Part shown: positions 1 to 64,000 of the stretch, piece after piece | Layout of the letters: each line of letters opens with the position of its first letter | How positions within the stretch are numbered: the stretch's first letter is position 1 | NCBI RefSeq assembly: GCF_028641065.1 | Contig: NC_073400.1 | Span: forward strand, 5,332,001 to 5,396,000 | DNA length: 64,000 nucleotides | From: Leucoraja erinacea | Taxonomy: Eukaryota | Direction: 5' to 3' | Notes under the pieces: generated by a model | What the model was told of the DNA's origin: nothing | Databases searched by the model: none | The model's input: only the letters and a program-made list of their open reading frames with translations | Program-made: the position numbers and the translations under genes

Positions 1-9
1 TATGTTGAA

Positions 10-98
10 GAGAGACACAAGATGCTGGAGTAACTCAGCGGGACAGGCAGCATCTCTGGATGGAAGGAATGGGTGACGTTTCGGGTCGAGACCCTTCT
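10..98 (-). mobile_element. Penelope-like element (PLE) terminal-repeat fragment, hammerhead truncated
   Basis: Matches the window's recurrent repeat (GACACAA..TGCTGGAGTAACTCAGCGGGACAGGCAGCATCTCTGGA..GTGACGTTTCGGGTCGAGACCCTTCT). Confidence 0.75.
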
Positions 99-99
99 A

Positions 100-1633
100 A
101 TTTGTAATCCTTCAGATAAATCATTTCCCCTTGAACAGTGGTACCCAAATACAGAATTCAGTATATGAGCAGTTCCCTCTTTATACAGTATCTATGCCAA
201 TGTATAACAAAGCAACGAAGAAAAGCACCAAACTCCAAGTTTACACAGAAATGCAAGAAACAAACAAACAACAGCAAATAGATCTTGATGCAAGTTAATG
301 GTACTTGCTGGGTGGGCTCTTTACGATAACTTAGATTTGCCACTATATCTTTAGATTGAAATGTTATGCATTGGATCATAAATAGCATCATGGGTCTGTT
401 ACAGTTTTAGGATGCTTCGTGCTCAGGTCAAGGTCGTGTGTCTGTACATATCCTTCACTCCAGCCAAACCGCACCATTGGGGCTAGATGTTCCCGATTCT
501 CAATAGCCCTTCTGTGAAAATGTGCTTCGTAATGTCACTCAGGCGCTGGGCTCTCAGTCTAAGATTACTTTCTTGAGTGATCTCTATCAGGAGGCAGAAC
601 TTTAAATATTCAGGGCATGGAGTCCATCCCGTTTTTTTTTCTCTCACTTTAATTAGAAAAAAAAGTTTCTCTGTGAAATTACAAACAAGATACTTATGTG
701 GGATGTCTTAAAACTACAGTACAGTGTATAATGCAACTGTTTGCATCAACCTAGACTGCAGGAATAGCACTTGGAGTCTGGCAAATATTAACGTACTGGT
801 AGCAGTGTAAGAATTATTACAATATTTAAAAAAAATTAGACCATAAAAAAGTACAGGCGAGTTGCACTATTGAAATCAGCAGCAGCAAACCAGAGCTTAA
901 CCTTACTCCCAATGTCGTTACAGACATCCCTTTACAGTTTGAAGGCTGTAGCTCCTGATATGTTCAAATCAACAGATAGTCATATCCCAATAGGTTTCTT
1001 TCCTTCACACTCTCGCTCTCTCTCGCTCCCTCTCACACACACACACACACACACACTCTGCTATCCTTTCATAGCTAATGTCCATAGTGCAGGTTGTCTA
1101 GTTAATGCAGTTACACAATTGCCTTTAGAAAGTGCAAGCCCTTGTTTTCTGGTACAGTATGCAGCTTCACATCCCTCCGAATGATCGCAAGGAGCAGTCA
1201 GCAGCTTTTCCACTTATTAATAAGGCATTGACATACCAATAAAAAAAATAAGAATTACCAGGCTGGAGATACTAGTTGCATGTGGCTGATGCTACGGGGA
1301 GATCCTCATTACTTGACAGCTATAGGAGCCACGTCCTTCATTTTATAATGTCTCTTTTCAATGGGCAATTGCACAGTTCCATTTAAAATAAAACATTGCA
1401 AATTGTAATGTTCAGGATTTATGCTTAGATTGCTATTCCCCCATTGAAAAGGAATATGCGGTAATTTACTGAACATGTCCAATGGTTCAAAATGGTCCCC
1501 TGGGAGGTGTAGTCCACCTTAGTGCTTTGCAGAGTGTTAACTAAAATGAAAAGCCATGCAGCTAAACTACAGCTCCCAAAATGCCACGCGCTTCCACGCA
1601 TATCCCATATTAAGACAGCGCTGCTCATTGTAA
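100..1633 (-). other. Probable wnt2b 3' UTR / downstream unique sequence (end not defined)
   Basis: Mostly repeat-free, AT-rich sequence after the stop codon, with a (CT)/(CA) microsatellite at ~1010-1058. No unambiguous polyadenylation signal was assigned. Confidence 0.45.
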
Positions 1634-1863
1634 TCAAGTCTGATCCAGCCACTCTGCACGTTTCGGTGCTTTGCAGGTGTGGAAGTCGACTGTCTCCTGG
1701 CATTCCTTGCACTTGACGGCACAGCACCAGTGGAACTTGCACTCGCACTTGGTGACGCGTGCAACCCGCGTTGTGTCATAGCCCCGGCCGCAGCACATCA
1801 CTTCACACCCATCCATGCCCCTGGAGAACTTGTTGCAAACTCTCCCGGCTGTGCCCAAGGACC
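1634..1863 (-). CDS. wnt2b: wnt2b coding exon 5 (230 nt to TGA)
   Basis: TTTTTGCAG acceptor 1872-1864. Encodes [10 protein letters not shown]...[11 protein letters not shown]...[16 protein letters not shown]...[15 protein letters not shown]. The AEWLDQT C-terminus is characteristic of WNT2B rather than WNT2. Exon phases join into one 393-aa frame. Confidence 0.97.
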
Positions 1864-2848
1864 CTGCAAAAAGACAGTGAAGAGGAGATCGTTAACGATG
1901 GGTGGGTCTGGTTTGACATACAAAGCATTCCGCTGGTAACAGAGTCACAGAGAGTCACAGACCACTCTTATCCCAGGAAAAAAATTTACACATTTTCTGT
2001 ATAAACAGAAGAATTGGGGAAATTTGGGGGGGGGGGGGGGGGGGGGGGGAATTGATTCCTATACTTCTTTCATGACCTTCGGAGAAAGACAAACACTTAA
2101 GACCCAGTGAACTTCCCTTGAATTGAGTCATCGTCTTTAAGTAAGAAATGCGATGACTAATTTGGCTTTGTAAGATCCCAGAAGCAGCTATTTGATACTG
2201 ACCAGATAATTCTTTGTAACTATACTCTGAGACAATTTACTTTCTATTTACTAGAAAAAAAAATCCTCTGGCACTGCTATTGGTTTAGATCTACCTTCAG
2301 ATTTCTGGAGTGGAAACAGGAATCTCCATAATTCCAAGCAAGAGTCCTATTTACTGATCCACAGCCAACCAGAGAACATTAAGGTTAATATACTGTGGTG
2401 TAGATGCATGCTTCATAAACCATTCAGTATTGGTATAACCTAGCATTGATATGGACGGCAAACTTTCTGTTAAACATCAATCCATAGGAACATCAGTGGC
2501 AATTAGTCAAGGCTGAGTCGTGCTCAGTAAAGCAATTCCCTTGTATTTAAATGGAATCATAACATGAAATCTTAAGACATTGGAGGATTTGAAAAAGCTA
2601 TTTGTTCCAGGCCAATCCCCCTCATTCTCCCATAGTCTGATTATAGCATGGTCAGCCTCGATTGAAAATATCCTTCTGCCTTACCGAATCTGTTTATTAT
2701 CGTCAACATTTTGAAAATAAAGTTCCTCCTAGTCATCTCTTCCAAATGTATTAATTACTATTATATGCATGTCTCCAGTCGTCGCAGTTTTAACTAATGG
2801 AGCTTAAGGGTGATTAGAAATTAGGCAAGAAACAAAAAATGATCATTG

Positions 2849-3603
2849 AAACATAGAAACATAGAAATTAGGTGCAGGAGTAGGCCATTCGGCCCTTCGA
2901 GCCTGCACCGCCATTCAATATGATCATGGCTGATCATCCAACTCAGTATCCCGTACCTGCCTTCTCTCCATACCCCCTGATCCCCTTAGCCACAAGGGCC
3001 ACATCTAACTCCCTCTTAAATATAGCCAATGAACTGGCCTCAACTACCCTCTGTGGCAGAGAGTTCCAGAGATTCACCACTCTCTGCGTGAAAAAAGTTC
3101 TTCTCATCTCGGTTTTAAAGGATTTCCCCTTTATCCTTAAGCTGTGACCCCTTGTCCTGGACTTCCCTAACATCGGGAACAATCTTCCTGCATCTAGCCT
3201 GTCCAACCCCTTAAGAATTTTGTAAGTTTCTATAAGATCCCCTCTCAATCTTCTAAATTCTAGAGAGTATAAACCAAGTCTATCCAGTCTTTCTTCATAA
3301 GACAGTCCTGACATCCCAGGAATCAGTCTGGTGAACCGTCTCTGCACTCCCTCTATGGCAATAATGTCCTTCCTCAGATTTGGAGACCAAAACTGTACGC
3401 AATACTCCAGGTGTGGTCTCACCAAGATCCTGTACAACTGCAGTAGAACCTCTCTGCTCCTATACTCAAATCCTTTTGCAATGAAAGCTAACATACCATT
3501 CGCTTTCTTTACTGCCTGCTGCACCTGCATGCCTACCTTCAATGACTGGTGTACCATGACACCCAGGTCTCGCTGCATCTCCCCCTTTCCCAATCGGCCA
3601 CCA
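2849..3603 (-). mobile_element. CR1-clade (HER1-like) LINE, 5'-truncated, young copy
   Basis: ORF2 C-terminus RDLGV...LVRPHLEYCVQFWSP...RRLRGDLIETYK...TRGHSL in an open frame, followed by a 3' UTR and (TTCTATGT)n tail. Confidence 0.95.
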
Positions 3604-4289
3604 GTTGAAGTTAGTGTTGGAATATTTTCCATAGGAAATTGAATTGGTAGAAATATATCCTTTGGACAACTGTGTAAACCTTGCGGGGATTTCAACAGAA
3701 TGATACAAAGTGTAAATTGAGGATCAATTATTGAGTTCAGAAGATTGAAAGGTGATGTAATCGGGATATTTCAAACTGGATGTGATATAGATGATAGGAA
3801 GAAATTATTTCTCTTAGTAGGCAGTTGAAGAAAAAGGTGAATGGCATAATCCGAACCGAAAACCAGTTATTCAGGAATGAAATCAGAAATCACATCTTCA
3901 CATAAAGGCTGAAATACTTTTCCTCAAAAGTGCGTGGGCTCTGGTGGGATTTTTCATGAATCAGACCAAAATGTTAATTTCAGTTAATGCCATTGGTCAA
4001 AGATGCATAAATGATCCATGACCTGATTCAAGAGCAAGATTGGGTGCTCTATCGATTCCATGTGATATATTGCAAATTTACACCCAGCAATATTGTACCA
4101 TAAATGGTGAGGAAGAAGGGGGAACATAGAGAAAACAGACTGAGTAGCTAAACATCCATTGTTGGGAAAATACCAACGTCTATTGTAAAGGCTGTCTGAA
4201 CAGGATTCCTGGAAAATATCAACAGGATTTGACAACGTGGACATGGATTTATGAACGACGACCTGCTGATGTTTGTTGAGAATATAGCT

Positions 4290-4609
4290 AGACGTATAGA
4301 TATGGAATAGATAGCCGTGAGTCAACTGCCAGCCCACCAGCCATGAGTGAGTGAGCTGCCAGCACAACAGGCTTGAGTGACTGAGCCGCCAGCCCAAGAA
4401 TCCATTTGGCCCGCAATGTCCATTCTAGCCCTCTGGAAACTAGTCCCTTCAGCCCACAACACCCATACTAGTGCTTCAGAAAGCCCCCCCCCCCCCCCCC
4501 CCCCCCCACCTCACTGACCACCAATATTGGAATTGGTGGAGAGGTGGAATATTGCTTTGGGAGACCAGCCCTCCCGTGTGATGCTGAGACCCAACGGGTC
4601 CCACTTAGT
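4290..4609 (+). mobile_element. Non-autonomous element with a Helitron-like 3' hairpin
   Basis: Short internal repeats (GAGTGA..CTGCCAGC x3), a poly-C tract, and a terminal hairpin TGAGACCC-AAC-GGGTCCCA followed by CTTAGT. Confidence 0.45.
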
Positions 4610-5045
4610 AAGATCATAAAATCATACATCATAAGAGATAGGTAGAATTAGGCCATTCAGCCCATCTACTCTGCCATTCTCTCCCTCCTAACCCCATTTT
4701 CCTGCCTTTTCCCATAACCCCTGACACCAGTACTAATCAAGAATCTATCTATCTCTGCCTTAAAAATATCTATTGACTTGGCCACCAAAGCCTTCTGTGG
4801 CAAATAATCCACAGATTCACCACCCTCTGACTAAAGAAATTCCTCCTCATCTCCTTCTTAAAGGACCGTCCTTTAATTCTGAGGCTATGACCTCTAGTCC
4901 TAGACTCTCCCACTGGTGGAAATGTGCTCTCCCCATCCACTCTGTCCAAGCCTTTCACTATTCTGTATGTTTCAATGAGGTCCCCCCTCATTCTTCTAAA
5001 CTGCTGCAAATAAAGGCCCAGTGCCGTCAAACGGCCCAGTGCCTG
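4610..5045 (-). mobile_element. CR1 LINE 3' fragment
   Basis: FRRMRGDLIETYRIVKGLDRVD...SRTRGHSLRIKG motif plus 3' UTR. Confidence 0.9.
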
Positions 5046-6089
5046 ACAAGTGGACAAAGAACCAATACGTGCACAAGATAAGAACTATTCCACTGCTAGT
5101 CACTTCTGGATTCATGAATAGATTCCAAAGCAGAGCCTCATTCAGTTTGATCAACCTCATGTTCTCCCTTTCATCTTTATCTGGTTGTCACTTGAATGCA
5201 GAATTGGAGAACTCAAGATCGGAACTACTGTAAGAAACCTGAAAGGAAAGTAAAAGTAGAATTTGTTCAACTCTACACAGATGATGATAGTCAATGCTGT
5301 GTTGAGCTGAATAAATTACTGGAATGGGATAGAGACTGCAGTGTTCTGAGTAGACACAAAGGATCTTCCATATTGTGGAAGTTATCGAGAATGTTGTTCA
5401 TGTAAACGAATTGAGATGGCGAGATTGGATAAATATTCGACAAGAGCAACTTGTCATTGTGTTTAATAGTGTGGAAAGAAAATCAAGGTAGGATACAAAT
5501 TACACTGCTTGCTGGCTATCGGCCACTGGAGCCTCCCGACCACAACCAGAGTCATTAACGTGCCTGAGTTGAGTCGTGGATGGAGGGGCTGGTCAGAAGA
5601 GCAGGTATGCTGGGAATTGAGGCTGTTGTTCCAAATGTGCTTTGTTCTTCCTAATGTTCTCATTAGGCATTTCTGGATTATCGCACACAGTTCCCACTTT
5701 ACCAAGCTCGTTTTCCAAATTGAAGCAATATGTGTGTGTTAAATTTAAACATTAGAAAGTCAACATCTGGAGCTGAGTGCATTTTTTTGTCAGATGTGAA
5801 ATCTTTGATCTAACACTTGAATTGATCAGTTGCCACTATGTAGGCTTCTCTTTAGAAGGTGCATTACATTCAAAGCCTGCAAGGCCCGATGGAATTGTTT
5901 GATATGCCAAACCTTCCCCAAGGTGGTCCTGTGAACGTAATGACTCCAATTCTTGCACTTGTGCCAATTTATCATAAGAACCAGCAAATTACAAAGGTTA
6001 CAATACACGCCAGATGCATTGCACTGAAATGATCAACTAGATAGAAGTGTAGGTCTCAGTCCAGCAGAAATTCTTCTGTACCCCAGTAA

Positions 6090-6993
6090 TGGCCCTGTCC
6101 CACTTTCCCAAGTTACTCACGAACTCTCCCGAGTTTTCCCCTTGATTCGAACTCGGGGAATGTCGGGTAATATCGGTAGTGAGCTCGTAGGAGCCCGTAG
6201 GAGTCCGTAGATGTTTCGTAGGGGCTCGTAATGCCAGCCGTAGGAAGTCGGGGCATCAGGTAAAGGGCCTGTCCCACGAGCATGCGACCTGCATGCGACC
6301 TGCATGAGGAAAGCGTGACCAAACCGGAAGCGGGGGCCGCACGGATGTCGAGTGATCCCCGTACAGGGCCGGTCCCACCAGCATGCGCCTGCTTGCGGCG
6401 AGCGCGACCAAACCGAAAGCGGGGGCCGCGCGGAGGTCGAGTGAGTGACGTGAAGTTCGAGCGAAGTCCGCGGGAAGTTTGCGCGTGATGTACGGCGTAG
6501 AGACGCCCTTACGCCGGTTGCAAGCGCGACCTAACGTGGTCGCTTGGGCCGTACAGCTTCGTGGGGCCAGTCCCACTTTGATCGCCGGAGCCGTATGAAG
6601 TTGTGCGGAGCTGGTCCCGACATCGCGCGGGGCGCCGAAAAACTGACCGTGTTCAAAAATTCCGCGCGGCAACGGCGTAAGGGCGTCTCTACGCCGTACA
6701 TCACGCGCAAACTTCCCGCGGACTTCGCTCGAACTTCACGTCACTCACTCGACCTCCGCGCGGCCCCTGCTTCCGGTTTGGTCACGCTTGCCGCATGCAG
6801 GTCGCATGCAGGTCGCATGCTCGTGGGACAGGCCCTTAAGTCGGGACGTTTTTTCAACATGTTGAAAAATGTCCACGAGTTAAAAAAATAGCCCCGAGTA
6901 CCTACGAACGGCTATTACCGAGTTCTCCGAGTTCGAATCAAGGGGAAAAGTCGGGGGAGTTCGTGAGTAACTCGGGAAAGTGGGACAGGGGCT
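6090..6993. mobile_element. MITE, PIF/Harbinger-type (outer element)
   Basis: ~70-bp imperfect TIRs (TGGCCCTGTCCCACTTTCCC.../...GGGAAAGTGGGACAGGGGCT), flanked by TAA at 6087-6089 and 6994-6996. Confidence 0.8.
6264..6836. mobile_element. Nested GC-rich palindromic MITE, PIF/Harbinger-type (inner element)
   Basis: TIRs AGGGCCTGTCCCACGAGCATGCGACCTGCATGCG / inverse, TAA TSD at 6261-6263 and 6837-6839, and long inverted arms. Confidence 0.85.
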
Positions 6994-7029
6994 TAATTCA
7001 TAGCTGGTGCTCTGGTCTAGGCATACAGA

Positions 7030-7404
7030 TAAGAACATAAGAAACTAGCAGGAGTAGGCCAATTAGCCCTTTTAGTTTGCTCGGCCATTCAACAAGATGG
7101 AGGGTAATCCCTCGCTCCTCCCTTGTAACTTAATTGTCTGCCAGCTTTAACTCTAAATATATTCAACAACTCCCCCTCTTCTGTTCTGTGAGGTGCAGAC
7201 CTCCAAAGGTTGGATCCATTATTGGAGGTGTGTCGGACTAGGAGACACAATTTCAGAATTAGGGGATGTCCATCCTGGTGAAAGTAAAACATGTAACTTA
7301 CCGCAATCTTAACTGGGCAACCACTTATTCTAAAATGAAGCCTAGTTATCCTGTCCTAGATATCCTGTTAAAGGGAATCTGTTCAGAATTAATTCTGTCA
7401 ATTT
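7030..7404 (-). mobile_element. Old CR1 3' fragment, interrupted by a V-SINE
   Basis: (ATAAGAAC)n tail, GCAGGAGTAGGCCA 3' UTR and a decayed ORF2 end. Confidence 0.6.
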
Positions 7405-7725
7405 GGGCGGCACGGTGGCGCAGCGGTAAAACTGCTGCCTTACAGTGCCAGAGACCCGGATTCGATCTTGACCAGGGGTTGCTGTCTGTGTGGAGTTTGT
7501 ATGTTCTCATTGTGACTGCTTGGGATTTCCCCGGGTTTTCCTATTTCTTCCCACATTCCAAAGACATGCAGGTTTCTAGGTTAATTGGCTTCGATAAAAA
7601 ATATTAAAAATTGTCCCTAGTGTGTAAGATATGTGTAAGTATGTGTGTATGGGGTGATCGCTGGTCGGCACAGACTTGATGAGCCGAAGGGCCTGGTTCT
7701 GTGTTGTATCTCAAAAGTTTAAAAA
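7405..7725 (+). mobile_element. HE1-like V-SINE
   Basis: tRNA-derived head (GGGCGGCACGGTGGCGCAGCGGTA..GGATTCGATC), V-domain (GGAGTTTGTATGTTCTC..TTCCCACATTCCAAAGAC) and CR1-like tail (GCCGAAGGGCCTG). Confidence 0.88.
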
Positions 7726-8146
7726 ATTCCCCTTAGAATTTCATATGCTTATAAATTGTAATGCTTTAATTTATAGGACAGACGTGCTACTTAAGAGGGA
7801 CGGGTGCTCTGATTTTGAGGAATGAATGCTATGAACTTGGGGTGCAGATGCTCCATGCAGAAGCAAATGTTCTCATCCGGGGGGGGGGGGGGGGGGGGCG
7901 GCTCTGTTTGTTCTTGGTGTACAGAAGCACAGAGCAAGCATGAACTAATGTTAAGGAGCACTGACTGTGGTGTAGGTCACTGATGTTCTGATCTAAGGTG
8001 CAGGAGCTTGGTTTATGGAGCAAATGCTCTAACTTGTGCAGGTGATGTGATATTGGATGCCAGTTGCTCCAATGTAAAAATGCAGATCCTCAGATGTCTG
8101 GGTGAAGGTGTTGCATTTTTAGCGACAAACCAGGGCATGACCTTTA

Positions 8147-8620
8147 TAGGCCTGTCCCACTTAGGCGATTTTTTCGGCATTTGCCGGCGACTGTCATAGT
8201 CGTAGAAGGTCGCATAAAAACCGGCGACTTGCGACAATGTCTACGACAATCTATGACAACCTACCACCTGGTCAACGTCAAGTTACGGGAAGCTACCGAC
8301 AACTGGCGACCCATTAGTACGTCCACCTACGACAACCTACGTCCATCTGCGACAAGCTACGACAAGGTACGAAACATGTCCGCGCAACTGAAGACAACTT
8401 AAGACGATTCAGTTGCCGGTACCTGTCACTGGTTGACGTAGGTAGTCACCAATGGAATTCACCAAAATCAGCCTACGCCATCCTGGCGACAAACTACGAC
8501 AGCACCTATGCCGGGAGGAGTCAAGTTACACTCATTGGCGTCAAGCCCACTATTGCTGACTGTCGGCGAAAGGTTTTGAACTTGTCAAAATCCTGCAATG
8601 GCCTGAAAAACACTACAATC
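8147..8620. mobile_element. Harbinger-type MITE, one TIR visible
   Basis: Starts AGGCCTGTCCCACTTAGGCG (same TIR family as above), with a CpG-rich body of CGACAA repeats. No right TIR found. Confidence 0.6.
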
Positions 8621-8715
8621 AAATTCCACCGAACTAGGGAAATACATGTTGTGATCTGGGGCTACAGATGTTAGAATCAGAGTCATAGAGAAATGCAGCA
8701 GGAGCTTAGTGGCCT

Positions 8716-8848
8716 TACCAACCAACTGTGGGCTGTGGGAGGAAACTGGAACACCTGGAAGAAACCTACACAGTCACAGGGAGAATGTACAAGATCCACA
8801 CAGACAGCACCTGAGGTCAGAATTGAACCAGGATCTCTGGCACTGCAA
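8716..8848 (-). mobile_element. V-SINE 5' part
   Basis: Reverse complement of the V-domain and tRNA head (TGTGGGAGGAAACTGGAACACCTGGAAGAAACC..GGGAGAATGTACAA). Confidence 0.75.
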
Positions 8849-9584
8849 TGGTTTTCTGATTCACTGGTGGAAATGCTCTGACTTGGGAGGAGGGAGTGGC
8901 TCTCTGTTGGGGTGATGAAGAGGCACAAATCCCCTTATCTATCTGGGGGTAGGCAAAGATGGTCTCCTCTCAGGAAACAGATGATGTGATCTCGGAGAGA
9001 AAATTCTCTGAACTAGAGTTTGGTCTTCTCTGAATTACAGATGCAGGTGGACTAATATAGATGCAGAGGTAGATGCGCTGGCATTCTGAGGAAATGCTGA
9101 GAACCTGGGGTATGGTTGTGGTGACATAGTGCTCTTGTCTAGAGAATGAGAAGCTCTAAGCTTGAGGTTCAGATAGTCTGATGTAAGGGCTCAGGTGCCC
9201 TGATGTAGAGGTGCTGGTGGTCTGGGAATCCCGGATGCTCTTATCTACTGGTGTAGATGCACTGAACAAGGTGCAGTTACTCTGATCCTCTTACATGGAT
9301 CTTTAGATGCTCTGTGGAGTGAATGCAGTTATCTTCAGGCAGAGTGTCACAAATGTTTGAAAGCAAAGTTGATGTCTATAAAATATAATAAAAAATGTTA
9401 GTTGACATTCACTATTTAATACCAAGAGCTGCTAATCAGTTTGTTTCTTTGGGTCCACAATGACTATTCCTGGTATCAGACTTTCAGACTAATGTGTGAT
9501 GGTATGCCTGTGTTTCCCAGAACCTAACCATCTGATCTCCACGTGCAGATTATAAAAACACTGCACAATTATGATCTTAGTTCT

Positions 9585-9797
9585 AAGATATGCACAAAAT
9601 GCTGGAGTAATTGTGTGGGACAGGCAGCATCTCTGGAGGGAAAGAACGGGTGACGTTTCGGGTCGAGACCCAAGGGTCCTGGCCCGAAACATCACCCATT
9701 CCTTCTCTCCAGTGATGCTGCCTGTCCCGCTGAGTTAATCCAGCATTTGGTGTCTATCTTTGGTTTAAACCAGCATCTGCAGATCCTTCCAGCACAT
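9585..9797. mobile_element. PLE-derived fold-back (inverted) terminal repeat
   Basis: Two inverted arms of the PLE repeat joined within hammerhead stem II (..GTCGAGACCC|AAGGGTCCTGGCCCGAAAC..). Confidence 0.8.
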
Positions 9798-10104
9798 AAT
9801 ATTATTTCCATCTTTTGTGTCACACTTTTACAAGAGGACTAGGAAAGACAATATCAGTGATGAGTTGATGATGTAGTTGTAACAACTGGAAAATTAAACT
9901 ATATAGAAACAAATTGTACCAAATTTACTGATGCAATATAACTTGCTTTTGCATGACGATTAAAAGTATTAAATGACCTCTTCACTTGTTTTATAAAATC
10001 TCATGCTAAAAATGGCCATAGTTTTCCATAGTAAGTTTTCATTTTAAAATGATGCTGACTCTAACTTTATGACTTTGCTTATGATTATATTTCTTTATGT
10101 CTCT

Positions 10105-10275
10105 CAATAGACAATAGACAATAGGCGCACGAGTAGGCCATTCGGCCCTTCGAGCCAACACCGCCATTCAATGTGATCATGGCTGATCATCCCCTATCAG
10201 CCATAATCACTGATCCTGCCTTTTCCCCATATCCCCTGACTCCGCTATCTTTAAGAGCCCTATCTAGCTCTCTCT
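10105..10275 (-). mobile_element. Short CR1 3' end
   Basis: (CAATAGA)n tail and CR1 3' UTR stem-loop. Confidence 0.85.
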
Positions 10276-11086
10276 ATCTCCATATTCATAACCAGAAATA
10301 CCAGGATCTTACAGCACAGTGGGAGCGAGAAGTTTAACAAATGCTCAGACAAGGTTCACAAATAGCTTGTTATTATTTAGTCAATAACATAAAAAGCACC
10401 AAAGCTTTATCCTGAGCCATCTAACTTTGTATTGTCTTTATTTATCATATGTACGCACTATCGTGTCAAAACCCCAACAAAGATGACTTTTCCTCCACAT
10501 TATTCCTGTGTACAAAGTTAGACTGGAAATGCAAAGGGCAAATTTTAAGATTTATTAAAGTGCTTGAGAGAATACATTTATTTTGTCATACAGCATAAAA
10601 GAAGACTGTTTGATTCATCATGCCTGTGGTGACTCACTGAAAGAACGACCTTATAGTCCCACTTTCAAAGTCCTGGAAAAGTCCCCCTTTTACAAACGCA
10701 CCTTTTAAAGTTACGCCTGCCTCCATTATCTTTAAGGCAGAGCAGGCCAGATCATTGCACAATGCATTAACATTACACTGAAATAATTCTCCTCAATTCC
10801 CCTTGGTTTCTTTTGGAGATGATCTTTAATTTGTGTCGTCTAGTTACAGACCGTGGGCCACTAGGAACAGTTTCTTTAGTAAGCCCCACTTAAAAATCCA
10901 TTCCATTCGATGTATAAACTATGTTAGCATGATAATGATATGATGATTTACTCTGGTTCACAAAAGTAACAAAGGGACACCAATGCAGGATTAGTGGGGA
11001 AAACACAAAGGACGAGTTTCTGCAGTATTGAACTTTCTATCACTAAGAAGCTTGAAAACCAATCATGGCTTTAGTACACATGACCT

Positions 11087-11597
11087 ATAACCATATAACA
11101 CCATATAACAATTTCAGCACGGAAACAGGCCATCTCGACCCTTCTAGTCCGTGCCGAACACATAATCTCCCCTAGTCTCATATACCTGCGCTCAGACCAT
11201 AACCCTCCATTCCCTTCCCATCCATATAACTATCCAATTTTTTTTTTAAATGATAAAAATGAACCTGCCTCCACCACCTTCACTGGAAGCTCATTCCACA
11301 CAGCTACCACTCTCTGAGTAAAGAAGTTCCCCCTCATGTTACCCCTAAACTTCAGTCCCTTAATTCTCAAGTCATGTCCCCTTGTTTGAATCTTCCCTAC
11401 TCTCAGTGGGAAAAGCTTTTCCACGTCAACTCTGTCTATCCCTCTCATCGTTTTAAAAACCTCTATCAAGTCCCCCCTTAACCTTCTGCGCTCCAAAGAA
11501 TAAAGCCCTAACTTGTTCAACCTTTCTCTGTAACTTAGTTGCTGAAACCCAGGCAACATTCTAGTAAATGTCCTCTGTACTCCCTCTATTTTGTTGA
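11087..11597 (-). mobile_element. CR1 LINE 3' fragment (different subfamily)
   Basis: ORF 11230-11634 IEGVQRTFTRMLPG...RRLRGDLIEVFK...TRGHDL, with a (TTATATGG)n tail. Confidence 0.92.
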
Positions 11598-11873
11598 CCT
11601 GTTCAAATAAGGGCTGAATCTGGCTGAGATCCATGGACTATGCAATTACCTGTCATTCTACTACATCTCCATGGCACAATGCCCACTAACATTCATAACA
11701 ATTCCTTCTTCCCCAGCACTGTTCTCCAAACACTGTGTAAAGAAATACAGCCTGGATCGCTCACAACTTTGATTCCCTTCAGTTACTTTGCATCTCCCTC
11801 ACCATATCACAACATTGCAGCCGGAAATTTTACTGACACCACCAAATTAGGAGGCTGGGGAAAAGGAATAGGT

Positions 11874-11903
11874 GACATTTCGGGTCGAGATCCTTCTTCA
11901 GAC
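11874..11903 (-). ncRNA. Minimal type I hammerhead motif in a PLE repeat
   Basis: Minus strand reads GTCTGAAGA-AGGATCTCGACCC-GAAATGTC. Confidence 0.5.
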
Positions 11904-12339
11904 TGAGAGCCATGGGAAATGGAAAACATGTAGATTGGCTCCGTCCGGAGTGGAGTAGTCGTGTCAGTTCCATTTGTCTACTCTTTCCTTCTTGCCCTAA
12001 ATATTAGGTTTAAAGAAAGATCCCTGACTCGAAACGACATCTGTCCATTACCCTCCACAGATGCTGCCCGACCAGTAGGACATTTATTAGCCCTGAAGAT
12101 CTGTGCCAATTCAATCCCCCTTTTTAATTTAGTTTATTGTCTCATGTACTGAGACTCAGTGAAAAGCTTTTTTGAAAAAGTTCTGAATTGAGGTAGTGAG
12201 AGAGCGCTTTATATTCAACATATGTTGTTTAACCTTCCCTTTAAACATATGTGCCTGCTGCATCAACATTGGCAAATAGGAACAACTTTACTATATTTTC
12301 ATAATCTTAACCCAGCTTATTCAGTGAGGTCTGGAAGCA

Positions 12340-12437
12340 TGAAGATCGACACAAAATGCTGGAGTAACTCAGCAGGACAGGCAGGCAGCATCTCCGAATA
12401 GAAGGAATGGGTGACTTTTCGGGTCGAGACCTTTCTG
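12340..12437 (-). mobile_element. PLE terminal-repeat fragment
   Basis: Same recurrent repeat, truncated before CTGAAGA. Confidence 0.7.
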
Positions 12438-14111
12438 TGATGAAGCATTTCAAAAAACACATCTCAATGAAATTGAAAATGTCAGGAGAAATATTTTCCA
12501 ATTGGAGACGCAAAGGTTAAAATAACTTGGTTTCTCTCGTTTTGATGTTTCCTGTTCATGTAGATGCTAAGTTCTCTAATACTTCAAATAATTTCACTGT
12601 TCCAGGTTGAAACTGTCTCCTTCGCTGAGTTTTACCAGCATTTTTGTCTTCCTTCTCTAGATTATCCCTTTGTAGAATCACAAAACTATCGACCACATTC
12701 ATTGTACATCCTCCAGGCTGCAGAGCTAGAAAAAATGAACTTGCATTTGTAGAGCAGCTTTCTTAAAACTCGATAAAAACCATGCATCTTCAGACTCAAT
12801 GAAGCATCATTACTATTGAAGGAATTGTAGAAGGCAGAAAGATTTTGATTGTTTGAAAATCTATTTTTGATTGCAAGAATTGGGGGATTAAAGTTCAGGG
12901 AGCTGAGAGAATTTCAATGTACATCTTTCAAATAATGTAGTGGATTGCCTTTCCATTCACCTGTTAATCGCTGAAACAGTACTAGCGCGTTTAAACTTGG
13001 CACGAACCAGTTGATAATTCTGAGCTCCCTCAACTTTTAGTCTTGCCAACTGTGCAGTTTAAGCCTTGGCACTTTGAAGTATTATTTAATTTAATTTAAT
13101 TCTATTAATCCACTGGTTTAGAAGGAAAACGCAAAGTGATACGCAAGATTATTTTGTTACAAGTTCTGTTTGTCCCTTGGAGATGTTGAGTTGAAGTTGA
13201 CAGAGTCCAGCAATGGGATCTGACATTCGCTGTTGCTATGGCATGTTGCTAGGATTTTTTTAAGGTCCTGGAGATGTATCACAGCAGCTGCAAGGTCATT
13301 GTCATTGTGTAACAAGTCCAATCTTGCCGCAGAAACATAATCATGCTTCATGCGTTGGGAAATTCAGCGAATCTTGCTTTTCGAAAGAGAGGGAAAAGAA
13401 TTTCAGGCAGTATTTCCAAATCATATTTAATGTTTCTCTCTATTTTTAACTTTCAAGGATATCCAAAATTTGAAAGCTGTAGAATTTCATTCAGCATTTT
13501 GCATTTATACTGAATCAAAGGCTGCTAAAGCAGATGTCCTAATTAGATGTCACTGTTCAGTTTCACCCCTGATCCAGCCTGCCCCTGATCTGATTGCACT
13601 CTGTCCATTTAGAATACTTTCTATCAAAGAAACCGTCAGTAAGAACAGTTTTTAGCTGCTATATTCTGTGGGGGATTTTACACATGAGATCATGGGCTCC
13701 GATCATAAACCACACTCCTCCTCTATATATCTGTGATTCTGTATTCTGTGATTCAGATATTCTGCACCATTTACTTATTTGTTTTATCACCATCCACTTT
13801 TGTTTTGGATCATCATCCCATTCTTTAAATGTAGACATCTCCATCTTCCCACGGGCTTTTTGCTACCCCGCCTACCCTCTTCCCTGATTTTATCCTTGCT
13901 TAAAGTTAATTAAGTCTCTGAATGATGGAGGATCATTGATATGAAGCATTAACTTTATTTCTCTCTCCACAGATGCTGCCTGACCTGTCAAGCGTTTCTC
14001 AGCATTTTCAATTTTTATTCTGGATTCGTCCAGTTGTTATAGAGACAGACCCATTGTTCAACATGTCTCTCAGCTCTCAACAGAAGTAGTAGCCTCTGTA
14101 CTGAAAACTAA

Positions 14112-14740
14112 AGCCCCTGTCCCACTTACGTGTCCTTGGCACGCTAATTATTTGACCTCGTGGTCGCGTTGAGGCGAGACCGTCCCGCGAGAGTCGGGCG
14201 CGACTTCATGCGTCCGCACAGCCGTCTGGAGCACGTGACGTTATTTGAAGATAGACACAAAATGCAGGAGTAACTCAGCGGGAGCGGCAGCATCTCTGCA
14301 GAGAAGCAATGGATGATGTTTCGGGTCGAGACTCTTCTTCAGTCCATTGCATCTCTCCAGAGATGCTGCCGGTCCCGCTGATTTACTCCTGCATTTTGTG
14401 TCTATCTTCAATTGTCTTGGCCCCACTCAGGGAGTAGGAGTGGGGGTGGATCCAGACCGCAACAGCCGTGAGCCCCAGGCCGAGTTCGGCGATCGTTTGC
14501 CTGCTTCTGCTGCTGTTGAAGGTGAGACGTTGCCTCGCACCACGGTCTTGGGCCTGTCCCACTTTGGCCGTAAGTTACGTGACAGGCCGGTGGCGCGCAA
14601 AGATTTCGTTTGCTACAAAATTTTGGAGCACCGCACAACTCCATCCCCCTCCACGCTACTCAGTGGGACCAACCCCACGCGGCTACACGATGCCCTTGCG
14701 CCTCAACGCGACTAACGAGGTTGCGTAATTTGCGTAATTG
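14112..14740. mobile_element. Harbinger-type MITE carrying an inserted PLE fold-back
   Basis: TAA-AGCCCCTGTCCCAC left end, CpG-rich body, internal GGGCCTGTCCCAC at 14550. Confidence 0.6.
14245..14411. mobile_element. PLE fold-back insert with hammerhead core on the minus strand (14315-14342)
   Basis: ~70-bp inverted arms (TTGAAGATAGACACAAAATGCAGGAGTAA.. / ..TTACTCCTGCATTTTGTGTCTATCTTCAA). Minus strand reads CTGAAGA-AGAGTCTCGACCC-GAAACATC. Confidence 0.8.
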
Positions 14741-14749
14741 GCCTTAATG

Positions 14750-15030
14750 TTTGCTATTCTGAGCCCTCCAACAATATATAAGAGCCAAGATCGTCCAGTC
14801 AACGGAAGGAACGAGGCCCTCGACCCCGTGAGGACAAAGAAGGGAAAAGATTGAACTTTTTTTTCGCCTTCCAATACAGAGGAATGTGGAGGAGTCACTG
14901 TGGTGGATGTTTAGGCGAACATTTATTTTGTGCGTTTTGTTGCTTTTTATTGGTATGGCAAATCAAATTCCTTGTATGTTGCAAAACATGCTTGGCTAAT
15001 AAAGTATGATTTTGATTATGATTATGATCA
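14750..15030 (+). mobile_element. Retroposon 3' end related to the 22.0 kb and 53.2 kb elements
   Basis: Shares CACTGTGGTGGATGTTT, and ends in AATAAA plus a (GATTAT)n tail. Confidence 0.55.
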
Positions 15031-15579
15031 TGTTACTAATGTCCCCAATAATACTATATTAATTTGAATGGTGTTTTTGACTTGCTCATTTTGTTGGGTT
15101 TAATATAGAGATGAAAACTATAAGAGAAGAAAAAGATACAAGTGTGGAAAATACTTTCCTTTTATCCCAAATGGTAAAGGAAATGTGGGCAAAATTAAAA
15201 ATAAATTTACAGACAAAAATGTTCTTCCTATGTTGCAAATTTCAATGGTGACAGAATGTGCGACTAATTATGACAATTGATCTCTAACAGTCAGCTTATG
15301 ATGAAAATAGAGTGGGCAATTCACACAATATTGAGAAATAACCATGCTTGAAATTGGGTGCCCACTTGTAGCAGGCAATTTCTGTGATTTTCTGGTTTTG
15401 GGCAGCATTTATCACTAGGTGAATTAAACATTGCATGTGCGATCTTGCTAGGCCCAATTAGGCAGCAGCATATATTACAGTATATTACAACAGTCGCTGT
15501 GCTTCAAGTGTAATTCTGTGCCTGTGAAAGTCTCAGGACATCCATGAATTCATGAGTATTGTCACCTGAACTCAAGTTC

Positions 15580-15910
15580 CATAGAAACATAGAAACATAG
15601 ATAATAGGTGCAGGAGGAGGCCATTCGGTCCTTCGAGCCAGCACCACCATTCATTGTGATCATGGCTGATCGTCCAAAATCAATAACCCATGCTTGCCTT
15701 CTACCACTATCCCTTGATTCCACTAGCCCCTAGAGCTCTATCTAACTCTCTCTTAAATCCATCCAGTGATTTGGCCTCCAGTGCCCTCTGTGGCAGGGAA
15801 TTCCACAAATTCACAACTCTCTGGGTGAAAATGTTTTTTCTCATCTCGGTCTTAAATGGCCTCCCCTTTATTCTAAGACTGTGGCCCCTGGTTCTGGAAT
15901 GTTCCCAATG
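15580..15910 (-). mobile_element. CR1 3' fragment
   Basis: (GAAACATA)n tail on + strand; ORF2 end same as 25643-25997. Confidence 0.9.
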
Positions 15911-16844
15911 TTATTAGCATGTGGTGGCTTTGCACTTCAGTCCCCTTTACCCTGGGTTAGTGTCGTTACTGGGGAGATATGGACATATGATCTCCCATAT
16001 GTTCTCACCCCTCCTGTGCCACTCCCCACTCTGCTGATGAGAGAGTGGGATTCAGTACGAGCCCAGTCTCAACAGTGCCTGGTGCCACTGTATCCCAAGC
16101 ACAACGGCAGGGGTAACATGGCAGCTTGATAGTCACACATGCCTCCTACTGATTGTCAGGTAGATGAGGTGATTGTTTAAATGTGTATACCGCAATTGAC
16201 ATTTTGGATGATGAAGTTGGCTGTAAGGTCCATAACAGAAAACCACAGGGGAATGATTGAAAAGTGTCTGAAACCTCCTGAATACATAACTGCTGCCATT
16301 CCCTCTTGTAAATGTACAGCCTGAATTGTCATTTCTCTATATCTTGCCACTCACTGTCCCAACCAGTCAAGGTCTTTGAATGCACTGTTCTTCCCAACTC
16401 CACGACCTGCACATCCCAGCATTGCAATGGTCAAGTTGTCAAAGGCAGCGCTTCCACCGTGATCCCGCATTGTCCCCTTCAGTGTCACTCTTCATTTTTC
16501 TCCAGCTTCTCCCCCCAATTGTTCATCTCCATGGTTTCTCGCTCACCCAAATGTCAGTATTTATTATTTATCGACTGAATCAACCCCTTCCTTTCAGTTA
16601 CCGGCAATCAGGTCTGCCCCCTGCTTTGCAGTGCTCCCTCGTTAGTTGCCTGTTACCAAGCACCATGTGTCCCCTGGCCCAATTCTCCATGCTTTCTCCT
16701 CCAGTAGGCTTGTCTCCATCTGTTCCTTTGCATTCCTGTGTTTTTATTACTTTAGACCCTGCCTTGTTATCGCTTATGCAACAACATCTGTGTATCTTCT
16801 GTAACAGCTGCTGCTGCCTCAGGTGACAAAAGTCCACATCTTAC

Positions 16845-17109
16845 CTGCTGCCTTATCCATGATGCAGTAATCAGGCGAGTTTTCGAAGTACACCAGCTCG
16901 TTTTTGATCAGCCTGCCCGAGTGCCTGTTGGCGACTGTGAAACCAGTTCCATCCTGGTTCATCGTCACCTGGATCGCCAGGTTATATTTTTTCCTCAGGT
17001 AATCTCCGGTTTTTCTAAAGTCCGACATTGCTAACCAACAAGTCCTCAGTGTACACGAACCACTCACTCCGTGGCATTTGCACTCTAGCTTCATGAAGCG
17101 CTTTACAGC
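16845..17109 (-). CDS. wnt2b: wnt2b coding exon 4 (265 nt)
   Basis: TAG acceptor 17112-17110. Encodes [25 protein letters not shown] (Wnt signature with the lipidated Ser)...[23 protein letters not shown] donor at 16844. Confidence 0.97.
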
Positions 17110-17474
17110 CTACATGGGAGAAGGAAGGCAGAGTTATCACAGTCACAATAAAAACTATCATTGCTTAACTCAAATGATTTTCAAAATATACATGCCCCCA
17201 ATCCTGGAGATTTATCTGCCCAAGAAGTGTAAGATAGGACAATGTTCTGGCATGCACTGTATAGAATGCTGGTAAGTGTCATTAGAAGGGATGTGTTCTT
17301 GATGGTGGCAAGGATGGGGTGTGCCAAAGGGCCTGTACCTGTATGTGTGATGAATTACTCTGCTGTTAACCTTCTGACACTTCTTACCCATTTACCAACC
17401 AATTGAAGCCAGCATTCAAATAAGCATCGACCCTGCAATAGAGAATAGGCCATGCAACATTGGGAGTAGCTCTC

Positions 17475-17608
17475 AGCTTGAAGAAGGGTCTTGACCTGAA
17501 ACGTCACCCATTCCTTCAATCCCGAGATGCTGCCTGCCCCGGTGAGTTACGTCGGCTTTCTGTGTCTATCTTCAGTCTAAACCAGCATCTGCGGTTCCTT
17601 CCTACACA
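17475..17608 (+). mobile_element. PLE terminal repeat with hammerhead-like core
   Basis: TTGAAGA-AGGGTCTTGACCT-GAAACGTC, ending CAGCATCTGCGGTTCCTTCCTACACA. Confidence 0.75.
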
Positions 17609-18414
17609 TTGGGAGCAGCTTGCAGTTGGTCTTCGAACAGATTACATTCCCGGTGTCGATCCCATCTCATTCTTATCCAATTTAAATCATATGGATGAAA
17701 TCTGAACCAACACATTCATGATGAAAGCATAAAATACCGGAAACATTCGGCAGGTCGCCTGCAATTGTGAAAAGAGAGTTGAAGTTTCAGGTGGAACATT
17801 GTTCATCAGATCTCGGAAAGAGAGGAAGCAGGTTAGTTTCGGGTTAACGAGAAGACGCGTCAGTGGTAGATAGGACAAAGGGAATGTCCCTGACAGGGTA
17901 AGATCAGAGGGGGAAGTAAAGGGTAGATAGACACAAAAACCTGGAGTAACTCAGCTGGTTAGACAGTATCTTTGGAGAAAAGGAATAGATGACATTTCGG
18001 GTTGAGACCCTTTTCAGGGGGATGTCAGGGAGAGAGAAAAATGATCAAAAGCTGTGAAAAAGAGCAGCAAGTGAGTGGGGGACACACATAGGCAGGTATA
18101 AGCTGTGAAATGCAGAGATGTGGGACATGTCCAGTAGGTTACGCTGGGCCTGACCTGCTGAGTGATTCCATTTTCTGCCTTTAATACAGATTTACAACAC
18201 CTGCAGGTTTTTGATTTTAATTTCCAGTGACTTTAATATCTGGGTTGTGAAGTTAACAAGTACCATTTGTGATGAAGTAGGTTTTGATCTGAATTTTTTT
18301 GCTCTAATCTCATTTTGTATAAACCCAGATCAGTTAATCATTAGCTGAAAGTGGCCCGAGGACAATCTAAATGACAAGGAAGTCACACCAACTCCAAAAA
18401 TCCAGGAAACCAGC

Positions 18415-19329
18415 GACTAAAGACAGCGAGTCGTGACCTCTCCCTCCTCTATCTTGCAGAGACTGAGCCACACCCACACTTCCGGGTTTTATAGTCCCTC
18501 CCCCTCCCACCAGAAGGGGCGTGGCCTTCACGGCATGATTGACAGGAGAGAGAATCTCAACATTTTTTAAACACTAATAACTCTTTTATTTTTCATCGAT
18601 GGGAAAAATCCTCGGTACCTGATGAGCGGAGAGGGACTGAGTAAGATGGCCAAAAATCACAGCCGTAAGTGGTAGCGTTTTTTCTAAAATCAATATAAAG
18701 CGCAAACAGGAAGTGGTCAAGATTATACTTTTAATTATATATAGAAGGCAAGGCAGCTTTAATTATAGGCAAGGCAATTAGGCTTTAATTAGGCAAGGCA
18801 ACTTTAATTTGGCAAGGCAACTTTAATTTGGCAAGGCAACTTTAATTTGGCAAGGCAACTTTAATTAGGCAAGGCAGCTTTAATTAGGCAATGCAGCTTT
18901 AATTAGGCAAGGCGGCTTTAGCAGTTTCAAACCAAAGGCTACACAGCTTCAGCACTTTCAAACCGAAGGCAACACAGCTTTTGCACTTTTAAACCAAAGG
19001 CTACACAGCTTTAGCACTTTCAAAGTACATTTTCACACCACATTAAGGGCACTGACAGGTCAGTAAAACCACTCACAGTTTAGTAGACATGTGTTCAGTG
19101 TTATTCACAGCTCAGACCAAGAATTGCACCATCTTGCAGAGAACTGAGGCACCTCAACACTTCCGGGTTTTATAGTCCCTCCGGAAGGGGCGTGGCCTTC
19201 AGGAGAGAGAATCTCAACATTTTTAAAACACTAATAACTCTTTTATATTTCATCGATGGGAAAAATCCTCTTGTCCTGCGCAGCGGAGGGGGACTGAGTA
19301 AGATGGCCAAAAATCACAGCCATAAGTGA
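18415..19329. repeat. Composite repeat: two ~200-bp direct blocks flanking 19-bp and 31-bp minisatellites
   Basis: 18450-18670 resembles 19128-19329. 19-bp unit GGCAAGGCAACTTTAATT(T/A) x~9 at 18745-18920; 31-bp unit x3 at 18926-19020. Confidence 0.8.
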
Positions 19330-19845
19330 TATTATTATACCATTGTTTCTGGGAACTTGCTGTGCACTAATCAATTATCACAATTTCTGCATTACATTCT
19401 AAATTGGGCTTAGTTCTTTGGGATATTGTGCAAGGCGTTATATAAATGCAGACATTTACTGTACTTGCCCACATTCCATGTGTGAAAGAGTACATGCAGC
19501 TGTCAACGAAACACAAAGGATTCACATGTAATTAGCCCCTGCCCCAGTTATATAATCTACTGATCTCTCTACATTCCTCCTAATCAAGCCTCTTCCACTC
19601 TTGTGAATGTCATTCCTTCTGCTGGCCAAACCCTCAGCTCTGGAGAATTAAACCATGCATTAATATAATAAATACAAATGGGTTCATTGAATCTTTACTG
19701 AGAATTTCTAGGATATTCCCATCAGTGATAATCTTTGTGAACATTACTAACTCTGGCCTTTTCTCTCTGAACTCTACTCTTTGGCCACTGGTCCTAAGAT
19801 TCCATCAGACTAAGTGCCAAAGTTAGCTTGATAACACTTTCCTCA

Positions 19846-20127
19846 GAGCGGCAAGGTGGCGAAGCAATAGAGATGGCGCCAAGACCCGTGTTCGATTCTG
19901 ACTACGGGTTCGGAGTTCGTACATTCCCCCCGTGACCTGCGTGAGTTTTCTCCGGGTGCTCCGGTTTCCTCTCACACTACAAAGGCATACAGGTTTGTAG
20001 GTTAAATGGCTTGGTATAATTGTAAATTGTCCCTAGTGTGTGTGGGATGGTGTTAGTGTGTGGGGATCATTGGTCAGCGCAGAGTTGGTGGGCTGAAGGG
20101 CCTGTTTCCGCGCTGTATCTCTAAACT
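19846..20127 (+). mobile_element. HE1-like V-SINE
   Basis: tRNA head, V-domain CTCCGGGTGCTCCGGTTTCCTC, tail GAAGGGCCTGTTTCCGCGCTGTATCTCTAAACT. Confidence 0.88.
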
Positions 20128-20314
20128 TAGGTACCTTGGGAAGTTATACAATGACAAAGATGCCAAATAAATGCAATTTATATATGTAAGAACACACGGT
20201 AGTAGGCGGCCTCTCAAGCCTTTAATCACATCGCAATAGATCTGATGCCAACGTCCACTCTGCATTCCTATCTATCTGGGATGGATACCCTCTTATTTAT
20301 CAAGTATTTATCTT

Positions 20315-21545
20315 GACACTGTGGGAAGCTGGAGCAGAAATCACAGGTGCCCTGTCTGAGATTTATGAGTCATCATTAAATACAAATTAGGTGCCGGAAG
20401 ATGGGAGGGTGGCAAATGGCGTGCCTCTGTTTAGGAAGAGCTCCAAGGAAAAGCCTAGAAAATATAGGTGAGTGAGTGTAACATCCGTGGTTGGAAAGTT
20501 ACAAATAGGTATTCTGAGGGATGATATACATGCATTTAAATAGACACGGTCTGATTAGGGATAGTCAACGTGTTTTGTACGTGGGAGATTGTGTCTCATG
20601 AATCTGATTGTTTTTTGAAGACGTAACTAAAAATGTTTATGAGGGCAGTGCTGTAGACATTGTCTTTATGGATTGCAGTAAGGCATTTGACAAGGTTCCA
20701 CATGGTAGGCTGCTCTGGAAGGTTAGATCGCATGAAATCCAGGGAGAGCTAGCGGACTGGATTGAAAATTGGCTTCATGGACGGAAGCAGAGGGTGAGGT
20801 TGGAAGGTGGTTTTTCAGACTGGAGGCCTGTGACTAGTGGTGTGCCTCAAGAATCATTGCTGGGCCCACTGATGTTTTTGATTTATATCAATGGTTTGGA
20901 TTGGAATATACAAGGCAGGATTAGCAAGTTTGTAGATGAGACTAAAGTGGATGGTATTATAGATAGCAGATGGTTATCAAAGGTTATAGCAGGATCTTGC
21001 TCAGTTGGGCAAGTGGTGCAGAGGAATGCTTAATGGAGTTTAATACAGATAAGTGTAAGGTGTTGTATTTTGGGAAGTCTAACCAGGGTAGGACCTTCAC
21101 AGTAAAGGGCAGGGCTCTGGGGAATGTTTCAGAGCAGAGGCATCTAGACACAAAATGCTGGAGTATCTCAGCGGGACAGGCAACCTCTCTGGAGAGAAGG
21201 AATGGGTGAGCTTTTGGGTCGAGACCCTTCTTCAGACGTACCTTTGACATACAGGTACATAGTTCCTTGAATGTGGAGTCATAGGTAGAATGTGGTCAAG
21301 AAGGCTATTGGCCTTCACCAGTCAGTGCAATGAGTATAGAAGTTGGGATGTTATGTTACAGCTGCACAATGCGTTGATGAGGCCACAGTTGAATGATTGT
21401 GTTCAGTTTTGGTCACCCTGCTATAGGGTGCTGTTGAGCTGGAAAGAGTGCAGAGAAGATTTACGAGGATGTTGCCAGGGACATGAAGGCCTGAACTATC
21501 AGGAGACTTTGGACAGGCTAGGACTGGACTGTATTACTTGGAGAA
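20315..21545 (+). mobile_element. Decayed CR1 RT fragment with a PLE repeat inserted at ~21144-21238
   Basis: RT motifs VDIVFMDCSKAFDKVPHGRL, VTSGVPQESLLGP, ISKFVDETK, with frameshifts. Confidence 0.9.
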
Positions 21546-21859
21546 CAGGGAAATAGTGACTAAAGAATCTGTACGAGACAGAATGAGGAGCACCCTGGAA
21601 TGGACATGTAAAACACAGTAAATATGGGGCAGATGTAGGATGAACATGGAGCATCTAAAAATACTGCTCCCTTTGATCCCTTTGTTAAAACGCAAGGTTA
21701 GGGTATAACTCTGGAGATTACTCACGATATATCTAGTGAGATTTGGAATTTACACAGTAAATAAGTTGTTACTGTCATATATTGGTGGAAAACTGCAGAC
21801 AGCACAGTTGAGAGCTTTGACTGACAATGATGTGAAAGCTGCACCTATACCAGCTTGAC

Positions 21860-23280
21860 AACATATTTCCTATAACATGATAACTAAAACTGAACATAAT
21901 ACTCCAACTGTGGGCTCACCATCAACTTGTACAGTTATAACATAGCATCCCAACTTCTATACTCAAAACCCTGACTGATGAAGGCCAATGTACTGAAAGC
22001 CTTCCTGACCACCTTATTAGAATTAGAATTAGATTCCTTTATTGTCATTCAGACCTTTCGGTCTGAACGAAATTATGTTGCCTGCAGTCATACACAGAAC
22101 CAATAAAAACAAAACATACAATAAACACAAATTAAACATCCACCACAGTGAGTTCACCAAGCACATCCTCACTGTGATGGAGGCAAAGTCTTAGTATCCG
22201 TCTCTTCCCTCCTTGTTCTCCCTCTGCGCTGAGGCGATTGATCCAGGCCGGAGATCCCGCTATCCAGTCCAGCGGACATCCGTGGTGATGTCGCCGCTGC
22301 CGAAAGCCGGAACGCCGTCTCCGCTCCGAGACGGCCCGTCACAGCATCCTGGCAGCCGCCCCAGCTCCGGGTCCCGCAGTCTCCGCTGCGGGCCACCGCC
22401 CCAGTTCCGGGTCCCGCAGTCTCCGCTCTGGGCCGCCGCCCCAGCTCCGGGTCCCACAGTCTCTGCTGCAGGCCACCGCCCCAGCTCCGGGCAGCCGCCC
22501 CAGCTCCAGGTCCCGCAGTCTCCGCTCAGGGCCGCTGCCCCAGCTCCGGGTCAAGCAGTCTCAGCACCGAGCCCCGCTGCATCAGCTCCAGGCCACCGCC
22601 GAAAGCCAGAACGCCGCACCAGCAAGTCGGGCCACCGCTGCATCAGCCCCGAAGACGGCCAGCCTCTCGTTGGTGAGTCCTGGCTGGCTCTGCCTCCGGA
22701 GCCTCGGGGTCAGTCGCAGGCTGGAGGCCGCCAGCTCCGCCATTAGGCCTCAGCGCAGATGGAGGCAGAGAAGGAGGATACGACACGAAAAAGTCGCATT
22801 CCCCCGAAGGAAGAGACAGAGAACATGTTTCACCACCCCCCCCCCCCCCCTCTAACACAACCCAACAAACTAAAACTTAACCAAAACAAGACAAAAAAAC
22901 CAACAGAAAAAAGTAAAGACAGACGGACTGCAGGCGAGCCGCAGCTGTTAACAGCGTCGCCACTTCCGGCCACTTATCTACCTGTGACGCCACTTTCAAG
23001 GAACTATGTACCTGCACTCCTAGATCCCTCTGCTCTACGATACTCCCCAGAGCACTGCCATTTACTGTGAAGGTTCTGCCCTGGTTAGACTTCGCAAAAT
23101 GCAACGTCTTACATTAAGCTGCATTAAACTCCATTACCCATTGCTCCTCCCCACTTGCCCAACTGATAAGATCCTGCTGTAACCTCTTATAACCATCTTC
23201 TCAATCTACAATACCACCCACTTTTGTGTCATCTGCAAACTTACTTACTGTACTTACTGTACCTCATCCAAATCATTGAT
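21860..23280 (-). mobile_element. Old CR1 fragment split by the 22017-22969 insertion
   Basis: ORF 22877-23104 MHFAKSNQGRTFTVNG..EQRDLGVQVHSSLKVASQVDK continues at ~22015-21860. Confidence 0.75.
22017..22969 (-). mobile_element. ~950-bp non-autonomous retroposon with Rex1-like 3' end and GC-rich 40-bp tandem core
   Basis: 5' CCGGAAGTGGCG; 40-bp unit x4-5 at 22355-22550; 3' hairpin, TGACAATAAA and (TTCTAA)n tail; approximate TSD CAC(C)TTAT. Confidence 0.7.
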
Positions 23281-24199
23281 GATAAATGGAGTGGTCGAGA
23301 GGGGTTTACTTGCAGATTTGCCAAATGTCACCAGTACCACAAAGGCATGCATTTATATAGCACATTTGTGAAATGTTCCAAGATTCTTCATAATAATATT
23401 GTCAAACAAAGTTAACATTGGCCATACTCCAGTAAAGGTGACTAAAAGCTTCCCCAATATAAATAGATTTTATGGAACATCCTAAAGGATGAATAAGAGA
23501 TAAAGCAAGGAAAGCTTTATGGAGGGAGTTCCGGGTCTTGGGACCCTGAATAATGAACAGCCAGTTGCAAAGGCTGAGCATTCAAAATTGGGAATGATCA
23601 GTAATAAGGTATAATTGGAGGTGTCCAGGAATTTTGTACGGCTTGAAGGCAGTACAAAGATGAAATGAGTTGAGGCTGGTGAATTGGTCAGTTTTATGGT
23701 GGTGAAAAGAGGCGATCTTAGTGATGGTGCAGATATGTGGTTCAAATTTGATCTTGTCATCAAGTATGTCAACAAGTGTATGAGCAGTCTGGTTGAGCTT
23801 CAGATAGTTGCCAGAAATGGCAAGGGAATTGATAGCAAGTGTACGGAGTTGATGCTGGGAATGGAACCAATGGCTTTAATCTTCCAAATATTTGAAAATA
23901 AAAGAAAGACCCGTATTAATATGCTTAATTCAGAGTAATTTAGATCATTATTATTGTCATGTGTACTGAGATACTATGAAAACCTTTGTTTTCTGTGCAA
24001 TCTGGGAAATCTCATACCATAAATCAGTACAATCAGTACAATCAGTACAATCAAATCATACTTGATTTCAACAGGTTGTGCAAAGAGAAATGAAGTAGAG
24101 TGTGGAATATTATGGTATAGCTACATGAAAGTGCAGATATAAGAAGTGCAAGGGCTGCAACGAGGTAGATTGGGAGATGGCTACACTCTATATAGCATT

Positions 24200-24385
24200 T
24201 GGCACCTTTGAAGGCTCCAGGAAATCCTAAAGTAGTTTTTGCAATGAAATATTTTGGAGTGTGGTTACTGTTGTAAAGTGACATCCCAGCAGCCCATTGC
24301 ATGTGGGTATTCCTAACAAATAGCAACATGATAATGACCCATGATGACAAGAATTATTGTTGAAGTATAGACCAGAACAAAATAG
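24200..24385 (+). mobile_element. Ancient Deu-domain-like SINE relic
   Basis: GCAATGAAATATTTTGGAGTGTGGTTACTGTTGTAA..CAAATAGCAACATGATAATGACC resembles the DeuSINE central domain as I recall it. Similar relics at ~2070-2380, 34100-34260, 50755-50875 and 54900-55050. Confidence 0.5.
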
Positions 24386-25642
24386 TCAAACAAACATTCG
24401 CTCATTGAGTACCGAAAGCTGAACGAGATGTCAGACTATTTAGAAACTGTAGAGGGTTGGGTTAGATGGTTTTGTGGAAGGCTATTGATGGCTATTTTGT
24501 ACACCAATGCTATTTGTGTTCATCTCAGAACAGATGCTGTGCTTTTGGATAGCATTGTTAAGGAAACTCCTAGATGTGAAATGGGAAGAGTCAAGAATGT
24601 GCCTTTGGGGGATATGAGAGTTGACAGTGTTGGAATGGGAAGATAATTCATTCCCAGTGTTTCCTTGCAACAGAGATAAGAGTGGAACTTGGTGAATGTG
24701 AACCATCCAACTGGATAACGATGGATGGACACTGGAGGATCTAACTCTTCTTCATCTTTTATTCAAGTTCAACAAACTGTGTGGTTGTTGCTTCACGGTT
24801 GTTTTTCAAAAAATATGGTTAGACTCAATTCCTCCATGAGCAAGCTCAGAGAATAATGATGACATGTTAATTGTTACTCTTTCCACAGATGCTGTCTGAC
24901 CTGCTGGGTTTTTCCTAGCATTTTCTGTTTTTTTTCTTCTCAGAATTCCAGAATCTGCAGTTTTGTTTTATCATTAGACGTCTAAAAATCCAACCTTCAA
25001 TTCTATCCCCCTCCACCACTTGAGGGGGATTGGGAACACTTTTACGAATGAAAATGGCAGTAAAGTCTGTTGATCGCCAGTCACCATGGGGGAACAGAAT
25101 TAGGACACTTCCATATTCATTAGAGTCATATTTCACCACCAAAAAACAATTACCTGAATATAGTGCGCTAAACAATCTAACAGGACAGCAGAATGAGTGA
25201 AATATTTCTTTATATTTCCTTTGGGATTTTGTTGAGTTTTGTGTAAATGGTTCACACTATTAAATTGCTGATGAAATACTGTTCACTGTGATAACTGATG
25301 CAAATTGATTTATAAATCATTAACCGCTTGAGGCTTGTGTTTCCTTTGCATGTTTTGACCATGTGTCTGTTGTCTGCTCCACATCTGATACCAATCTCCC
25401 TGCACTGGCACCTTGCCTGATGCAGAATTCAACAGATGTTTAAATGTTAAAATTATGTTAAATGCTATTTTTGTTTCTTGTTAAATGACCGAATGTTAAA
25501 GCCATTGACTCTCGGCAAAGTAATGCAGATGACATGAGCATAGAAAAAGGAGAGGACAATTTAGACCTTTTATTTGTTGAGATCATAACATGGTTCTACA
25601 TATCTTTGCCCCATCACTTAAAAAATGTGGGCAATCAACAAT

Positions 25643-25997
25643 TAGAAACATAGAAACATAGAAAATAGGTGCAGGAGGAGGCCATTCAGCCCTTCGAGCC
25701 AGCACCGCCATTCATTGTGATCATGGCTGATCGTCCCCTATCAATAACCCGTGCCTTGCTTCTCCCCATATCCCTTGATTCCACTAGCCCCTAGAGCTCT
25801 ATCTAACTCTGTCTTAAATCCATCCAGTGACTTGGCCTCCACTGCCCTCTGTGGCAGGGAATTCCATAAATTCACAACTCTCTGGGTGAAAAAGTTTTTT
25901 CTCACCTCAGTCTTAAATGACCTCCCCTTTATTCTAAGACTGTGGCCCCTGGTTCTGGACTCGCTCAACATTGGGAACATTTTTCCTACATCTAGCT
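25643..25997 (-). mobile_element. CR1 3' fragment
   Basis: ORF 25741-25980 SRTRGHSLRIKG..FFTQRVVNLWNSLPQ, with (TTCTATGT)n tail. Confidence 0.92.
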
Positions 25998-26674
25998 GAT
26001 GGGATTCCTGATGGGGTAAATATCACGACTACTGTTGAAGGTGTATTCATGCTGGCATGTGGGAAGTGTTCCATTAAGCTCCTGACTTGTGCCTTGTAGA
26101 TGGATGCCTGTTCTGTTTGTATGGCTGGTTAAGGTTCAGAAAGTAATAGGTTCCCATAATAGCAGAAACGCTCTCTCACTCTCTCTCTCTCTCTCTCTAC
26201 CCCATCATGTTTTATTGGACCACTTCTCAGCTATTTATTTCCTCGGGAAACAAACTGACCTTTTACCATCTGTTTTGCAATTTAAGGTGTTGAGCCTCTT
26301 TATCAATAAGTGGTCAGCTGGAGATTGGGGAATTTCACTCTGGGAATGTTAAGGAAGTATGAGTGTGTAATGATCGCGCCGATGTCAAAGGTAAGACTGG
26401 CCAAATACAAGCCATCCGATTTCATGCTGGATTTTGTAACACTTAAGGAAGGGAACCTCATGGTTGAGGAAAATTCGTCAGAGGGCAGGTAAATTGGGAC
26501 AAGGATACAAACAAGATTCAATATGTAATCAATATCTAAATTTGAAAGTTATTTGCAGTAGTACTCACACCAATAATGATTTTAACTCAATTAGCGATAA
26601 CTCTATATTAGAACCAAATAAACATGAAGTTTTTTCCCCTATATATCAATGTTATTTTTTCTAACACAAAAAAT

Positions 26675-26772
26675 CAGTCTGAAGAAGTGTCTGGGACTAA
26701 AACGTCACCCATTCCTTCTATCGAGAGATGCTGCCTGTCCCGCTGAGTTATTCCAGCATTTTGTGTATCTTC
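26675..26772 (+). mobile_element. PLE terminal repeat with degenerate hammerhead
   Basis: CAGTCTGAAGAAGTGTCTGGGACTAAAACGTCACCCATTCC... Confidence 0.75.
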
Positions 26773-26949
26773 AAGAATTTCTTTCAGATCAGTAAGCAAT
26801 AAATGACTCCTATTAATTAATATTAGTAATTGGTTCAATGACATGATACCATCTGTAATTATGGATTCAGCAAACAATATTATTTTGCATTCATTATTAA
26901 TGAACTTGGAAACAAATAAAACAGAACTTAAAATTAAGAAATCTATCTC

Positions 26950-28255
26950 TGCTAATGCCAATAGCCAATAACCCTTCGTTTAAACCCTCAACTATAGATA
27001 AATCATTTACACAATGGGAAAGAACGGGAATCAAAACGCTCGGAGACCTGTATGAATCAGGGAAATTATTACCATTTCAACAATTACAACTGAAATATAA
27101 CTTGAAAAATAATCAATATTTTAAATATCTTCAAACCCGTGATTATCTGAAAAAATATACAAAAGACTATTATAATATGCCCCCAGACTTATTAGATGAA
27201 GCCATGAAGATAGGCTGAATCAGCAAATTAATATCATACTTATATAATATTATATTGAATATAGAAATACCTACAACGGATAATATTAGAAGAGATTGGG
27301 AACAAGAATTAGCTATAAAAATTTCAAAAGAGAGCTGGGATAAACACTTACTATATGTGCATAAATGCTCGATCAACATACGACATACTCTAATCCAATA
27401 TAAAACATTACACAGACTATATTATTCAAAAACTAAAATAAATAAACTCTTCCCCAATGTCTCACACACTTGTGATAAATGTCAGGTACAAGAAGCTAAC
27501 ATAGCGCACTCTTTTGTTTTCTGTATAAAAATTCAAAAATTCTGGAACGAAATATTTGAAATCTTTACAAAATTATTTAAAACAAAACTACTACCCAGAG
27601 TAGAATGGATCATTTTTGGAATATCGGAAGGTAACCCTGAATTAAATATGTTTCAAAAGAACTTACTTAATTATGGGCTAATAATCGGAAAAAAGCTTAT
27701 ACTTAAATTTTGGAAAAATGCTCCAATACCAACAACAAAAATGTGGATTTCAAACATGTTCGAAACATTACACTTGGAAGAGATGAGACTCCTCCTAGCA
27801 GGTAAAGCAGATCAATTCCAAAAGACGTGGTCTGCATTTATGGAATTATTACAAGCTAAGGTGCAATAATAAGTTAAAATATAAAGGCTATCAGGACCGG
27901 GTAATGGGGGGTATAACATATATTTTTAATAAAAATATGGTTGGTATATCCTTTTTTGCAGAGTTTTGTGTTACAATAGAGCGACTGATTTTCCTTTTTT
28001 CCTTTTTTTTCTTTTCTTTCTAGGGTCTTAATTATTTTCTTTGCTTCCTTCTGTAATTCCTTCCCTAAGGGGTTCTTTTCTCCCCACACTTTCCTGCACC
28101 TTCACGATTCTTGCTTACTTTTCTTACTTCTTTTATTTCTTTCTCTTTTAAAGCTCAAAAAATGAAGTGGTACAACATAATGTAATAAGATATATGCGAT
28201 GTATTAATGTGATTTACTGTACTGCTAATAAAAATAAAATTAAAAAAAAATAAAA
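26950..28255 (+). mobile_element. L1/Tx1-clade LINE 3' end (ORF2 C-terminal zinc-binding region, 3' UTR, polyA)
   Basis: ORFs 26955-27218 and 27255-27869 (WERTGIKTLGDL; QYKTLHRLYY; CDKC..AHSFVFC..IQKFW; KKLILKFWK), split by a stop. T-rich UTR, AATAAA at ~28227 and an A-rich tail. Confidence 0.88.
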
Positions 28256-28810
28256 ATTATTAATGCAGTTGCTCATTGATAGTTTTTTTCTATTGATAAC
28301 TATTCCTTAAATCAATTCATGCCCTGTACCAATAATATAAGGATCTTCAATCATTAATAACATGTTATATCAATAGATGGATGTTACAATGAATAATTAT
28401 AACATTCACATCAATAACTAATATCTGCCCATCAATAATTAAAGCCTTGAGATCAATGCAAGGAAATTAATGAATTTCGCCAATAATTAATAGGTATTCT
28501 TCAAAAATTAATCCATTTGCTTAATAATTAATTATTTTCCATCAATTATTAATCTTATTACTTCATGAATTGCTCTTACATTAATAACTAACTTTCCTAC
28601 ACTACGACACACAGCGATAAATGTGAAAAAGATTGAAAGGATGAAAAAGAAAACAACCTTTTGCTGAATGGTTGACAAATTATAAATTCCTGGCTGCCCC
28701 GTCAAACATTGGCCGCAGGGCTATTTATCTGTGAATTTATGCATAACAATAGGACTCATTCTTAAACTGTATCTGCTTCTCTGGGAAAGGTTTGCCTATC
28801 ATCTACTCAC

Positions 28811-29088
28811 CATCCTGCCGCATCGGTTATTGTGGAGATTCATCAGTGCCCTGGCATCTTTCTCCTTCTTCTCCTTAGCATCTACGAAGGCCTTGGAGAA
28901 CTTGATTCCGTAGTTGATGTTGTCACTGCAGCCTCCCCAGTCAAATTCCCCTCTCAGGTCCCGGGCCTTGCCCCTCTTGCGTGGGTCACAGCCACAGGTA
29001 TTCAGGTCCCCTTGGCTACAGGCCCGTGTGAGAGCATACACAACCCCAGCAGACGATATGGCATAGACAAAAGCAGCCTCTCTGCTAC
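28811..29088 (-). CDS. wnt2b: wnt2b coding exon 3 (278 nt)
   Basis: CAG acceptor 29091-29089. Encodes [27 protein letters not shown]...[13 protein letters not shown]...[22 protein letters not shown] donor at 28810-28805. Confidence 0.97.
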
Positions 29089-29639
29089 CTGGAGGAGAAA
29101 GGAAGGAACGATGTGAGGATAGCTAGAATCGGACCGCAACAATCCCGCGCAGCAAGGTGGAGGAACAATTAGTCCTGGTTTGGTTCTCTTTTTATTATTC
29201 ACATAGGAGCAGCATTAGCAATGTCAGTATATCCCTAGCTGTCCTTGAGTAGATTGGGGTGGTCTTCTTGAACTGTTGCCATCAGTTGGGTGATCTGGTC
29301 CAGCTGGTTACAATGTTAATATGGTTTGACGGACCAGAGATGGTAAAGTTACCTCTAACAGGGGAGGAATAAAAAACTAAGAAGATATAAGGTTACAGAT
29401 CACATATAAACCCTGGTCTGATGTCAGATCAGAAGCTGTCATTGTTTAGTCAGTGAAGCTATTAAGATTGAGTTTTTTTAATTTGGTACCAGTGGACACT
29501 TGTTGTAAGATTATTGACCCAAATATTATGTTGGTCAATAATTACACATGACGTTTGGCCTGTTGTGTACTTCTACCTGGTTTTGCTTTGTGAATTGGAA
29601 CTACAGTATGCGTGGAGCATATTGCAGCATTGATATAAC

Positions 29640-29845
29640 TGAGCAAAGCTCAAAGTGCAGGAAGAACTCAGTGGGTCAGGCAGCATTTTTGGAGGGAAGG
29701 GAGAGGTGGCGTTTCGGGTCAGGATCCTTCTTCAGACTTGAAATGTCACCAGTCCATTCCCTTCACAGATGTTGCCTGACCTGCTGAGTTTCTCCCACAT
29801 TTTCTGTTTTGCTCAAGATTCCAGCATCTACTTTTCCTTATGTCT
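29640..29845. mobile_element. Older PLE fold-back repeat
   Basis: Degenerate inverted arms around GTTTCGGGTCAGGATCCTTCTTCAGAC. Confidence 0.65.
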
Positions 29846-32489
29846 CCAGTGATCTCAATGGATTGGATCAAGGTGCTGAATGGTTTTTATCTTGTTCCTA
29901 GATTGCAATATTGGCAGGTTTCTTTTGTTTTGTTGCATCTACAAGCAGAGAGACAAAAGTAGACTATACATACAGCTTCTTTATTGAAGACTGTAACTTT
30001 CAAATAATGTAATTTTTCTGCAGTCATACTGTGGTTATAGAAATCAAATCTTAAAGGTAACTCCAACACATACACTATAATACTTTGATAAGATTCTACA
30101 ATACTGTTAGGTTGTGAATTCTAGGATTTTTTTACACAACAAGATGTTGAATGGCTTGGAGGAAAACACAGGTGAGGTAATTGAGAGGCCAATGACCTGT
30201 AATATTAACTCTGCTCTCCTTCCACAGATGCTGCCTGACCTGCCGGGTATTTCCAGCATTTTCTGTTTTTATTTTAGACGCGATGATGTTTCCTTGCACC
30301 TGCTGCCCTTGGCGACAGAGGTCGGAGATTTGAGAGGTGCGGCCAATAAGGCCCTGAGAGAGGGAGGTGAAACATTCACAGTGATAGCTGGATTACACTG
30401 CAAGGTTGTGGCCAATGTGAACCAGTTCTCCATTCTCATTCTCCACATTGTGCCGTGCATTTTTAGCAGGCTGGAGGACAATTTATTGGGGCTGAAGTAG
30501 GAGACAGAGACCCGCGGAAGGGATACCGTTTCTTCTCTCTGTTTAAACTTGACCAGCAGCGAGTTCAACATTGTTCTTAAAGTCAAAAATAAAAGAATTG
30601 ACTGCCATCAGCAGCCAGTGAACAGAACATCACGCACACAGGCCAACTATCCCTGGGAAGTGTGATAAAGGCGCCTGCAATGTAACTCATTATTATTTAT
30701 TCATATCTTTGAGGATCTGGGCCATCGTTGACAAGGCCAGCATTCACTCCCTGTCCCTCATTGCCTTTGACCTTGCTAGTCAATGCAGATTTAACCACAT
30801 TGGTGCAATATGAAGTCATAGAACAGCATTCATGAACCTTATGGATTTTTACATTGTTATGTGATTATTTTTCAAAATAAAATTTCCGTATTATTAATTG
30901 GAATGAAGTAGCACAGCTGCCAAGGTTGGATTTTTGAACACTGACATTTAGCGTGTTAAAATTGGATTTCTCGTCCTATAACCATAGAACTAACACTATA
31001 TCCACTCTTTGCATTAAATTCAGGGATAGATTCAAGATCTTTCAGCAGGGAAGCAGAGGACAGCCGCTAATGGTTAAAACTGGAACCACAAGCACATCTA
31101 TAACCGGAAATGTTTAATAGAATTTCTTTTAAACGGCGCTTATCCTGGGGCATTAGAGAAATTTATTTTCATTCCATTCATCCCACACGCAGACTTTTAC
31201 CATTTATTTTCTCATGAAGGGTGTCAAGTTGCACTTACATAATTTATGGAAGGCATCTAACTGTTAACATAGACGCGTAAACAGCAGTAAATCTGTGGCA
31301 GTCCCTCATTCACCAAGAGACACGTTATGTCACGGACTGATTTCACATCACATTCTGGGCTTTGCTGTACTGTGCTAACGCTATTATTTCACCCAGTTCC
31401 TCTCTCACGGTATTTCAGCCTCATTCTCTCTCTTTATTCATTAGCAGGATTGCTGGGAAGGCTGACGTTTATTGTCCATCCTTCATTGCCTTTGGGAAAG
31501 TGGCAGTGAGCCACCATCCATCCATCCATTGTATTTCATCTGGTGAGGATATGCCCACAGTGAAAAGGGAGTTCCAGGATTTAGACTGCAGGATAATGAC
31601 AGAAGAATGATATATTTCCAAGTCAGCGTGGTGTGCAGCATGTCATGGTAATCCCATGTTCTGCTTTGTTAGGTCTGGAGGTTACAGGGTTGGTGAGTTC
31701 TGCAAGAAGCCATGGGGAGTTGCTGCAGTGCATTGTGTAGATGGTGCACAGTGTAGTCATGGTGCATCAGTGGTGAAAAGAGTTCATGTTGAGGGTGTGA
31801 ATCATTCCTGCCTGCTTCTCAGTTCCTGGAGCCTCTATCCTGGTCGATAGCTCTTTGAAAACAAGGCTCAGCCACTGAAGCAGTTCGCAAAAGCTTCCTG
31901 TTTCACATCTTCCCATCTCCCTGACTCGCATTATCCTGCATTCCTGATCTAATTCACGTGCCTTTCACGGAAACAATAACTGATCTTGCAGCTTCCAGAA
32001 AGCCTTCTACAAAATTAATGGTACAGTCCGTTTTGCAGTTTACTTTTAGGGAACATTTGGTGTTTTCCCTTTTCTCACTGAACGTGCCTCGCATAACCTG
32101 GCATCTATCTGTAGATACCTCACTCTGCCATTCTAAACTTGTTTGTGAAGACAATGGATGACTGGCTGTAAGCTTTTTGATCGCAAGGAACATTGATTTC
32201 AAAGCCACAGGTTGTCCTCACCTGACCCAGCATCTGCCATACGTTCTCGTCATCTGTGGTCATTGGCTAATCATGGGGTATATTCGAAACCACAGTGAGA
32301 GTAATCAAGGGGGGAGGGGGATTGGGGGGGGGGGGGGGGGAGGTTCTGTGGAACTAAATATTGATTCATTCAAATGTAAGTCGTCAGATTTCTCTCAGAT
32401 AATAACATGTTGGAATACAGAAGAGGAGTAAGTTGAGATGTCATCATAATTATAATCCATGTATGTGCTTTGTGCCTGTGGTTGATTAG

Positions 32490-32627
32490 TCTGGGTGTCA
32501 AGGGTTATGGGGAGAAGGCAGGAAAATGGGGTTAGGAGGGAGAGACAGATCAGCCATGATTGAATGGCGGAGTAGACTTGATGGGCTGATTGGCCTGATT
32601 CTGCTCCTACCATTCATGACCTTATGA
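32490..32627 (+). mobile_element. Short CR1 3' end
   Basis: GGTTATGGGGAGAAGGCAGG..CAGCCATGATTGAATGGCGG, with (ATGACCTT)n tail. Confidence 0.8.
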
Positions 32628-33358
32628 CCTATTAATAGTGTGGGTTTGTTGAAGACATTGGTCGCAATGATTAATAAGGTGTTTACAAAGGCAACCTCTT
32701 CATTGTCTGGAGATCTGCCCCGAATGAACACAGAAGGGATGGGTGTGGTGTTCAAGGGAGGAAGCATGAATGGTGTTGATGCATTACAAGGGAATGTGTT
32801 GAACGGATGGTGCATTGAATGTGGAGAATGACATATATATTCCTGGTTGTGTTCACTCTATGTATTATGAATAAAATATTTTTCTGGTAAAAAGAACGAA
32901 GGTGTTTTGTAAGGGAAAGAAGCGGAAGGATTGGTGAAGGAATTTCAGATATTAGATCCTTGGCAACTGAAGGCAAGTGGTGGATGTACAGGGAGAGAGA
33001 TAGTTGAGGCTTTGGAAATACGCATGGCTTGAGAAAGCTGCAGGGAGAGGGGACGATAGGGCCATGGAAGATTTGAAAACAAAAATTTGAATTCTGAAAC
33101 TTTCCATACCTTAAAATATCCTCCGAGACAAAAGACTATCAATATCAGGACTAAACATTCCAACTGACTCCCAATATCCACAGCATCTTGGAGCTGGAAT
33201 CTCCAGATGCACATCCTCCATTCTGTGAAAAAATGCTTTAAATCCTGAAAGATTTAATTCCAATACCCCCCCAATTCACTTTCACCCTCTAAGGAAATAA
33301 TCAACACCGCTGAATCTCTTTATCAATTTGATTAACTGGAACTCGCATTATACTATGT

Positions 33359-33564
33359 GTAGGAAGGAACTGCAGATGCTGGTTTACACCAAAGATAGAC
33401 ACACAATGCTGGGGTAACTCAGCAGGACAGGCAGCATCTCTGGAGAGAAGGAATGGGTGCAGTTTCGGGTCTGAAGAAGGGTCTCAAACCGAGACGTCAC
33501 CCATTCCTTCTCTCTGGATATGTTGCATGTCCTGCTGAGTTACCCCAGCATTTGTGTCTATTTT
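33359..33564. mobile_element. PLE fold-back insert with 13-bp TSD
   Basis: CATTATACTATGT at 33346-33358 and 33565-33577. Inverted arms meet at TTTCGGGT|CTGAAGAAGGG. Confidence 0.88.
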
Positions 33565-33629
33565 CATTATACTATGTTAGTTGTGGCCATGATTGGAAAT
33601 AGCAACCGTAAGATATAGAGTGATGAGAA

Positions 33630-33643
33630 GGGGGTGGGGGGAT

Positions 33644-33689
<46 letters not shown>

Positions 33690-33693
33690 GGGG
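33630..33693 (+). repeat. Long poly-G tract (G-quadruplex potential)
   Basis: About 45 consecutive G. Other G/C runs at ~2025-2048, 4484-4507, 7878-7898, 22834-22850, 32310-32343 and 54648-54707. Confidence 0.85.
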
Positions 33694-34403
33694 TCTGGAT
33701 TAGCGCTGGGGTAGAAATAAAGCCTTTTCCTTCACAGTTTCTGACAGGGACCTATGCAAATAATTTCAACTAGTCACAGCTTGAATTATCTCTGTTTGAC
33801 TTTTCACCAGTTTGCCTCTGGAAATATTTATATCTTCTTATTACTGTTTACACATCTCGACACAGAGGCATGCTCCAACCAGTGACTTGAGGAGATGAGC
33901 CCGCTGCCTGAACTCTTGTAAAACTCTTGCCCTGTTCACATATGTTTACGTAGCGATGAAAACACAGTTGTTGATCAAAACAGCTCTGATGGAACATTCA
34001 TATTTTCCCTGGACTTATCCATACATGGAACCAAATCCTTGTGCCTCTGCAGTTTCCACTTGAAAACAACATCATGCTGCTGGGGTCCAGATGTAAATGA
34101 AACAATATTTTAATTTATATAATCCCCTTATGACACTGAATGTCATTTAAAGCAATAAAGGACTTTTTGAGTGAAGTCGCTTCTGTTAAGTAGGAAATAT
34201 TGAGGTCACTTTGTACGGAGCAAGATTTCTTAGACAGCAACCCTCATAATGGCCTGATAATGGCCTCACATGAGACAGCAAACTGATGGTGCATGGGTGG
34301 TATTGGGCATGGCTGGTTAGTGCTTGGCCTTCCTGCTGCTATGTTCCATCATAAACAGTCCACACACCCAGTCCACACACACGCACAAACATCATTTCTG
34401 TAG

Positions 34404-34580
34404 GCAGGCACAAAATGCTGGAGTGACTCAGTGGGGCAGGCAGCATCTCTGGAGAGAGACGTTTCAGTCGAGACCCTTCAGTCCAAAGAGACCCTTCTTC
34501 CGTCTGAAGGGTCCCGCTGAGTTGCTCCAGCATTTTGTGTCACCCTTAGATGTAAACCAGCATCTGCAGTTCCTTCCTAC
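34404..34580. mobile_element. PLE fold-back insert with 15-bp TSD
   Basis: ACATCATTTCTGTAG at 34389-34403 and 34581-34595. Confidence 0.88.
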
Positions 34581-35369
34581 ACATCATTTCTGTAGAATTA
34601 GTTAATGGAAATCAAGGCCTAGATCATAAGGGTCGTTAGGTCATAAGGGATAGGAGTATGCTGCACGACCCACTGATTTTCTCCAGCACCTCTCATTATT
34701 TTATTTATGATGAAAATCAAATAGATCATGGGTAACGTGCCATGGGTTGCTCAGGTGGCAGAATTGAGAGACACTTGTTGAGTGATGAGGAGATGTGGAC
34801 TAGGAGCTTGGGGAATAGAGTCTTGTCAAAAGATTGTGTCAGGACATTGGATTAATTGGACATTGCTCATGTCGAGAGAGGAGATATATGAGCACAAGGA
34901 GTGGAAGGGAGACTGGGAGTGTGATCTAACTGGGGTCTGAAGATTGGGGCATTGGGTACATATCACACTGTCCGTGAATGATATCAGCAAAGAGGTTTAG
35001 AAATGAGAGCAAGTTACAACGTTAAAGAGGACTATCCTTTGAAAAGACCTAATGGCCATCATTGTATGTGTCTGAAGCCGGCCTCTACTGCCCTGGACCT
35101 GATCAGTGTCTGTGGCATTTCCTATGCTGCTTACAGACTAGTTATGTGAAAATGAATTTTTTGCAAGTAACATCAAAATGTGTGTTGCACATTGATTGAG
35201 ATGACTAGGAGTGCCAGTGGCCTCCGTGCATTGTGCCAAATAAATAAAGGACACACAAGTAGTTTTGGGGGCTGCATGTTAAGGACACATTAAGGATGCA
35301 ATTAAGCATTTTGACCAGGACACCTGCAGAAGCATAAGAACATTAAAAACCAAAGCCAGAGTAGGAAAA

Positions 35370-35895
35370 TTCACCCTAATTTGAGGAAGGACATTCTGGC
35401 TATTGAGGGAGTGCAGCGTAGGTTTACAAGGTTAATTCCCGGGATGGCGGGACTGTCATATGCTGAGAGAATGGAGCAGCTGGGCTTGTACACTCTGGAG
35501 TTTAGAAGGATGAGAGGATATCTCATTGAAACATACAAGAAACATACGCTAGAGGCAAGAAACATGTTCCCGATGTTGGGGGAGTTAAGAACCAGGGGCC
35601 ACAGTTTAAGAATAAGGAGTAAGCCATTTAGAATGGAGAAGAGGAAACACTTTTTCCTCACAGAGAGTGGTGAGTCTGTGGAATTCTCTGCCTCAGAGGG
35701 TGGAGGAGGCGGGTTCTCTGGATGCTTTCAAGAGAGAGCTAGATGGGGTTCTTAAAAATAGCAGAGTCAGGGGGTATGGGGAGAAGGCAGGAACGGGGTA
35801 CTGATTGGGGATGATCAGCCATGATCACATTGAATGGCGGTGCTGGCTCAAAGGGCCAAATGGCCTACTCCTGCACCTATTGTCTATTGTCTATT
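35370..35895 (+). mobile_element. CR1 3' fragment
   Basis: RKDILAIEGVQRRFTRLIPGM...; (TATTGTC)n tail. Confidence 0.92.
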
Positions 35896-36338
35896 ATTAT
35901 TATCTAAAATTGACCCCTTGAGCTTGCTACGCCATTCTATAAGGTCCAATCTTGGTTTCACCACCATTTCCCCACTCTCTCCCCATAATCCTTGACTCTC
36001 TTGAAGTTCAAGCATTTCCACCTCAAAAATATTCAATGACTGTCTTCACACTCTCAGGGGCAAGAATTCCAATGATTCACAAAACACTGAAAGAACAAAT
36101 CTGCATCATTTCCATCTTAAACGGAACATCACCTATTCTAAAACTGTCTGTTATTTCTAGATAGTCTCATTAGGGATATATCCTCTAACATTCACCCCCT
36201 CAGAATCTTACGCTTTTCTATAAAATCATGTTGTGTTATTTGCCTAACTTTCAGTGAGTATAGTCCCAACCTCTCTAATACTTCAATCTCTTCATCACAG
36301 GAATCATCCCTATGAACCTTCCTGCACTGCTCTAATGC

Positions 36339-36897
36339 ATGTTGTACAGGGCTCTGGTGAGACCACATCTGGAGTATTGCATGCAGTGTTGGTCTCCTAA
36401 CTTGAGAACGGACATACTGTTCACGAGGTTAATCCCCGGGATGGCGGGACTGTCATGTGAGGAAAGATTGGAAAGACTGGGCTTGTATTCACTGGAATTT
36501 AGAAGGATGAGAGGGAATCTGAGAGAAACATAAAATTATCAAAGGACTGGACAAGCTAGATGCAGGAAACATGTTCCCAATGTTTTGGAAGTCCAGAACT
36601 AGGGGGCCACAGTCTAAGAATAAAGGGAAGGCCATTTAAAACTGAGATGAGAAAAAAGTTTTCACCCAAAGAGTTGTGAATTTGTGGAATTCTCGGCCGC
36701 AGAAGGCAGTGGAGGCCAATTCACTGGATGAATTTAAAAGAGAGTTAGATAGAGCTCTTGGGGCTAGCGGAATCAAGGGTTATGAGGAGAAGGCAGGCAC
36801 GAGTTACTGATTGTGGATGATCAGCCATGATCACAATGAATGATGGTGCTGGCTCGAAGGGCTGAATGGCCTACTCCTACTTCTATGTTTCTATGTA
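36339..36897 (+). mobile_element. CR1 3' fragment inside an older opposite-strand CR1 (~35900-37030)
   Basis: LYRALVRPHLEYCMQCWSP...; (TTCTATGT)n tail. Confidence 0.9.
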
Positions 36898-37095
36898 TCC
36901 TTCCGTGAACATGGACATCAAAACAATGCACAGCACTTCAGATTTGGTATCTATACTTTTAAACTCTATAGCTATTGTAATAAAAGCCAGTATTACATAA
37001 GCCTTCCTGATTATTTGCTGTCCCTGTACAATATATAAGTACATACATACATCAATAAAGAAAAAAAAAGAGACACAATGTAGTATATAGACTAT

Positions 37096-37249
37096 GCAGG
37101 AAGGAACTACAGATGCTGGTTAAACCGAAGATAGCCACAAAAAGCTGGAGTAACTCAGCGGTTCAGACAGCATCCCTGGAGAAAATCTATTCCTTTTCTC
37201 CAGAGATGCTGTCTGACCCCCTGAGTTACTCCAGCTTTTTGTGTCTACC
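37096..37249. mobile_element. PLE fold-back insert lacking the hammerhead core
   Basis: Inverted arms, with near-duplicated flanks TGTAGTATATAGACT / TGTAATATATAGTCT. Confidence 0.75.
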
Positions 37250-37954
37250 TGTAATATATAGTCTTACAGCTAGAATAAAGTACAGATAAAATAGTGCAAG
37301 GACTGTAATGGGATAGATTGAGAGATCAAGAATTTATCTTGAATTATACTGCAACATTTTGTGGTCTCTTTGTTCTTAATATTTCCTTCCAAAGTGGATA
37401 ACCACATATTTTCTTCCATTCATATTATGTTCCATCTACGCACTCCCTTGTATCAGTTTGCAGTCTCTTTGTGTCTTACTTACAACTTGTTAACCCAACT
37501 ATCTTCATACCATGAACAGATCAGGTTACATTACACTTGCTCCCTCACTCACATCATTAAAATGGACTGTACGCAGTTAAAGCTCCAGCATTGATTCCTG
37601 TGGGACCCCATTAGCTGTTCATGTTTAATCCAACAATGACCAATTTATCTTGATTTTCTGTATTTTGTTCATTACTCAATCTTGTACCCATGCCAATATT
37701 TTACTCGTAACCCTGCACGCTCTTAACTATTTATGTAAACATTTATGTGACACCATGCCAAATAGCTTATATACCCTACATCTACTAGCTTACCTTTATC
37801 TATCCTGTTTGTTACATAGTGTCCATGCTGATCACCTATCAATAGTGTGTTCCAGATGGCAAACAATTACTGGGTGAAAAATATTATTTATTCAGACTAA
37901 CTCGTTTACTCCTGAGTGTAAGGTTTTGCTCGTGGGTGTTAGATGCGTCTGTCA

Positions 37955-39211
37955 AGGGCCTGTCCCACTAACATGACTTTTCAGCAACTGTATTCGACCT
38001 TCAAGATCGCCTGAAAGGACTNNNNNNNNNNNNNNNNNNNNNNNNNNNNNNNNNNNNNNNNNNNNNNNNNNNNNNNNNNNNNNNNNNNNNNNNNNNNNNN
38101 NNNNNNNNNNNNNNNNNNNNNNNNNNNNNNNNNNNNNNNNNNNNNNNNNNNNNNNNNNNNNNNNNNNNNNNNNNNNNNNNNNNNNNNNNNNNNNNNNNNN
38201 NNNNNNNNNNNNNNNNNNNNNNNNNNNNNNNNNNNNNNNNNNNNNNNNNNNNNNNNNNNNNNNNNNNNNNNNNNNNNNNNNNNNNNNNNNNNNNNNNNNN
38301 NNNNNNNNNNNNNNNNNNNNNNNNNNNNNNNNNNNNNNNNNNNNNNNNNNNNNNNNNNNNNNNNNNNNNNNNNNNNNNNNNNNNNNNNNNNNNNNNNNNN
38401 NNNNNNNNNNNNNNNNNNNNNNNNNNNNNNNNNNNNNNNNNNNNNNNNNNNNNNNNNNNNNNNNNNNNNNNNNNNNNNNNNNNNNNNNNNNNNNNNNNNN
38501 NNNNNNNNNNNNNNNNNNNNNNNNNNNNNNNNNNNNNNNNNNNNNNNNNNNNNNNNNNNNNNNNNNNNNNNNNNNNNNNNNNNNNNNNNNNNNNNNNNNN
38601 NNNNNNNNNNNNNNNNNNNNNNNNNNNNNNNNNNNNNNNNNNNNNNNNNNNNGAAAGCGGGGGAGCGCTGTCTGAAATTCACACCCGCGATGAACAGGAA
38701 GGTAAAAGACGGCTGGCACAGTGTACGGTAAGTCCTTTAGTGAGCGCGGAGGGGAGGGGGAGGAGGAAAGGAGGGGAAGGGAAGAGAAGGGGAGAGAGAA
38801 AGGGAGAGCGAAGGGGAGGGAAGGGGAGGCGAAGGAGAGGAGACACTTTTAAGAAGCCAGCCAACTTTTAATAAGGTTTAGCAGGCATTTAACCTACCGG
38901 TTGGTTTTTCTTGGTTCCGAAAACTCCAATGAGCCAATTAAAATGCACAGTCAGTGAAGGAGATTGCCTACGGCTGCCCTCGACTGCCTGTAACTACATA
39001 GCGACCCCACTCCACTGCACTACGAGTTCAAAAGAACCATGCCGACCAATATTTACTCGCGGAAAAGTTTTCAGTATGCGGGAAATTCCCTCGAGCATGA
39101 AGGAGAGTTCCAGTGACCTCCTAGGACCACGTGTCGACCATTCTGCCAGTTTGAGTCCAGCTCAATCTCTTCTAAACTCGCAAATTAGGTCCCCGCAGTG
39201 GGACAGCCCCT
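37955..39211. mobile_element. Harbinger-type MITE ends spanning an assembly gap
   Basis: Left AGGGCCTGTCCCACT and right AGTGGGACAGCCCCT-TTA. May be two elements because of the gap. Confidence 0.6.
38022..38652. other. Assembly gap (N)
   Basis: Run of N. Confidence 1.
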
Positions 39212-40864
39212 TTATCATGAAAGGTTGCTCACTCTCCAGCTTATCAGTGCCCCTCATATTTTCTGCACCTACATCAGATCCTCCTCTGCCAAACCCAATC
39301 ACTCCATGGTCTCTTGGGAACTGGAAGGTCCATCCTTGGTCTGCATCCTGGTAAATCTCCTCCGCACCCTGCACAGTGGAGTTATGTAGTTCATGCAATG
39401 TGCTATTCAGAACACATGCAATATTCCAGTTACAGCCTTTGCCGTGATGTCTATGCTGTTATATTATATGCTGCAGGGCAATGAAGGCCAGCACCCCAGA
39501 TCTTTCACATCCATCTGAAAGAGCGGATACGGCCAACAGGGAACTCAAACAGTGCAGCACTTGCATTGAAAGGTGACTGTCTGGGGTTTCACACCAATCT
39601 TTACAGAGCCGAGTCTGAACGAAGAACCTACTGACTAAAAAGCATCTGTGTTACCAGCTGAATCAAAGCTAATAGATGATGCTAGTTTATTACCTGTGAA
39701 GGAACTGATTGAGGATCAGTTCTCTTAGTGTGAAGATTCATGCTGTGGACAAGTCTCACAGCTGATAGATTGTCCTGCCCTCAGTATTCCTGGCATCATG
39801 TGAAGATTTCCTGCAATTTAAGGAGCCCTATCTGCATATGAAATGTCTTTCTATTCTGGATATTGCCTCTGTTAATTATAATAAAACTAACGTCCATGGG
39901 CAAGTGATTGTTGGCTTGATGGGTCGAATAAAGCAGGACATTTTGTTTCCTTTGAGGCACTGAGTAACTACTGTTAGTAACAGGAATCTACAGCCCAGTG
40001 ATTGACCATTGACTTTAACAATGCTGCACGCTGCATCAGTTTCCTCCCTCGCCTTGTTGTGTAACATAGTGAAATAACCTTTGGTCCACTCTCTTCCCCC
40101 TGTTTATCTAGCTTGCTACTAAAGGCGTCTACATCTGTTTCACAAATACTCATTGCAGCAGTATGTTCTCCATTCCCCCTGCTCCACCATTCTCCACGTG
40201 AAGAAGTTGCTTTTGAAAGTAACGCACAAACTTTTCCGCACTGACTATTCAACAGAAGACATTCTGGATAGATACTGGGGGGTATCGCCCTGCTCACTAG
40301 TTCCTGTGAGGGGAACTTCCACTTCATTCTCCATAGCAGTGTGTATGTCTGTGTCTGTGTGTGGCATCACTTTAATTCACAATTTTTGGCTTTCCAGAAG
40401 TAATTTCCAGGAATTGGCGTGATGGCAAGTACTCAGCGCCTCACAGCTCATGAGCAAAGCTGACATTCTGCAGGCTGTTGGCTTGCTGTTGCACCACTTA
40501 AAATGCACAGACAGCAATTCCAGCCAAGGATCTGTGCATTTTGCGTTTAACTGCAGGAGATCTGCGGCAGTGTGCGGAATGAACAGCGCTCAGTGGGGTT
40601 ACAGTCTCTGGAGCTGAGCCCCTGAATTACAGGAGGAATGCGTATTGTAAGGGAGAAGCTGCTGGAAGAGGAAGGAATGCAGAGCGGGAATAAAGGAAAG
40701 GAAGGAAAAGACTTGCATTTATGAACTTTCATCTCACTTGCTCATGCAATTGTGCTCAAGAATAATTCATTATTTTTCTAATTTTACTAATGAGAACACT
40801 CTCACATGGAGGTCGTCTTTGACCTTGGTGATGTGAGATACAATCACTAATTCTGGTTCTTCCT

Positions 40865-41735
40865 CTTCTTGATAGGTAGCACCATGAACAATGATGAGAC
40901 GGAGTACAGAAAGGAGATAGCGGACTTAGTGATACGGTGTCAGGGAAACGACGTCTCCCTCAATGTCAGCAAGACAAAAGAGTTAGTTGTTGACTTCGGG
41001 AAGCATGGTGGTACATTCCCCATCACCATCGATGTGGATGTGGAATGATCTGCCATGGACCAATGATCTGCCATGGACCACCCACATCGATGCAACAGCC
41101 AAGAAGACACACCAATGCCTCTACTTCCCGAGGAGACTGAGGAAATTCGGCATGTCCCCAGTGACTCTGTCTCATTAACGTCTGCAGATGCTCCATGTCG
41201 GGTTGCATCACAGCTTGGTTTGAGAACGGCTCTGCCCAAGACTGGAAGAAATTGCAGAGAGTTGTTGATGTAGCCCCGTCAGTCCATCACACAGACCAGA
41301 TTTCTCACCACTGCCTCCATCTACACTTCACGCTGCCTCGGGAAAAGCAGCCAAAATAATCAAAGACTAGTCCCACTCTGGTCAAGCCTTCCTTTCCCTG
41401 CTCCCATCTGGCAGACGTTACAGAAGGTTGAAAGCACGCACCACCACACCGAGGAACAGCTTCTTCCCTTTGTTATAAAGCTTCTGAACGGTCATTCCAT
41501 AATATAGGATACCGTTTGCTTCACCTCCTCCACATTGAGGGCATTGTACTTTGTCTAAGGAACTGATGCGCTACAAAGCTGAGAACTCTATTCTACACTC
41601 TGTATCTTCCCCATTGCTCTATCTATTGTACTGGAGTTTGAACCTTATTATATCTATGTATGTTATATCTGATCTTTGGATAGCATGCAAAACAAAGCTT
41701 TCAGATGTGCCTTGGTACACATAACATTAATAAAC
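40865..41735 (+). mobile_element. Decayed Rex1/Babar LINE 3' part
   Basis: Remnants NNDETEYRKEIADLV..SLNVSKTKELVVDFGK.., LLPSGRRY-like end, AATAAA tail. Same clade as 61675-64000. Confidence 0.8.
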
Positions 41736-41935
41736 CTAAACATAAATCTGCTTTTCTCCTCCTTCACCTCCACCGTCATCTCATCACTCACCTTTTGGGT
41801 CCCTATCTTGCCCCAATCCTGTCCGCATCTATACACCGTCCCTCCCTCTGGCCCTACATTTCCCACCTTTCTTTCCTATCACATTCAAAGATCTGCAGCT
41901 CTTTGCATTCTTCACATATCATCCCCATTTCAGTA

Positions 41936-42231
41936 GGGATGGCACAGCGGTAGAGTTGCTGCCTTACAGCGCCAGAGACCCGCGTTTGATTCTGACTACG
42001 GGCGCTGTCTGTTAGGAGTTTGCACGTTCTCCCTGTGTCGGCGCGGGTTAACTCTGGTGCTCCGGTTTCGTCCCACATCCGAAAGGCGTGCAGGTTGGTA
42101 GTTAATTGGCTTCTGTAAATTGTCCTTAGTGTGTAGGATAGTAACTGGAGTCTGGGATGATCACTGGTCGGCGTGGATTCAATGGGCCGAAGGACCTATT
42201 TCTGTACTGTATCTCTAAAGTAGAGTCTAAA
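41936..42231 (+). mobile_element. HE1-like V-SINE inserted in a decayed PLE 3' UTR (~41740-42470)
   Basis: tRNA head GGCACAGCGGTAGAGTTGCTGCC, V-domain, CR1-like tail. Confidence 0.85.
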
Positions 42232-42528
42232 GAGTATCTTCACCTTTCTCACACCACCGTTTACATCTACCAATCAAACCCTCTTCATCTGGTCCCACCG
42301 ATCACTTGCCAGTTCCTGCTCTTTCTACCAGCAATTATCCCTCGACTCCAGAAGCAAGGTCCTCATTTAAATGGTCATCTGTCCATTTCCCTCCACGGAT
42401 GCCGCCTGGCCCACTGAGTGACTCCAGCAGATTGTTTTTGCAAGATTCCAGCACCTGCAGTCTCTTCTCTCTGCATTGGGGTCCTTATCTGTACTAATAC
42501 TACTATTTAAATATAATTTATCATAACA

Positions 42529-43062
42529 TCTGAGGAAGGACATTATTGCCATAGAGGGAGTGCAGAGACGGTTCACCAGACTGATTCCTGGGATGTCAGG
42601 ACTGTCTTATGAAGAAAGACTGGATAGACTTGGTTTATACTCTCTAGAATTTAGAAGATTGAGAGGGGATCTTATAGAAACTTACAAAATTCTTTAAGGG
42701 GTTGGACAGGCTAGATGCAGGAAGATTGTTCCCGATGTTGGGGAAGTCCAGGACAAGGGGTCACAGCTTAAGGATAAAGGGGAAATCCTTTAAAACCGAG
42801 ATGAGAAGAACTTTTTTCACACAGAGAGTGGTGAATCTCTGGAACTCTCTGCCACAGAGGGTAGTTGAGGCCAGTTCATTGGCTATATTTAAGAGGGAGT
42901 TAGATGTGGCCCTTGTGGCTAAGGGGATCAGGGGGTATGGAGAGAAGGCAGGTACAGGATACTGAGTTGGATGATCAGCCATGATAATATTGAATGGCGG
43001 TGCAGGCTCGAAGGACCGAATGGCCTACTCCTGCACCTAATTTCTATGTTTCTATGTTTCTA
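42529..43062 (+). mobile_element. CR1 3' fragment, near-identical to 2849-3380 in inverted orientation
   Basis: Same C-terminal peptide, about 4 differences seen in ~530 bp, flanked by ATAACAT duplication. Confidence 0.95.
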
Positions 43063-43167
43063 TAACATAGGCAAACATGACAGTGAACATGAGCTAATTG
43101 TATTTATTTAATTCTTAATGTATTCATTTGACAATGCCACAGGACAATGAGCTAAATGACCAAAGAG

Positions 43168-43355
43168 TTTTGGTAGGAACTGCAGATGCTGGTTTAAACG
43201 GAAGATAGACACAAAAGGCTGGAGTAACTTGGCGGGACAGGCAGCATCTCTGGAGAGAAGGAATGGGTGCGTTTCAAGTCGAGACCTTCTTCAGTCCTTT
43301 TCCTTTTCTTCAGAGAAGCTGTCCGACTCCTCCGAGCTATTCCAGCTTTTTGTGT
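43168..43355. mobile_element. PLE fold-back insert with ~16-bp TSD
   Basis: CTAAATGACCAAAGAG (43152-43167) and CTAAATAACCAAAGAG (43356-43371). Confidence 0.8.
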
Positions 43356-44217
43356 CTAAATAACCAAAGAGCCTGTCTTGGTGATGTCTTAATACTAGTC
43401 CGTTTTAACTCATGCTTTGGACACTTTTACATCCACCTCCACACTCAGAGCAAGGTTGAACTTCTCATTCATAAGAAACCATCTTTGACGGAACTGTTTT
43501 TATTCATTAATGCTCCAAATCATCACGGATGCAAGTTAAATATTTTTTCTACAGATTTCCTCAGAAGAATTATTCTCTTCATGTCAAGAAAATGAACAGA
43601 TTTTTATTATCTCGACAGACGGTTAAATGGCCTTTAATCCACCACATGCAGTTCAGATAATAATTGAACAAAACGAGCAACAAAAGTATGCAGTCATTGT
43701 CAATTTATAAAGGCACGGTATAATCGAGCCATAGGCTCATACAACATGGACCCAGGCCCTTTGGCCCAACTTTCCCATGCTGACCAAGATGCTTCCACCT
43801 GCGCACGTTTGGCCTATATCCCTCTAACCACTTTCTTATCCGTATACCTGTCCAAATGTCACGTAAATGTTATTATAGTACCATATGCCCACCACCCTTT
43901 GTGTGAAAAGGTTGCCCCGCAGGTTACTATTAAATCTTGGTGGATTCCCCTTTGCAGATATTCATCTTCTTTACTTGGAGACTCCAGAAAAATTCAGAAG
44001 GTTAGGAGACTACCCTAATTACCATTAAAAATTCGATTGAAATTTGCAATGGAATATGCTGAAAGTTATCATCTCCCACTGACATCATGAGGAAAATATG
44101 TGTCTACCATCAACTAGGCCAAAGGAACATTAAAATTGGCACGCTCCCCCTCTCACTTCTGCTGCTTTTCTTCCGTACCATTTGAAACCAGAAAAGTTTT
44201 CTTTGAAAAAAACTTAC

Positions 44218-44438
44218 TACGTAACATTACTTTGCCAAATACAGTGTGGTCCCTGGCCAGGGTGCTACAGTTCCACCTGTGATGCCGGAATTGCTGCTGG
44301 CATTCCCGAATCCACTCCAAGGCTCCTTCCCCTATTGATTGCATGATGTCAGGATGCTTCTGACACAACTGCCGCTGCTTGTTCACCAGTCCTGGGATGT
44401 TGTCACAGATCACACGAGCTCCCAGAGCCCCAATATAC
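44218..44438 (-). CDS. wnt2b: wnt2b coding exon 2 (221 nt)
   Basis: CAG acceptor 44441-44439. Encodes (W)[79 protein letters not shown] donor at 44217-44212. Confidence 0.97.
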
Positions 44439-44634
44439 CTGCGGGCGAGATCAGTTCAGTCAGATCACATAACTGCTTTAAAACAGCACCAATACAGTTT
44501 CAAATAAATTGCTGAAAATCAGACAATCGTGGAAAACAAAAATGCATATTCATTGCCATAGGAATGTTATGAATTAGCCCTGCTTCTGAACCCACACCTT
44601 ATGCAAATGTTTTTTTGTAAATATCTATTGTATC

Positions 44635-44812
44635 TGATGTATTCAAGGGACAGTTGGATATAGCTCTTGGGGCTAGCGGAATCAAGGGATATGGGGAGAA
44701 AGCAGGAACGGGGTACTGATTGTGGATGATCAGCCATGATCATATCGAATGGCGGTGCTGGCTCGAAGGGCCGAATGGCCAGCACCTGCACCTATTTTCT
44801 ACGTTTCTATGT
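44635..44812 (+). mobile_element. Short CR1 3' end
   Basis: GGATATGGGGAGAAAGCAGG..GGCTCGAAGGGCCGAATGGCC, with TTCTATGT tail. Confidence 0.85.
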
Positions 44813-44961
44813 TTTTATTCAGTTTTCCTTTGAAACATTCTATGCAATCTAATTTCCTTTCAGGCTGTGTGTTCCAGATCAATAGGTAACACAACTAGAT
44901 AGAGTGGAAGTGAAGGCATATAATTAGCTTGCCTTCATTCATTGAGACATTGTGCTGAAGA

Positions 44962-45160
44962 GTGTAGGAAGGAAGGTGCTGGTTTAAACCGAAGATAGAC
45001 ACAAAATGCTGGAGTAACTCAGCGGGATAGGCAACATTTCTGGAGAGAAGGAATGGGTGACGTTTTGGGTCTGAAGAAGTGTCTCGATCCGAAACGTCAC
45101 TCATTCCTTCTCCCCAGAGATGCTGCCTGGCCCACTGAGTTACTCCAGCATTTGATGTTT
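44962..45160. mobile_element. PLE fold-back insert
   Basis: Inverted arms with junction TTTTGGGT|CTGAAGAAG, the same junction as at 33470. Confidence 0.85.
45067..45102 (+). ncRNA. Minimal type I hammerhead motif with a stem I created by the fold-back junction
   Basis: GGGT-CTGAAGA-AGTGTCTCGATCC-GAAAC-GTC-ACTC. Stem I GGGT/ACTC; stem II has a mismatch. Confidence 0.55.
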
Positions 45161-46399
45161 ATCATTGAATTGAAGAATCATGAGCCATGATATGATTGTC
45201 TAATCTGAGAAGCCTCTGATGTCCCTGACAGTGGAATGGGCTCCAATTATTCGCTGCATGTATGTCCTTCATCATTTTTAATTTGACTTCTCCAGCCATT
45301 TAACCCTGTCCTGAGTGTTTAGGTTCAATTTTGACCATCAGTGGTGAAGGATGACGGTAGTGGATTAACTGGCCAACTGGACAGTGGATCCAGGACACGA
45401 GGGTGGCCAGTTTATCTTCACTCACTGATCTCCACTGGTACCAGGGAAAAGGTATTATCTTAAAGTTCTTAAGTCCTACCAACTACCATCTAGTCTTGCC
45501 TCCCATGCCACCTTATCAAGTAAGACCATTGGGCATGGGCTAACAAGCCTTGCATTCACCTTCCCCTTCACTCAGCAAAGATGATGTGACATGAGAGAAT
45601 AATTATAGAACATAAAACATAAAACAGTACAGCACAGCAACAGACTCTTTGGCCCTTTATGTTTGTGTCGACCATGATGCCTATCTAAACTAATTCCATC
45701 TGCCAGCATATCCCCTCTATTCTCTGCCTGTTCATGTACCTGTATAAATGCCTCTTAAACATCGCTATGACATTTGCTTCCCCTCCATTGGCAGTGAGTC
45801 CCAGTCACCTCTGTGTAAAAACTTGGAAATGTCCTTTAAACTTGCCTTATCTCACCTTATGCCCTCTGCCCTCTCCAGTTGACAGCTGCCCTTGATGGTT
45901 CCACTGGGGAAAGCGCCTGTCCATTTATCTACACCCTATCCATGCCTGTCATAAATGTTACACCAATCTTGTCAACCCTCAGATAAGACAGGCCCTTTCC
46001 CCTCACCACACAACATTCAGTATCCTGGTGAAAGCCAGTGATGGGTTTAGAAACCAAGACCATTCTTCCAAGAGCCGTACGTGGGTTCATCATGTAGACA
46101 TCATGAGGAAGGATCAGTTTTCCACATGTGTCCTTTCCTGGTGAGTGGAGGGCAAGGCAAGGGTCTACTTGCCCCATTAGAACCAATTTTCCCCATCTAC
46201 CTTTGAAGCCAACAGCACAGAGATGTCATTCCACCCGTCTTCTATGCGTTGGGCCTCAGTCAGATGAATACCTGGATATGTGGGAGATTTTGTCACACCA
46301 AGTGTGGCTGTGTATAAAGTGTGCAATCAATGGGTGTGCACTCAATGGTGAAATACTGTCAGATCTTGGGGTGGGGGCTAGTTGGTTGGATGAGATTAC

Positions 46400-46565
46400 T
46401 TGTGTGGGAAGGAACTGCAGATGTTGGTTTCAACCGGAGATAGGTACAAAAAGTTGAAGTAACTCAGCGGTACAGGCAGCATCTCTGGAGAAGGGGAATA
46501 GGTGACGTTTCGGGTCGAGGCCCTTCTTCCGACTGAGAGTCAGGGGAGAGTGAAATGGAAAAGAT
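46400..46565 (-). mobile_element. PLE terminal repeat (core mutated to CGGAAGA)
   Basis: Recurrent repeat plus the start of the PLE 3' UTR (GAGAGTCAGGGGAGAG). Confidence 0.75.
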
Positions 46566-46950
46566 TACTTGTTGAAAGCTAGGGGCTGACAGAAAATAAA
46601 GTGATTTAAAACGAACCCTGACCCTTGGCTGGCAACCTCTCTGCAAGCTGCTCTCTCCAAAACCCCCACTCCAATTATTTAGAAGAGGGTGTGTGAAGCC
46701 GCCTCCTCTGGAAAGGGAAGAGACTCATGGAGCACAATGAAGCACGAGGCGTGTGCAGTGGCTGGCTGTCCGCTGCATGAATAAGAGCAATCCTTTGAGC
46801 AAGTTGTAGGAGTAGAATGAGGCCATTCGGCCCATCGAGTGTCCTCCGCCATTCAATCATGGCTGATCTTGTGGAGCTGTAGCTGAGGGGCAATTACAAT
46901 GCCCGTGTTGTCAGCTGCTGCATGAGCGAGGCAGATGCCCCACCCCCCAT

Positions 46951-47078
46951 CAGTCTGAAGAAGAGTTTCGGCCCGAAACGTCGCCTATTTTCTTCGCTCC
47001 ATAGATGCTGCTGCACCCGCTGAGTTTCTCCAGCAATTTTGCGTACCTTCGATCTTCCAGCATCTGCAGTTCCTTCTT
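46951..47078 (+). mobile_element. PLE terminal repeat, second subfamily, with hammerhead core at 46955-46982
   Basis: CAGTCTGAAGA-AGAGTTTCGGCCC-GAAACGTC-GCCTATT..GCTCCATAGATGCTGCTGCACCCGC. Relatives at 53658-53790 (-) and 56583-56680 (+). Confidence 0.78.
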
Positions 47079-47529
47079 GGACACTTGTTCTCTCTCCTTG
47101 TTTGTTTCCTATTTATGAATCTCTGCTTCATGATGGACAACTGCGCCTCGTTCGCTGTAATCAGCGACAAAGCCGAATGATACGGTTCACATGATGCCAG
47201 TCACTTGCTTTTGTGAAATGTTGTTGTGAAATGCACCAGCTCTCATGAGGAGAAATTGGCCCCCTTAGTGGCTGCTGTCCCCTTCATTGATGTAATAATA
47301 CAAACATTTTGTCTATAGTCGCTATGCCTTATAGTTTCAAGTGCTCATCTAAATCCTTCTTAAAAGTTTTTAGTTTTCCTGCCTTTTCCACACTCTCTAG
47401 AGTGTGATCCAGATTCTAACTGCCCCCTCATCCTTCTAAACTTCAACAAGTATAGACCTCCACTGGACCCTCTGCAGAGCCAGCACATCCTTCCAAATAT
47501 AGTGCCCAAAATTGCCCACAATACTCCAA

Positions 47530-47850
47530 ATGACAATAGACAACAGACAATAGCTGCAGGAGGAGGCCATTCGGCACTTCGAGTCAGCACCGCCATTCAC
47601 TGTGATCATGGCTGATCATCCACAATCAGTACCCCTTCTCCCCATATCCCTTGACTCCACTATCTTTAAGAGCTCTATCTAACTCTCTCTTGAAAGCATC
47701 CAGAAAATCGGCCACCACTGCCTTCTGAGGCCAGAGAATTCCACAGCTTCACATCTCTCTGGATGAAAAAAGTTTTTCCTCATCTATGTTCTAAATGGCC
47801 TACCCCTTATTCTTAAACTGTGGCCCCTGGTTCTGGACTCCCCCAACATG
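47530..47850 (-). mobile_element. CR1 3' fragment
   Basis: (GACAATA)n tail and ORF2 end. Confidence 0.85.
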
Positions 47851-48689
47851 TGGCCTGACCAGCGAAGCCTCTGCTTCTGCCTGATTCCCATGTCTTTGAG
47901 AATGTCTGTGTTTGAGAATCCATCACTCTTCGATCTGAATATGTTTGAAGCAACTGATTATCTAAGCAGTGTATTCCAAAGAGTGAGAACATTCTGAGTG
48001 CAGTCTTGTGTGCCTAGAAATTCTCTCCTGGTCTGGAGAGGGAGACACAATGGCAAGTGCTACTCTGCCTCTGAAATTCACTCTGTTGATACAAAGCATT
48101 GTGCTGTGAGGAAGGGTTCTTTCTGCTGTGGCCAACTAGCTGGTGTTTTATGCATGGGCCCAAATATTAAGCCTCGGTGTAAATACACAGTGTTATAAAA
48201 CCTACCAATTAAATGTAACTTGTAAAACGCGTAAATTGTTTCCTAGTACAACTGATGACTACAAATCCAACACGGTGACTAAAGCAAGGACAGGATGTAA
48301 AATAACCCCAAATATGGAATGCATTATATGTTCCCAATGCAACAATATCTCAGTAAGGACAAGTATATGTCGAGATCCATTCGGTCGATGATCTGTGATA
48401 ACTCCCTTTCCTTAAAAAAAATTCTGAACACATAGTGAATCTGAAAGAATTTATAATAAAGCCTAAATGTAGATATTAGAATGATTTTGCAACAAAGGAA
48501 ATGGAAAAGCAGACGGATATGGGCATCTACAGAATCTGGCACATGTATAAATACCCCTATGTATAAAGTCAAAGGCGGACTCGCACAAATAAAGTTTTAC
48601 ATAAGTCCAGAGTATATTCTCCTAGTAAAAGTTATTATAACTGATGTTGGAATATGTTTTATATTCTGTATTCATGGTTTCATGGTTTG

Positions 48690-49142
48690 AAACACACTTA
48701 CAGACACTCACACCTGGACACACATATACACGCAGACAGACAGACACACACACACACATATACAGACAGTCGCACACACATATACAGACACTCACATAAG
48801 GATGCACATATACACACAGACACACACACACGCATACAGACACTTAAATATGGACACACATATGTATACATGCAGAGAGACACACATGCACACACATACA
48901 TGCAGACAGACAGACTGACAGTCACACACACACATACAGACACTTATATATGGACACACATACGTATACATGCAGAGACACACATGCACACACATACATG
49001 CAGACAGACAGACTGACAGTCACACACACACACATACAGACACTCACATATGGACACACATATACATACAGACAGACAGACACACACACACACACATACA
49101 GACAGGCACACACACAGGCAGACACCTACATATGGACACACA
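48690..49142. repeat. Compound (CA)n / CA-rich low-complexity tandem array
   Basis: Imperfect ~90-100-bp higher-order units of CACA/CAGA/CATA running into the gap. Confidence 0.9.
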
Positions 49143-49400
49143 NNNNNNNNNNNNNNNNNNNNNNNNNNNNNNNNNNNNNNNNNNNNNNNNNNNNNNNNNN
49201 NNNNNNNNNNNNNNNNNNNNNNNNNNNNNNNNNNNNNNNNNNNNNNNNNNNNNNNNNNNNNNNNNNNNNNNNNNNNNNNNNNNNNNNNNNNNNNNNNNNN
49301 NNNNNNNNNNNNNNNNNNNNNNNNNNNNNNNNNNNNNNNNNNNNNNNNNNNNNNNNNNNNNNNNNNNNNNNNNNNNNNNNNNNNNNNNNNNNNNNNNNNN
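49143..49400. other. Assembly gap (N)
   Basis: Run of N. Confidence 1.
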
Positions 49401-50212
49401 AAATGTTCTCTCCTGTAGAAGCAGCATGAACAATGAAAAATGTTGACATTTCTCAATCAATTGCATGTGAAGGAAGGATTTCCAACATCACTGAAGGATT
49501 TTGCTCATGGGGTCTCCGTGCGTTTCCTGGTGAGAAACTGTCAACAATATCGGAGACTGGGTTATCTCCGAAATGACCTGAAATTCAATCACCTCGACAT
49601 GGGTGTAGGTTATATGGATTCTGTGTTTTACTCAAACAGAAGCACATCAAGGGCATTTACAGGCTGTGCTGTAGATAATGCGGAACTGGCATGTAAGGCA
49701 AGATCTGAAGTGTTGAATGTGTTTTTTAATTCGAGGGATTTTCTGTCATTGTAACTCTGAGGAATCTTTGACTATAGTAATATTAAAAATCACGTCACAA
49801 TTTGGAATAGAAAATAAGATAAAAGCAACAGAGAGAAAGTCAAAAGGGGGGGAATGGCAAACTCTGGTGATCAAATGTAATTTAAGAAACTTCTCTTAAG
49901 GGTTGGGGGAAATGCAATATCGATTGATGGGATATGGTGAGCATATTTGTGGAGGGAATTTGACATATTTGGAATCAGTGACGAGTCTTAGTTAGAAAAA
50001 TCATAGAGTCATGGAGCATGGAAACAGGTCCTTCAGCCAAACGCTCCATGCAGACCAAGATACCTAACCAGACTAACCCAACTTGATTGCATCTAACCAA
50101 TATCCCTCCAAACCTGTCCCATCCGATAGGAGAGCAAAGGATATGGAGATAGACACAAAAATCTGGAGTAACTCAGCAGGACAGGCAGCATCTCTGGAGA
50201 GAAGGAATGGGT

Positions 50213-50240
50213 GACGTTTCGGGTCGAGACCCTTCTTCAG
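50213..50240 (-). ncRNA. Consensus minimal hammerhead core within a PLE repeat (50145-50245), sense to wnt2b intron 1
   Basis: Minus strand reads CTGAAGA-A-GGGTC-TC-GACCC-GAAAC-GTC: intact core, perfect stem II, palindromic ACGT loop III and GUC cleavage triplet. Stem I is weak. Confidence 0.6.
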
Positions 50241-51706
50241 ATTGGTTAGGGATAAGGGAAACAAGATATATGGAGTGCAGGTAAACAACGTCAGGAATAC
50301 GAATAAAGGAGTAATGTTGAGGGAGACACAAGAGGCTGCAAACTGCTGGAGGAACTCAGGAGGTCAGGCAGCATTTGTGGAAGGAAATGGACAGATGACG
50401 TTTCAGGTGGGGACCATTCTTTGGACCCTCTGAGAGTTAGTGGACAGGAGCATTATGTGTGATCTGTGGCATTACGGACAGACGAGGAGGGTGGAGATAG
50501 GGTACGTGGGAAGAGCAATGGAGAAAGCAAATCACAGTGAAGAACATAAACAGAAGCGTTTGAATCACGAGTCACTAAGATTAAGATTAAGGCAAATTAA
50601 TTTTAAAAGGTTGGAAATGAACAATCCTCGAATTGGAAGATCACTTGTGGGGAGACCAGGGCACAATCAGGTTCAACGTGTGAGTGCTTGGTTGTGATGG
50701 AGTTGCTGGGGGGGGCATAAACTGTGAGTTATATCCCAATTATCCCACAGCAGGGAGATGCTCCCACAAACTGCAATGTGATAATCATGCAGTCTACTTC
50801 TGGGAATGCTGCTGAGGATATACATTGGGCAGGATTCTGGAGAAAACGACCTGTTTTTCTTCAAAACAGAGCCACTGAGTTCTTGATGGACACACCAGGG
50901 GCAACTGGGGCTTCCACCTAACGCCACCTCTAACATAGCACCACCTCCTCAATCCTCCTTAAGTCTCTGGAGTGTCACTTTAACCCATGACCTTCTGATT
51001 CAGAGGCAAGTGTGGTACTGACTGAGCCTTGAGAGAAAGGGTGGGGGGAATTAGGCTCGAGGACCCCAGTTATAGTGCAGCTATTTATAATTTTGCCCTG
51101 AGATGTCATGGGGCTGGCGATCAAAATATGCTCAAACAAGGAGTATGAAACATTACAACGACAATTACATCATTTCCCCAAATGGTCTCTATGTGAACGA
51201 CCTTGCGCATCTTAACATATCAATGTAACCTGGCCCTTTCTCCTTACATACCCAACTCCCCACCATCTGTGATATGCATCGCAATTATCTAGCAGCAAAT
51301 TTCACATTATTACATTGGGTAAAAATATTATTTCTGATTTCTGTATGGGAATTTATAACCATTGTCTATCGTATAAAGGAGATCCCCAGAAGTCACCTTC
51401 CCCACATACTCACTCATCTCTATGTCTGCTCTATCGAGCCCTTTCACTAATACAAAGATACTTGTCGAGTCACCTGTCAGCCTTCGCATTTTAAGAAGAC
51501 AATTTCAGGGCCATTCAGTCTTTACAGGTAAAAGTTCTCCGTTTCAGAATCACCCACTCAGATTTATTTTGCATCTTTACCCACGCCTCGAAATCTTTCT
51601 CATAATGTAGTTATTATTTTTAAATAATGGAAATGTCTACCTGTAAACCTTCCAGCTAAAAAAAAACAATGGACTCTGGTCCTGAATGTAAATGATTTGG
51701 ACTTAC

Positions 51707-51894
51707 CACCAGGATGAGTCCACTCGCGGTGTCAGTGTGAGCAGTATTAATATGAAGGCAAGATAAAGTCTGGAGCAGGTTTTAGTCCCATCGCTGCTGG
51801 TTGTCCTATTAATCTGTCTCACACCTTCTGTGCCTGAAGTATGGGACACTTTCCAATAGACTGTGCACTCTTCAGCTCTGGACAGCCCCGACAT
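51707..51894 (-). CDS. wnt2b: wnt2b coding exon 1 (188 nt; N-terminal extension and signal peptide)
   Basis: ATG at 51894. Encodes MSGLSRAEE...RLYLAFILILLTLTPRVDSSW+TG, matching the WNT2B signal region (human LLLTLPARVDTSWW). Phase-2 GTAAGT donor at 51706-51701. Confidence 0.92.
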
Positions 51895-52377
51895 TGTGTT
51901 TTAAAAGAAGAAAAGCAATTCTTGCAGAATTTAACAAGGTTTACACACAAACAATACTTCCCCGTATCTTCTAGTTGTCAACGGTCATTTATTTTTGTCT
52001 AACACATTAAATCCATCTTCTGATTTGGCTGGATTTTCATTCTGAACAGTGACACCTCAAATTAATCTGTAAATTCCCTTTGTAAAGTCAAAGCTGAGAC
52101 GGGCAACTGCGGCTTTTAACTGAATGCTCTCTCTTTTCCTCTCTCCCGCTCTCTCTCTTTCTCTCTTTGCGTTCTTCGTGCCAGGGGACTGGGAACACCT
52201 CGCTCAGGTCTGCCGTGCAGTACTGGCAATCTGCAAGTGTCTCCGTTGTTCTCCTATTGGGTCGAGCCAATAACAGTGCTGCTGTGAGACAGAAGAGTCC
52301 TGGCACTCTTGCTTGTCGACTGGTTATCCACTCACTGACACCAGGGCTGAGCTGCAGCTTCCAGAAGGCACCACATC
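51895..52377 (-). promoter_or_regulatory. wnt2b 5' UTR / proximal promoter region
   Basis: Unique sequence upstream of the ATG. Contains an inverted CCAAT pair TATTGG-N6-CCAATA (52255-52272), a GA-rich tract (52127-52170) and two short uORFs. Cut off by an N-gap. Confidence 0.5.
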
Positions 52378-53046
52378 NNNNNNNNNNNNNNNNNNNNNNN
52401 NNNNNNNNNNNNNNNNNNNNNNNNNNNNNNNNNNNNNNNNNNNNNNNNNNNNNNNNNNNNNNNNNNNNNNNNNNNNNNNNNNNNNNNNNNNNNNNNNNNN
52501 NNNNNNNNNNNNNNNNNNNNNNNNNNNNNNNNNNNNNNNNNNNNNNNNNNNNNNNNNNNNNNNNNNNNNNNNNNNNNNNNNNNNNNNNNNNNNNNNNNNN
52601 NNNNNNNNNNNNNNNNNNNNNNNNNNNNNNNNNNNNNNNNNNNNNNNNNNNNNNNNNNNNNNNNNNNNNNNNNNNNNNNNNNNNNNNNNNNNNNNNNNNN
52701 NNNNNNNNNNNNNNNNNNNNNNNNNNNNNNNNNNNNNNNNNNNNNNNNNNNNNNNNNNNNNNNNNNNNNNNNNNNNNNNNNNNNNNNNNNNNNNNNNNNN
52801 NNNNNNNNNNNNNNNNNNNNNNNNNNNNNNNNNNNNNNNNNNNNNNNNNNNNNNNNNNNNNNNNNNNNNNNNNNNNNNNNNNNNNNNNNNNNNNNNNNNN
52901 NNNNNNNNNNNNNNNNNNNNNNNNNNNNNNNNNNNNNNNNNNNNNNNNNNNNNNNNNNNNNNNNNNNNNNNNNNNNNNNNNNNNNNNNNNNNNNNNNNNN
53001 NNNNNNNNNNNNNNNNNNNNNNNNNNNNNNNNNNNNNNNNNNNNNN
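52378..53046. other. Assembly gap (N) in the promoter region
   Basis: Run of N. Confidence 1.
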
Positions 53047-53897
53047 AACATACACACATGTATACACACTCACATGCACACACACACACACACGCATACT
53101 CACACAAACACACACACACATGCACACATACACACATACTCACATACAATACAATACAACACCATTTATTTGTCATTTGAACCTCACATGAAGTTCAAAC
53201 GAAATTTGGTTTCTGCAGCCATACAAGAAAAGAACCAAGACACACACCAACACAATTGACACAAACATCCATCACAGTGAATCTCCTCCTCACTGTGATG
53301 GAAGGCAAAGTCTTGTCTCTCCCCTGCTCTCCATTCCTTTCCCGAAGTCAAAGCCCCCGGCGGGCGCTAGCAATGCACACATGCTCGCACACACGCACGC
53401 ACACACACGCGCACATGCACACAAGCATACTGGAAGTCACGCACACATGCATGCACGCACACATGCACGCCAGCTTTTTTGTGTAACCTGCATGCACGCA
53501 TGCACATGCACTCAAACACACGCATGCACACGCACACATACACATACTGAAACACACGTACAAACACACCATGTACACACACACACACTCATGCACACAC
53601 ACGCGCACATGCACACAAGCATACTCGAATACATGCACACATGCATGCACGCACAGTGTTTAAGAGGGAACTGCAGATGGTGGAGAATCGAAGGTTACAC
53701 AAAAAAGCTTGAGTAACTCAGCGGGTGCAGCAGCATCTATGGAGCGAAGGAAATAGGCAACGTTTCGGGCCGAAACCCTTCTTCGTCTGAAACACAGTAC
53801 GTGTGTTTTGTGTAACCTGCATGCACGCACACATGCACACGCATACTCAAACACACGCATGCACACGCACACACACACGCACATACACATACTCAAA
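53047..53897. repeat. CA-rich array with inserted retroposon end (53148-53370) and PLE repeat (53658-53790)
   Basis: (CA)n/(CATG) repeats, with block TTTGTGTAACCTGCATGCACGCA at both ~53478 and ~53807. Confidence 0.85.
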
Positions 53898-54060
53898 NNN
53901 NNNNNNNNNNNNNNNNNNNNNNNNNNNNNNNNNNNNNNNNNNNNNNNNNNNNNNNNNNNNNNNNNNNNNNNNNNNNNNNNNNNNNNNNNNNNNNNNNNNN
54001 NNNNNNNNNNNNNNNNNNNNNNNNNNNNNNNNNNNNNNNNNNNNNNNNNNNNNNNNNNNN
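53898..54060. other. Assembly gap (N)
   Basis: Run of N. Confidence 1.
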
Positions 54061-54279
54061 CTAGCAATAGAATACTGACGCTGGGCCCTGCATCCCCGGG
54101 GCCCTGGAAATGTATCTGCTTTTTTAACACTTACTTTTAATAAACGTACATATTATATCGGCTGACCTCCAGCTGTCTCATAGTGACTAATAAATTACAG
54201 ACTAATAAAGTACTCTTAAAGTAAACTATAATGAACATGATACTCAAGCCCACGGGGTCCTGTAACAAACAACAACCAC

Positions 54280-54900
54280 CAATGCAGCTCCATAGGACTT
54301 TGGTTACACCGCATTTGGAGAATTGGATGCAGTTCTGGTTGCCCCATTACCAGAAAGATGTGGAATCTTTGGAGAGGGTGCAGAGGAGGTTCACCAGAAT
54401 GCTGCCTAGATTAGAGGGTTTCAGCTCCGGGGTGAGGTTGCATAGACTTGGATTGTTTTCTCTGGAACATCGGAGATTGAGGGGAGATTTGATGGAAGTG
54501 TATACAATTATGAGAGCATAGACAGGCTAGACAGTCAGAACATTTATCCAGGGTGGAGATGGTCCAACACCAGAGGGCGCTGCTGTAAGGTGAGAGGGCG
54601 AAAGTTTAATGGAGTTGTGCGGGGCAAGTGTTTTACACAGAGGGCGCGGGTGAGGGGTGAGGGGTGAGGGGTGAGGGGTGTGGGTGGTGGGGGGGGGGGG
54701 GGGGGGGACACATGCCAGGGGTGGTGAAGGCAGATACAATAATGGTATGTAAGAGGCATTTGGATAGGCATGGAAGTGCAGGGAATATGGATCATTTATA
54801 GACAGATGAGATCAGTTAAGCTAGGCACGATGTTCAGCACAAACATTGTGGACCGAAGGGCCCACCCCTGTGATGTACTGTTCTATGTTCTATGTTCTAT
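54280..54900 (+). mobile_element. CR1 3' fragment containing a (GGGGTGA)n/poly-G expansion
   Basis: LHRTLVTPHLENWMQFWLPHYQKDVESLERVQRRFTRMLP...; (TTCTATG)n tail. Confidence 0.88.
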
Positions 54901-55142
54901 CAGCTGATCTGTTTTGCTTCATGATATTGGCTGAGGGACAACCATCAGCCAGGATACAGGAGAATTCCTCTGTTCTTCTTCCAAATAGTGACATGGTATC
55001 CTTGCCATCCAACGGTGAAGGCAGACACCTTCGATCATATAGCACAGTTTTATCAATCTTGTGCATTTGAAAGTGATATCTTGCAGATTGAGACAAAATA
55101 ACAACCATATCTGAGATGCTTACTATCACTCGAACTACTTCA

Positions 55143-55438
55143 ACATAGAAACATGGAAAATAGGTGCAGGAGGAGGCCATTTGGCCCTTCGATCCAGCAC
55201 CGCCATTCATTGTGATCATGGCTGATCGTCCCCAATCAATAACCTGTGCATGCCTTCTCCCCATATCCCTTGATGCCACCAGCACCTAGAGCTCTATCTA
55301 ACTCTCTCTTAAATCCATCCAGTGATTTGGCCTCCACTGCCCTCTGTGGCAGGGAATTTCACAAATTCACAACTCTCGGCGTGAAAAGGTTTTTTCTCAC
55401 CTCAATCTTAAATGGCCTCCGCTTTATTCTAAGACTGT
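55143..55438 (-). mobile_element. CR1 3' fragment
   Basis: Same subfamily as 15580 and 25643. Confidence 0.88.
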
Positions 55439-56957
55439 GTACAGACTGTGGTCTGTACTTGCAACAATTCTTTGCCCAAGTTTGCCATCAGTCCATAGCA
55501 AACTTTCCACATTAGGTGCTGTTGTGCTGCAGCAAGTGAGAAATTGAAAACTTGCGAACTCCACACAGACTGTGCCGAAGCTCAAGGTTGTAACAAGGTC
55601 TCTATGCTGTGGCTGCCCTGTGCATTGATGGACTGGAAGCTGAAGGTTCTCAGATGGGATGTTGTATGGGGCCACACAGTTCAAATCTACAGCTGTCAAA
55701 ACTGTACCATGAACATGTATTACTTGCTCCCATCATATGGGCTTCCAGCTGCTCCTCACCTCTGGCCTCTAATCTCACTCCCAATCCTCTGACCCAATTT
55801 CCACCCGTATCTCAGGCCTTGAAATGTCATCCTTTAACCCCTTATTTACCACCAGCAACTTTCCAGTCTCATCCCAACTATACCAGCCAAACTTCTCGAC
55901 TGGCCCCCATATAGAATACAGAATGCTGGTCTGGTTCTTCCACCGACTTGCATTACTCAAGCTACCTTAGGCAAGTGGACGCCCCATCACAATCGGAAAA
56001 AGGTAAGTACTAGCTTTATGCATTGAATAATAATAATAATAATAAATTTTATTTAATGGGCGCCTTTCAGACATCTCAAGGACACCTTACATAGTAATCG
56101 GAATAAAAACATATAATCGGAAGAAAACAAGTAATAAAGACATCACAGAGACACAAATTAAAAACAGAATTCAATCCAAAAACAGAAAATCAAAAACACA
56201 GTGTGAAGAATGCCGAAGTGAAGTCCAACAATTATTGTTAGCGAAGATAGACACATAAAACTGGCGGGTCAGGCACAATCTCTGGAGAAAAGGAATATGT
56301 CTGGGAGGGGGGGCTTACTCCAGCTTTTTGTGTCGATCATAATATCATAGGTGATCAAGGTTGTAGAATTAGGCCATTCGGCCCATCAAGTCAATCGTGG
56401 CTGATCTATCTCTTCCTCCTAACCACATTCTCCTGCCCTCTACCCGGACATCTAGAGGAATGAATATAGAGATATAATCATCTTCTGCCAATTCAACGCT
56501 GATAACAGTGCTGAAGTTATACCAAATCTCAAGGCGGTTGGTTATGGTCTGTTTTACCAAGTGAAGGAGTCTAGAACTAAATGGTCTGAAGAAGGGTTTT
56601 GACCCTTAACGTTGCCTATTTCCTTCGCTCCATAGATGCTGCCTCACCCGCTGAGTTTCTCCAGCATTTGTGTCTACCTAGAACTAAATGGCATTGATTT
56701 AAGATGAGAGGATACAAATTTAAAGGGGACCTGAAGGACATCTTCACACAATGTGTGTTGGGTATGACACTTGTATATGGTGGGGAAATGAGCCAAATGC
56801 AGGTAAGTGGGATAAGCTCAGATAGGCTGCCTGGTTGGTGTTGATGGTTTGGGTCTGGTCCCATGATGTATAATTCCCGTGATGAGTCTGTGTCTTTGGA
56901 AGGACACAACACCTCAGCCTCTCAGAAACATTGCACAACACATTTTATCCAGTTTGT

Positions 56958-57253
56958 GTGGCATGGCGGTGTAGTGGCAGAGCTACTGCGCCGGAGCCTG
57001 TGTTCGATCCTGGCTTGTCTTGACAGAGTTTGTACCTTCTCCCCGTTACCTGAGTGGGTTTTCCCTGAGATCTTCAGTTTCCTCCCACACTCCAAAGACG
57101 TACAGATTTGTAGGTTAATTGGCATGGTGTAATTGTAAATTGTCCCTAGTGTGTGTAGGATAGTGTAAGTGTGCGGGGATCGCTGGTTGGCGTGGACTCG
57201 TTGGTCCGAAGGGTCTGTTTCCGTTCTGTATCTCCAAACTAAACTAAACAAAA
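56958..57253 (+). mobile_element. HE1-like V-SINE
   Basis: V-domain and (TAAAC)n tail. Confidence 0.85.
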
Positions 57254-57649
57254 CAATGTGCTGCCCAGGAATGTACAGACCACCAGACATTGTCACTGGT
57301 GCAAGCTTCGTGCAAACTGGGCAACATTGTTCAGAATATATCGCATCTCTCATTGAAAAATAGAAGTTGTACTTTCTTTTCCCTATCACCATAATAATAA
57401 AGAAAACTTGCATGTTTTAAAATATGCCTTGACATACGGATGTCCCAGAGTGTTTTTTAGCCAGAGAAGCACTCTGGTTTGTAAACACTGTTGCAATATA
57501 CAACAGGAAATTTCAATGATATGATGGATCTGAACTTGTAACTTTTTTTAAAATCATAATCCGATGGATAAGATCTTGCCATTAAGTCATGACAGTCCAA
57601 GGCAGTATAATCAGGCAAAGATTTGACATCAATCTGGATAAGAAGATAA

Positions 57650-58213
57650 TAGAGACACAATTAACTGTAGATGCAGGAAACTTGAGTAAGCCACAAAGGG
57701 CTGGTGTAACTTTACAGGTCAGGCAGCGTATCTGGAGGACACGGATAGGAGAAATTTTGGGTCAAGGGCCTTCTTCAAATTGATTATGGTGGTGGGAGAA
57801 AGCTGGAATAGAGGTGGAGGCGGGAGAAAGCCCGGCAAGTGATAGGTGGATACAAGTGAGAGTGGTTTGAACGGCCAAATGCTGGAGATGAAAAGGAGGA
57901 TGTCAGATAGAGAGAGAGAGAGAAGGTAAACGCAAATCCAGAGGAAGGGATGAGGGGAGGGGAAACGGGGTGCAGGATAGGGGGAGAAATGTGTGCACAC
58001 AGGGGTGGGGGGGCACAAGGAAAAGAATGGAGAAAAAAAAGAGGGGGGGATGTTACATAAAATTGAAGAAACCAATTCATACCATTGGGTTGTAAACTAC
58101 TCGAGTGGAATCTGAGGTGCTGTTCCTCCAGTTTGTGTTTGATCTCACTCTGGCAATGGAGGAGTCCCAGAACACAGAGATCGGTCGGTATGGGAATGGG
58201 TAGGAAAGTTAAA
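57650..58213 (-). mobile_element. Penelope-like element 3' end (GIY-YIG C-terminus, 3' UTR, terminal repeat)
   Basis: Minus strand encodes FNFPTHSHT..LCVLGLLHCQSEIKHKLEEQHLRFHSSSLQPNGMN, then a pyrimidine-rich UTR and degenerate hammerhead (TTTGAAGAAGGCCCTTGACCCAAAA). Confidence 0.8.
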
Positions 58214-59773
58214 AGGGAAAAGAAAATTATAAGATGGGAGGCTTGATGCTGTGTAGAGGGGAGGGTTTAATGGAGGGGCTTTAAAGGTGGAGAGCTGTAG
58301 GCTTAGCGTGATAATCCCAGAGCAGTTGAGTGGTTAATGATGGGCGAGGGGAATGCAAAGCTACATGATACCAGTGACGGAGGTGATTCAAGGCCTTTCA
58401 AAGTGTACATTTCTTTGCGAAGAACAAACGATGACGTCCATATTCGTGACGTTTTATGAAACTGATCCCACATAAAGAGGAAATGTATCTTCTGGCCGTT
58501 TGAGAAAGAAAGCCAAAGAGGGTTATGATGCACAGAACTGCTGAGCTATGTAATGCTACGGGACATACTTAGCTGCTTGACGTATACGGACAATCTGGGC
58601 ACTGAAGACAATGTGAAGGTCTCATCAAATGACCGATAGACTATGTATGGGAGTGGGTGCAGTCATAGCAGACAGCTGCTGCTGAGTTCGCCATATGAAG
58701 TCCCAAGCTTAGAATACAAATAATGAGACGTAGTTATTCCCCAGATGATCAAGTCTGCTGGGAATAGAACTGAAACAAAACCTGTTAGTGGATTGTTCGA
58801 ACCAACCGCAATGTGTTCTTCCAGACACCAGGGGGTGGAACGCTCGGAATATTCCTGTATAATTAGCAACCTACCATGAAGATAAATAATCTCTGCTTAT
58901 GACTATTATGATCCATCAGCCTTGGCTACAGCTAATGGTTTTCTCAAACTGGCAGCTGTCACTCAATGGGTAACATTCACACCTCTGAGATCAGCACGTA
59001 AAATCTAGACCGACACTCCCTGCCCCAGAGTGTAGACAGGGTGATGAACTGGTGGAGTGATCTCTTATATATGAAACGCTGAACTGATATGGTGCCTAAT
59101 ATCTCAGGCGGGACCCCTCAATGTCCCATTGCACTCATTTAAAGAACAGCTGAGGTGTCCCTCCAGGCAAACATTCATCAAATCAATATTATTAAGGATC
59201 AGATTACCAGATCAATGCTTTCTGTGGAGTTTGTTCACTGACCATATTGGCTAATGAGTTTTCAGTATTATGACAATGATAATGCTACAAATATACTTCA
59301 GTGGTTCTCCCTCCAAGGACAGTGGTTCTCCCTCCTCTCTGACTGCCCCCCTTCTGTGTTTTGTCTACTTCAGCGTTTCTTGCTCGCTTTGTAATGAACT
59401 TAGCTCATGAAAGATTCCATAAAGACAGAAGTTTTCAAAAATGGTTCAAGAATAACGTCAGGGTTTCAAGAATGAATTAAAAAGTCTATCTATGGTTTTA
59501 ACCAGCATATGCAATTCCTTCCTACCCGTTTTACAGTTGTGTGTGCAGGTTTAGGAAGAAACAGTAACCATTGATTCAGTGTATCGGTATCTGAATACAT
59601 TTCTTCTGGTCGTATGGTTCAAATATTGTCTATAAATTCCCAGTAATCTGGTAACGTGACACTGACCTAGTTCTTCCAGATGTGAAAAGTGGAGTAAATG
59701 GATCAACTTAATGAGGTAGAGTTTTATAATCAGAAATATCATATAAGGAGAAAACTTTATAGATTCCCTGTGA

Positions 59774-60094
59774 TGAGCAGGGTGGTGCAGCGGTAGAGTT
59801 GCTACCTCACAGAGCCAGAGACCTGGGTTCAATGCAGACTACGGGTCTTGTCTGTACGGAGTTTGTGCATTCTCCCCGTGAACTGCGTGGGTTTTCTACG
59901 GGTGCTCCGGTTTCCTCTCACACGCCAATGACATTCAGGCTTGGAGGTTAATTGGCTTTGTAAAATTATAAATTGTCCCTATTGTGTAGGATAGTGTTAG
60001 TGTGCGGGGATCACTTGTAAACGTGGACTCGGTGGACCAAAGGGCTTGTTTCCACGCCATATCTCTAAACCAAAATAAACAAAACTAAACTAAA
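59774..60094 (+). mobile_element. HE1-like V-SINE
   Basis: tRNA head, V-domain and (TAAAC)n tail. Confidence 0.88.
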
Positions 60095-61063
60095 TGTGTA
60101 GGAAGGAACTGCTTGGTTTAAACCAAAGATGGACACAAAATGCTGGAGTAACTCAGCGGGACGGGCAGCATCTCCGGAGAGGAGCAATGGGTGAGGTTTT
60201 GGGTCGAGACCCTTCTTCAGACTGTATCAGAGGAAAGGGAAAAGAGAGATATAGAAGGTGAAGTAGAGTAGAGAGATAGAAAACAAATGAATGAAAGATA
60301 TGCAAAAAAGTAACGATAATGAAGGAAACAGGCCATTGTTAGCTGGTTGCTAGGTGAGACCAAGAAGCTGGTGCAACGGGTGCTTGGGTGGGGGAGGGAT
60401 GGAGAGCGGGAATGCAGGGGTTAATTGAATTTAGAGAAATTAATATTCATACCACTGGGTTGTAAGTTGCTCAAACGAAATATGATATTCTCGTTTGGCC
60501 TCACTCTGACAATGGAGGAGGCCTAGGTCAGAAAGGTCAGTGTGGGAATGGGAAAGGAAATTAAAGTGTTTAGCAACTGGGAGATCAGGTAGGTCCAGGC
60601 GGACTGAGCGAAGGTGTCCAGTGAAATGATCGCCCAGTCTATGTTTGGTCTTGCTGATGTATAAGAGTCCACATCTTGAACAATGGATACAGTAGATGAA
60701 ATTGGAGGAGGTGCAAGTGAACCTTTGCCTAACCTGAAAGGACTGTCGGGTAAGTCCCTGGACAGAGTGGAGGGAGGAGGTATGGGGACAGGTTTTCCAT
60801 CTCCTGTGGTTGCAGGGGAAAGTAACTGGGGAGTGGGTGGTTTGGGTGGGAAGGGATGAGTTAACCAGGAATTTGCGGAGGGAACGATCTCTGCGGAAAG
60901 CGGGAAGGAGTGGAGATGGGAAGATGTAACTAGTGGTGGGATACCATTGGAGGTAGTGAAAATGTCAGGATTATGTGTTGTGTGCGACGGCTGATGGGGT
61001 GAAAGGGAAGGAATAGTGGACTCTGTCTCTGTTGGCGACTGCAATGGCTGATGTTATTTGTCT
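60095..61063 (-). mobile_element. Penelope-like retroelement (Neptune-type) 3' fragment with GIY-YIG endonuclease remnant
   Basis: My translation of the minus strand ~60965-60421: AFRRDRSLRKFLVNSSLP..FPCNHRRWKTCPH..FQVRQRFTCTSSNFIYCIHCSRCGLLYISKTKHRLGDHFTGHL..LPVAKHFNFLSHSH..(frameshift)..IFRLSNLQPSGMNINFSKFN*. Followed by UTR and the hammerhead-bearing repeat; flanked by AAACTAAACTAAA (60082-60094 and 61064-61076). Confidence 0.88.
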
Positions 61064-61602
61064 AAACTAAACTAAACCTGGACCAGCTACAGCAGCATCT
61101 CGAGGTGTGAAGAATACCACTAATATTGCCTCTGCAAATATCCTCCTTTACTAGAAGAAGAAACAAGTCAATAGCAACATCCTCTTCCAGGCCATTATCA
61201 CCAGGACTGAGGCTCTACTTATAGTCATAGAGTCATAGCATCATACAGCATGGAAATCGGCCCTTTATTCCAACTCTTCTATACTGACCAAGATGCCCCA
61301 TGTCAGCTACTCCCATTTTCCTGTGTTTGGCCAATATCTTTCGAAGCCTTTGCTATCCGTACTTGGCCAGCTATGTTGGGTGGGCGACATTGGTTGCATG
61401 ACTGACATTCTATCCCGAGCTTTGTTGTACAGGGAGATGGCCAGGTGGACTCAGAGAATGATTAGAAAATATGCCGCTGGTTTACTTGAAGAGGCGTAAC
61501 ATGCCCATGACTCCTGAGAACCCATGGCCCATGGCAGCTCAAAGTGGACAAGCAGCATTAGGGCTGAGATTGAGAACTTGAGTCCACGCATCAGGACAGC
61601 AC

Positions 61603-61672
61603 AGCGGCACAGCGGTAGAGCTGCTGCCTCACAGTGCCAGAGACCCGAGTTTGATCCTGACCTTGCAGAGTT
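61603..61672 (+). mobile_element. V-SINE head interrupted by Rex1
   Basis: GGCACAGCGGTAGAGCTGCTGCCTCACAGTGCCAGAGACCCGAGTTTGATCCTGACC. Confidence 0.75.
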
Positions 61673-61674
61673 TG

Positions 61675-64000
61675 AATAATAATAATAATAATATATCTTT
61701 TATTGTCATTGCACGTCAGTGCAACGAGATTTAGTATGCAGCTTCCAACCGATGTAAAAGAAAAGTAAAATAAATAAATAAGCTGTGTGACGTGACCATC
61801 CGAGGGAGACAGTCCAGGGGGGGTGGGGGGCACTCAGCAGGGCCGGTTCAGAGCCGCTATAGCTCTTGGAATAAAGCTGTTTCTGAGTCTGGAGGTTCGG
61901 GCGTAGAAGGCCTTGTAACGTCTGCCGGAGGGAAGTAGTTCGAACAGTCCGTTACAAGGGTGTGAGGAGTCTTTATGGATGCTGACGGCCTTCCTGAGGC
62001 ACCGTGTGTGGTAGATGCCCTCCAAGGCTGGTAGCTGTGTCCCAATGATCCTCTGCGCTCTGTGGACGACGCGCTGAAGAGCTCTCCTCTCCGCCTCCGT
62101 GCAGCTGAGATACCACACAGAGATGCCATACGTTAATATGCTCTCTGTGGTGCAGCGGTAGAATGTTGTCAGCAGCTGTTGGGGCAGACCAATCTTTTTT
62201 AATGTCCTCAGGAAGAACAGTCATTGCTGTGCCTTCTTGACCAGCGCAGTGGTGTTGGTAGACCATGTGAGGTCCTCAGAAATGTGAGTGCCCAGAAACT
62301 TAAAGCTGGACACTCTCTCCACACTTTCCCCGTAAATGGAGATTGGGGCGTATTCTCCATAATGGGACCTCCTGAAGTCAACAATCATCTCCTTGGTCTT
62401 GGAGGTGTTTAGTGACAAGTTGTTACGTGTGCACCAGTCCACCAGGTTCTGCACCTCCGCTCTGTATTTTGTTTCATCACCGTTGGTGATCAGCCCAATC
62501 ACTGTTGTGTCGTCTGCAAACTTCACGATGATGTTGGTGTCGAATGTAGGAACAGTCGTGAGTGAAGAGGGAGTAGAGCATGGGGCTTAGTACACAGCCC
62601 TGTGGTGTGCCGGTGCTCTGGGTGATAGTGGAGGACAGGTACGGGCCCAGTCTCACTGCCTGCGGTCGCTCCGTCAGAAAGTTCAGGATCCAATCGCATA
62701 TCGGCGAGCTGAGGCCTAGCTGGTGGAGTTTGGTGGTGAGCTTGGTGGGGATGACCGTATTGAATGCAGAGCTATAGTCAACGAAGAGCATCCTCACGTA
62801 CGCGCCCTGTCTGTCCAGGTGAGTCAGGACAGTGTGAAGAGCCAGAGAGATGGCATCCTCTGTTGATCTATTTGCCCTGTATGCAAATTGATGAGAGTCC
62901 AGTGAGGCAGGGATGCTGGATTTGATGTGGGAGAGGACCAGCCTTTTAAAGCACTTCATTGGAATTGGAGTTAGGGCAACCGGGCGGTAGTCGTTCAGGT
63001 TGGTGACTTTAGACTTTTTCGGCACCGGCACTATGGTAGCTGTTTTCAGGCACTTGGGGACCGTTGCCAGAGATAGAGATAGATTGAAGATTCTCATGAA
63101 TACCTCCGCCAGCTGTACAACACAGTCCTTTAGTACCCTTCCCTGGACTCCATCCCACACAGAGCGCACTGTACCTCCTGAGTGCTCAGTGTTAAGGCCT
63201 GTCCCTCCGCCATGGCCGGGGTTATTCCACTCCTGGTGGTGTTGGCAGTTTTGAAGCGGGCAAATAAGTTGTTTAGTTCGTTGGCCAGTGTGATACCACT
63301 GTGGGGGCAGGTGGGGCTGCTCTTGTAGTCAGTGATGTCCCTGACACCCTGCCACATGCTTCTGGTGTCCGCGGTATTGAAGTGTTCTTCCACCCTTTGC
63401 CTGTGGATGTCTTTGGCCTTTTTTATGTCTTTGTTCAGGTTCGACCTGGCCGCACTGTAGGCAGAAGTGTCCCTGGATTTAAAGGCATTGTTACGTGCCC
63501 TTAGCAGATCCTGAACCTCCTTGTTCATCCAGGGTTTCCGGTTTGGGGACATCTTTATTTGCTTGTCCACTGTGACAGTCTCCACACAGCAGTTGATGTA
63601 GGAGAGCACAGTGGATGTGTACTCCTCCAAGTCTACCTCTGTACCACTGGTTGCCTGTTGTGCAAACAGGTCCCAGTCGGTGCGATCAAAGCAGTCCTGG
63701 AGTTGTAGGGTGGCGTCCTCGGGCCATATTTTGACCGTCCTTATTGCAGGTTTGGTCTTGCGGATGAGGGGTTTGTATGCAGGCAGTAGAAACAGTGAGA
63801 GGTGATCGGATTGTCCCAGGGATGGGCAGGGGAGAGCTCTGTAAGCGCCCTTGATGTTGGTGTACACTTTATCCAGTGTGTTTGAGCCCCTTGGTAGGGC
63901 ACTGCACATGCTGGTGGAATTTGCGGAGTGCGGCTCGTAGGTCGACCTGATTAAAGTCCCCTGCAACAATGAAGGCACCGTCGGGGTGAGCATCCTGCTG
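61675..64000 (-). mobile_element. Rex1/Babar non-LTR retrotransposon (APE C-terminus and RT), frameshifted, runs off the window
   Basis: ORFs 63130-63993 (TLDKVYTN..LGQSDH; QLQDCFDRTDW), 62477-63169 ([34 protein letters not shown]), 62221-62526 ([12 protein letters not shown]) and 61834-62118 (LLPSGRRY), ending in TGACAATAAA and a (TAT)n tail. Confidence 0.93.

Follow-up and report, generated by a model that had tools for sequence, protein, structure and literature searches.

Penelope-like elements (PLEs) are known to carry minimal hammerhead ribozyme motifs in their pLTRs, and the survey of Cervera and De la Pena (2014, PMC4209133) provides the closest described relatives of the repeat analyzed here. 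The motifs in that survey share with ours the CUGANGA core with one extra nucleotide, G10.1-C11.1, a 4-bp helix II with a 4-nt loop, a palindrome as helix III and a short helix I; they are likewise mostly single, come from truncated PLEs, lie shortly past the ORF and include some opposite-strand pairs. Helix I has 3 bp in the nearest case, Acropora digitifera Neptune, compared with 2 bp here, and the survey also gives 2 bp for Culex, D. virilis and Oikopleura. The host in the present case is a batoid, and no chondrichthyan appears in parts 1-2 of the three-part supplement alignment. With 40 matches in 62 kb, the repeat is much denser here than the motifs of coelacanth and Xenopus, for which 4,000-9,000 intact ones per genome are reported, a comparison that sets mostly decayed copies in one window against intact motifs.

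Insertions of EN+ PLEs (Craig 2021, PMC8557442; Frangieh 2024, PMC11167929) show strong 5' truncation, an inverted 5' copy, a 30-40 bp tail usually on one end and two RT start sites, and the same features are found here. Unlike those insertions, the arms here are often just 35-130 nt long, and they form MITE-like palindromes of ~100-240 bp with clear target duplications. A third related system is the animal non-LTR retrozymes (Li, Clavereau and Pollet 2026, 10.64898/2026.07.22.740005; see also PMC7229834), which are also derived from PLE pLTRs with a type I hammerhead, and which have been reported in one chondrichthyan, with a mean consensus of 363 bp (10.64898/2026.07.22.740005). However, non-LTR retrozymes are tandem repeats with at least two complete hammerheads and are excluded from Xenopus introns (10.64898/2026.07.22.740005), whereas the copies described below lie in introns, singly or head-to-head, and are incomplete, with no tandem units carrying complete hammerheads. 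As matters stand, the repeat counts as common transposon debris of a known type, which the literature searched has yet to report for rays or skates.

The window, the whole 64,000-nt stretch of Leucoraja erinacea DNA under analysis, was searched with nhmmer using the 50140-50245 copy as query, and this returned 40 repeat matches, 37 of them at E<0.01; blastn with the same query copy returned 38. The repeat totals 3266 bp, or 5.2% of the window's non-N sequence. The original prediction had recognized the high density but set the number too low, at about 25-30 copies. A scan for the hammerhead core pattern with at most one mismatch gave 11 matches against 0.48 expected, a count reached by 0 of 100 shuffles, and recovered the motif at all six positions named in that prediction. 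The host gene had rightly been called wnt2b (Hypanus sabinus wnt2bb matches its exon 3 at 99% identity), and sense copies do lie within the wnt2b pre-mRNA as claimed: the 33 intragenic matches comprise 16 sense and 17 antisense (p=1.0 for strand bias), and three of the six copies named at first (17477, 45071 and 46955) are antisense. The motif had been placed at the end of the repeat, but short copies carry it at their 5' end, on the strand reading CUGA.

Judged by its sequence, the motif is a real homologue of the minimal type I hammerhead. The family consensus core, taken as the majority of 15 aligned core-covering copies, reads CUGANGA, an extra nucleotide, GAAA and NUH. Helix II with G10.1-C11.1 is paired in 93% of cells and shows compensatory change against relatives, and the palindrome at 15.1-16.1, which would form helix III of a dimer, is paired in 97%; over window copies and relatives, 89% of helix cells pair, compared with at most 42% when the helices are slid. 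In the alignment with relatives, helix I pair 2 is C-G (9) versus G-C (9) and helix II pair 4 is C-G (9) versus U-A (6) or U.G (3), counts that reflect two lineages rather than many independent events. Helix I is essential for a type I hammerhead but did not figure in the original prediction. In the dominant subfamily it has 2 bp with one compensatory change, with the third pair disrupted in 9 of 10 window rows, and in two older-subfamily copies it reaches 4-5 bp including wobbles. A minimal hammerhead also lies on the ORF strand, 45-245 nt past the match, in 18 of the 47 related Penelope loci with sufficient downstream DNA; on the opposite strand only 1 of the 47 has one, and 940 shuffles gave none. 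The motif of these loci matches the Acropora digitifera Neptune hammerhead in the supplement of PMC4209133.

This shared design upholds the initial proposal of a minimal type I hammerhead with a palindrome replacing helix III. The pairing of stem II also stands, but not the 2-nt TC loop first drawn: 4 bp with a 4-nt loop is preferred, a 2-nt loop presumably could not close, and the related Acropora motif is drawn 4+4 in its publication (PMC4209133). The covariation of stem II once seen between subfamilies dissolves into a one-sided change in subfamily 2, from U-A to a U.G wobble; helix II covaries only against distant relatives, with none between the window subfamilies. An Rfam search of the window returned 22 matches at E<=5, none of them to a hammerhead family (those to AEV_CRE and miRNAs were dismissed as chance, from palindromes and CA repeats, all being below gathering scores), and scanning viral and metagenome contigs for the exact motif likewise yielded 0. 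Core positions are diverged at 5 of 121 sites in 11 copies, compared with 69 of 550 elsewhere, a contrast set aside as a sign of selection because the 11 copies were picked for a recognizable core.

As far as alignment can tell, the repeat is the hammerhead-bearing 3' end (pLTR) of an EN+ PLE and does not look like a separate family. Both GIY-YIG remnants found by tblastn run directly into the repeat on the same strand, in agreement with the Penelope origin proposed at the outset. The remnant at 60424..61033 is 50-58% identical to shark and ray RT+GIY-YIG proteins P0001-P0006 (tblastn), the hammerhead motif that follows it in 60101..60423 has C3 at 60220 and a mutated core, and further repeat copies retain ~100-290 nt of PLE homology upstream. 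The ORF copies in the window lack the RT core, which has been truncated away, and retain the C-terminal GIY-YIG; related proteins carry RVT_1 and GIY-YIG with weak Pfam scores, and a direct Pfam search of the window did not detect the decayed PLE remnants. Close relatives have a CX4CXXC linker, one Cys of which is mutated in the window copy, and a CX2-5CXXC linker between RT and EN is a Neptune feature, common to Nematis (PMC8557442). The element likely belongs to the Neptune clade, an assignment drawn from the linker and the ribozyme match. Since ORF-bearing copies literally have the repeat as their 3' end, and since the 5' end of the repeat varies, the distinct non-autonomous family of the original prediction is not sustained.

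Table 1. Features of the window (C3 and U4, hammerhead core positions)
Feature	Position	Strand	Remarks
Host gene wnt2b	1637..51894	-	five coding exons
wnt2b coding exons	51894-51706, 44437-~44200, 29086-28814, 17109-~16840, 1888-1637	all -	
Core-pattern matches (among 11)	11877-11901, 14318-14342, 17478-17502, 45071-45095, 46955-46979, 50216-50240	-, -, +, +, +, -	
Best-preserved copy	50141..50275	-	wnt2b intron 1, sense; core, 4-bp helix II, palindrome intact; helix I only 1 bp
Older-subfamily copy	50333..50805	-	with ~290 nt upstream PLE homology
Solo subfamily-2 copy	56585..56677	+	start 1 nt before C3; 14-bp target duplication
Solo copy with tail	17472..17605	+	exact target duplication 10 bp (~15 bp with one mismatch)
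Solo copy with tail	46404..46561	-	start ~30 nt before C3; 11-bp target duplication; U4 mutated
Subfamily-2 copy	46938..47075	+	core intact; one helix II mismatch; antisense to wnt2b
Subfamily-2 copy cited in the original prediction	53669..53790	-	C3/U4 lost; upstream of wnt2b exon 1 / start codon
Other solo copies, several older-subfamily	6..42463		projected C3: 102, 11901, 12010, 12440, 13922, 17809, 18018, 18094, 21235, 24840, 26679, 30179, 42349
5'-truncated, decayed PLE ORF end	60424..61033	-	thumb, Zn-finger linker, GIY-YIG endonuclease; tblastn
Pyrimidine-rich 3' UTR, hammerhead motif, ~95-nt body, tail	60101..60423	-	same element as 60424..61033 ORF remnant
Second, older PLE remnant	57683..58185	-	GIY-YIG C-terminus, 3' UTR, decayed hammerhead repeat; C3 at 57778
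Head-to-head pair	33346..33577		tail on shorter arm only; 13-bp target duplication
Head-to-head pair	44970..45165		same 3-nt microhomology junction as 33346..33577; predicted ~90-bp hairpin
Head-to-head pair	34389..34595		rearranged junction; 15-bp target duplication
Head-to-head pair	43159..43372		arms of different subtypes; 9-bp target duplication
Head-to-head pair	9585..9790		
Head-to-head pair	14245..14411		short arm begins 1-2 nt past predicted cleavage site
Older head-to-head pair	29640..29850		
Head-to-head pair without core	37100..37252		one arm begins at predicted cleavage site
Short head-to-head pair without core	56244..56345		

The 3' ends of the copies fall into two classes, ~+95 and ~+128 nt from C3, as they do in the related loci, and 13 of the 40 copies carry an optional tail of ~33 nt. 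Exact target duplications of 9-15 bp occur at six insertions, against a background of 0.2-2.5% at those lengths; an 8-bp duplication at 50240 is no more than chance would give (19%) and was left uncounted. The 5' ends are unevenly spread, with many within a few nucleotides of C3, and those defined by duplications differ (-1, about -6 and -30 relative to C3), while other copies extend to -130, -291, -437 and -839. Nine head-to-head pairs were found in the window, with the tail on exactly one arm in seven and on both arms in none. The shorter arm is tailed and the longer untailed in four of the nine pairs, an arrangement that simple fold-back of one cDNA cannot produce, and for these four such fold-back was rejected. 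The pairs have the look of insertions primed on both strands.

The reading that we regard as probable is that the repeat is a PLE pLTR, likely Neptune, and that its ~40 short, decayed copies come from early stops of the element's own RT and are predicted to be non-cleaving in wnt2b. By analogy with PLE biochemistry (PMC11167929), the GIY-YIG endonuclease would nick the target and RT would begin internally at either of two sites, one that includes the tail and one that leaves it out. RT would usually have halted by 100-160 nt, mainly inside the ribozyme or immediately 5' of it, and extension of both nicked strands would produce two short cDNAs joined head-to-head. The ribozyme of the master element, with its 2-bp helix I and palindromic helix III, would act as a dimer and would probably need PLE protein for cutting, and the inserted copies would decay as intron passengers.

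One alternative differs from this reading solely in which pLTR is copied: RT would prime in the 5' pLTR of the full-length mRNA and run off at the 5' end, whether that is a start site, a splice junction or a ribozyme-cut end. PAc RT does initiate internally, ~111-118 nt into pLTR-ORF junction RNA, a D. virilis intron ends at helix I, and the pyrimidine tract and YAG before C3 resemble a 3' splice site. Starts at +27 to +33, at or just past the predicted cut at +28, are seen in 4 of 18 pair arms, but in 0 of 22 solo copies, and the clustering is weak in a 6-nt window (p 0.04-0.22); a 2-nt window (p=0.001-0.008) was chosen after looking and was discarded. RNA run X22 (polyA, ~6% read, from the same relative as X10, which shares 0.25 of the words) likewise has no pile of read ends over the repeat and equal depth in both directions, although polyA libraries show cuts poorly. 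Copying of the 5' pLTR is possible but somewhat unlikely.

We consider it quite unlikely that the short copies descend from an independent, non-autonomous and pLTR-derived master RNA of retrozyme- or SINE-like type that starts ~4 nt before the core and borrows PLE protein. Such an RNA would fit the many 5' ends at -1 to -8, and non-autonomous PLE derivatives have been published (10.64898/2026.07.22.740005; PMC8557442), but the duplication-defined ends differ, others reach far upstream, ORF-bearing copies carry the same body, and the pair junctions are of several kinds. In the reads of relatives most sequence ceases matching at -4, which could mark where a short master RNA really begins; a variable UTR upstream also makes alignments stop near -4. 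Among 15 joints listed from the relatives' contigs, seven suggest possible head-to-tail units of ~95-110 nt, but the window itself has no tandem array of the unit (46 TRF rows) and no tRNA gene was called in it. Depth in X22 is 1800-5400 per direction on the repeat versus 10-240 on the ORF and UTR, a ratio inflated because the ORF copy used is diverged. MER6/V-SINE is a candidate lead for the repeat.

Because no copy retains a complete ribozyme, the intronic copies are predicted not to cut wnt2b RNA. The core is intact in 6 of 40 copies, and core, helix II, palindrome and 2-bp helix I occur together in 0 of 40; a second descriptor located two motifs in the window, with helix I of 0 and 1 bp. 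In the best copy (50240) helix II has a predicted probability of <=0.01, and the predicted fold pairs the core with downstream sequence. The 45071 head-to-head pair gives a ~90-bp hairpin in the predicted fold, and the helix I of 4-5 bp restored at palindrome junctions 33471 and 45071 was rejected as functional, since in the fold of 45071 this hairpin dominates. It is very improbable that the sense copies act as ribozymes to cut or regulate wnt2b pre-mRNA, even with 16 of them within the gene and with core, helix II and palindrome intact in the intron 1 copy at 50240: that copy has a 1-bp helix I and lacks a complete sense copy with which to dimerize, head-to-head pairs are predicted to bury the core in long hairpins, there is neither strand bias nor loss of sense copies (16 vs 17), in published work minimal PLE hammerheads show no activity as monomers and only weak activity as dimers, and the anole one requires protein. 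No cleaved ends were found in anole RNA reads (PMC11167929), and the role of PLE hammerheads has been called unclear (PMC8557442).

The many short copies with readable 5' junctions in so dense a genome could reveal whether the ribozyme cuts or stalls its template in vivo, and such a data set could show whether inverted insertions arise by double priming. The palindromes would also place long hairpins in host introns. More speculatively, and on balance unlikely, rays and skates may carry a very large fossil record of tiny Neptune insertions, perhaps 10^5-10^6, in which 5' ends mark RT stops on the ribozyme, including its self-cleavage site, and one-tailed palindromes record the priming of both target strands by a dimeric RT-endonuclease; that record may include its own ~100-nt non-autonomous master. 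Were this true, genomic sequence would attest directly to the folding and cutting of PLE hammerheads within the transposition complex in vivo.

The repeat family that had been predicted to crowd this window is real. Scanning the window with the hammerhead core pattern, at no more than one mismatch, gave 11 occurrences against 0.48 expected, and a profile search of the window with the copy at 50140-50245 as query gave 40 matches (37 at E<0.01), which cover 5.2% of the non-N sequence. The repeat body is about 95 nt long, and untruncated copies start at the CUGA of the motif; copies are named here by the position of C3, the first core C, from which other positions are counted. An older subfamily carries other bases past the cut site (12010(+), 13922(+), 17809(-), 24840(+), 30179(+), 42349(+) and 50424(-)), and in 12010 and 50424 a helix I of 4-5 bp is possible, with wobbles.

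The claim that the motif is a hammerhead likely holds at the level of the family. When metagenome contigs were scanned by protein alignment, 80 of 491 related loci of Penelope-like elements (PLEs) were retained. Of these 80, 47 were eligible: their match extended into the C-terminal region, and 500 nt or more of sequence followed it. A minimal hammerhead was found on the ORF strand in 18 of these 47 loci, on the opposite strand in one of the 47 and in none of 940 shuffles. The motif of the 18 loci agrees with the Neptune hammerhead that Fig. S3 of PMC4209133 shows for Acropora digitifera. When 10 hand-picked core-covering window copies were aligned with 10 of the 18 loci, pair 2 of helix I and pair 4 of helix II showed compensatory changes, which represent two lineages rather than many events. 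The helix II change of a second subfamily, originally read as structural conservation, amounts within the window only to U-A becoming a U.G wobble. Helix I has 2 bp in the dominant subfamily, within the range already published, which includes Culex and D. virilis (PMC4209133).

The copies are truncated PLE ends of ordinary origin and do not look like the separate non-autonomous family originally proposed, for the ORF remnants continue into the repeat. Two decayed ORF ends match proteins of sharks and rays that carry an RT and a GIY-YIG domain, and both run via a pyrimidine-rich UTR straight into a repeat copy. When the long copies served as queries, five copies proved homologous ahead of C3 over 839, 437, 291, 130 and about 105 nt respectively, a few others over about 25-35 nt and most not at all. 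In relatives a CX4CXXC linker precedes the endonuclease, a feature that PMC8557442 assigns to Neptune and Nematis. The 3' ends form two classes: one lies near +95 and the other, to which 13 of the 40 matches belong, near +128. Related loci likewise show two classes. The extra stretch is the tail of 30-40 nt that, according to PMC11167929, goes back to two internal RT start sites. Nine head-to-head pairs account for 18 of the 40 matches, with the tail on one arm in seven pairs and on both in none (p about 0.02 versus the solo rate). Of the insertions tested, 3/9 pairs and 3/21 solo copies lie between exact target duplications of 9-15 bp. The count leaves out the 8 bp that match at 50240 and any matches within CA repeats. 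ORF continuity, the two 3' end classes, tails, head-to-head pairs and target duplications are all described PLE behaviour. The annotated C-terminus of a Stegostoma RT and GIY-YIG protein (P0004) reads on into residues resembling a translated hammerhead motif, which, from the protein alone, hints that ORF, UTR and ribozyme follow one another in this order in a shark too. Eleven related loci of invertebrate Neptune type (L006, L016, L022, L031, L034, L042, L043, L056, L067, L068 and L071) have an inverted copy of the pseudo-LTR upstream of a truncated ORF, with 5' ends of the inverted copies at -110 to +26.

In the proposed mechanism, the endonuclease would nick the target, and RT would start internally, at either of two sites, and stop early; head-to-head pairs would arise by double priming. 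In four pairs (29735, 33471, 37185 and 45071) the shorter arm has a tail that the longer arm lacks, so that the shorter arm is not a fold-back copy. Double priming is proposed because of these pairs and because the PLE protein PAc extends both strands in vitro (PMC11167929). Pairs 33471, 45071 and 29735 share the same 3-nt microhomology junction, by which 33471 and 45071 gain, by chance, a helix I of 4-5 bp. The 5' ends crowd at the ribozyme, with many at -8 to +8 and three at a +15 microhomology. The cut is predicted at +28, and four pair arms form a weak cluster close to it, between +27 and +33. Any of several causes could account for the crowding: RT may stall on structure, transcripts may start or be spliced close to C3, the ribozyme may cut, or the copies may derive from a short master RNA. 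A pyrimidine tract and YAG, resembling a 3' splice site, end 1 nt before C3 in 11901(-), 46531(-), 46955(+), 53786(-) and 60220(-). An intron of D. virilis Penelope ends at helix I (PMC4209133), and splicing before C3 could be the source of a different helix I strand.

Reads of relatives, from 4 of at least 22 runs, were compared with 59980-61060 at 80% likeness. Matching contigs numbered 202,002 in one run (X1) and 164,864 in another (X10), which means many copies but is not a copy number. In a polyA RNA run from the same organism as X10, depth was 1800-5400 per direction over the repeat, equally in both, versus 10-240 over the ORF and UTR; a pile of read ends over the repeat was looked for in this run and none was seen. 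Among 15 joints listed (there were 1104 further joints), five switched strand at positions -4 to -2 relative to C3, and seven suggested head-to-tail returns of about 95-110 nt.

Judging from sequence and predicted folds, the window copies are probably not active ribozymes. The strict core is kept in 6 of the 40 matches, many others having lost the region through truncation; core and palindrome together are kept in three, and only 50240 adds a full helix II. Helix I of that copy is 1 bp, and no match in the window is a complete hammerhead. In the predicted fold of 50240 the core and the 5' strand of helix II pair with sequence past the cut site, leaving helix II a probability of at most 0.01, whereas the Acropora-type motif retains helix II. 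The 45071 pair is predicted to form a hairpin of about 90 bp (z -16). Published minimal PLE hammerheads are described as not cutting as monomers and cutting weakly as dimers (PMC4209133), and the anole PLE hammerhead requires protein (PMC11167929). Against inactivity, the core looked less mutated than the rest (5/121 versus 69/550), but the 11 copies compared were chosen for a recognisable core, which biases the test.

As predicted, sense copies lie inside the wnt2b pre-mRNA: 33 of the 40 matches fall between its start and stop codons, 16 sense and 17 antisense (p=1.0), with no depletion of sense copies within the gene, and an effect of the copies on wnt2b finds no support. Exon 3 of wnt2b is 99% identical to that of Hypanus sabinus and 96% to that of Scyliorhinus, which points to a ray or skate as host. 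Other features are listed in the table; the four assembly gaps total 1721 N, and one lies just upstream of wnt2b exon 1.

Features of the window other than individual repeat copies
Feature	Position	Strand	Remark
wnt2b	51894 to 1637	minus	five coding exons
Decayed PLE ORF end	61033-60424	minus	
Decayed PLE ORF end	58185-57955	minus	
LINE reverse transcriptase remnant	61834-63328	minus	RVT_1
LINE reverse transcriptase remnant	20608-21033	plus	RVT_1
Presumed LINE reverse transcriptase remnant	2943-3770		CR1-like in appearance
Presumed LINE reverse transcriptase remnant	11230-11637		CR1-like in appearance
Presumed LINE reverse transcriptase remnant	35315-35755		CR1-like in appearance
GC-rich 40-nt tandem repeat	22356-22592		within wnt2b intron
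Inverted repeat unrelated to the hammerhead repeat	6263-6837		arms 93-129 nt at 95-96%, with 11-nt tandem units
Assembly gap	38022-38652		
Assembly gap	49143-49400		
Assembly gap	52378-53046		
Assembly gap	53898-54060		

A PLE expansion in whale shark introns is noted in 10.1101/443036, and retrozymes in one chondrichthyan in 10.64898/2026.07.22.740005; the literature compared also included PMC6155905, PMC6765202 and, via a review, Lunse 2017. The batoid family was not found described in the literature searched, and Repbase, Dfam or the supplements of 10.64898/2026.07.22.740005 may already list it. The repeat, new for batoids within that literature, is dense, carries a real hammerhead homologue and has an ordinary origin as truncated PLE ends.

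Follow-up and report, generated by a model that had tools for sequence, protein, structure and literature searches.

The fold-back inserts scattered through the 64-kb window (the whole stretch of DNA analysed here) consist of two inverted 3′ ends of a Penelope-like element (PLE). We consider it probable, at about 0.6, that they are formed anew at each insertion by microhomology joining of target-primed cDNAs, which would make the joint a side effect without ribozyme function. Joints recur at a few spots, probably via short sequence matches, and the recurrent junction GGGTC/TGAAG (J1) is most likely such a microhomology joint, neither a selected ribozyme nor a master element. The origin of PLE inverted structures and the purpose of their hammerheads are given as open questions in PMC3846280, PMC8557442 and PMC11167929. 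The pLTR family is extremely abundant (more than 200,000 contig records in each DNA run, three organisms); a census of junctions in an assembly would therefore allow dual priming, self-priming and ribozyme cleavage to be tested cheaply.

Fold-back inserts are pairs of inverted pLTRs

The window holds 33 pLTR loci (42 arm hits), nine of them fold-backs, in which two ~100-nt hammerhead-bearing 3′ ends (pLTRs) stand head-to-head. The two pLTR ends alone make up the whole insert of 160–210 bp. A tail is present on at most one arm of each head-to-head pair (on both arms in 0 of 9), and the arms differ at 4–20 positions. Target site duplications (TSDs) surround the whole unit clearly in four of the nine copies (12–16 bp) and weakly in one; none was found in the other four. 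A near-consensus linear copy (50144..50242, minus strand) served as reference for coordinates and read alignment, which revealed strand-changing joints in raw RNA reads as well as in contigs from three organisms. Besides the copies discussed below, the window contains a fold-back with a different junction, GAGACCC/AAGGG (9585..9796), a rearranged one with a 15-bp TSD that holds CTTCAGTCC and a remnant of a symmetric centre (34401..34583), one with both arms truncated, a sense arm beginning at the cleavage site and a 12-bp TSD with one mismatch (37095..37250), and a decayed one whose junction is possibly, with some uncertainty, in the cleavage-site register (56242..56339). With a one-sided tail and TSDs of 12–16 bp, these inserts do not resemble MITEs, DNA transposons whose matched terminal inverted repeats extend to the very ends and whose TSDs are short and fixed.

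The fold-back arrangement itself is already published for PLEs. PMC3846280, PMC8557442 and PMC8969392 describe inverted-pLTR insertions of canonical EN+ PLEs with the same head-to-head pLTRs, one of them 5′-truncated, a TSD, a 30–40-bp tail at one end, a short overlap or a palindrome at the junction and a pLTR hammerhead; the inverted 5′-truncated copy with one-sided tail and TSD is found in the first two. In contrast to these, the inserts here comprise only two pLTR ends, occur at about nine per 64 kb and have joints that recur at a few exact registers. We found no description of recurrent exact-register joint hotspots in the PLE inverted-junction literature, supplements aside.

The arms probably derive from a Neptune-like Penelope element. 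A decayed, 5′-truncated element of the parent type (60095..61060, minus strand) retains the endonuclease C-terminus, the 3′ UTR and a pLTR with hammerhead and tail. Its ORF 60440–60964, corresponding to the endonuclease C-terminus, is 57% identical over 168 aa to the ray protein P0001, and the pLTR at 60095–60222 lies downstream of it, as in EN+ PLEs. A Pfam search with the window ORF gave no hit, and P0001 has a GIY-YIG match with an E value of 4.6e-4, short of the Pfam cut-off. Comparison of the Cys-rich linker between RT and endonuclease that is typical of Neptune revealed the CxxxxCxxC motif in P0001 and P0003 and a partly decayed version in the window ORF. The minimal type I hammerhead (CUGANGA, GAAA, NUH, stem II) is intact in the near-consensus copy at 50144; an Rfam search up to E 1 returned no hammerhead, its matches being generic hairpins. 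Pattern scans yielded no match in viral contigs, none in either of two scans of metagenome contigs and one, bacterial and taken as chance, in genome contigs, and of two word-index searches for proteins matching the translated junction, one returned 1 hit and the other 0.

Junction J1 recurs in two subfamilies

The earlier note had reported that two independent inserts are joined at the same point, and this proved to be real: the arms of 33359–33564 and of 44962–45162 share a GTC, at 33469–33471 and 45069–45071, respectively. The 13-bp TSD that it had noted around the first insert is likewise exact (33346..33358 on the left, 33565..33577 on the right). In this insert a truncated minus-strand arm with a ~35-nt tail (33359..33471) stops at GGGTC, the stem II complement, and is followed by a full plus-strand arm without tail (33469..33564), in which the hammerhead core GAAA has become GAGA and stem II is damaged. 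The second insert has the same layout, with a truncated tailed arm on the minus strand (44962..45071) and a full tail-less arm on the plus strand (45069..45162) whose core is intact and whose stem II is down to one contiguous pair; its 14-bp TSD candidate (44948–44961/45163–45176) is weak, with three mismatches. A third J1 fold-back, absent from the earlier note, lies on the minus strand in mirror orientation (29646..29839, junction at 29734–29736). It is a CpG-decayed member of an older subfamily, has its tail on the truncated arm and has lost the cleavage triplet. The same register is found in one translated copy outside the window, P0006, also of the old subfamily, so that J1 occurs in both the young (33359, 44962) and the old subfamily (about 29646; P0006).

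Under a uniform null, two matching junctions would arise by chance with P of 0.16–0.64, and three with P of 0.003–0.055. The tail sits on the truncated arm in all three J1 copies of the window, and none of the 12 between-copy arm pairs from these three copies has a private variant in common. Among eight translated fold-backs matched by a J1 query one has J1; these are cluster representatives and give no frequency. J1 is absent among the 15 joints listed out of 425 types, which have at least 34 nt between their ends against 16–18 nt for J1; some joints are not counted there and display or filter bias is possible, hence this absence is not evidence.

The hammerhead is predicted to be buried at J1

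It had been proposed that J1 supplies the stem I which the hammerhead of linear copies lacks. Stem I is indeed short in linear copies (of the eight, two had a core that the script could parse, with 2 bp and 1 bp), and at J1 it has four contiguous base pairs in 33359 and five, with wobbles, in 44962. What did not hold is its simple extension by the arms, since this requires a 12-nt loop-out and the plain duplex is favoured by 21.7 and 36.7 kcal/mol. What looks like stem I results from the presence of ACCC at two places, in stem II and directly after the cleavage site.

Folding predictions suggest that ribozyme rescue at J1 does not work. The hammerhead fold carries a penalty of 21.7, 36.7 and 14.1 kcal/mol in the three J1 copies and of 32.5 kcal/mol in an idealised junction, and its predicted fraction, 1e-16 to 1e-26, contradicts the proposed rescue. 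When the antisense arm is cut to 5 nt, the hammerhead is the minimum-energy structure; its fraction falls to 2e-6 with 10 nt and to 1e-23 with full arms. J1 was among the unfavourable positions for this fold when 53 junction positions were scanned. In silico, then, the arms out-compete the hammerhead at J1, the outcome that the earlier note had set against its own idea, and the antisense arm is predicted to pair with the catalytic core and bury the ribozyme. Each of the three J1 copies in the window carries damage in its core or stem II, stem III is impossible in the predicted structure of a J1 monomer, and the combination of stems I–III with an unpaired core expected of an active monomeric hammerhead does not appear in the models.

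Minimal type I PLE hammerheads (PMC4209133), in which it is stem III that the monomer lacks, resemble those of the inserts in their CUGANGA, single unpaired base, stem II, GAAAC-GUC and palindromic ACGU, and include a D. virilis variant with a 2-bp helix I; the J1 inserts differ from them in the predicted sequestration of the core by the antisense arm. Cleavage of hammerhead dimers (Lunse et al.) is reported in the review PMC6765202. One oligo-dT RNA run, a weak test of cleavage, had no read-end pile-up; its depth step at 50225–50226 (337/26,072) lies within the range of the steps around it and, with read-end trimming possible, sets no firm bound.

J1 is most likely a joint between two cDNAs

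The observed arrangement of head-to-head arms, at most one tail and, in four of nine copies, a clear TSD would follow if the element's protein nicked both target strands and used each to prime reverse transcription, with either tail end as the start. Such both-strand cleavage and extension, with two reverse transcription starts bounding the tail, was shown in vitro for PAc (PMC11167929), a Poseidon-clade enzyme from a PLE clade other than that of the window element. One arm usually extends as far as the hammerhead's 5′ boundary (GTCTGAAG). A cDNA with the 3′ end GAC could then anneal with the sole GTC of the other cDNA, giving J1, while other short matches would give other joints; the J1 transcript would be a plain long duplex hiding GAAAC-GUC. 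As the full-length cDNA end has no 3-nt match other than GGGTC and J1 occurs in two subfamilies, the reproducible joining at a GTC microhomology that the earlier note had offered as one option is supported.

Other joints also fall on predicted matches, namely TCTG of 4 nt (50192–50241, 3/3 DNA runs) and CAG of 3 nt (P0013). Two observations count against microhomology: the best-supported genome-wide joint among those listed (50200–50241) has only 0–1 nt, and the second hotspot fits its 2-nt GT match exactly in 0 copies. A one-template test found a private base common to 2/8 within-copy and 27/443 between-copy pairs, which is not significant (permutation, p = 0.105); the arms of 44962 and of 9585 share no private base.

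J1 can equally be obtained by a 17-nt deletion between the two GTC repeats of an existing symmetric hairpin such as P0011. On this non-adaptive account, which we hold to be rather unlikely, a hairpin with the TCAG(T/A)CTGA quasi-palindrome of the hammerhead 5′ edge at its centre came first and was later shortened by deletions to J1 and other joints, long palindromes being prone to lose their centre between short repeats. The symmetric centre does exist, with P0011 on its diagonal and remnants at 34490–34510 and 53776–53792, and palindromes at PLE inverted junctions as well as microhomology deletions are described in PMC3846280; yet 0 of the 9 window fold-backs is an intact symmetric hairpin, and later deletion does not predict the tail on the truncated arm, although three of three would occur by chance one time in four and weigh little. 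Far less credible is a non-autonomous J1 hairpin that spreads as one unit in the manner of a retrozyme or MITE, self-cleaving via the 4-bp stem I. Its register is common to three window copies and one outside, tail polarity agrees in 3/3, 33359 and 44962 both belong to the main young subfamily with variants that would, alone, be compatible with a consensus-like master, and the ribozyme is predicted to fold beside a 5-nt antisense arm. Against such a master stand the collapse of that fold with longer arms, the impossible stem III, the lack of CUGAAGA on the strand with the 3′-terminal tail, the low share of J1 among the eight cluster representatives despite the J1 query, the many other junctions and the spread over two subfamilies with no diagnostic variants in common; the single self-complementary master element suggested before thus finds no support. 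Sequencing is known to produce fold-back chimeras as artefacts, and the window contains gaps, but a library or assembly origin of the hairpins is already largely refuted by TSDs around whole hairpins, by the divergence of their arms and by strand-changing joints in contigs and raw RNA reads, which leaves it almost no credence.

Two further routes to J1 were rejected. GT-AG splicing leaves two Gs before TCTGAAG, where both young copies have three, and simple snap-back of a tail-primed cDNA is ruled out because it would place the tail on the full arm (0/3).

A second junction cluster lies at the cleavage site

The main remaining point of interest is the second cluster of joints, at the cleavage site and symmetry axis of the hammerhead. 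The CTTCAGTCC of the second junction in the earlier note does stand at 14335, 43286 and 34475, yet the copies do not share one exact junction: between 14246 and 43172 the point at which the sense arm resumes shifts by one base, and 34475 sits in the rearranged copy. In the first fold-back (14246..14410, minus strand) the cleavage site and the end of the truncated arm are 1 nt apart; there is no tail, and the arms differ at 4/64 columns with four non-consensus bases in common. The second (43172..43358, minus strand) is joined in the cleavage-site register and has a 16-bp TSD with one mismatch and a tail on the full arm; its arms are discordant at 5/6 subfamily columns within one TSD, which points to two templates. 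In reference coordinates (cleavage at 50212/50213), truncated arms end at 50211–50212 in 14246, 43172, 37095 and possibly 56242. Three of ten ends inside a 3-nt window correspond to P of 0.01–0.025, the window having been picked after viewing the data.

These ends suggest, tentatively, that the ribozyme sets this hotspot, by run-off of cDNA at a self-cleaved GUC or by in-register snap-back of a full-length cDNA on the symmetry axis (stem II plus a 2-bp stem I). This minus-strand reading, which we rate improbable, is compatible with microhomology joining elsewhere. The axis diagonal holds 43172, 56242, P0008 and P0014, with 14246 off by one base; the cleavage-site register is the only one for which a long stem I beside an unpaired core is predicted (fraction 0.44), and the minus strand of 43172 is predicted to fold so. 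As snap-back predicts, the arms of 14246 are 94% complementary and share their non-consensus bases, whereas those of 43172 come from two subfamilies. No copy is the exact ideal junction (14246 and 43172 have A for the needed T, plus further damage), the position coincides with that of the 2-nt GT microhomology, the RNA run lacks the pile-up, and PAc can insert in vitro even without hammerhead cleavage (PMC11167929). It is doubtful that the second junction is the genomic footprint of a working Penelope hammerhead, with arms that stop at GUC and join on the symmetry axis. If it were, self-cleavage in vivo, or self-priming guided by the fold, would have left its record during Penelope transposition in fossil copies numbering hundreds of thousands.

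Relation to other priming and ribozyme systems

L1 twin priming and the proposed dual priming (PMC2837659) share with the microhomology joining favoured here two opposite target-primed cDNAs within one TSD and a central join with little or no microhomology. L1 uses another enzyme class; here the two cDNAs span an identical 100 nt, which results in a long hairpin, and there is no poly(A). Non-LTR retrozymes (bioRxiv 10.64898/2026.07.22.740005) are likewise PLE-derived, non-coding, equipped with a type I hammerhead and present in a chondrichthyan. Their units follow one another head-to-tail, and at least two contain a complete hammerhead, whereas the fold-backs pair their arms head-to-head and have one sense hammerhead at most. 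Head-to-tail joints of the monomer also occur, as read alignment revealed, outside the window fold-backs.

The parent element and its pLTR

The ~100-nt repeat from which the fold-backs are built gave 42 arm-length matches in the 64-kb window, which make up 33 loci, including 9 head-to-head pairs. Its sequence context identifies it as the pLTR of a Penelope-like element: it comes, at 60095-61060 (minus strand), after a 3′ UTR and a decayed ORF that shares 57% identity with a ray protein across 168 residues. All four named relatives are from cartilaginous fishes, each of the three scanned gave a sub-threshold GIY-YIG match, and a Cys-rich linker in two protein records (P0001 and P0003) suggests membership of the Neptune clade. 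In rays, a skate and a shark, some host gene models have parts of the element's ORF annotated within them (P0001-P0004).

At its start the pLTR has a type I hammerhead of the minimal kind that PMC4209133 describes (CUGAAGA, stem II, GAAAC-GUC), and at its end an optional tail of ~35 nt. Linear solo copies at 56571-56691 (without tail) and 17457-17620 (with tail), both beginning at the 5′ edge of the hammerhead, lie inside target-site duplications (TSDs) of 14-15 bp. An even older pLTR family, whose cleavage-site surroundings differ, has left remnants at 13960-14008, 24877-24962 and 30189-30274. Copies that keep the 3′ UTR have a pyrimidine-rich tract (72-85%) before the hammerhead (60223-60262, 46534-46573, 50242-50281, 18018-18060; minus strand); in copies 60095 and 46401 it ends in CAG immediately before TCTGAAG, resembling a 3′ splice site. 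The helix I start in D. virilis coincides with a mapped intron end (PMC4209133); by analogy, the real stem I partner could be supplied through splicing.

Fold-back inserts and the recurrent J1 joint

Inverted 5′-truncated pLTRs with a one-sided tail and a TSD, as in the fold-backs here, have already been described for Penelope-like elements (PMC3846280, PMC8557442 and PMC8969392). The inserts are real and of a known insertion kind. A MITE identity was rejected, and the tandem arrangement by which animal retrozymes are recognized in bioRxiv 10.64898/2026.07.22.740005 is absent from the fold-backs. Neither this pLTR family nor junction hotspots at exact positions turned up in the open-access literature searched.

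The shared arm joint GGGTC/TGAAG (J1), reported earlier for the fold-backs starting at 33359 and 44962, was found in both (33469-33471 and 45069-45071). The 13-bp TSD of the 33359 insert is exact; that of the 44962 insert is a weak 14-bp candidate only. The 33359 insert has, at a distance of 70 bp (33636-33690), a ~50-G run that could be an artefact of sequencing. A third fold-back, at 29646-29839 (minus strand), carries the identical joint in an older subfamily. Two matching joints alone are within chance (P 0.16-0.64), and three including 29646-29839 give P 0.003-0.055 under a uniform null. In the window, the tail sits on the truncated arm in all three J1 copies. P0006, a translated old-subfamily copy from other data, falls on the J1 junction diagonal.

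The earlier note had J1 supplying the hammerhead's missing stem I. GGGU/ACCC pairing is indeed locally possible (4 bp, or 5 with wobbles in 44962), but in folding predictions the hammerhead loses to antisense-arm pairing. The GGGU of J1 complements ACCC in stem II itself, and the antisense arm also carries the complement of GAAACGUC. For the three J1 copies, the predicted penalty of imposing the hammerhead fold is 21.7, 36.7 and 14.1 kcal/mol, and for an idealised junction 32.5; with 5 nt of antisense arm this fold is still the predicted minimum-energy structure, and with 10 nt its fraction falls to 2e-6. Only one of 53 possible joints scanned is predicted to combine a free core with a long stem I (0.44); it lies at the cleavage site, 12 nt further out than J1, whose predicted score is 1e-23. 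The monomer cannot form stem III, such minimal hammerheads reportedly require dimers (PMC4209133 and PMC6765202), and all three J1 copies have damage to the core or to stem II. Ribozyme rescue by J1 is predicted not to occur.

Origin of J1

A purified PLE protein cuts and extends both target strands and reverse-transcribes from two start sites, which bound the tail (PMC11167929). If two cDNAs grew inward, one from either side, the product would be a head-to-head insert bearing a one-sided tail within a TSD, a scheme akin to the dual-priming proposal for L1 (PMC2837659). A cDNA reaching the 5′ edge of the hammerhead would end in GAC; the sole 3-nt partner of this end in the other cDNA is GGGTC, and pairing between them would produce J1. 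With the cDNA end shortened by one base or lengthened by two, TCTG and CAG joints are expected; the former was seen among sequencing-run joints (50192-50241, 4 shared letters) and the latter in P0013. However, the best-supported of the joint types listed (15 of 425) has 0-1 shared letters. We consider microhomology the most likely cause of J1 recurrence, its main rival being later deletion from a symmetric hairpin: such a hairpin is known (P0011), and a 17-nt deletion between two GTCs would convert it to J1. Both routes are non-adaptive. Self-priming, proposed for such junctions in PMC3846280, predicts at J1 a tail polarity opposite to that found.

As to whether a master element was amplified or copies formed anew, the 12 between-copy arm pairs hold no private variants common to J1 copies, and these copies span two subfamilies. 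Within a single 16-bp TSD, 43172 has arms that conflict at 5 of 6 subfamily columns, implying two templates. In 14246, mismatches between the arms occupy 4 of 64 columns and 4 non-consensus bases are common to both arms, which suggests one template. Within-copy sharing of private variants was not significant overall (p=0.105), and this line is therefore suggestive only. Eight of ten translated relatives are fold-backs; six could be placed, on five diagonals, one being J1 despite the J1 query (a protein-level survey of cluster representatives, giving no frequencies). Junctions are diverse.

The second junction and the cleavage site

The second recurrent junction, in 14246 and 43172, proved looser than claimed: the sense arm restarts one base apart in the two copies, and the partial instance at 34475 was located in a rearranged copy. 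Truncated arms end at or beside the cleavage site (50212/50213 in copy 50144) in 14246, 43172, 37095 and perhaps 56242, and 43172, 56242, P0008 and P0014 lie on the hammerhead symmetry axis; on the minus strand it is therefore this junction that comes near a true long stem I. Three of ten arm ends fall at or beside the cleavage site (P 0.01-0.025, for a site picked after the data were seen). That the junction is, on the minus strand, a footprint of the hammerhead, with arms stopping at the cleavage site and joining on the symmetry axis, nevertheless seems to us unlikely: no copy exactly matches the ideal cleavage-site junction, a 2-nt match coincides with it in position, and insertion by PAc, a Poseidon-clade enzyme, did not require cleavage in vitro.

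A purine run at 56299-56315, in the centre of the decayed 56242 fold-back, may represent either a hammerhead start with A changed to G, or filler. An unrelated inverted-repeat element with GGGCCTGTCCCAC-like ends is present at 6263-6860 and 14105-14570; the arms at 6263-6837 are 93-129 nt long and 95-96% complementary, and the 14246 fold-back lies within the related copy at 14105-14570. At 21307-21989, inverted 121-nt arms that are 80% complementary and separated by 441 nt resemble LINE fragments.

Joints in sequencing runs

Three DNA runs from three organisms and one RNA run were aligned to the near-consensus linear copy 50144 (50144..50242, minus strand), which 212,126-264,636 contig records matched per DNA run, giving 425 joint types. 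In all 10 strand-changing joints among the 15 types listed, one arm extends to 50237-50241 and the other stops at 50192-50207, in all three organisms. J1 is not among these 15, all of which have at least 34 nt between their ends against 16-18 at J1, so a bias of the listing may account for its absence. In the RNA run, 51,016 reads out of a sample of about 5% covered both orientations almost equally, with no end pile-up seen on copy 50144. Head-to-tail joints were also present: 50241 to 50147, repeats of a 95-nt tail-less monomer (37, 47 and 39 contigs in the three organisms), and 50241 to 50206, repeats of the 36-nt hammerhead part. Dimeric hammerheads could arise from such repeats, which resemble retrozymes more closely than the fold-backs do.
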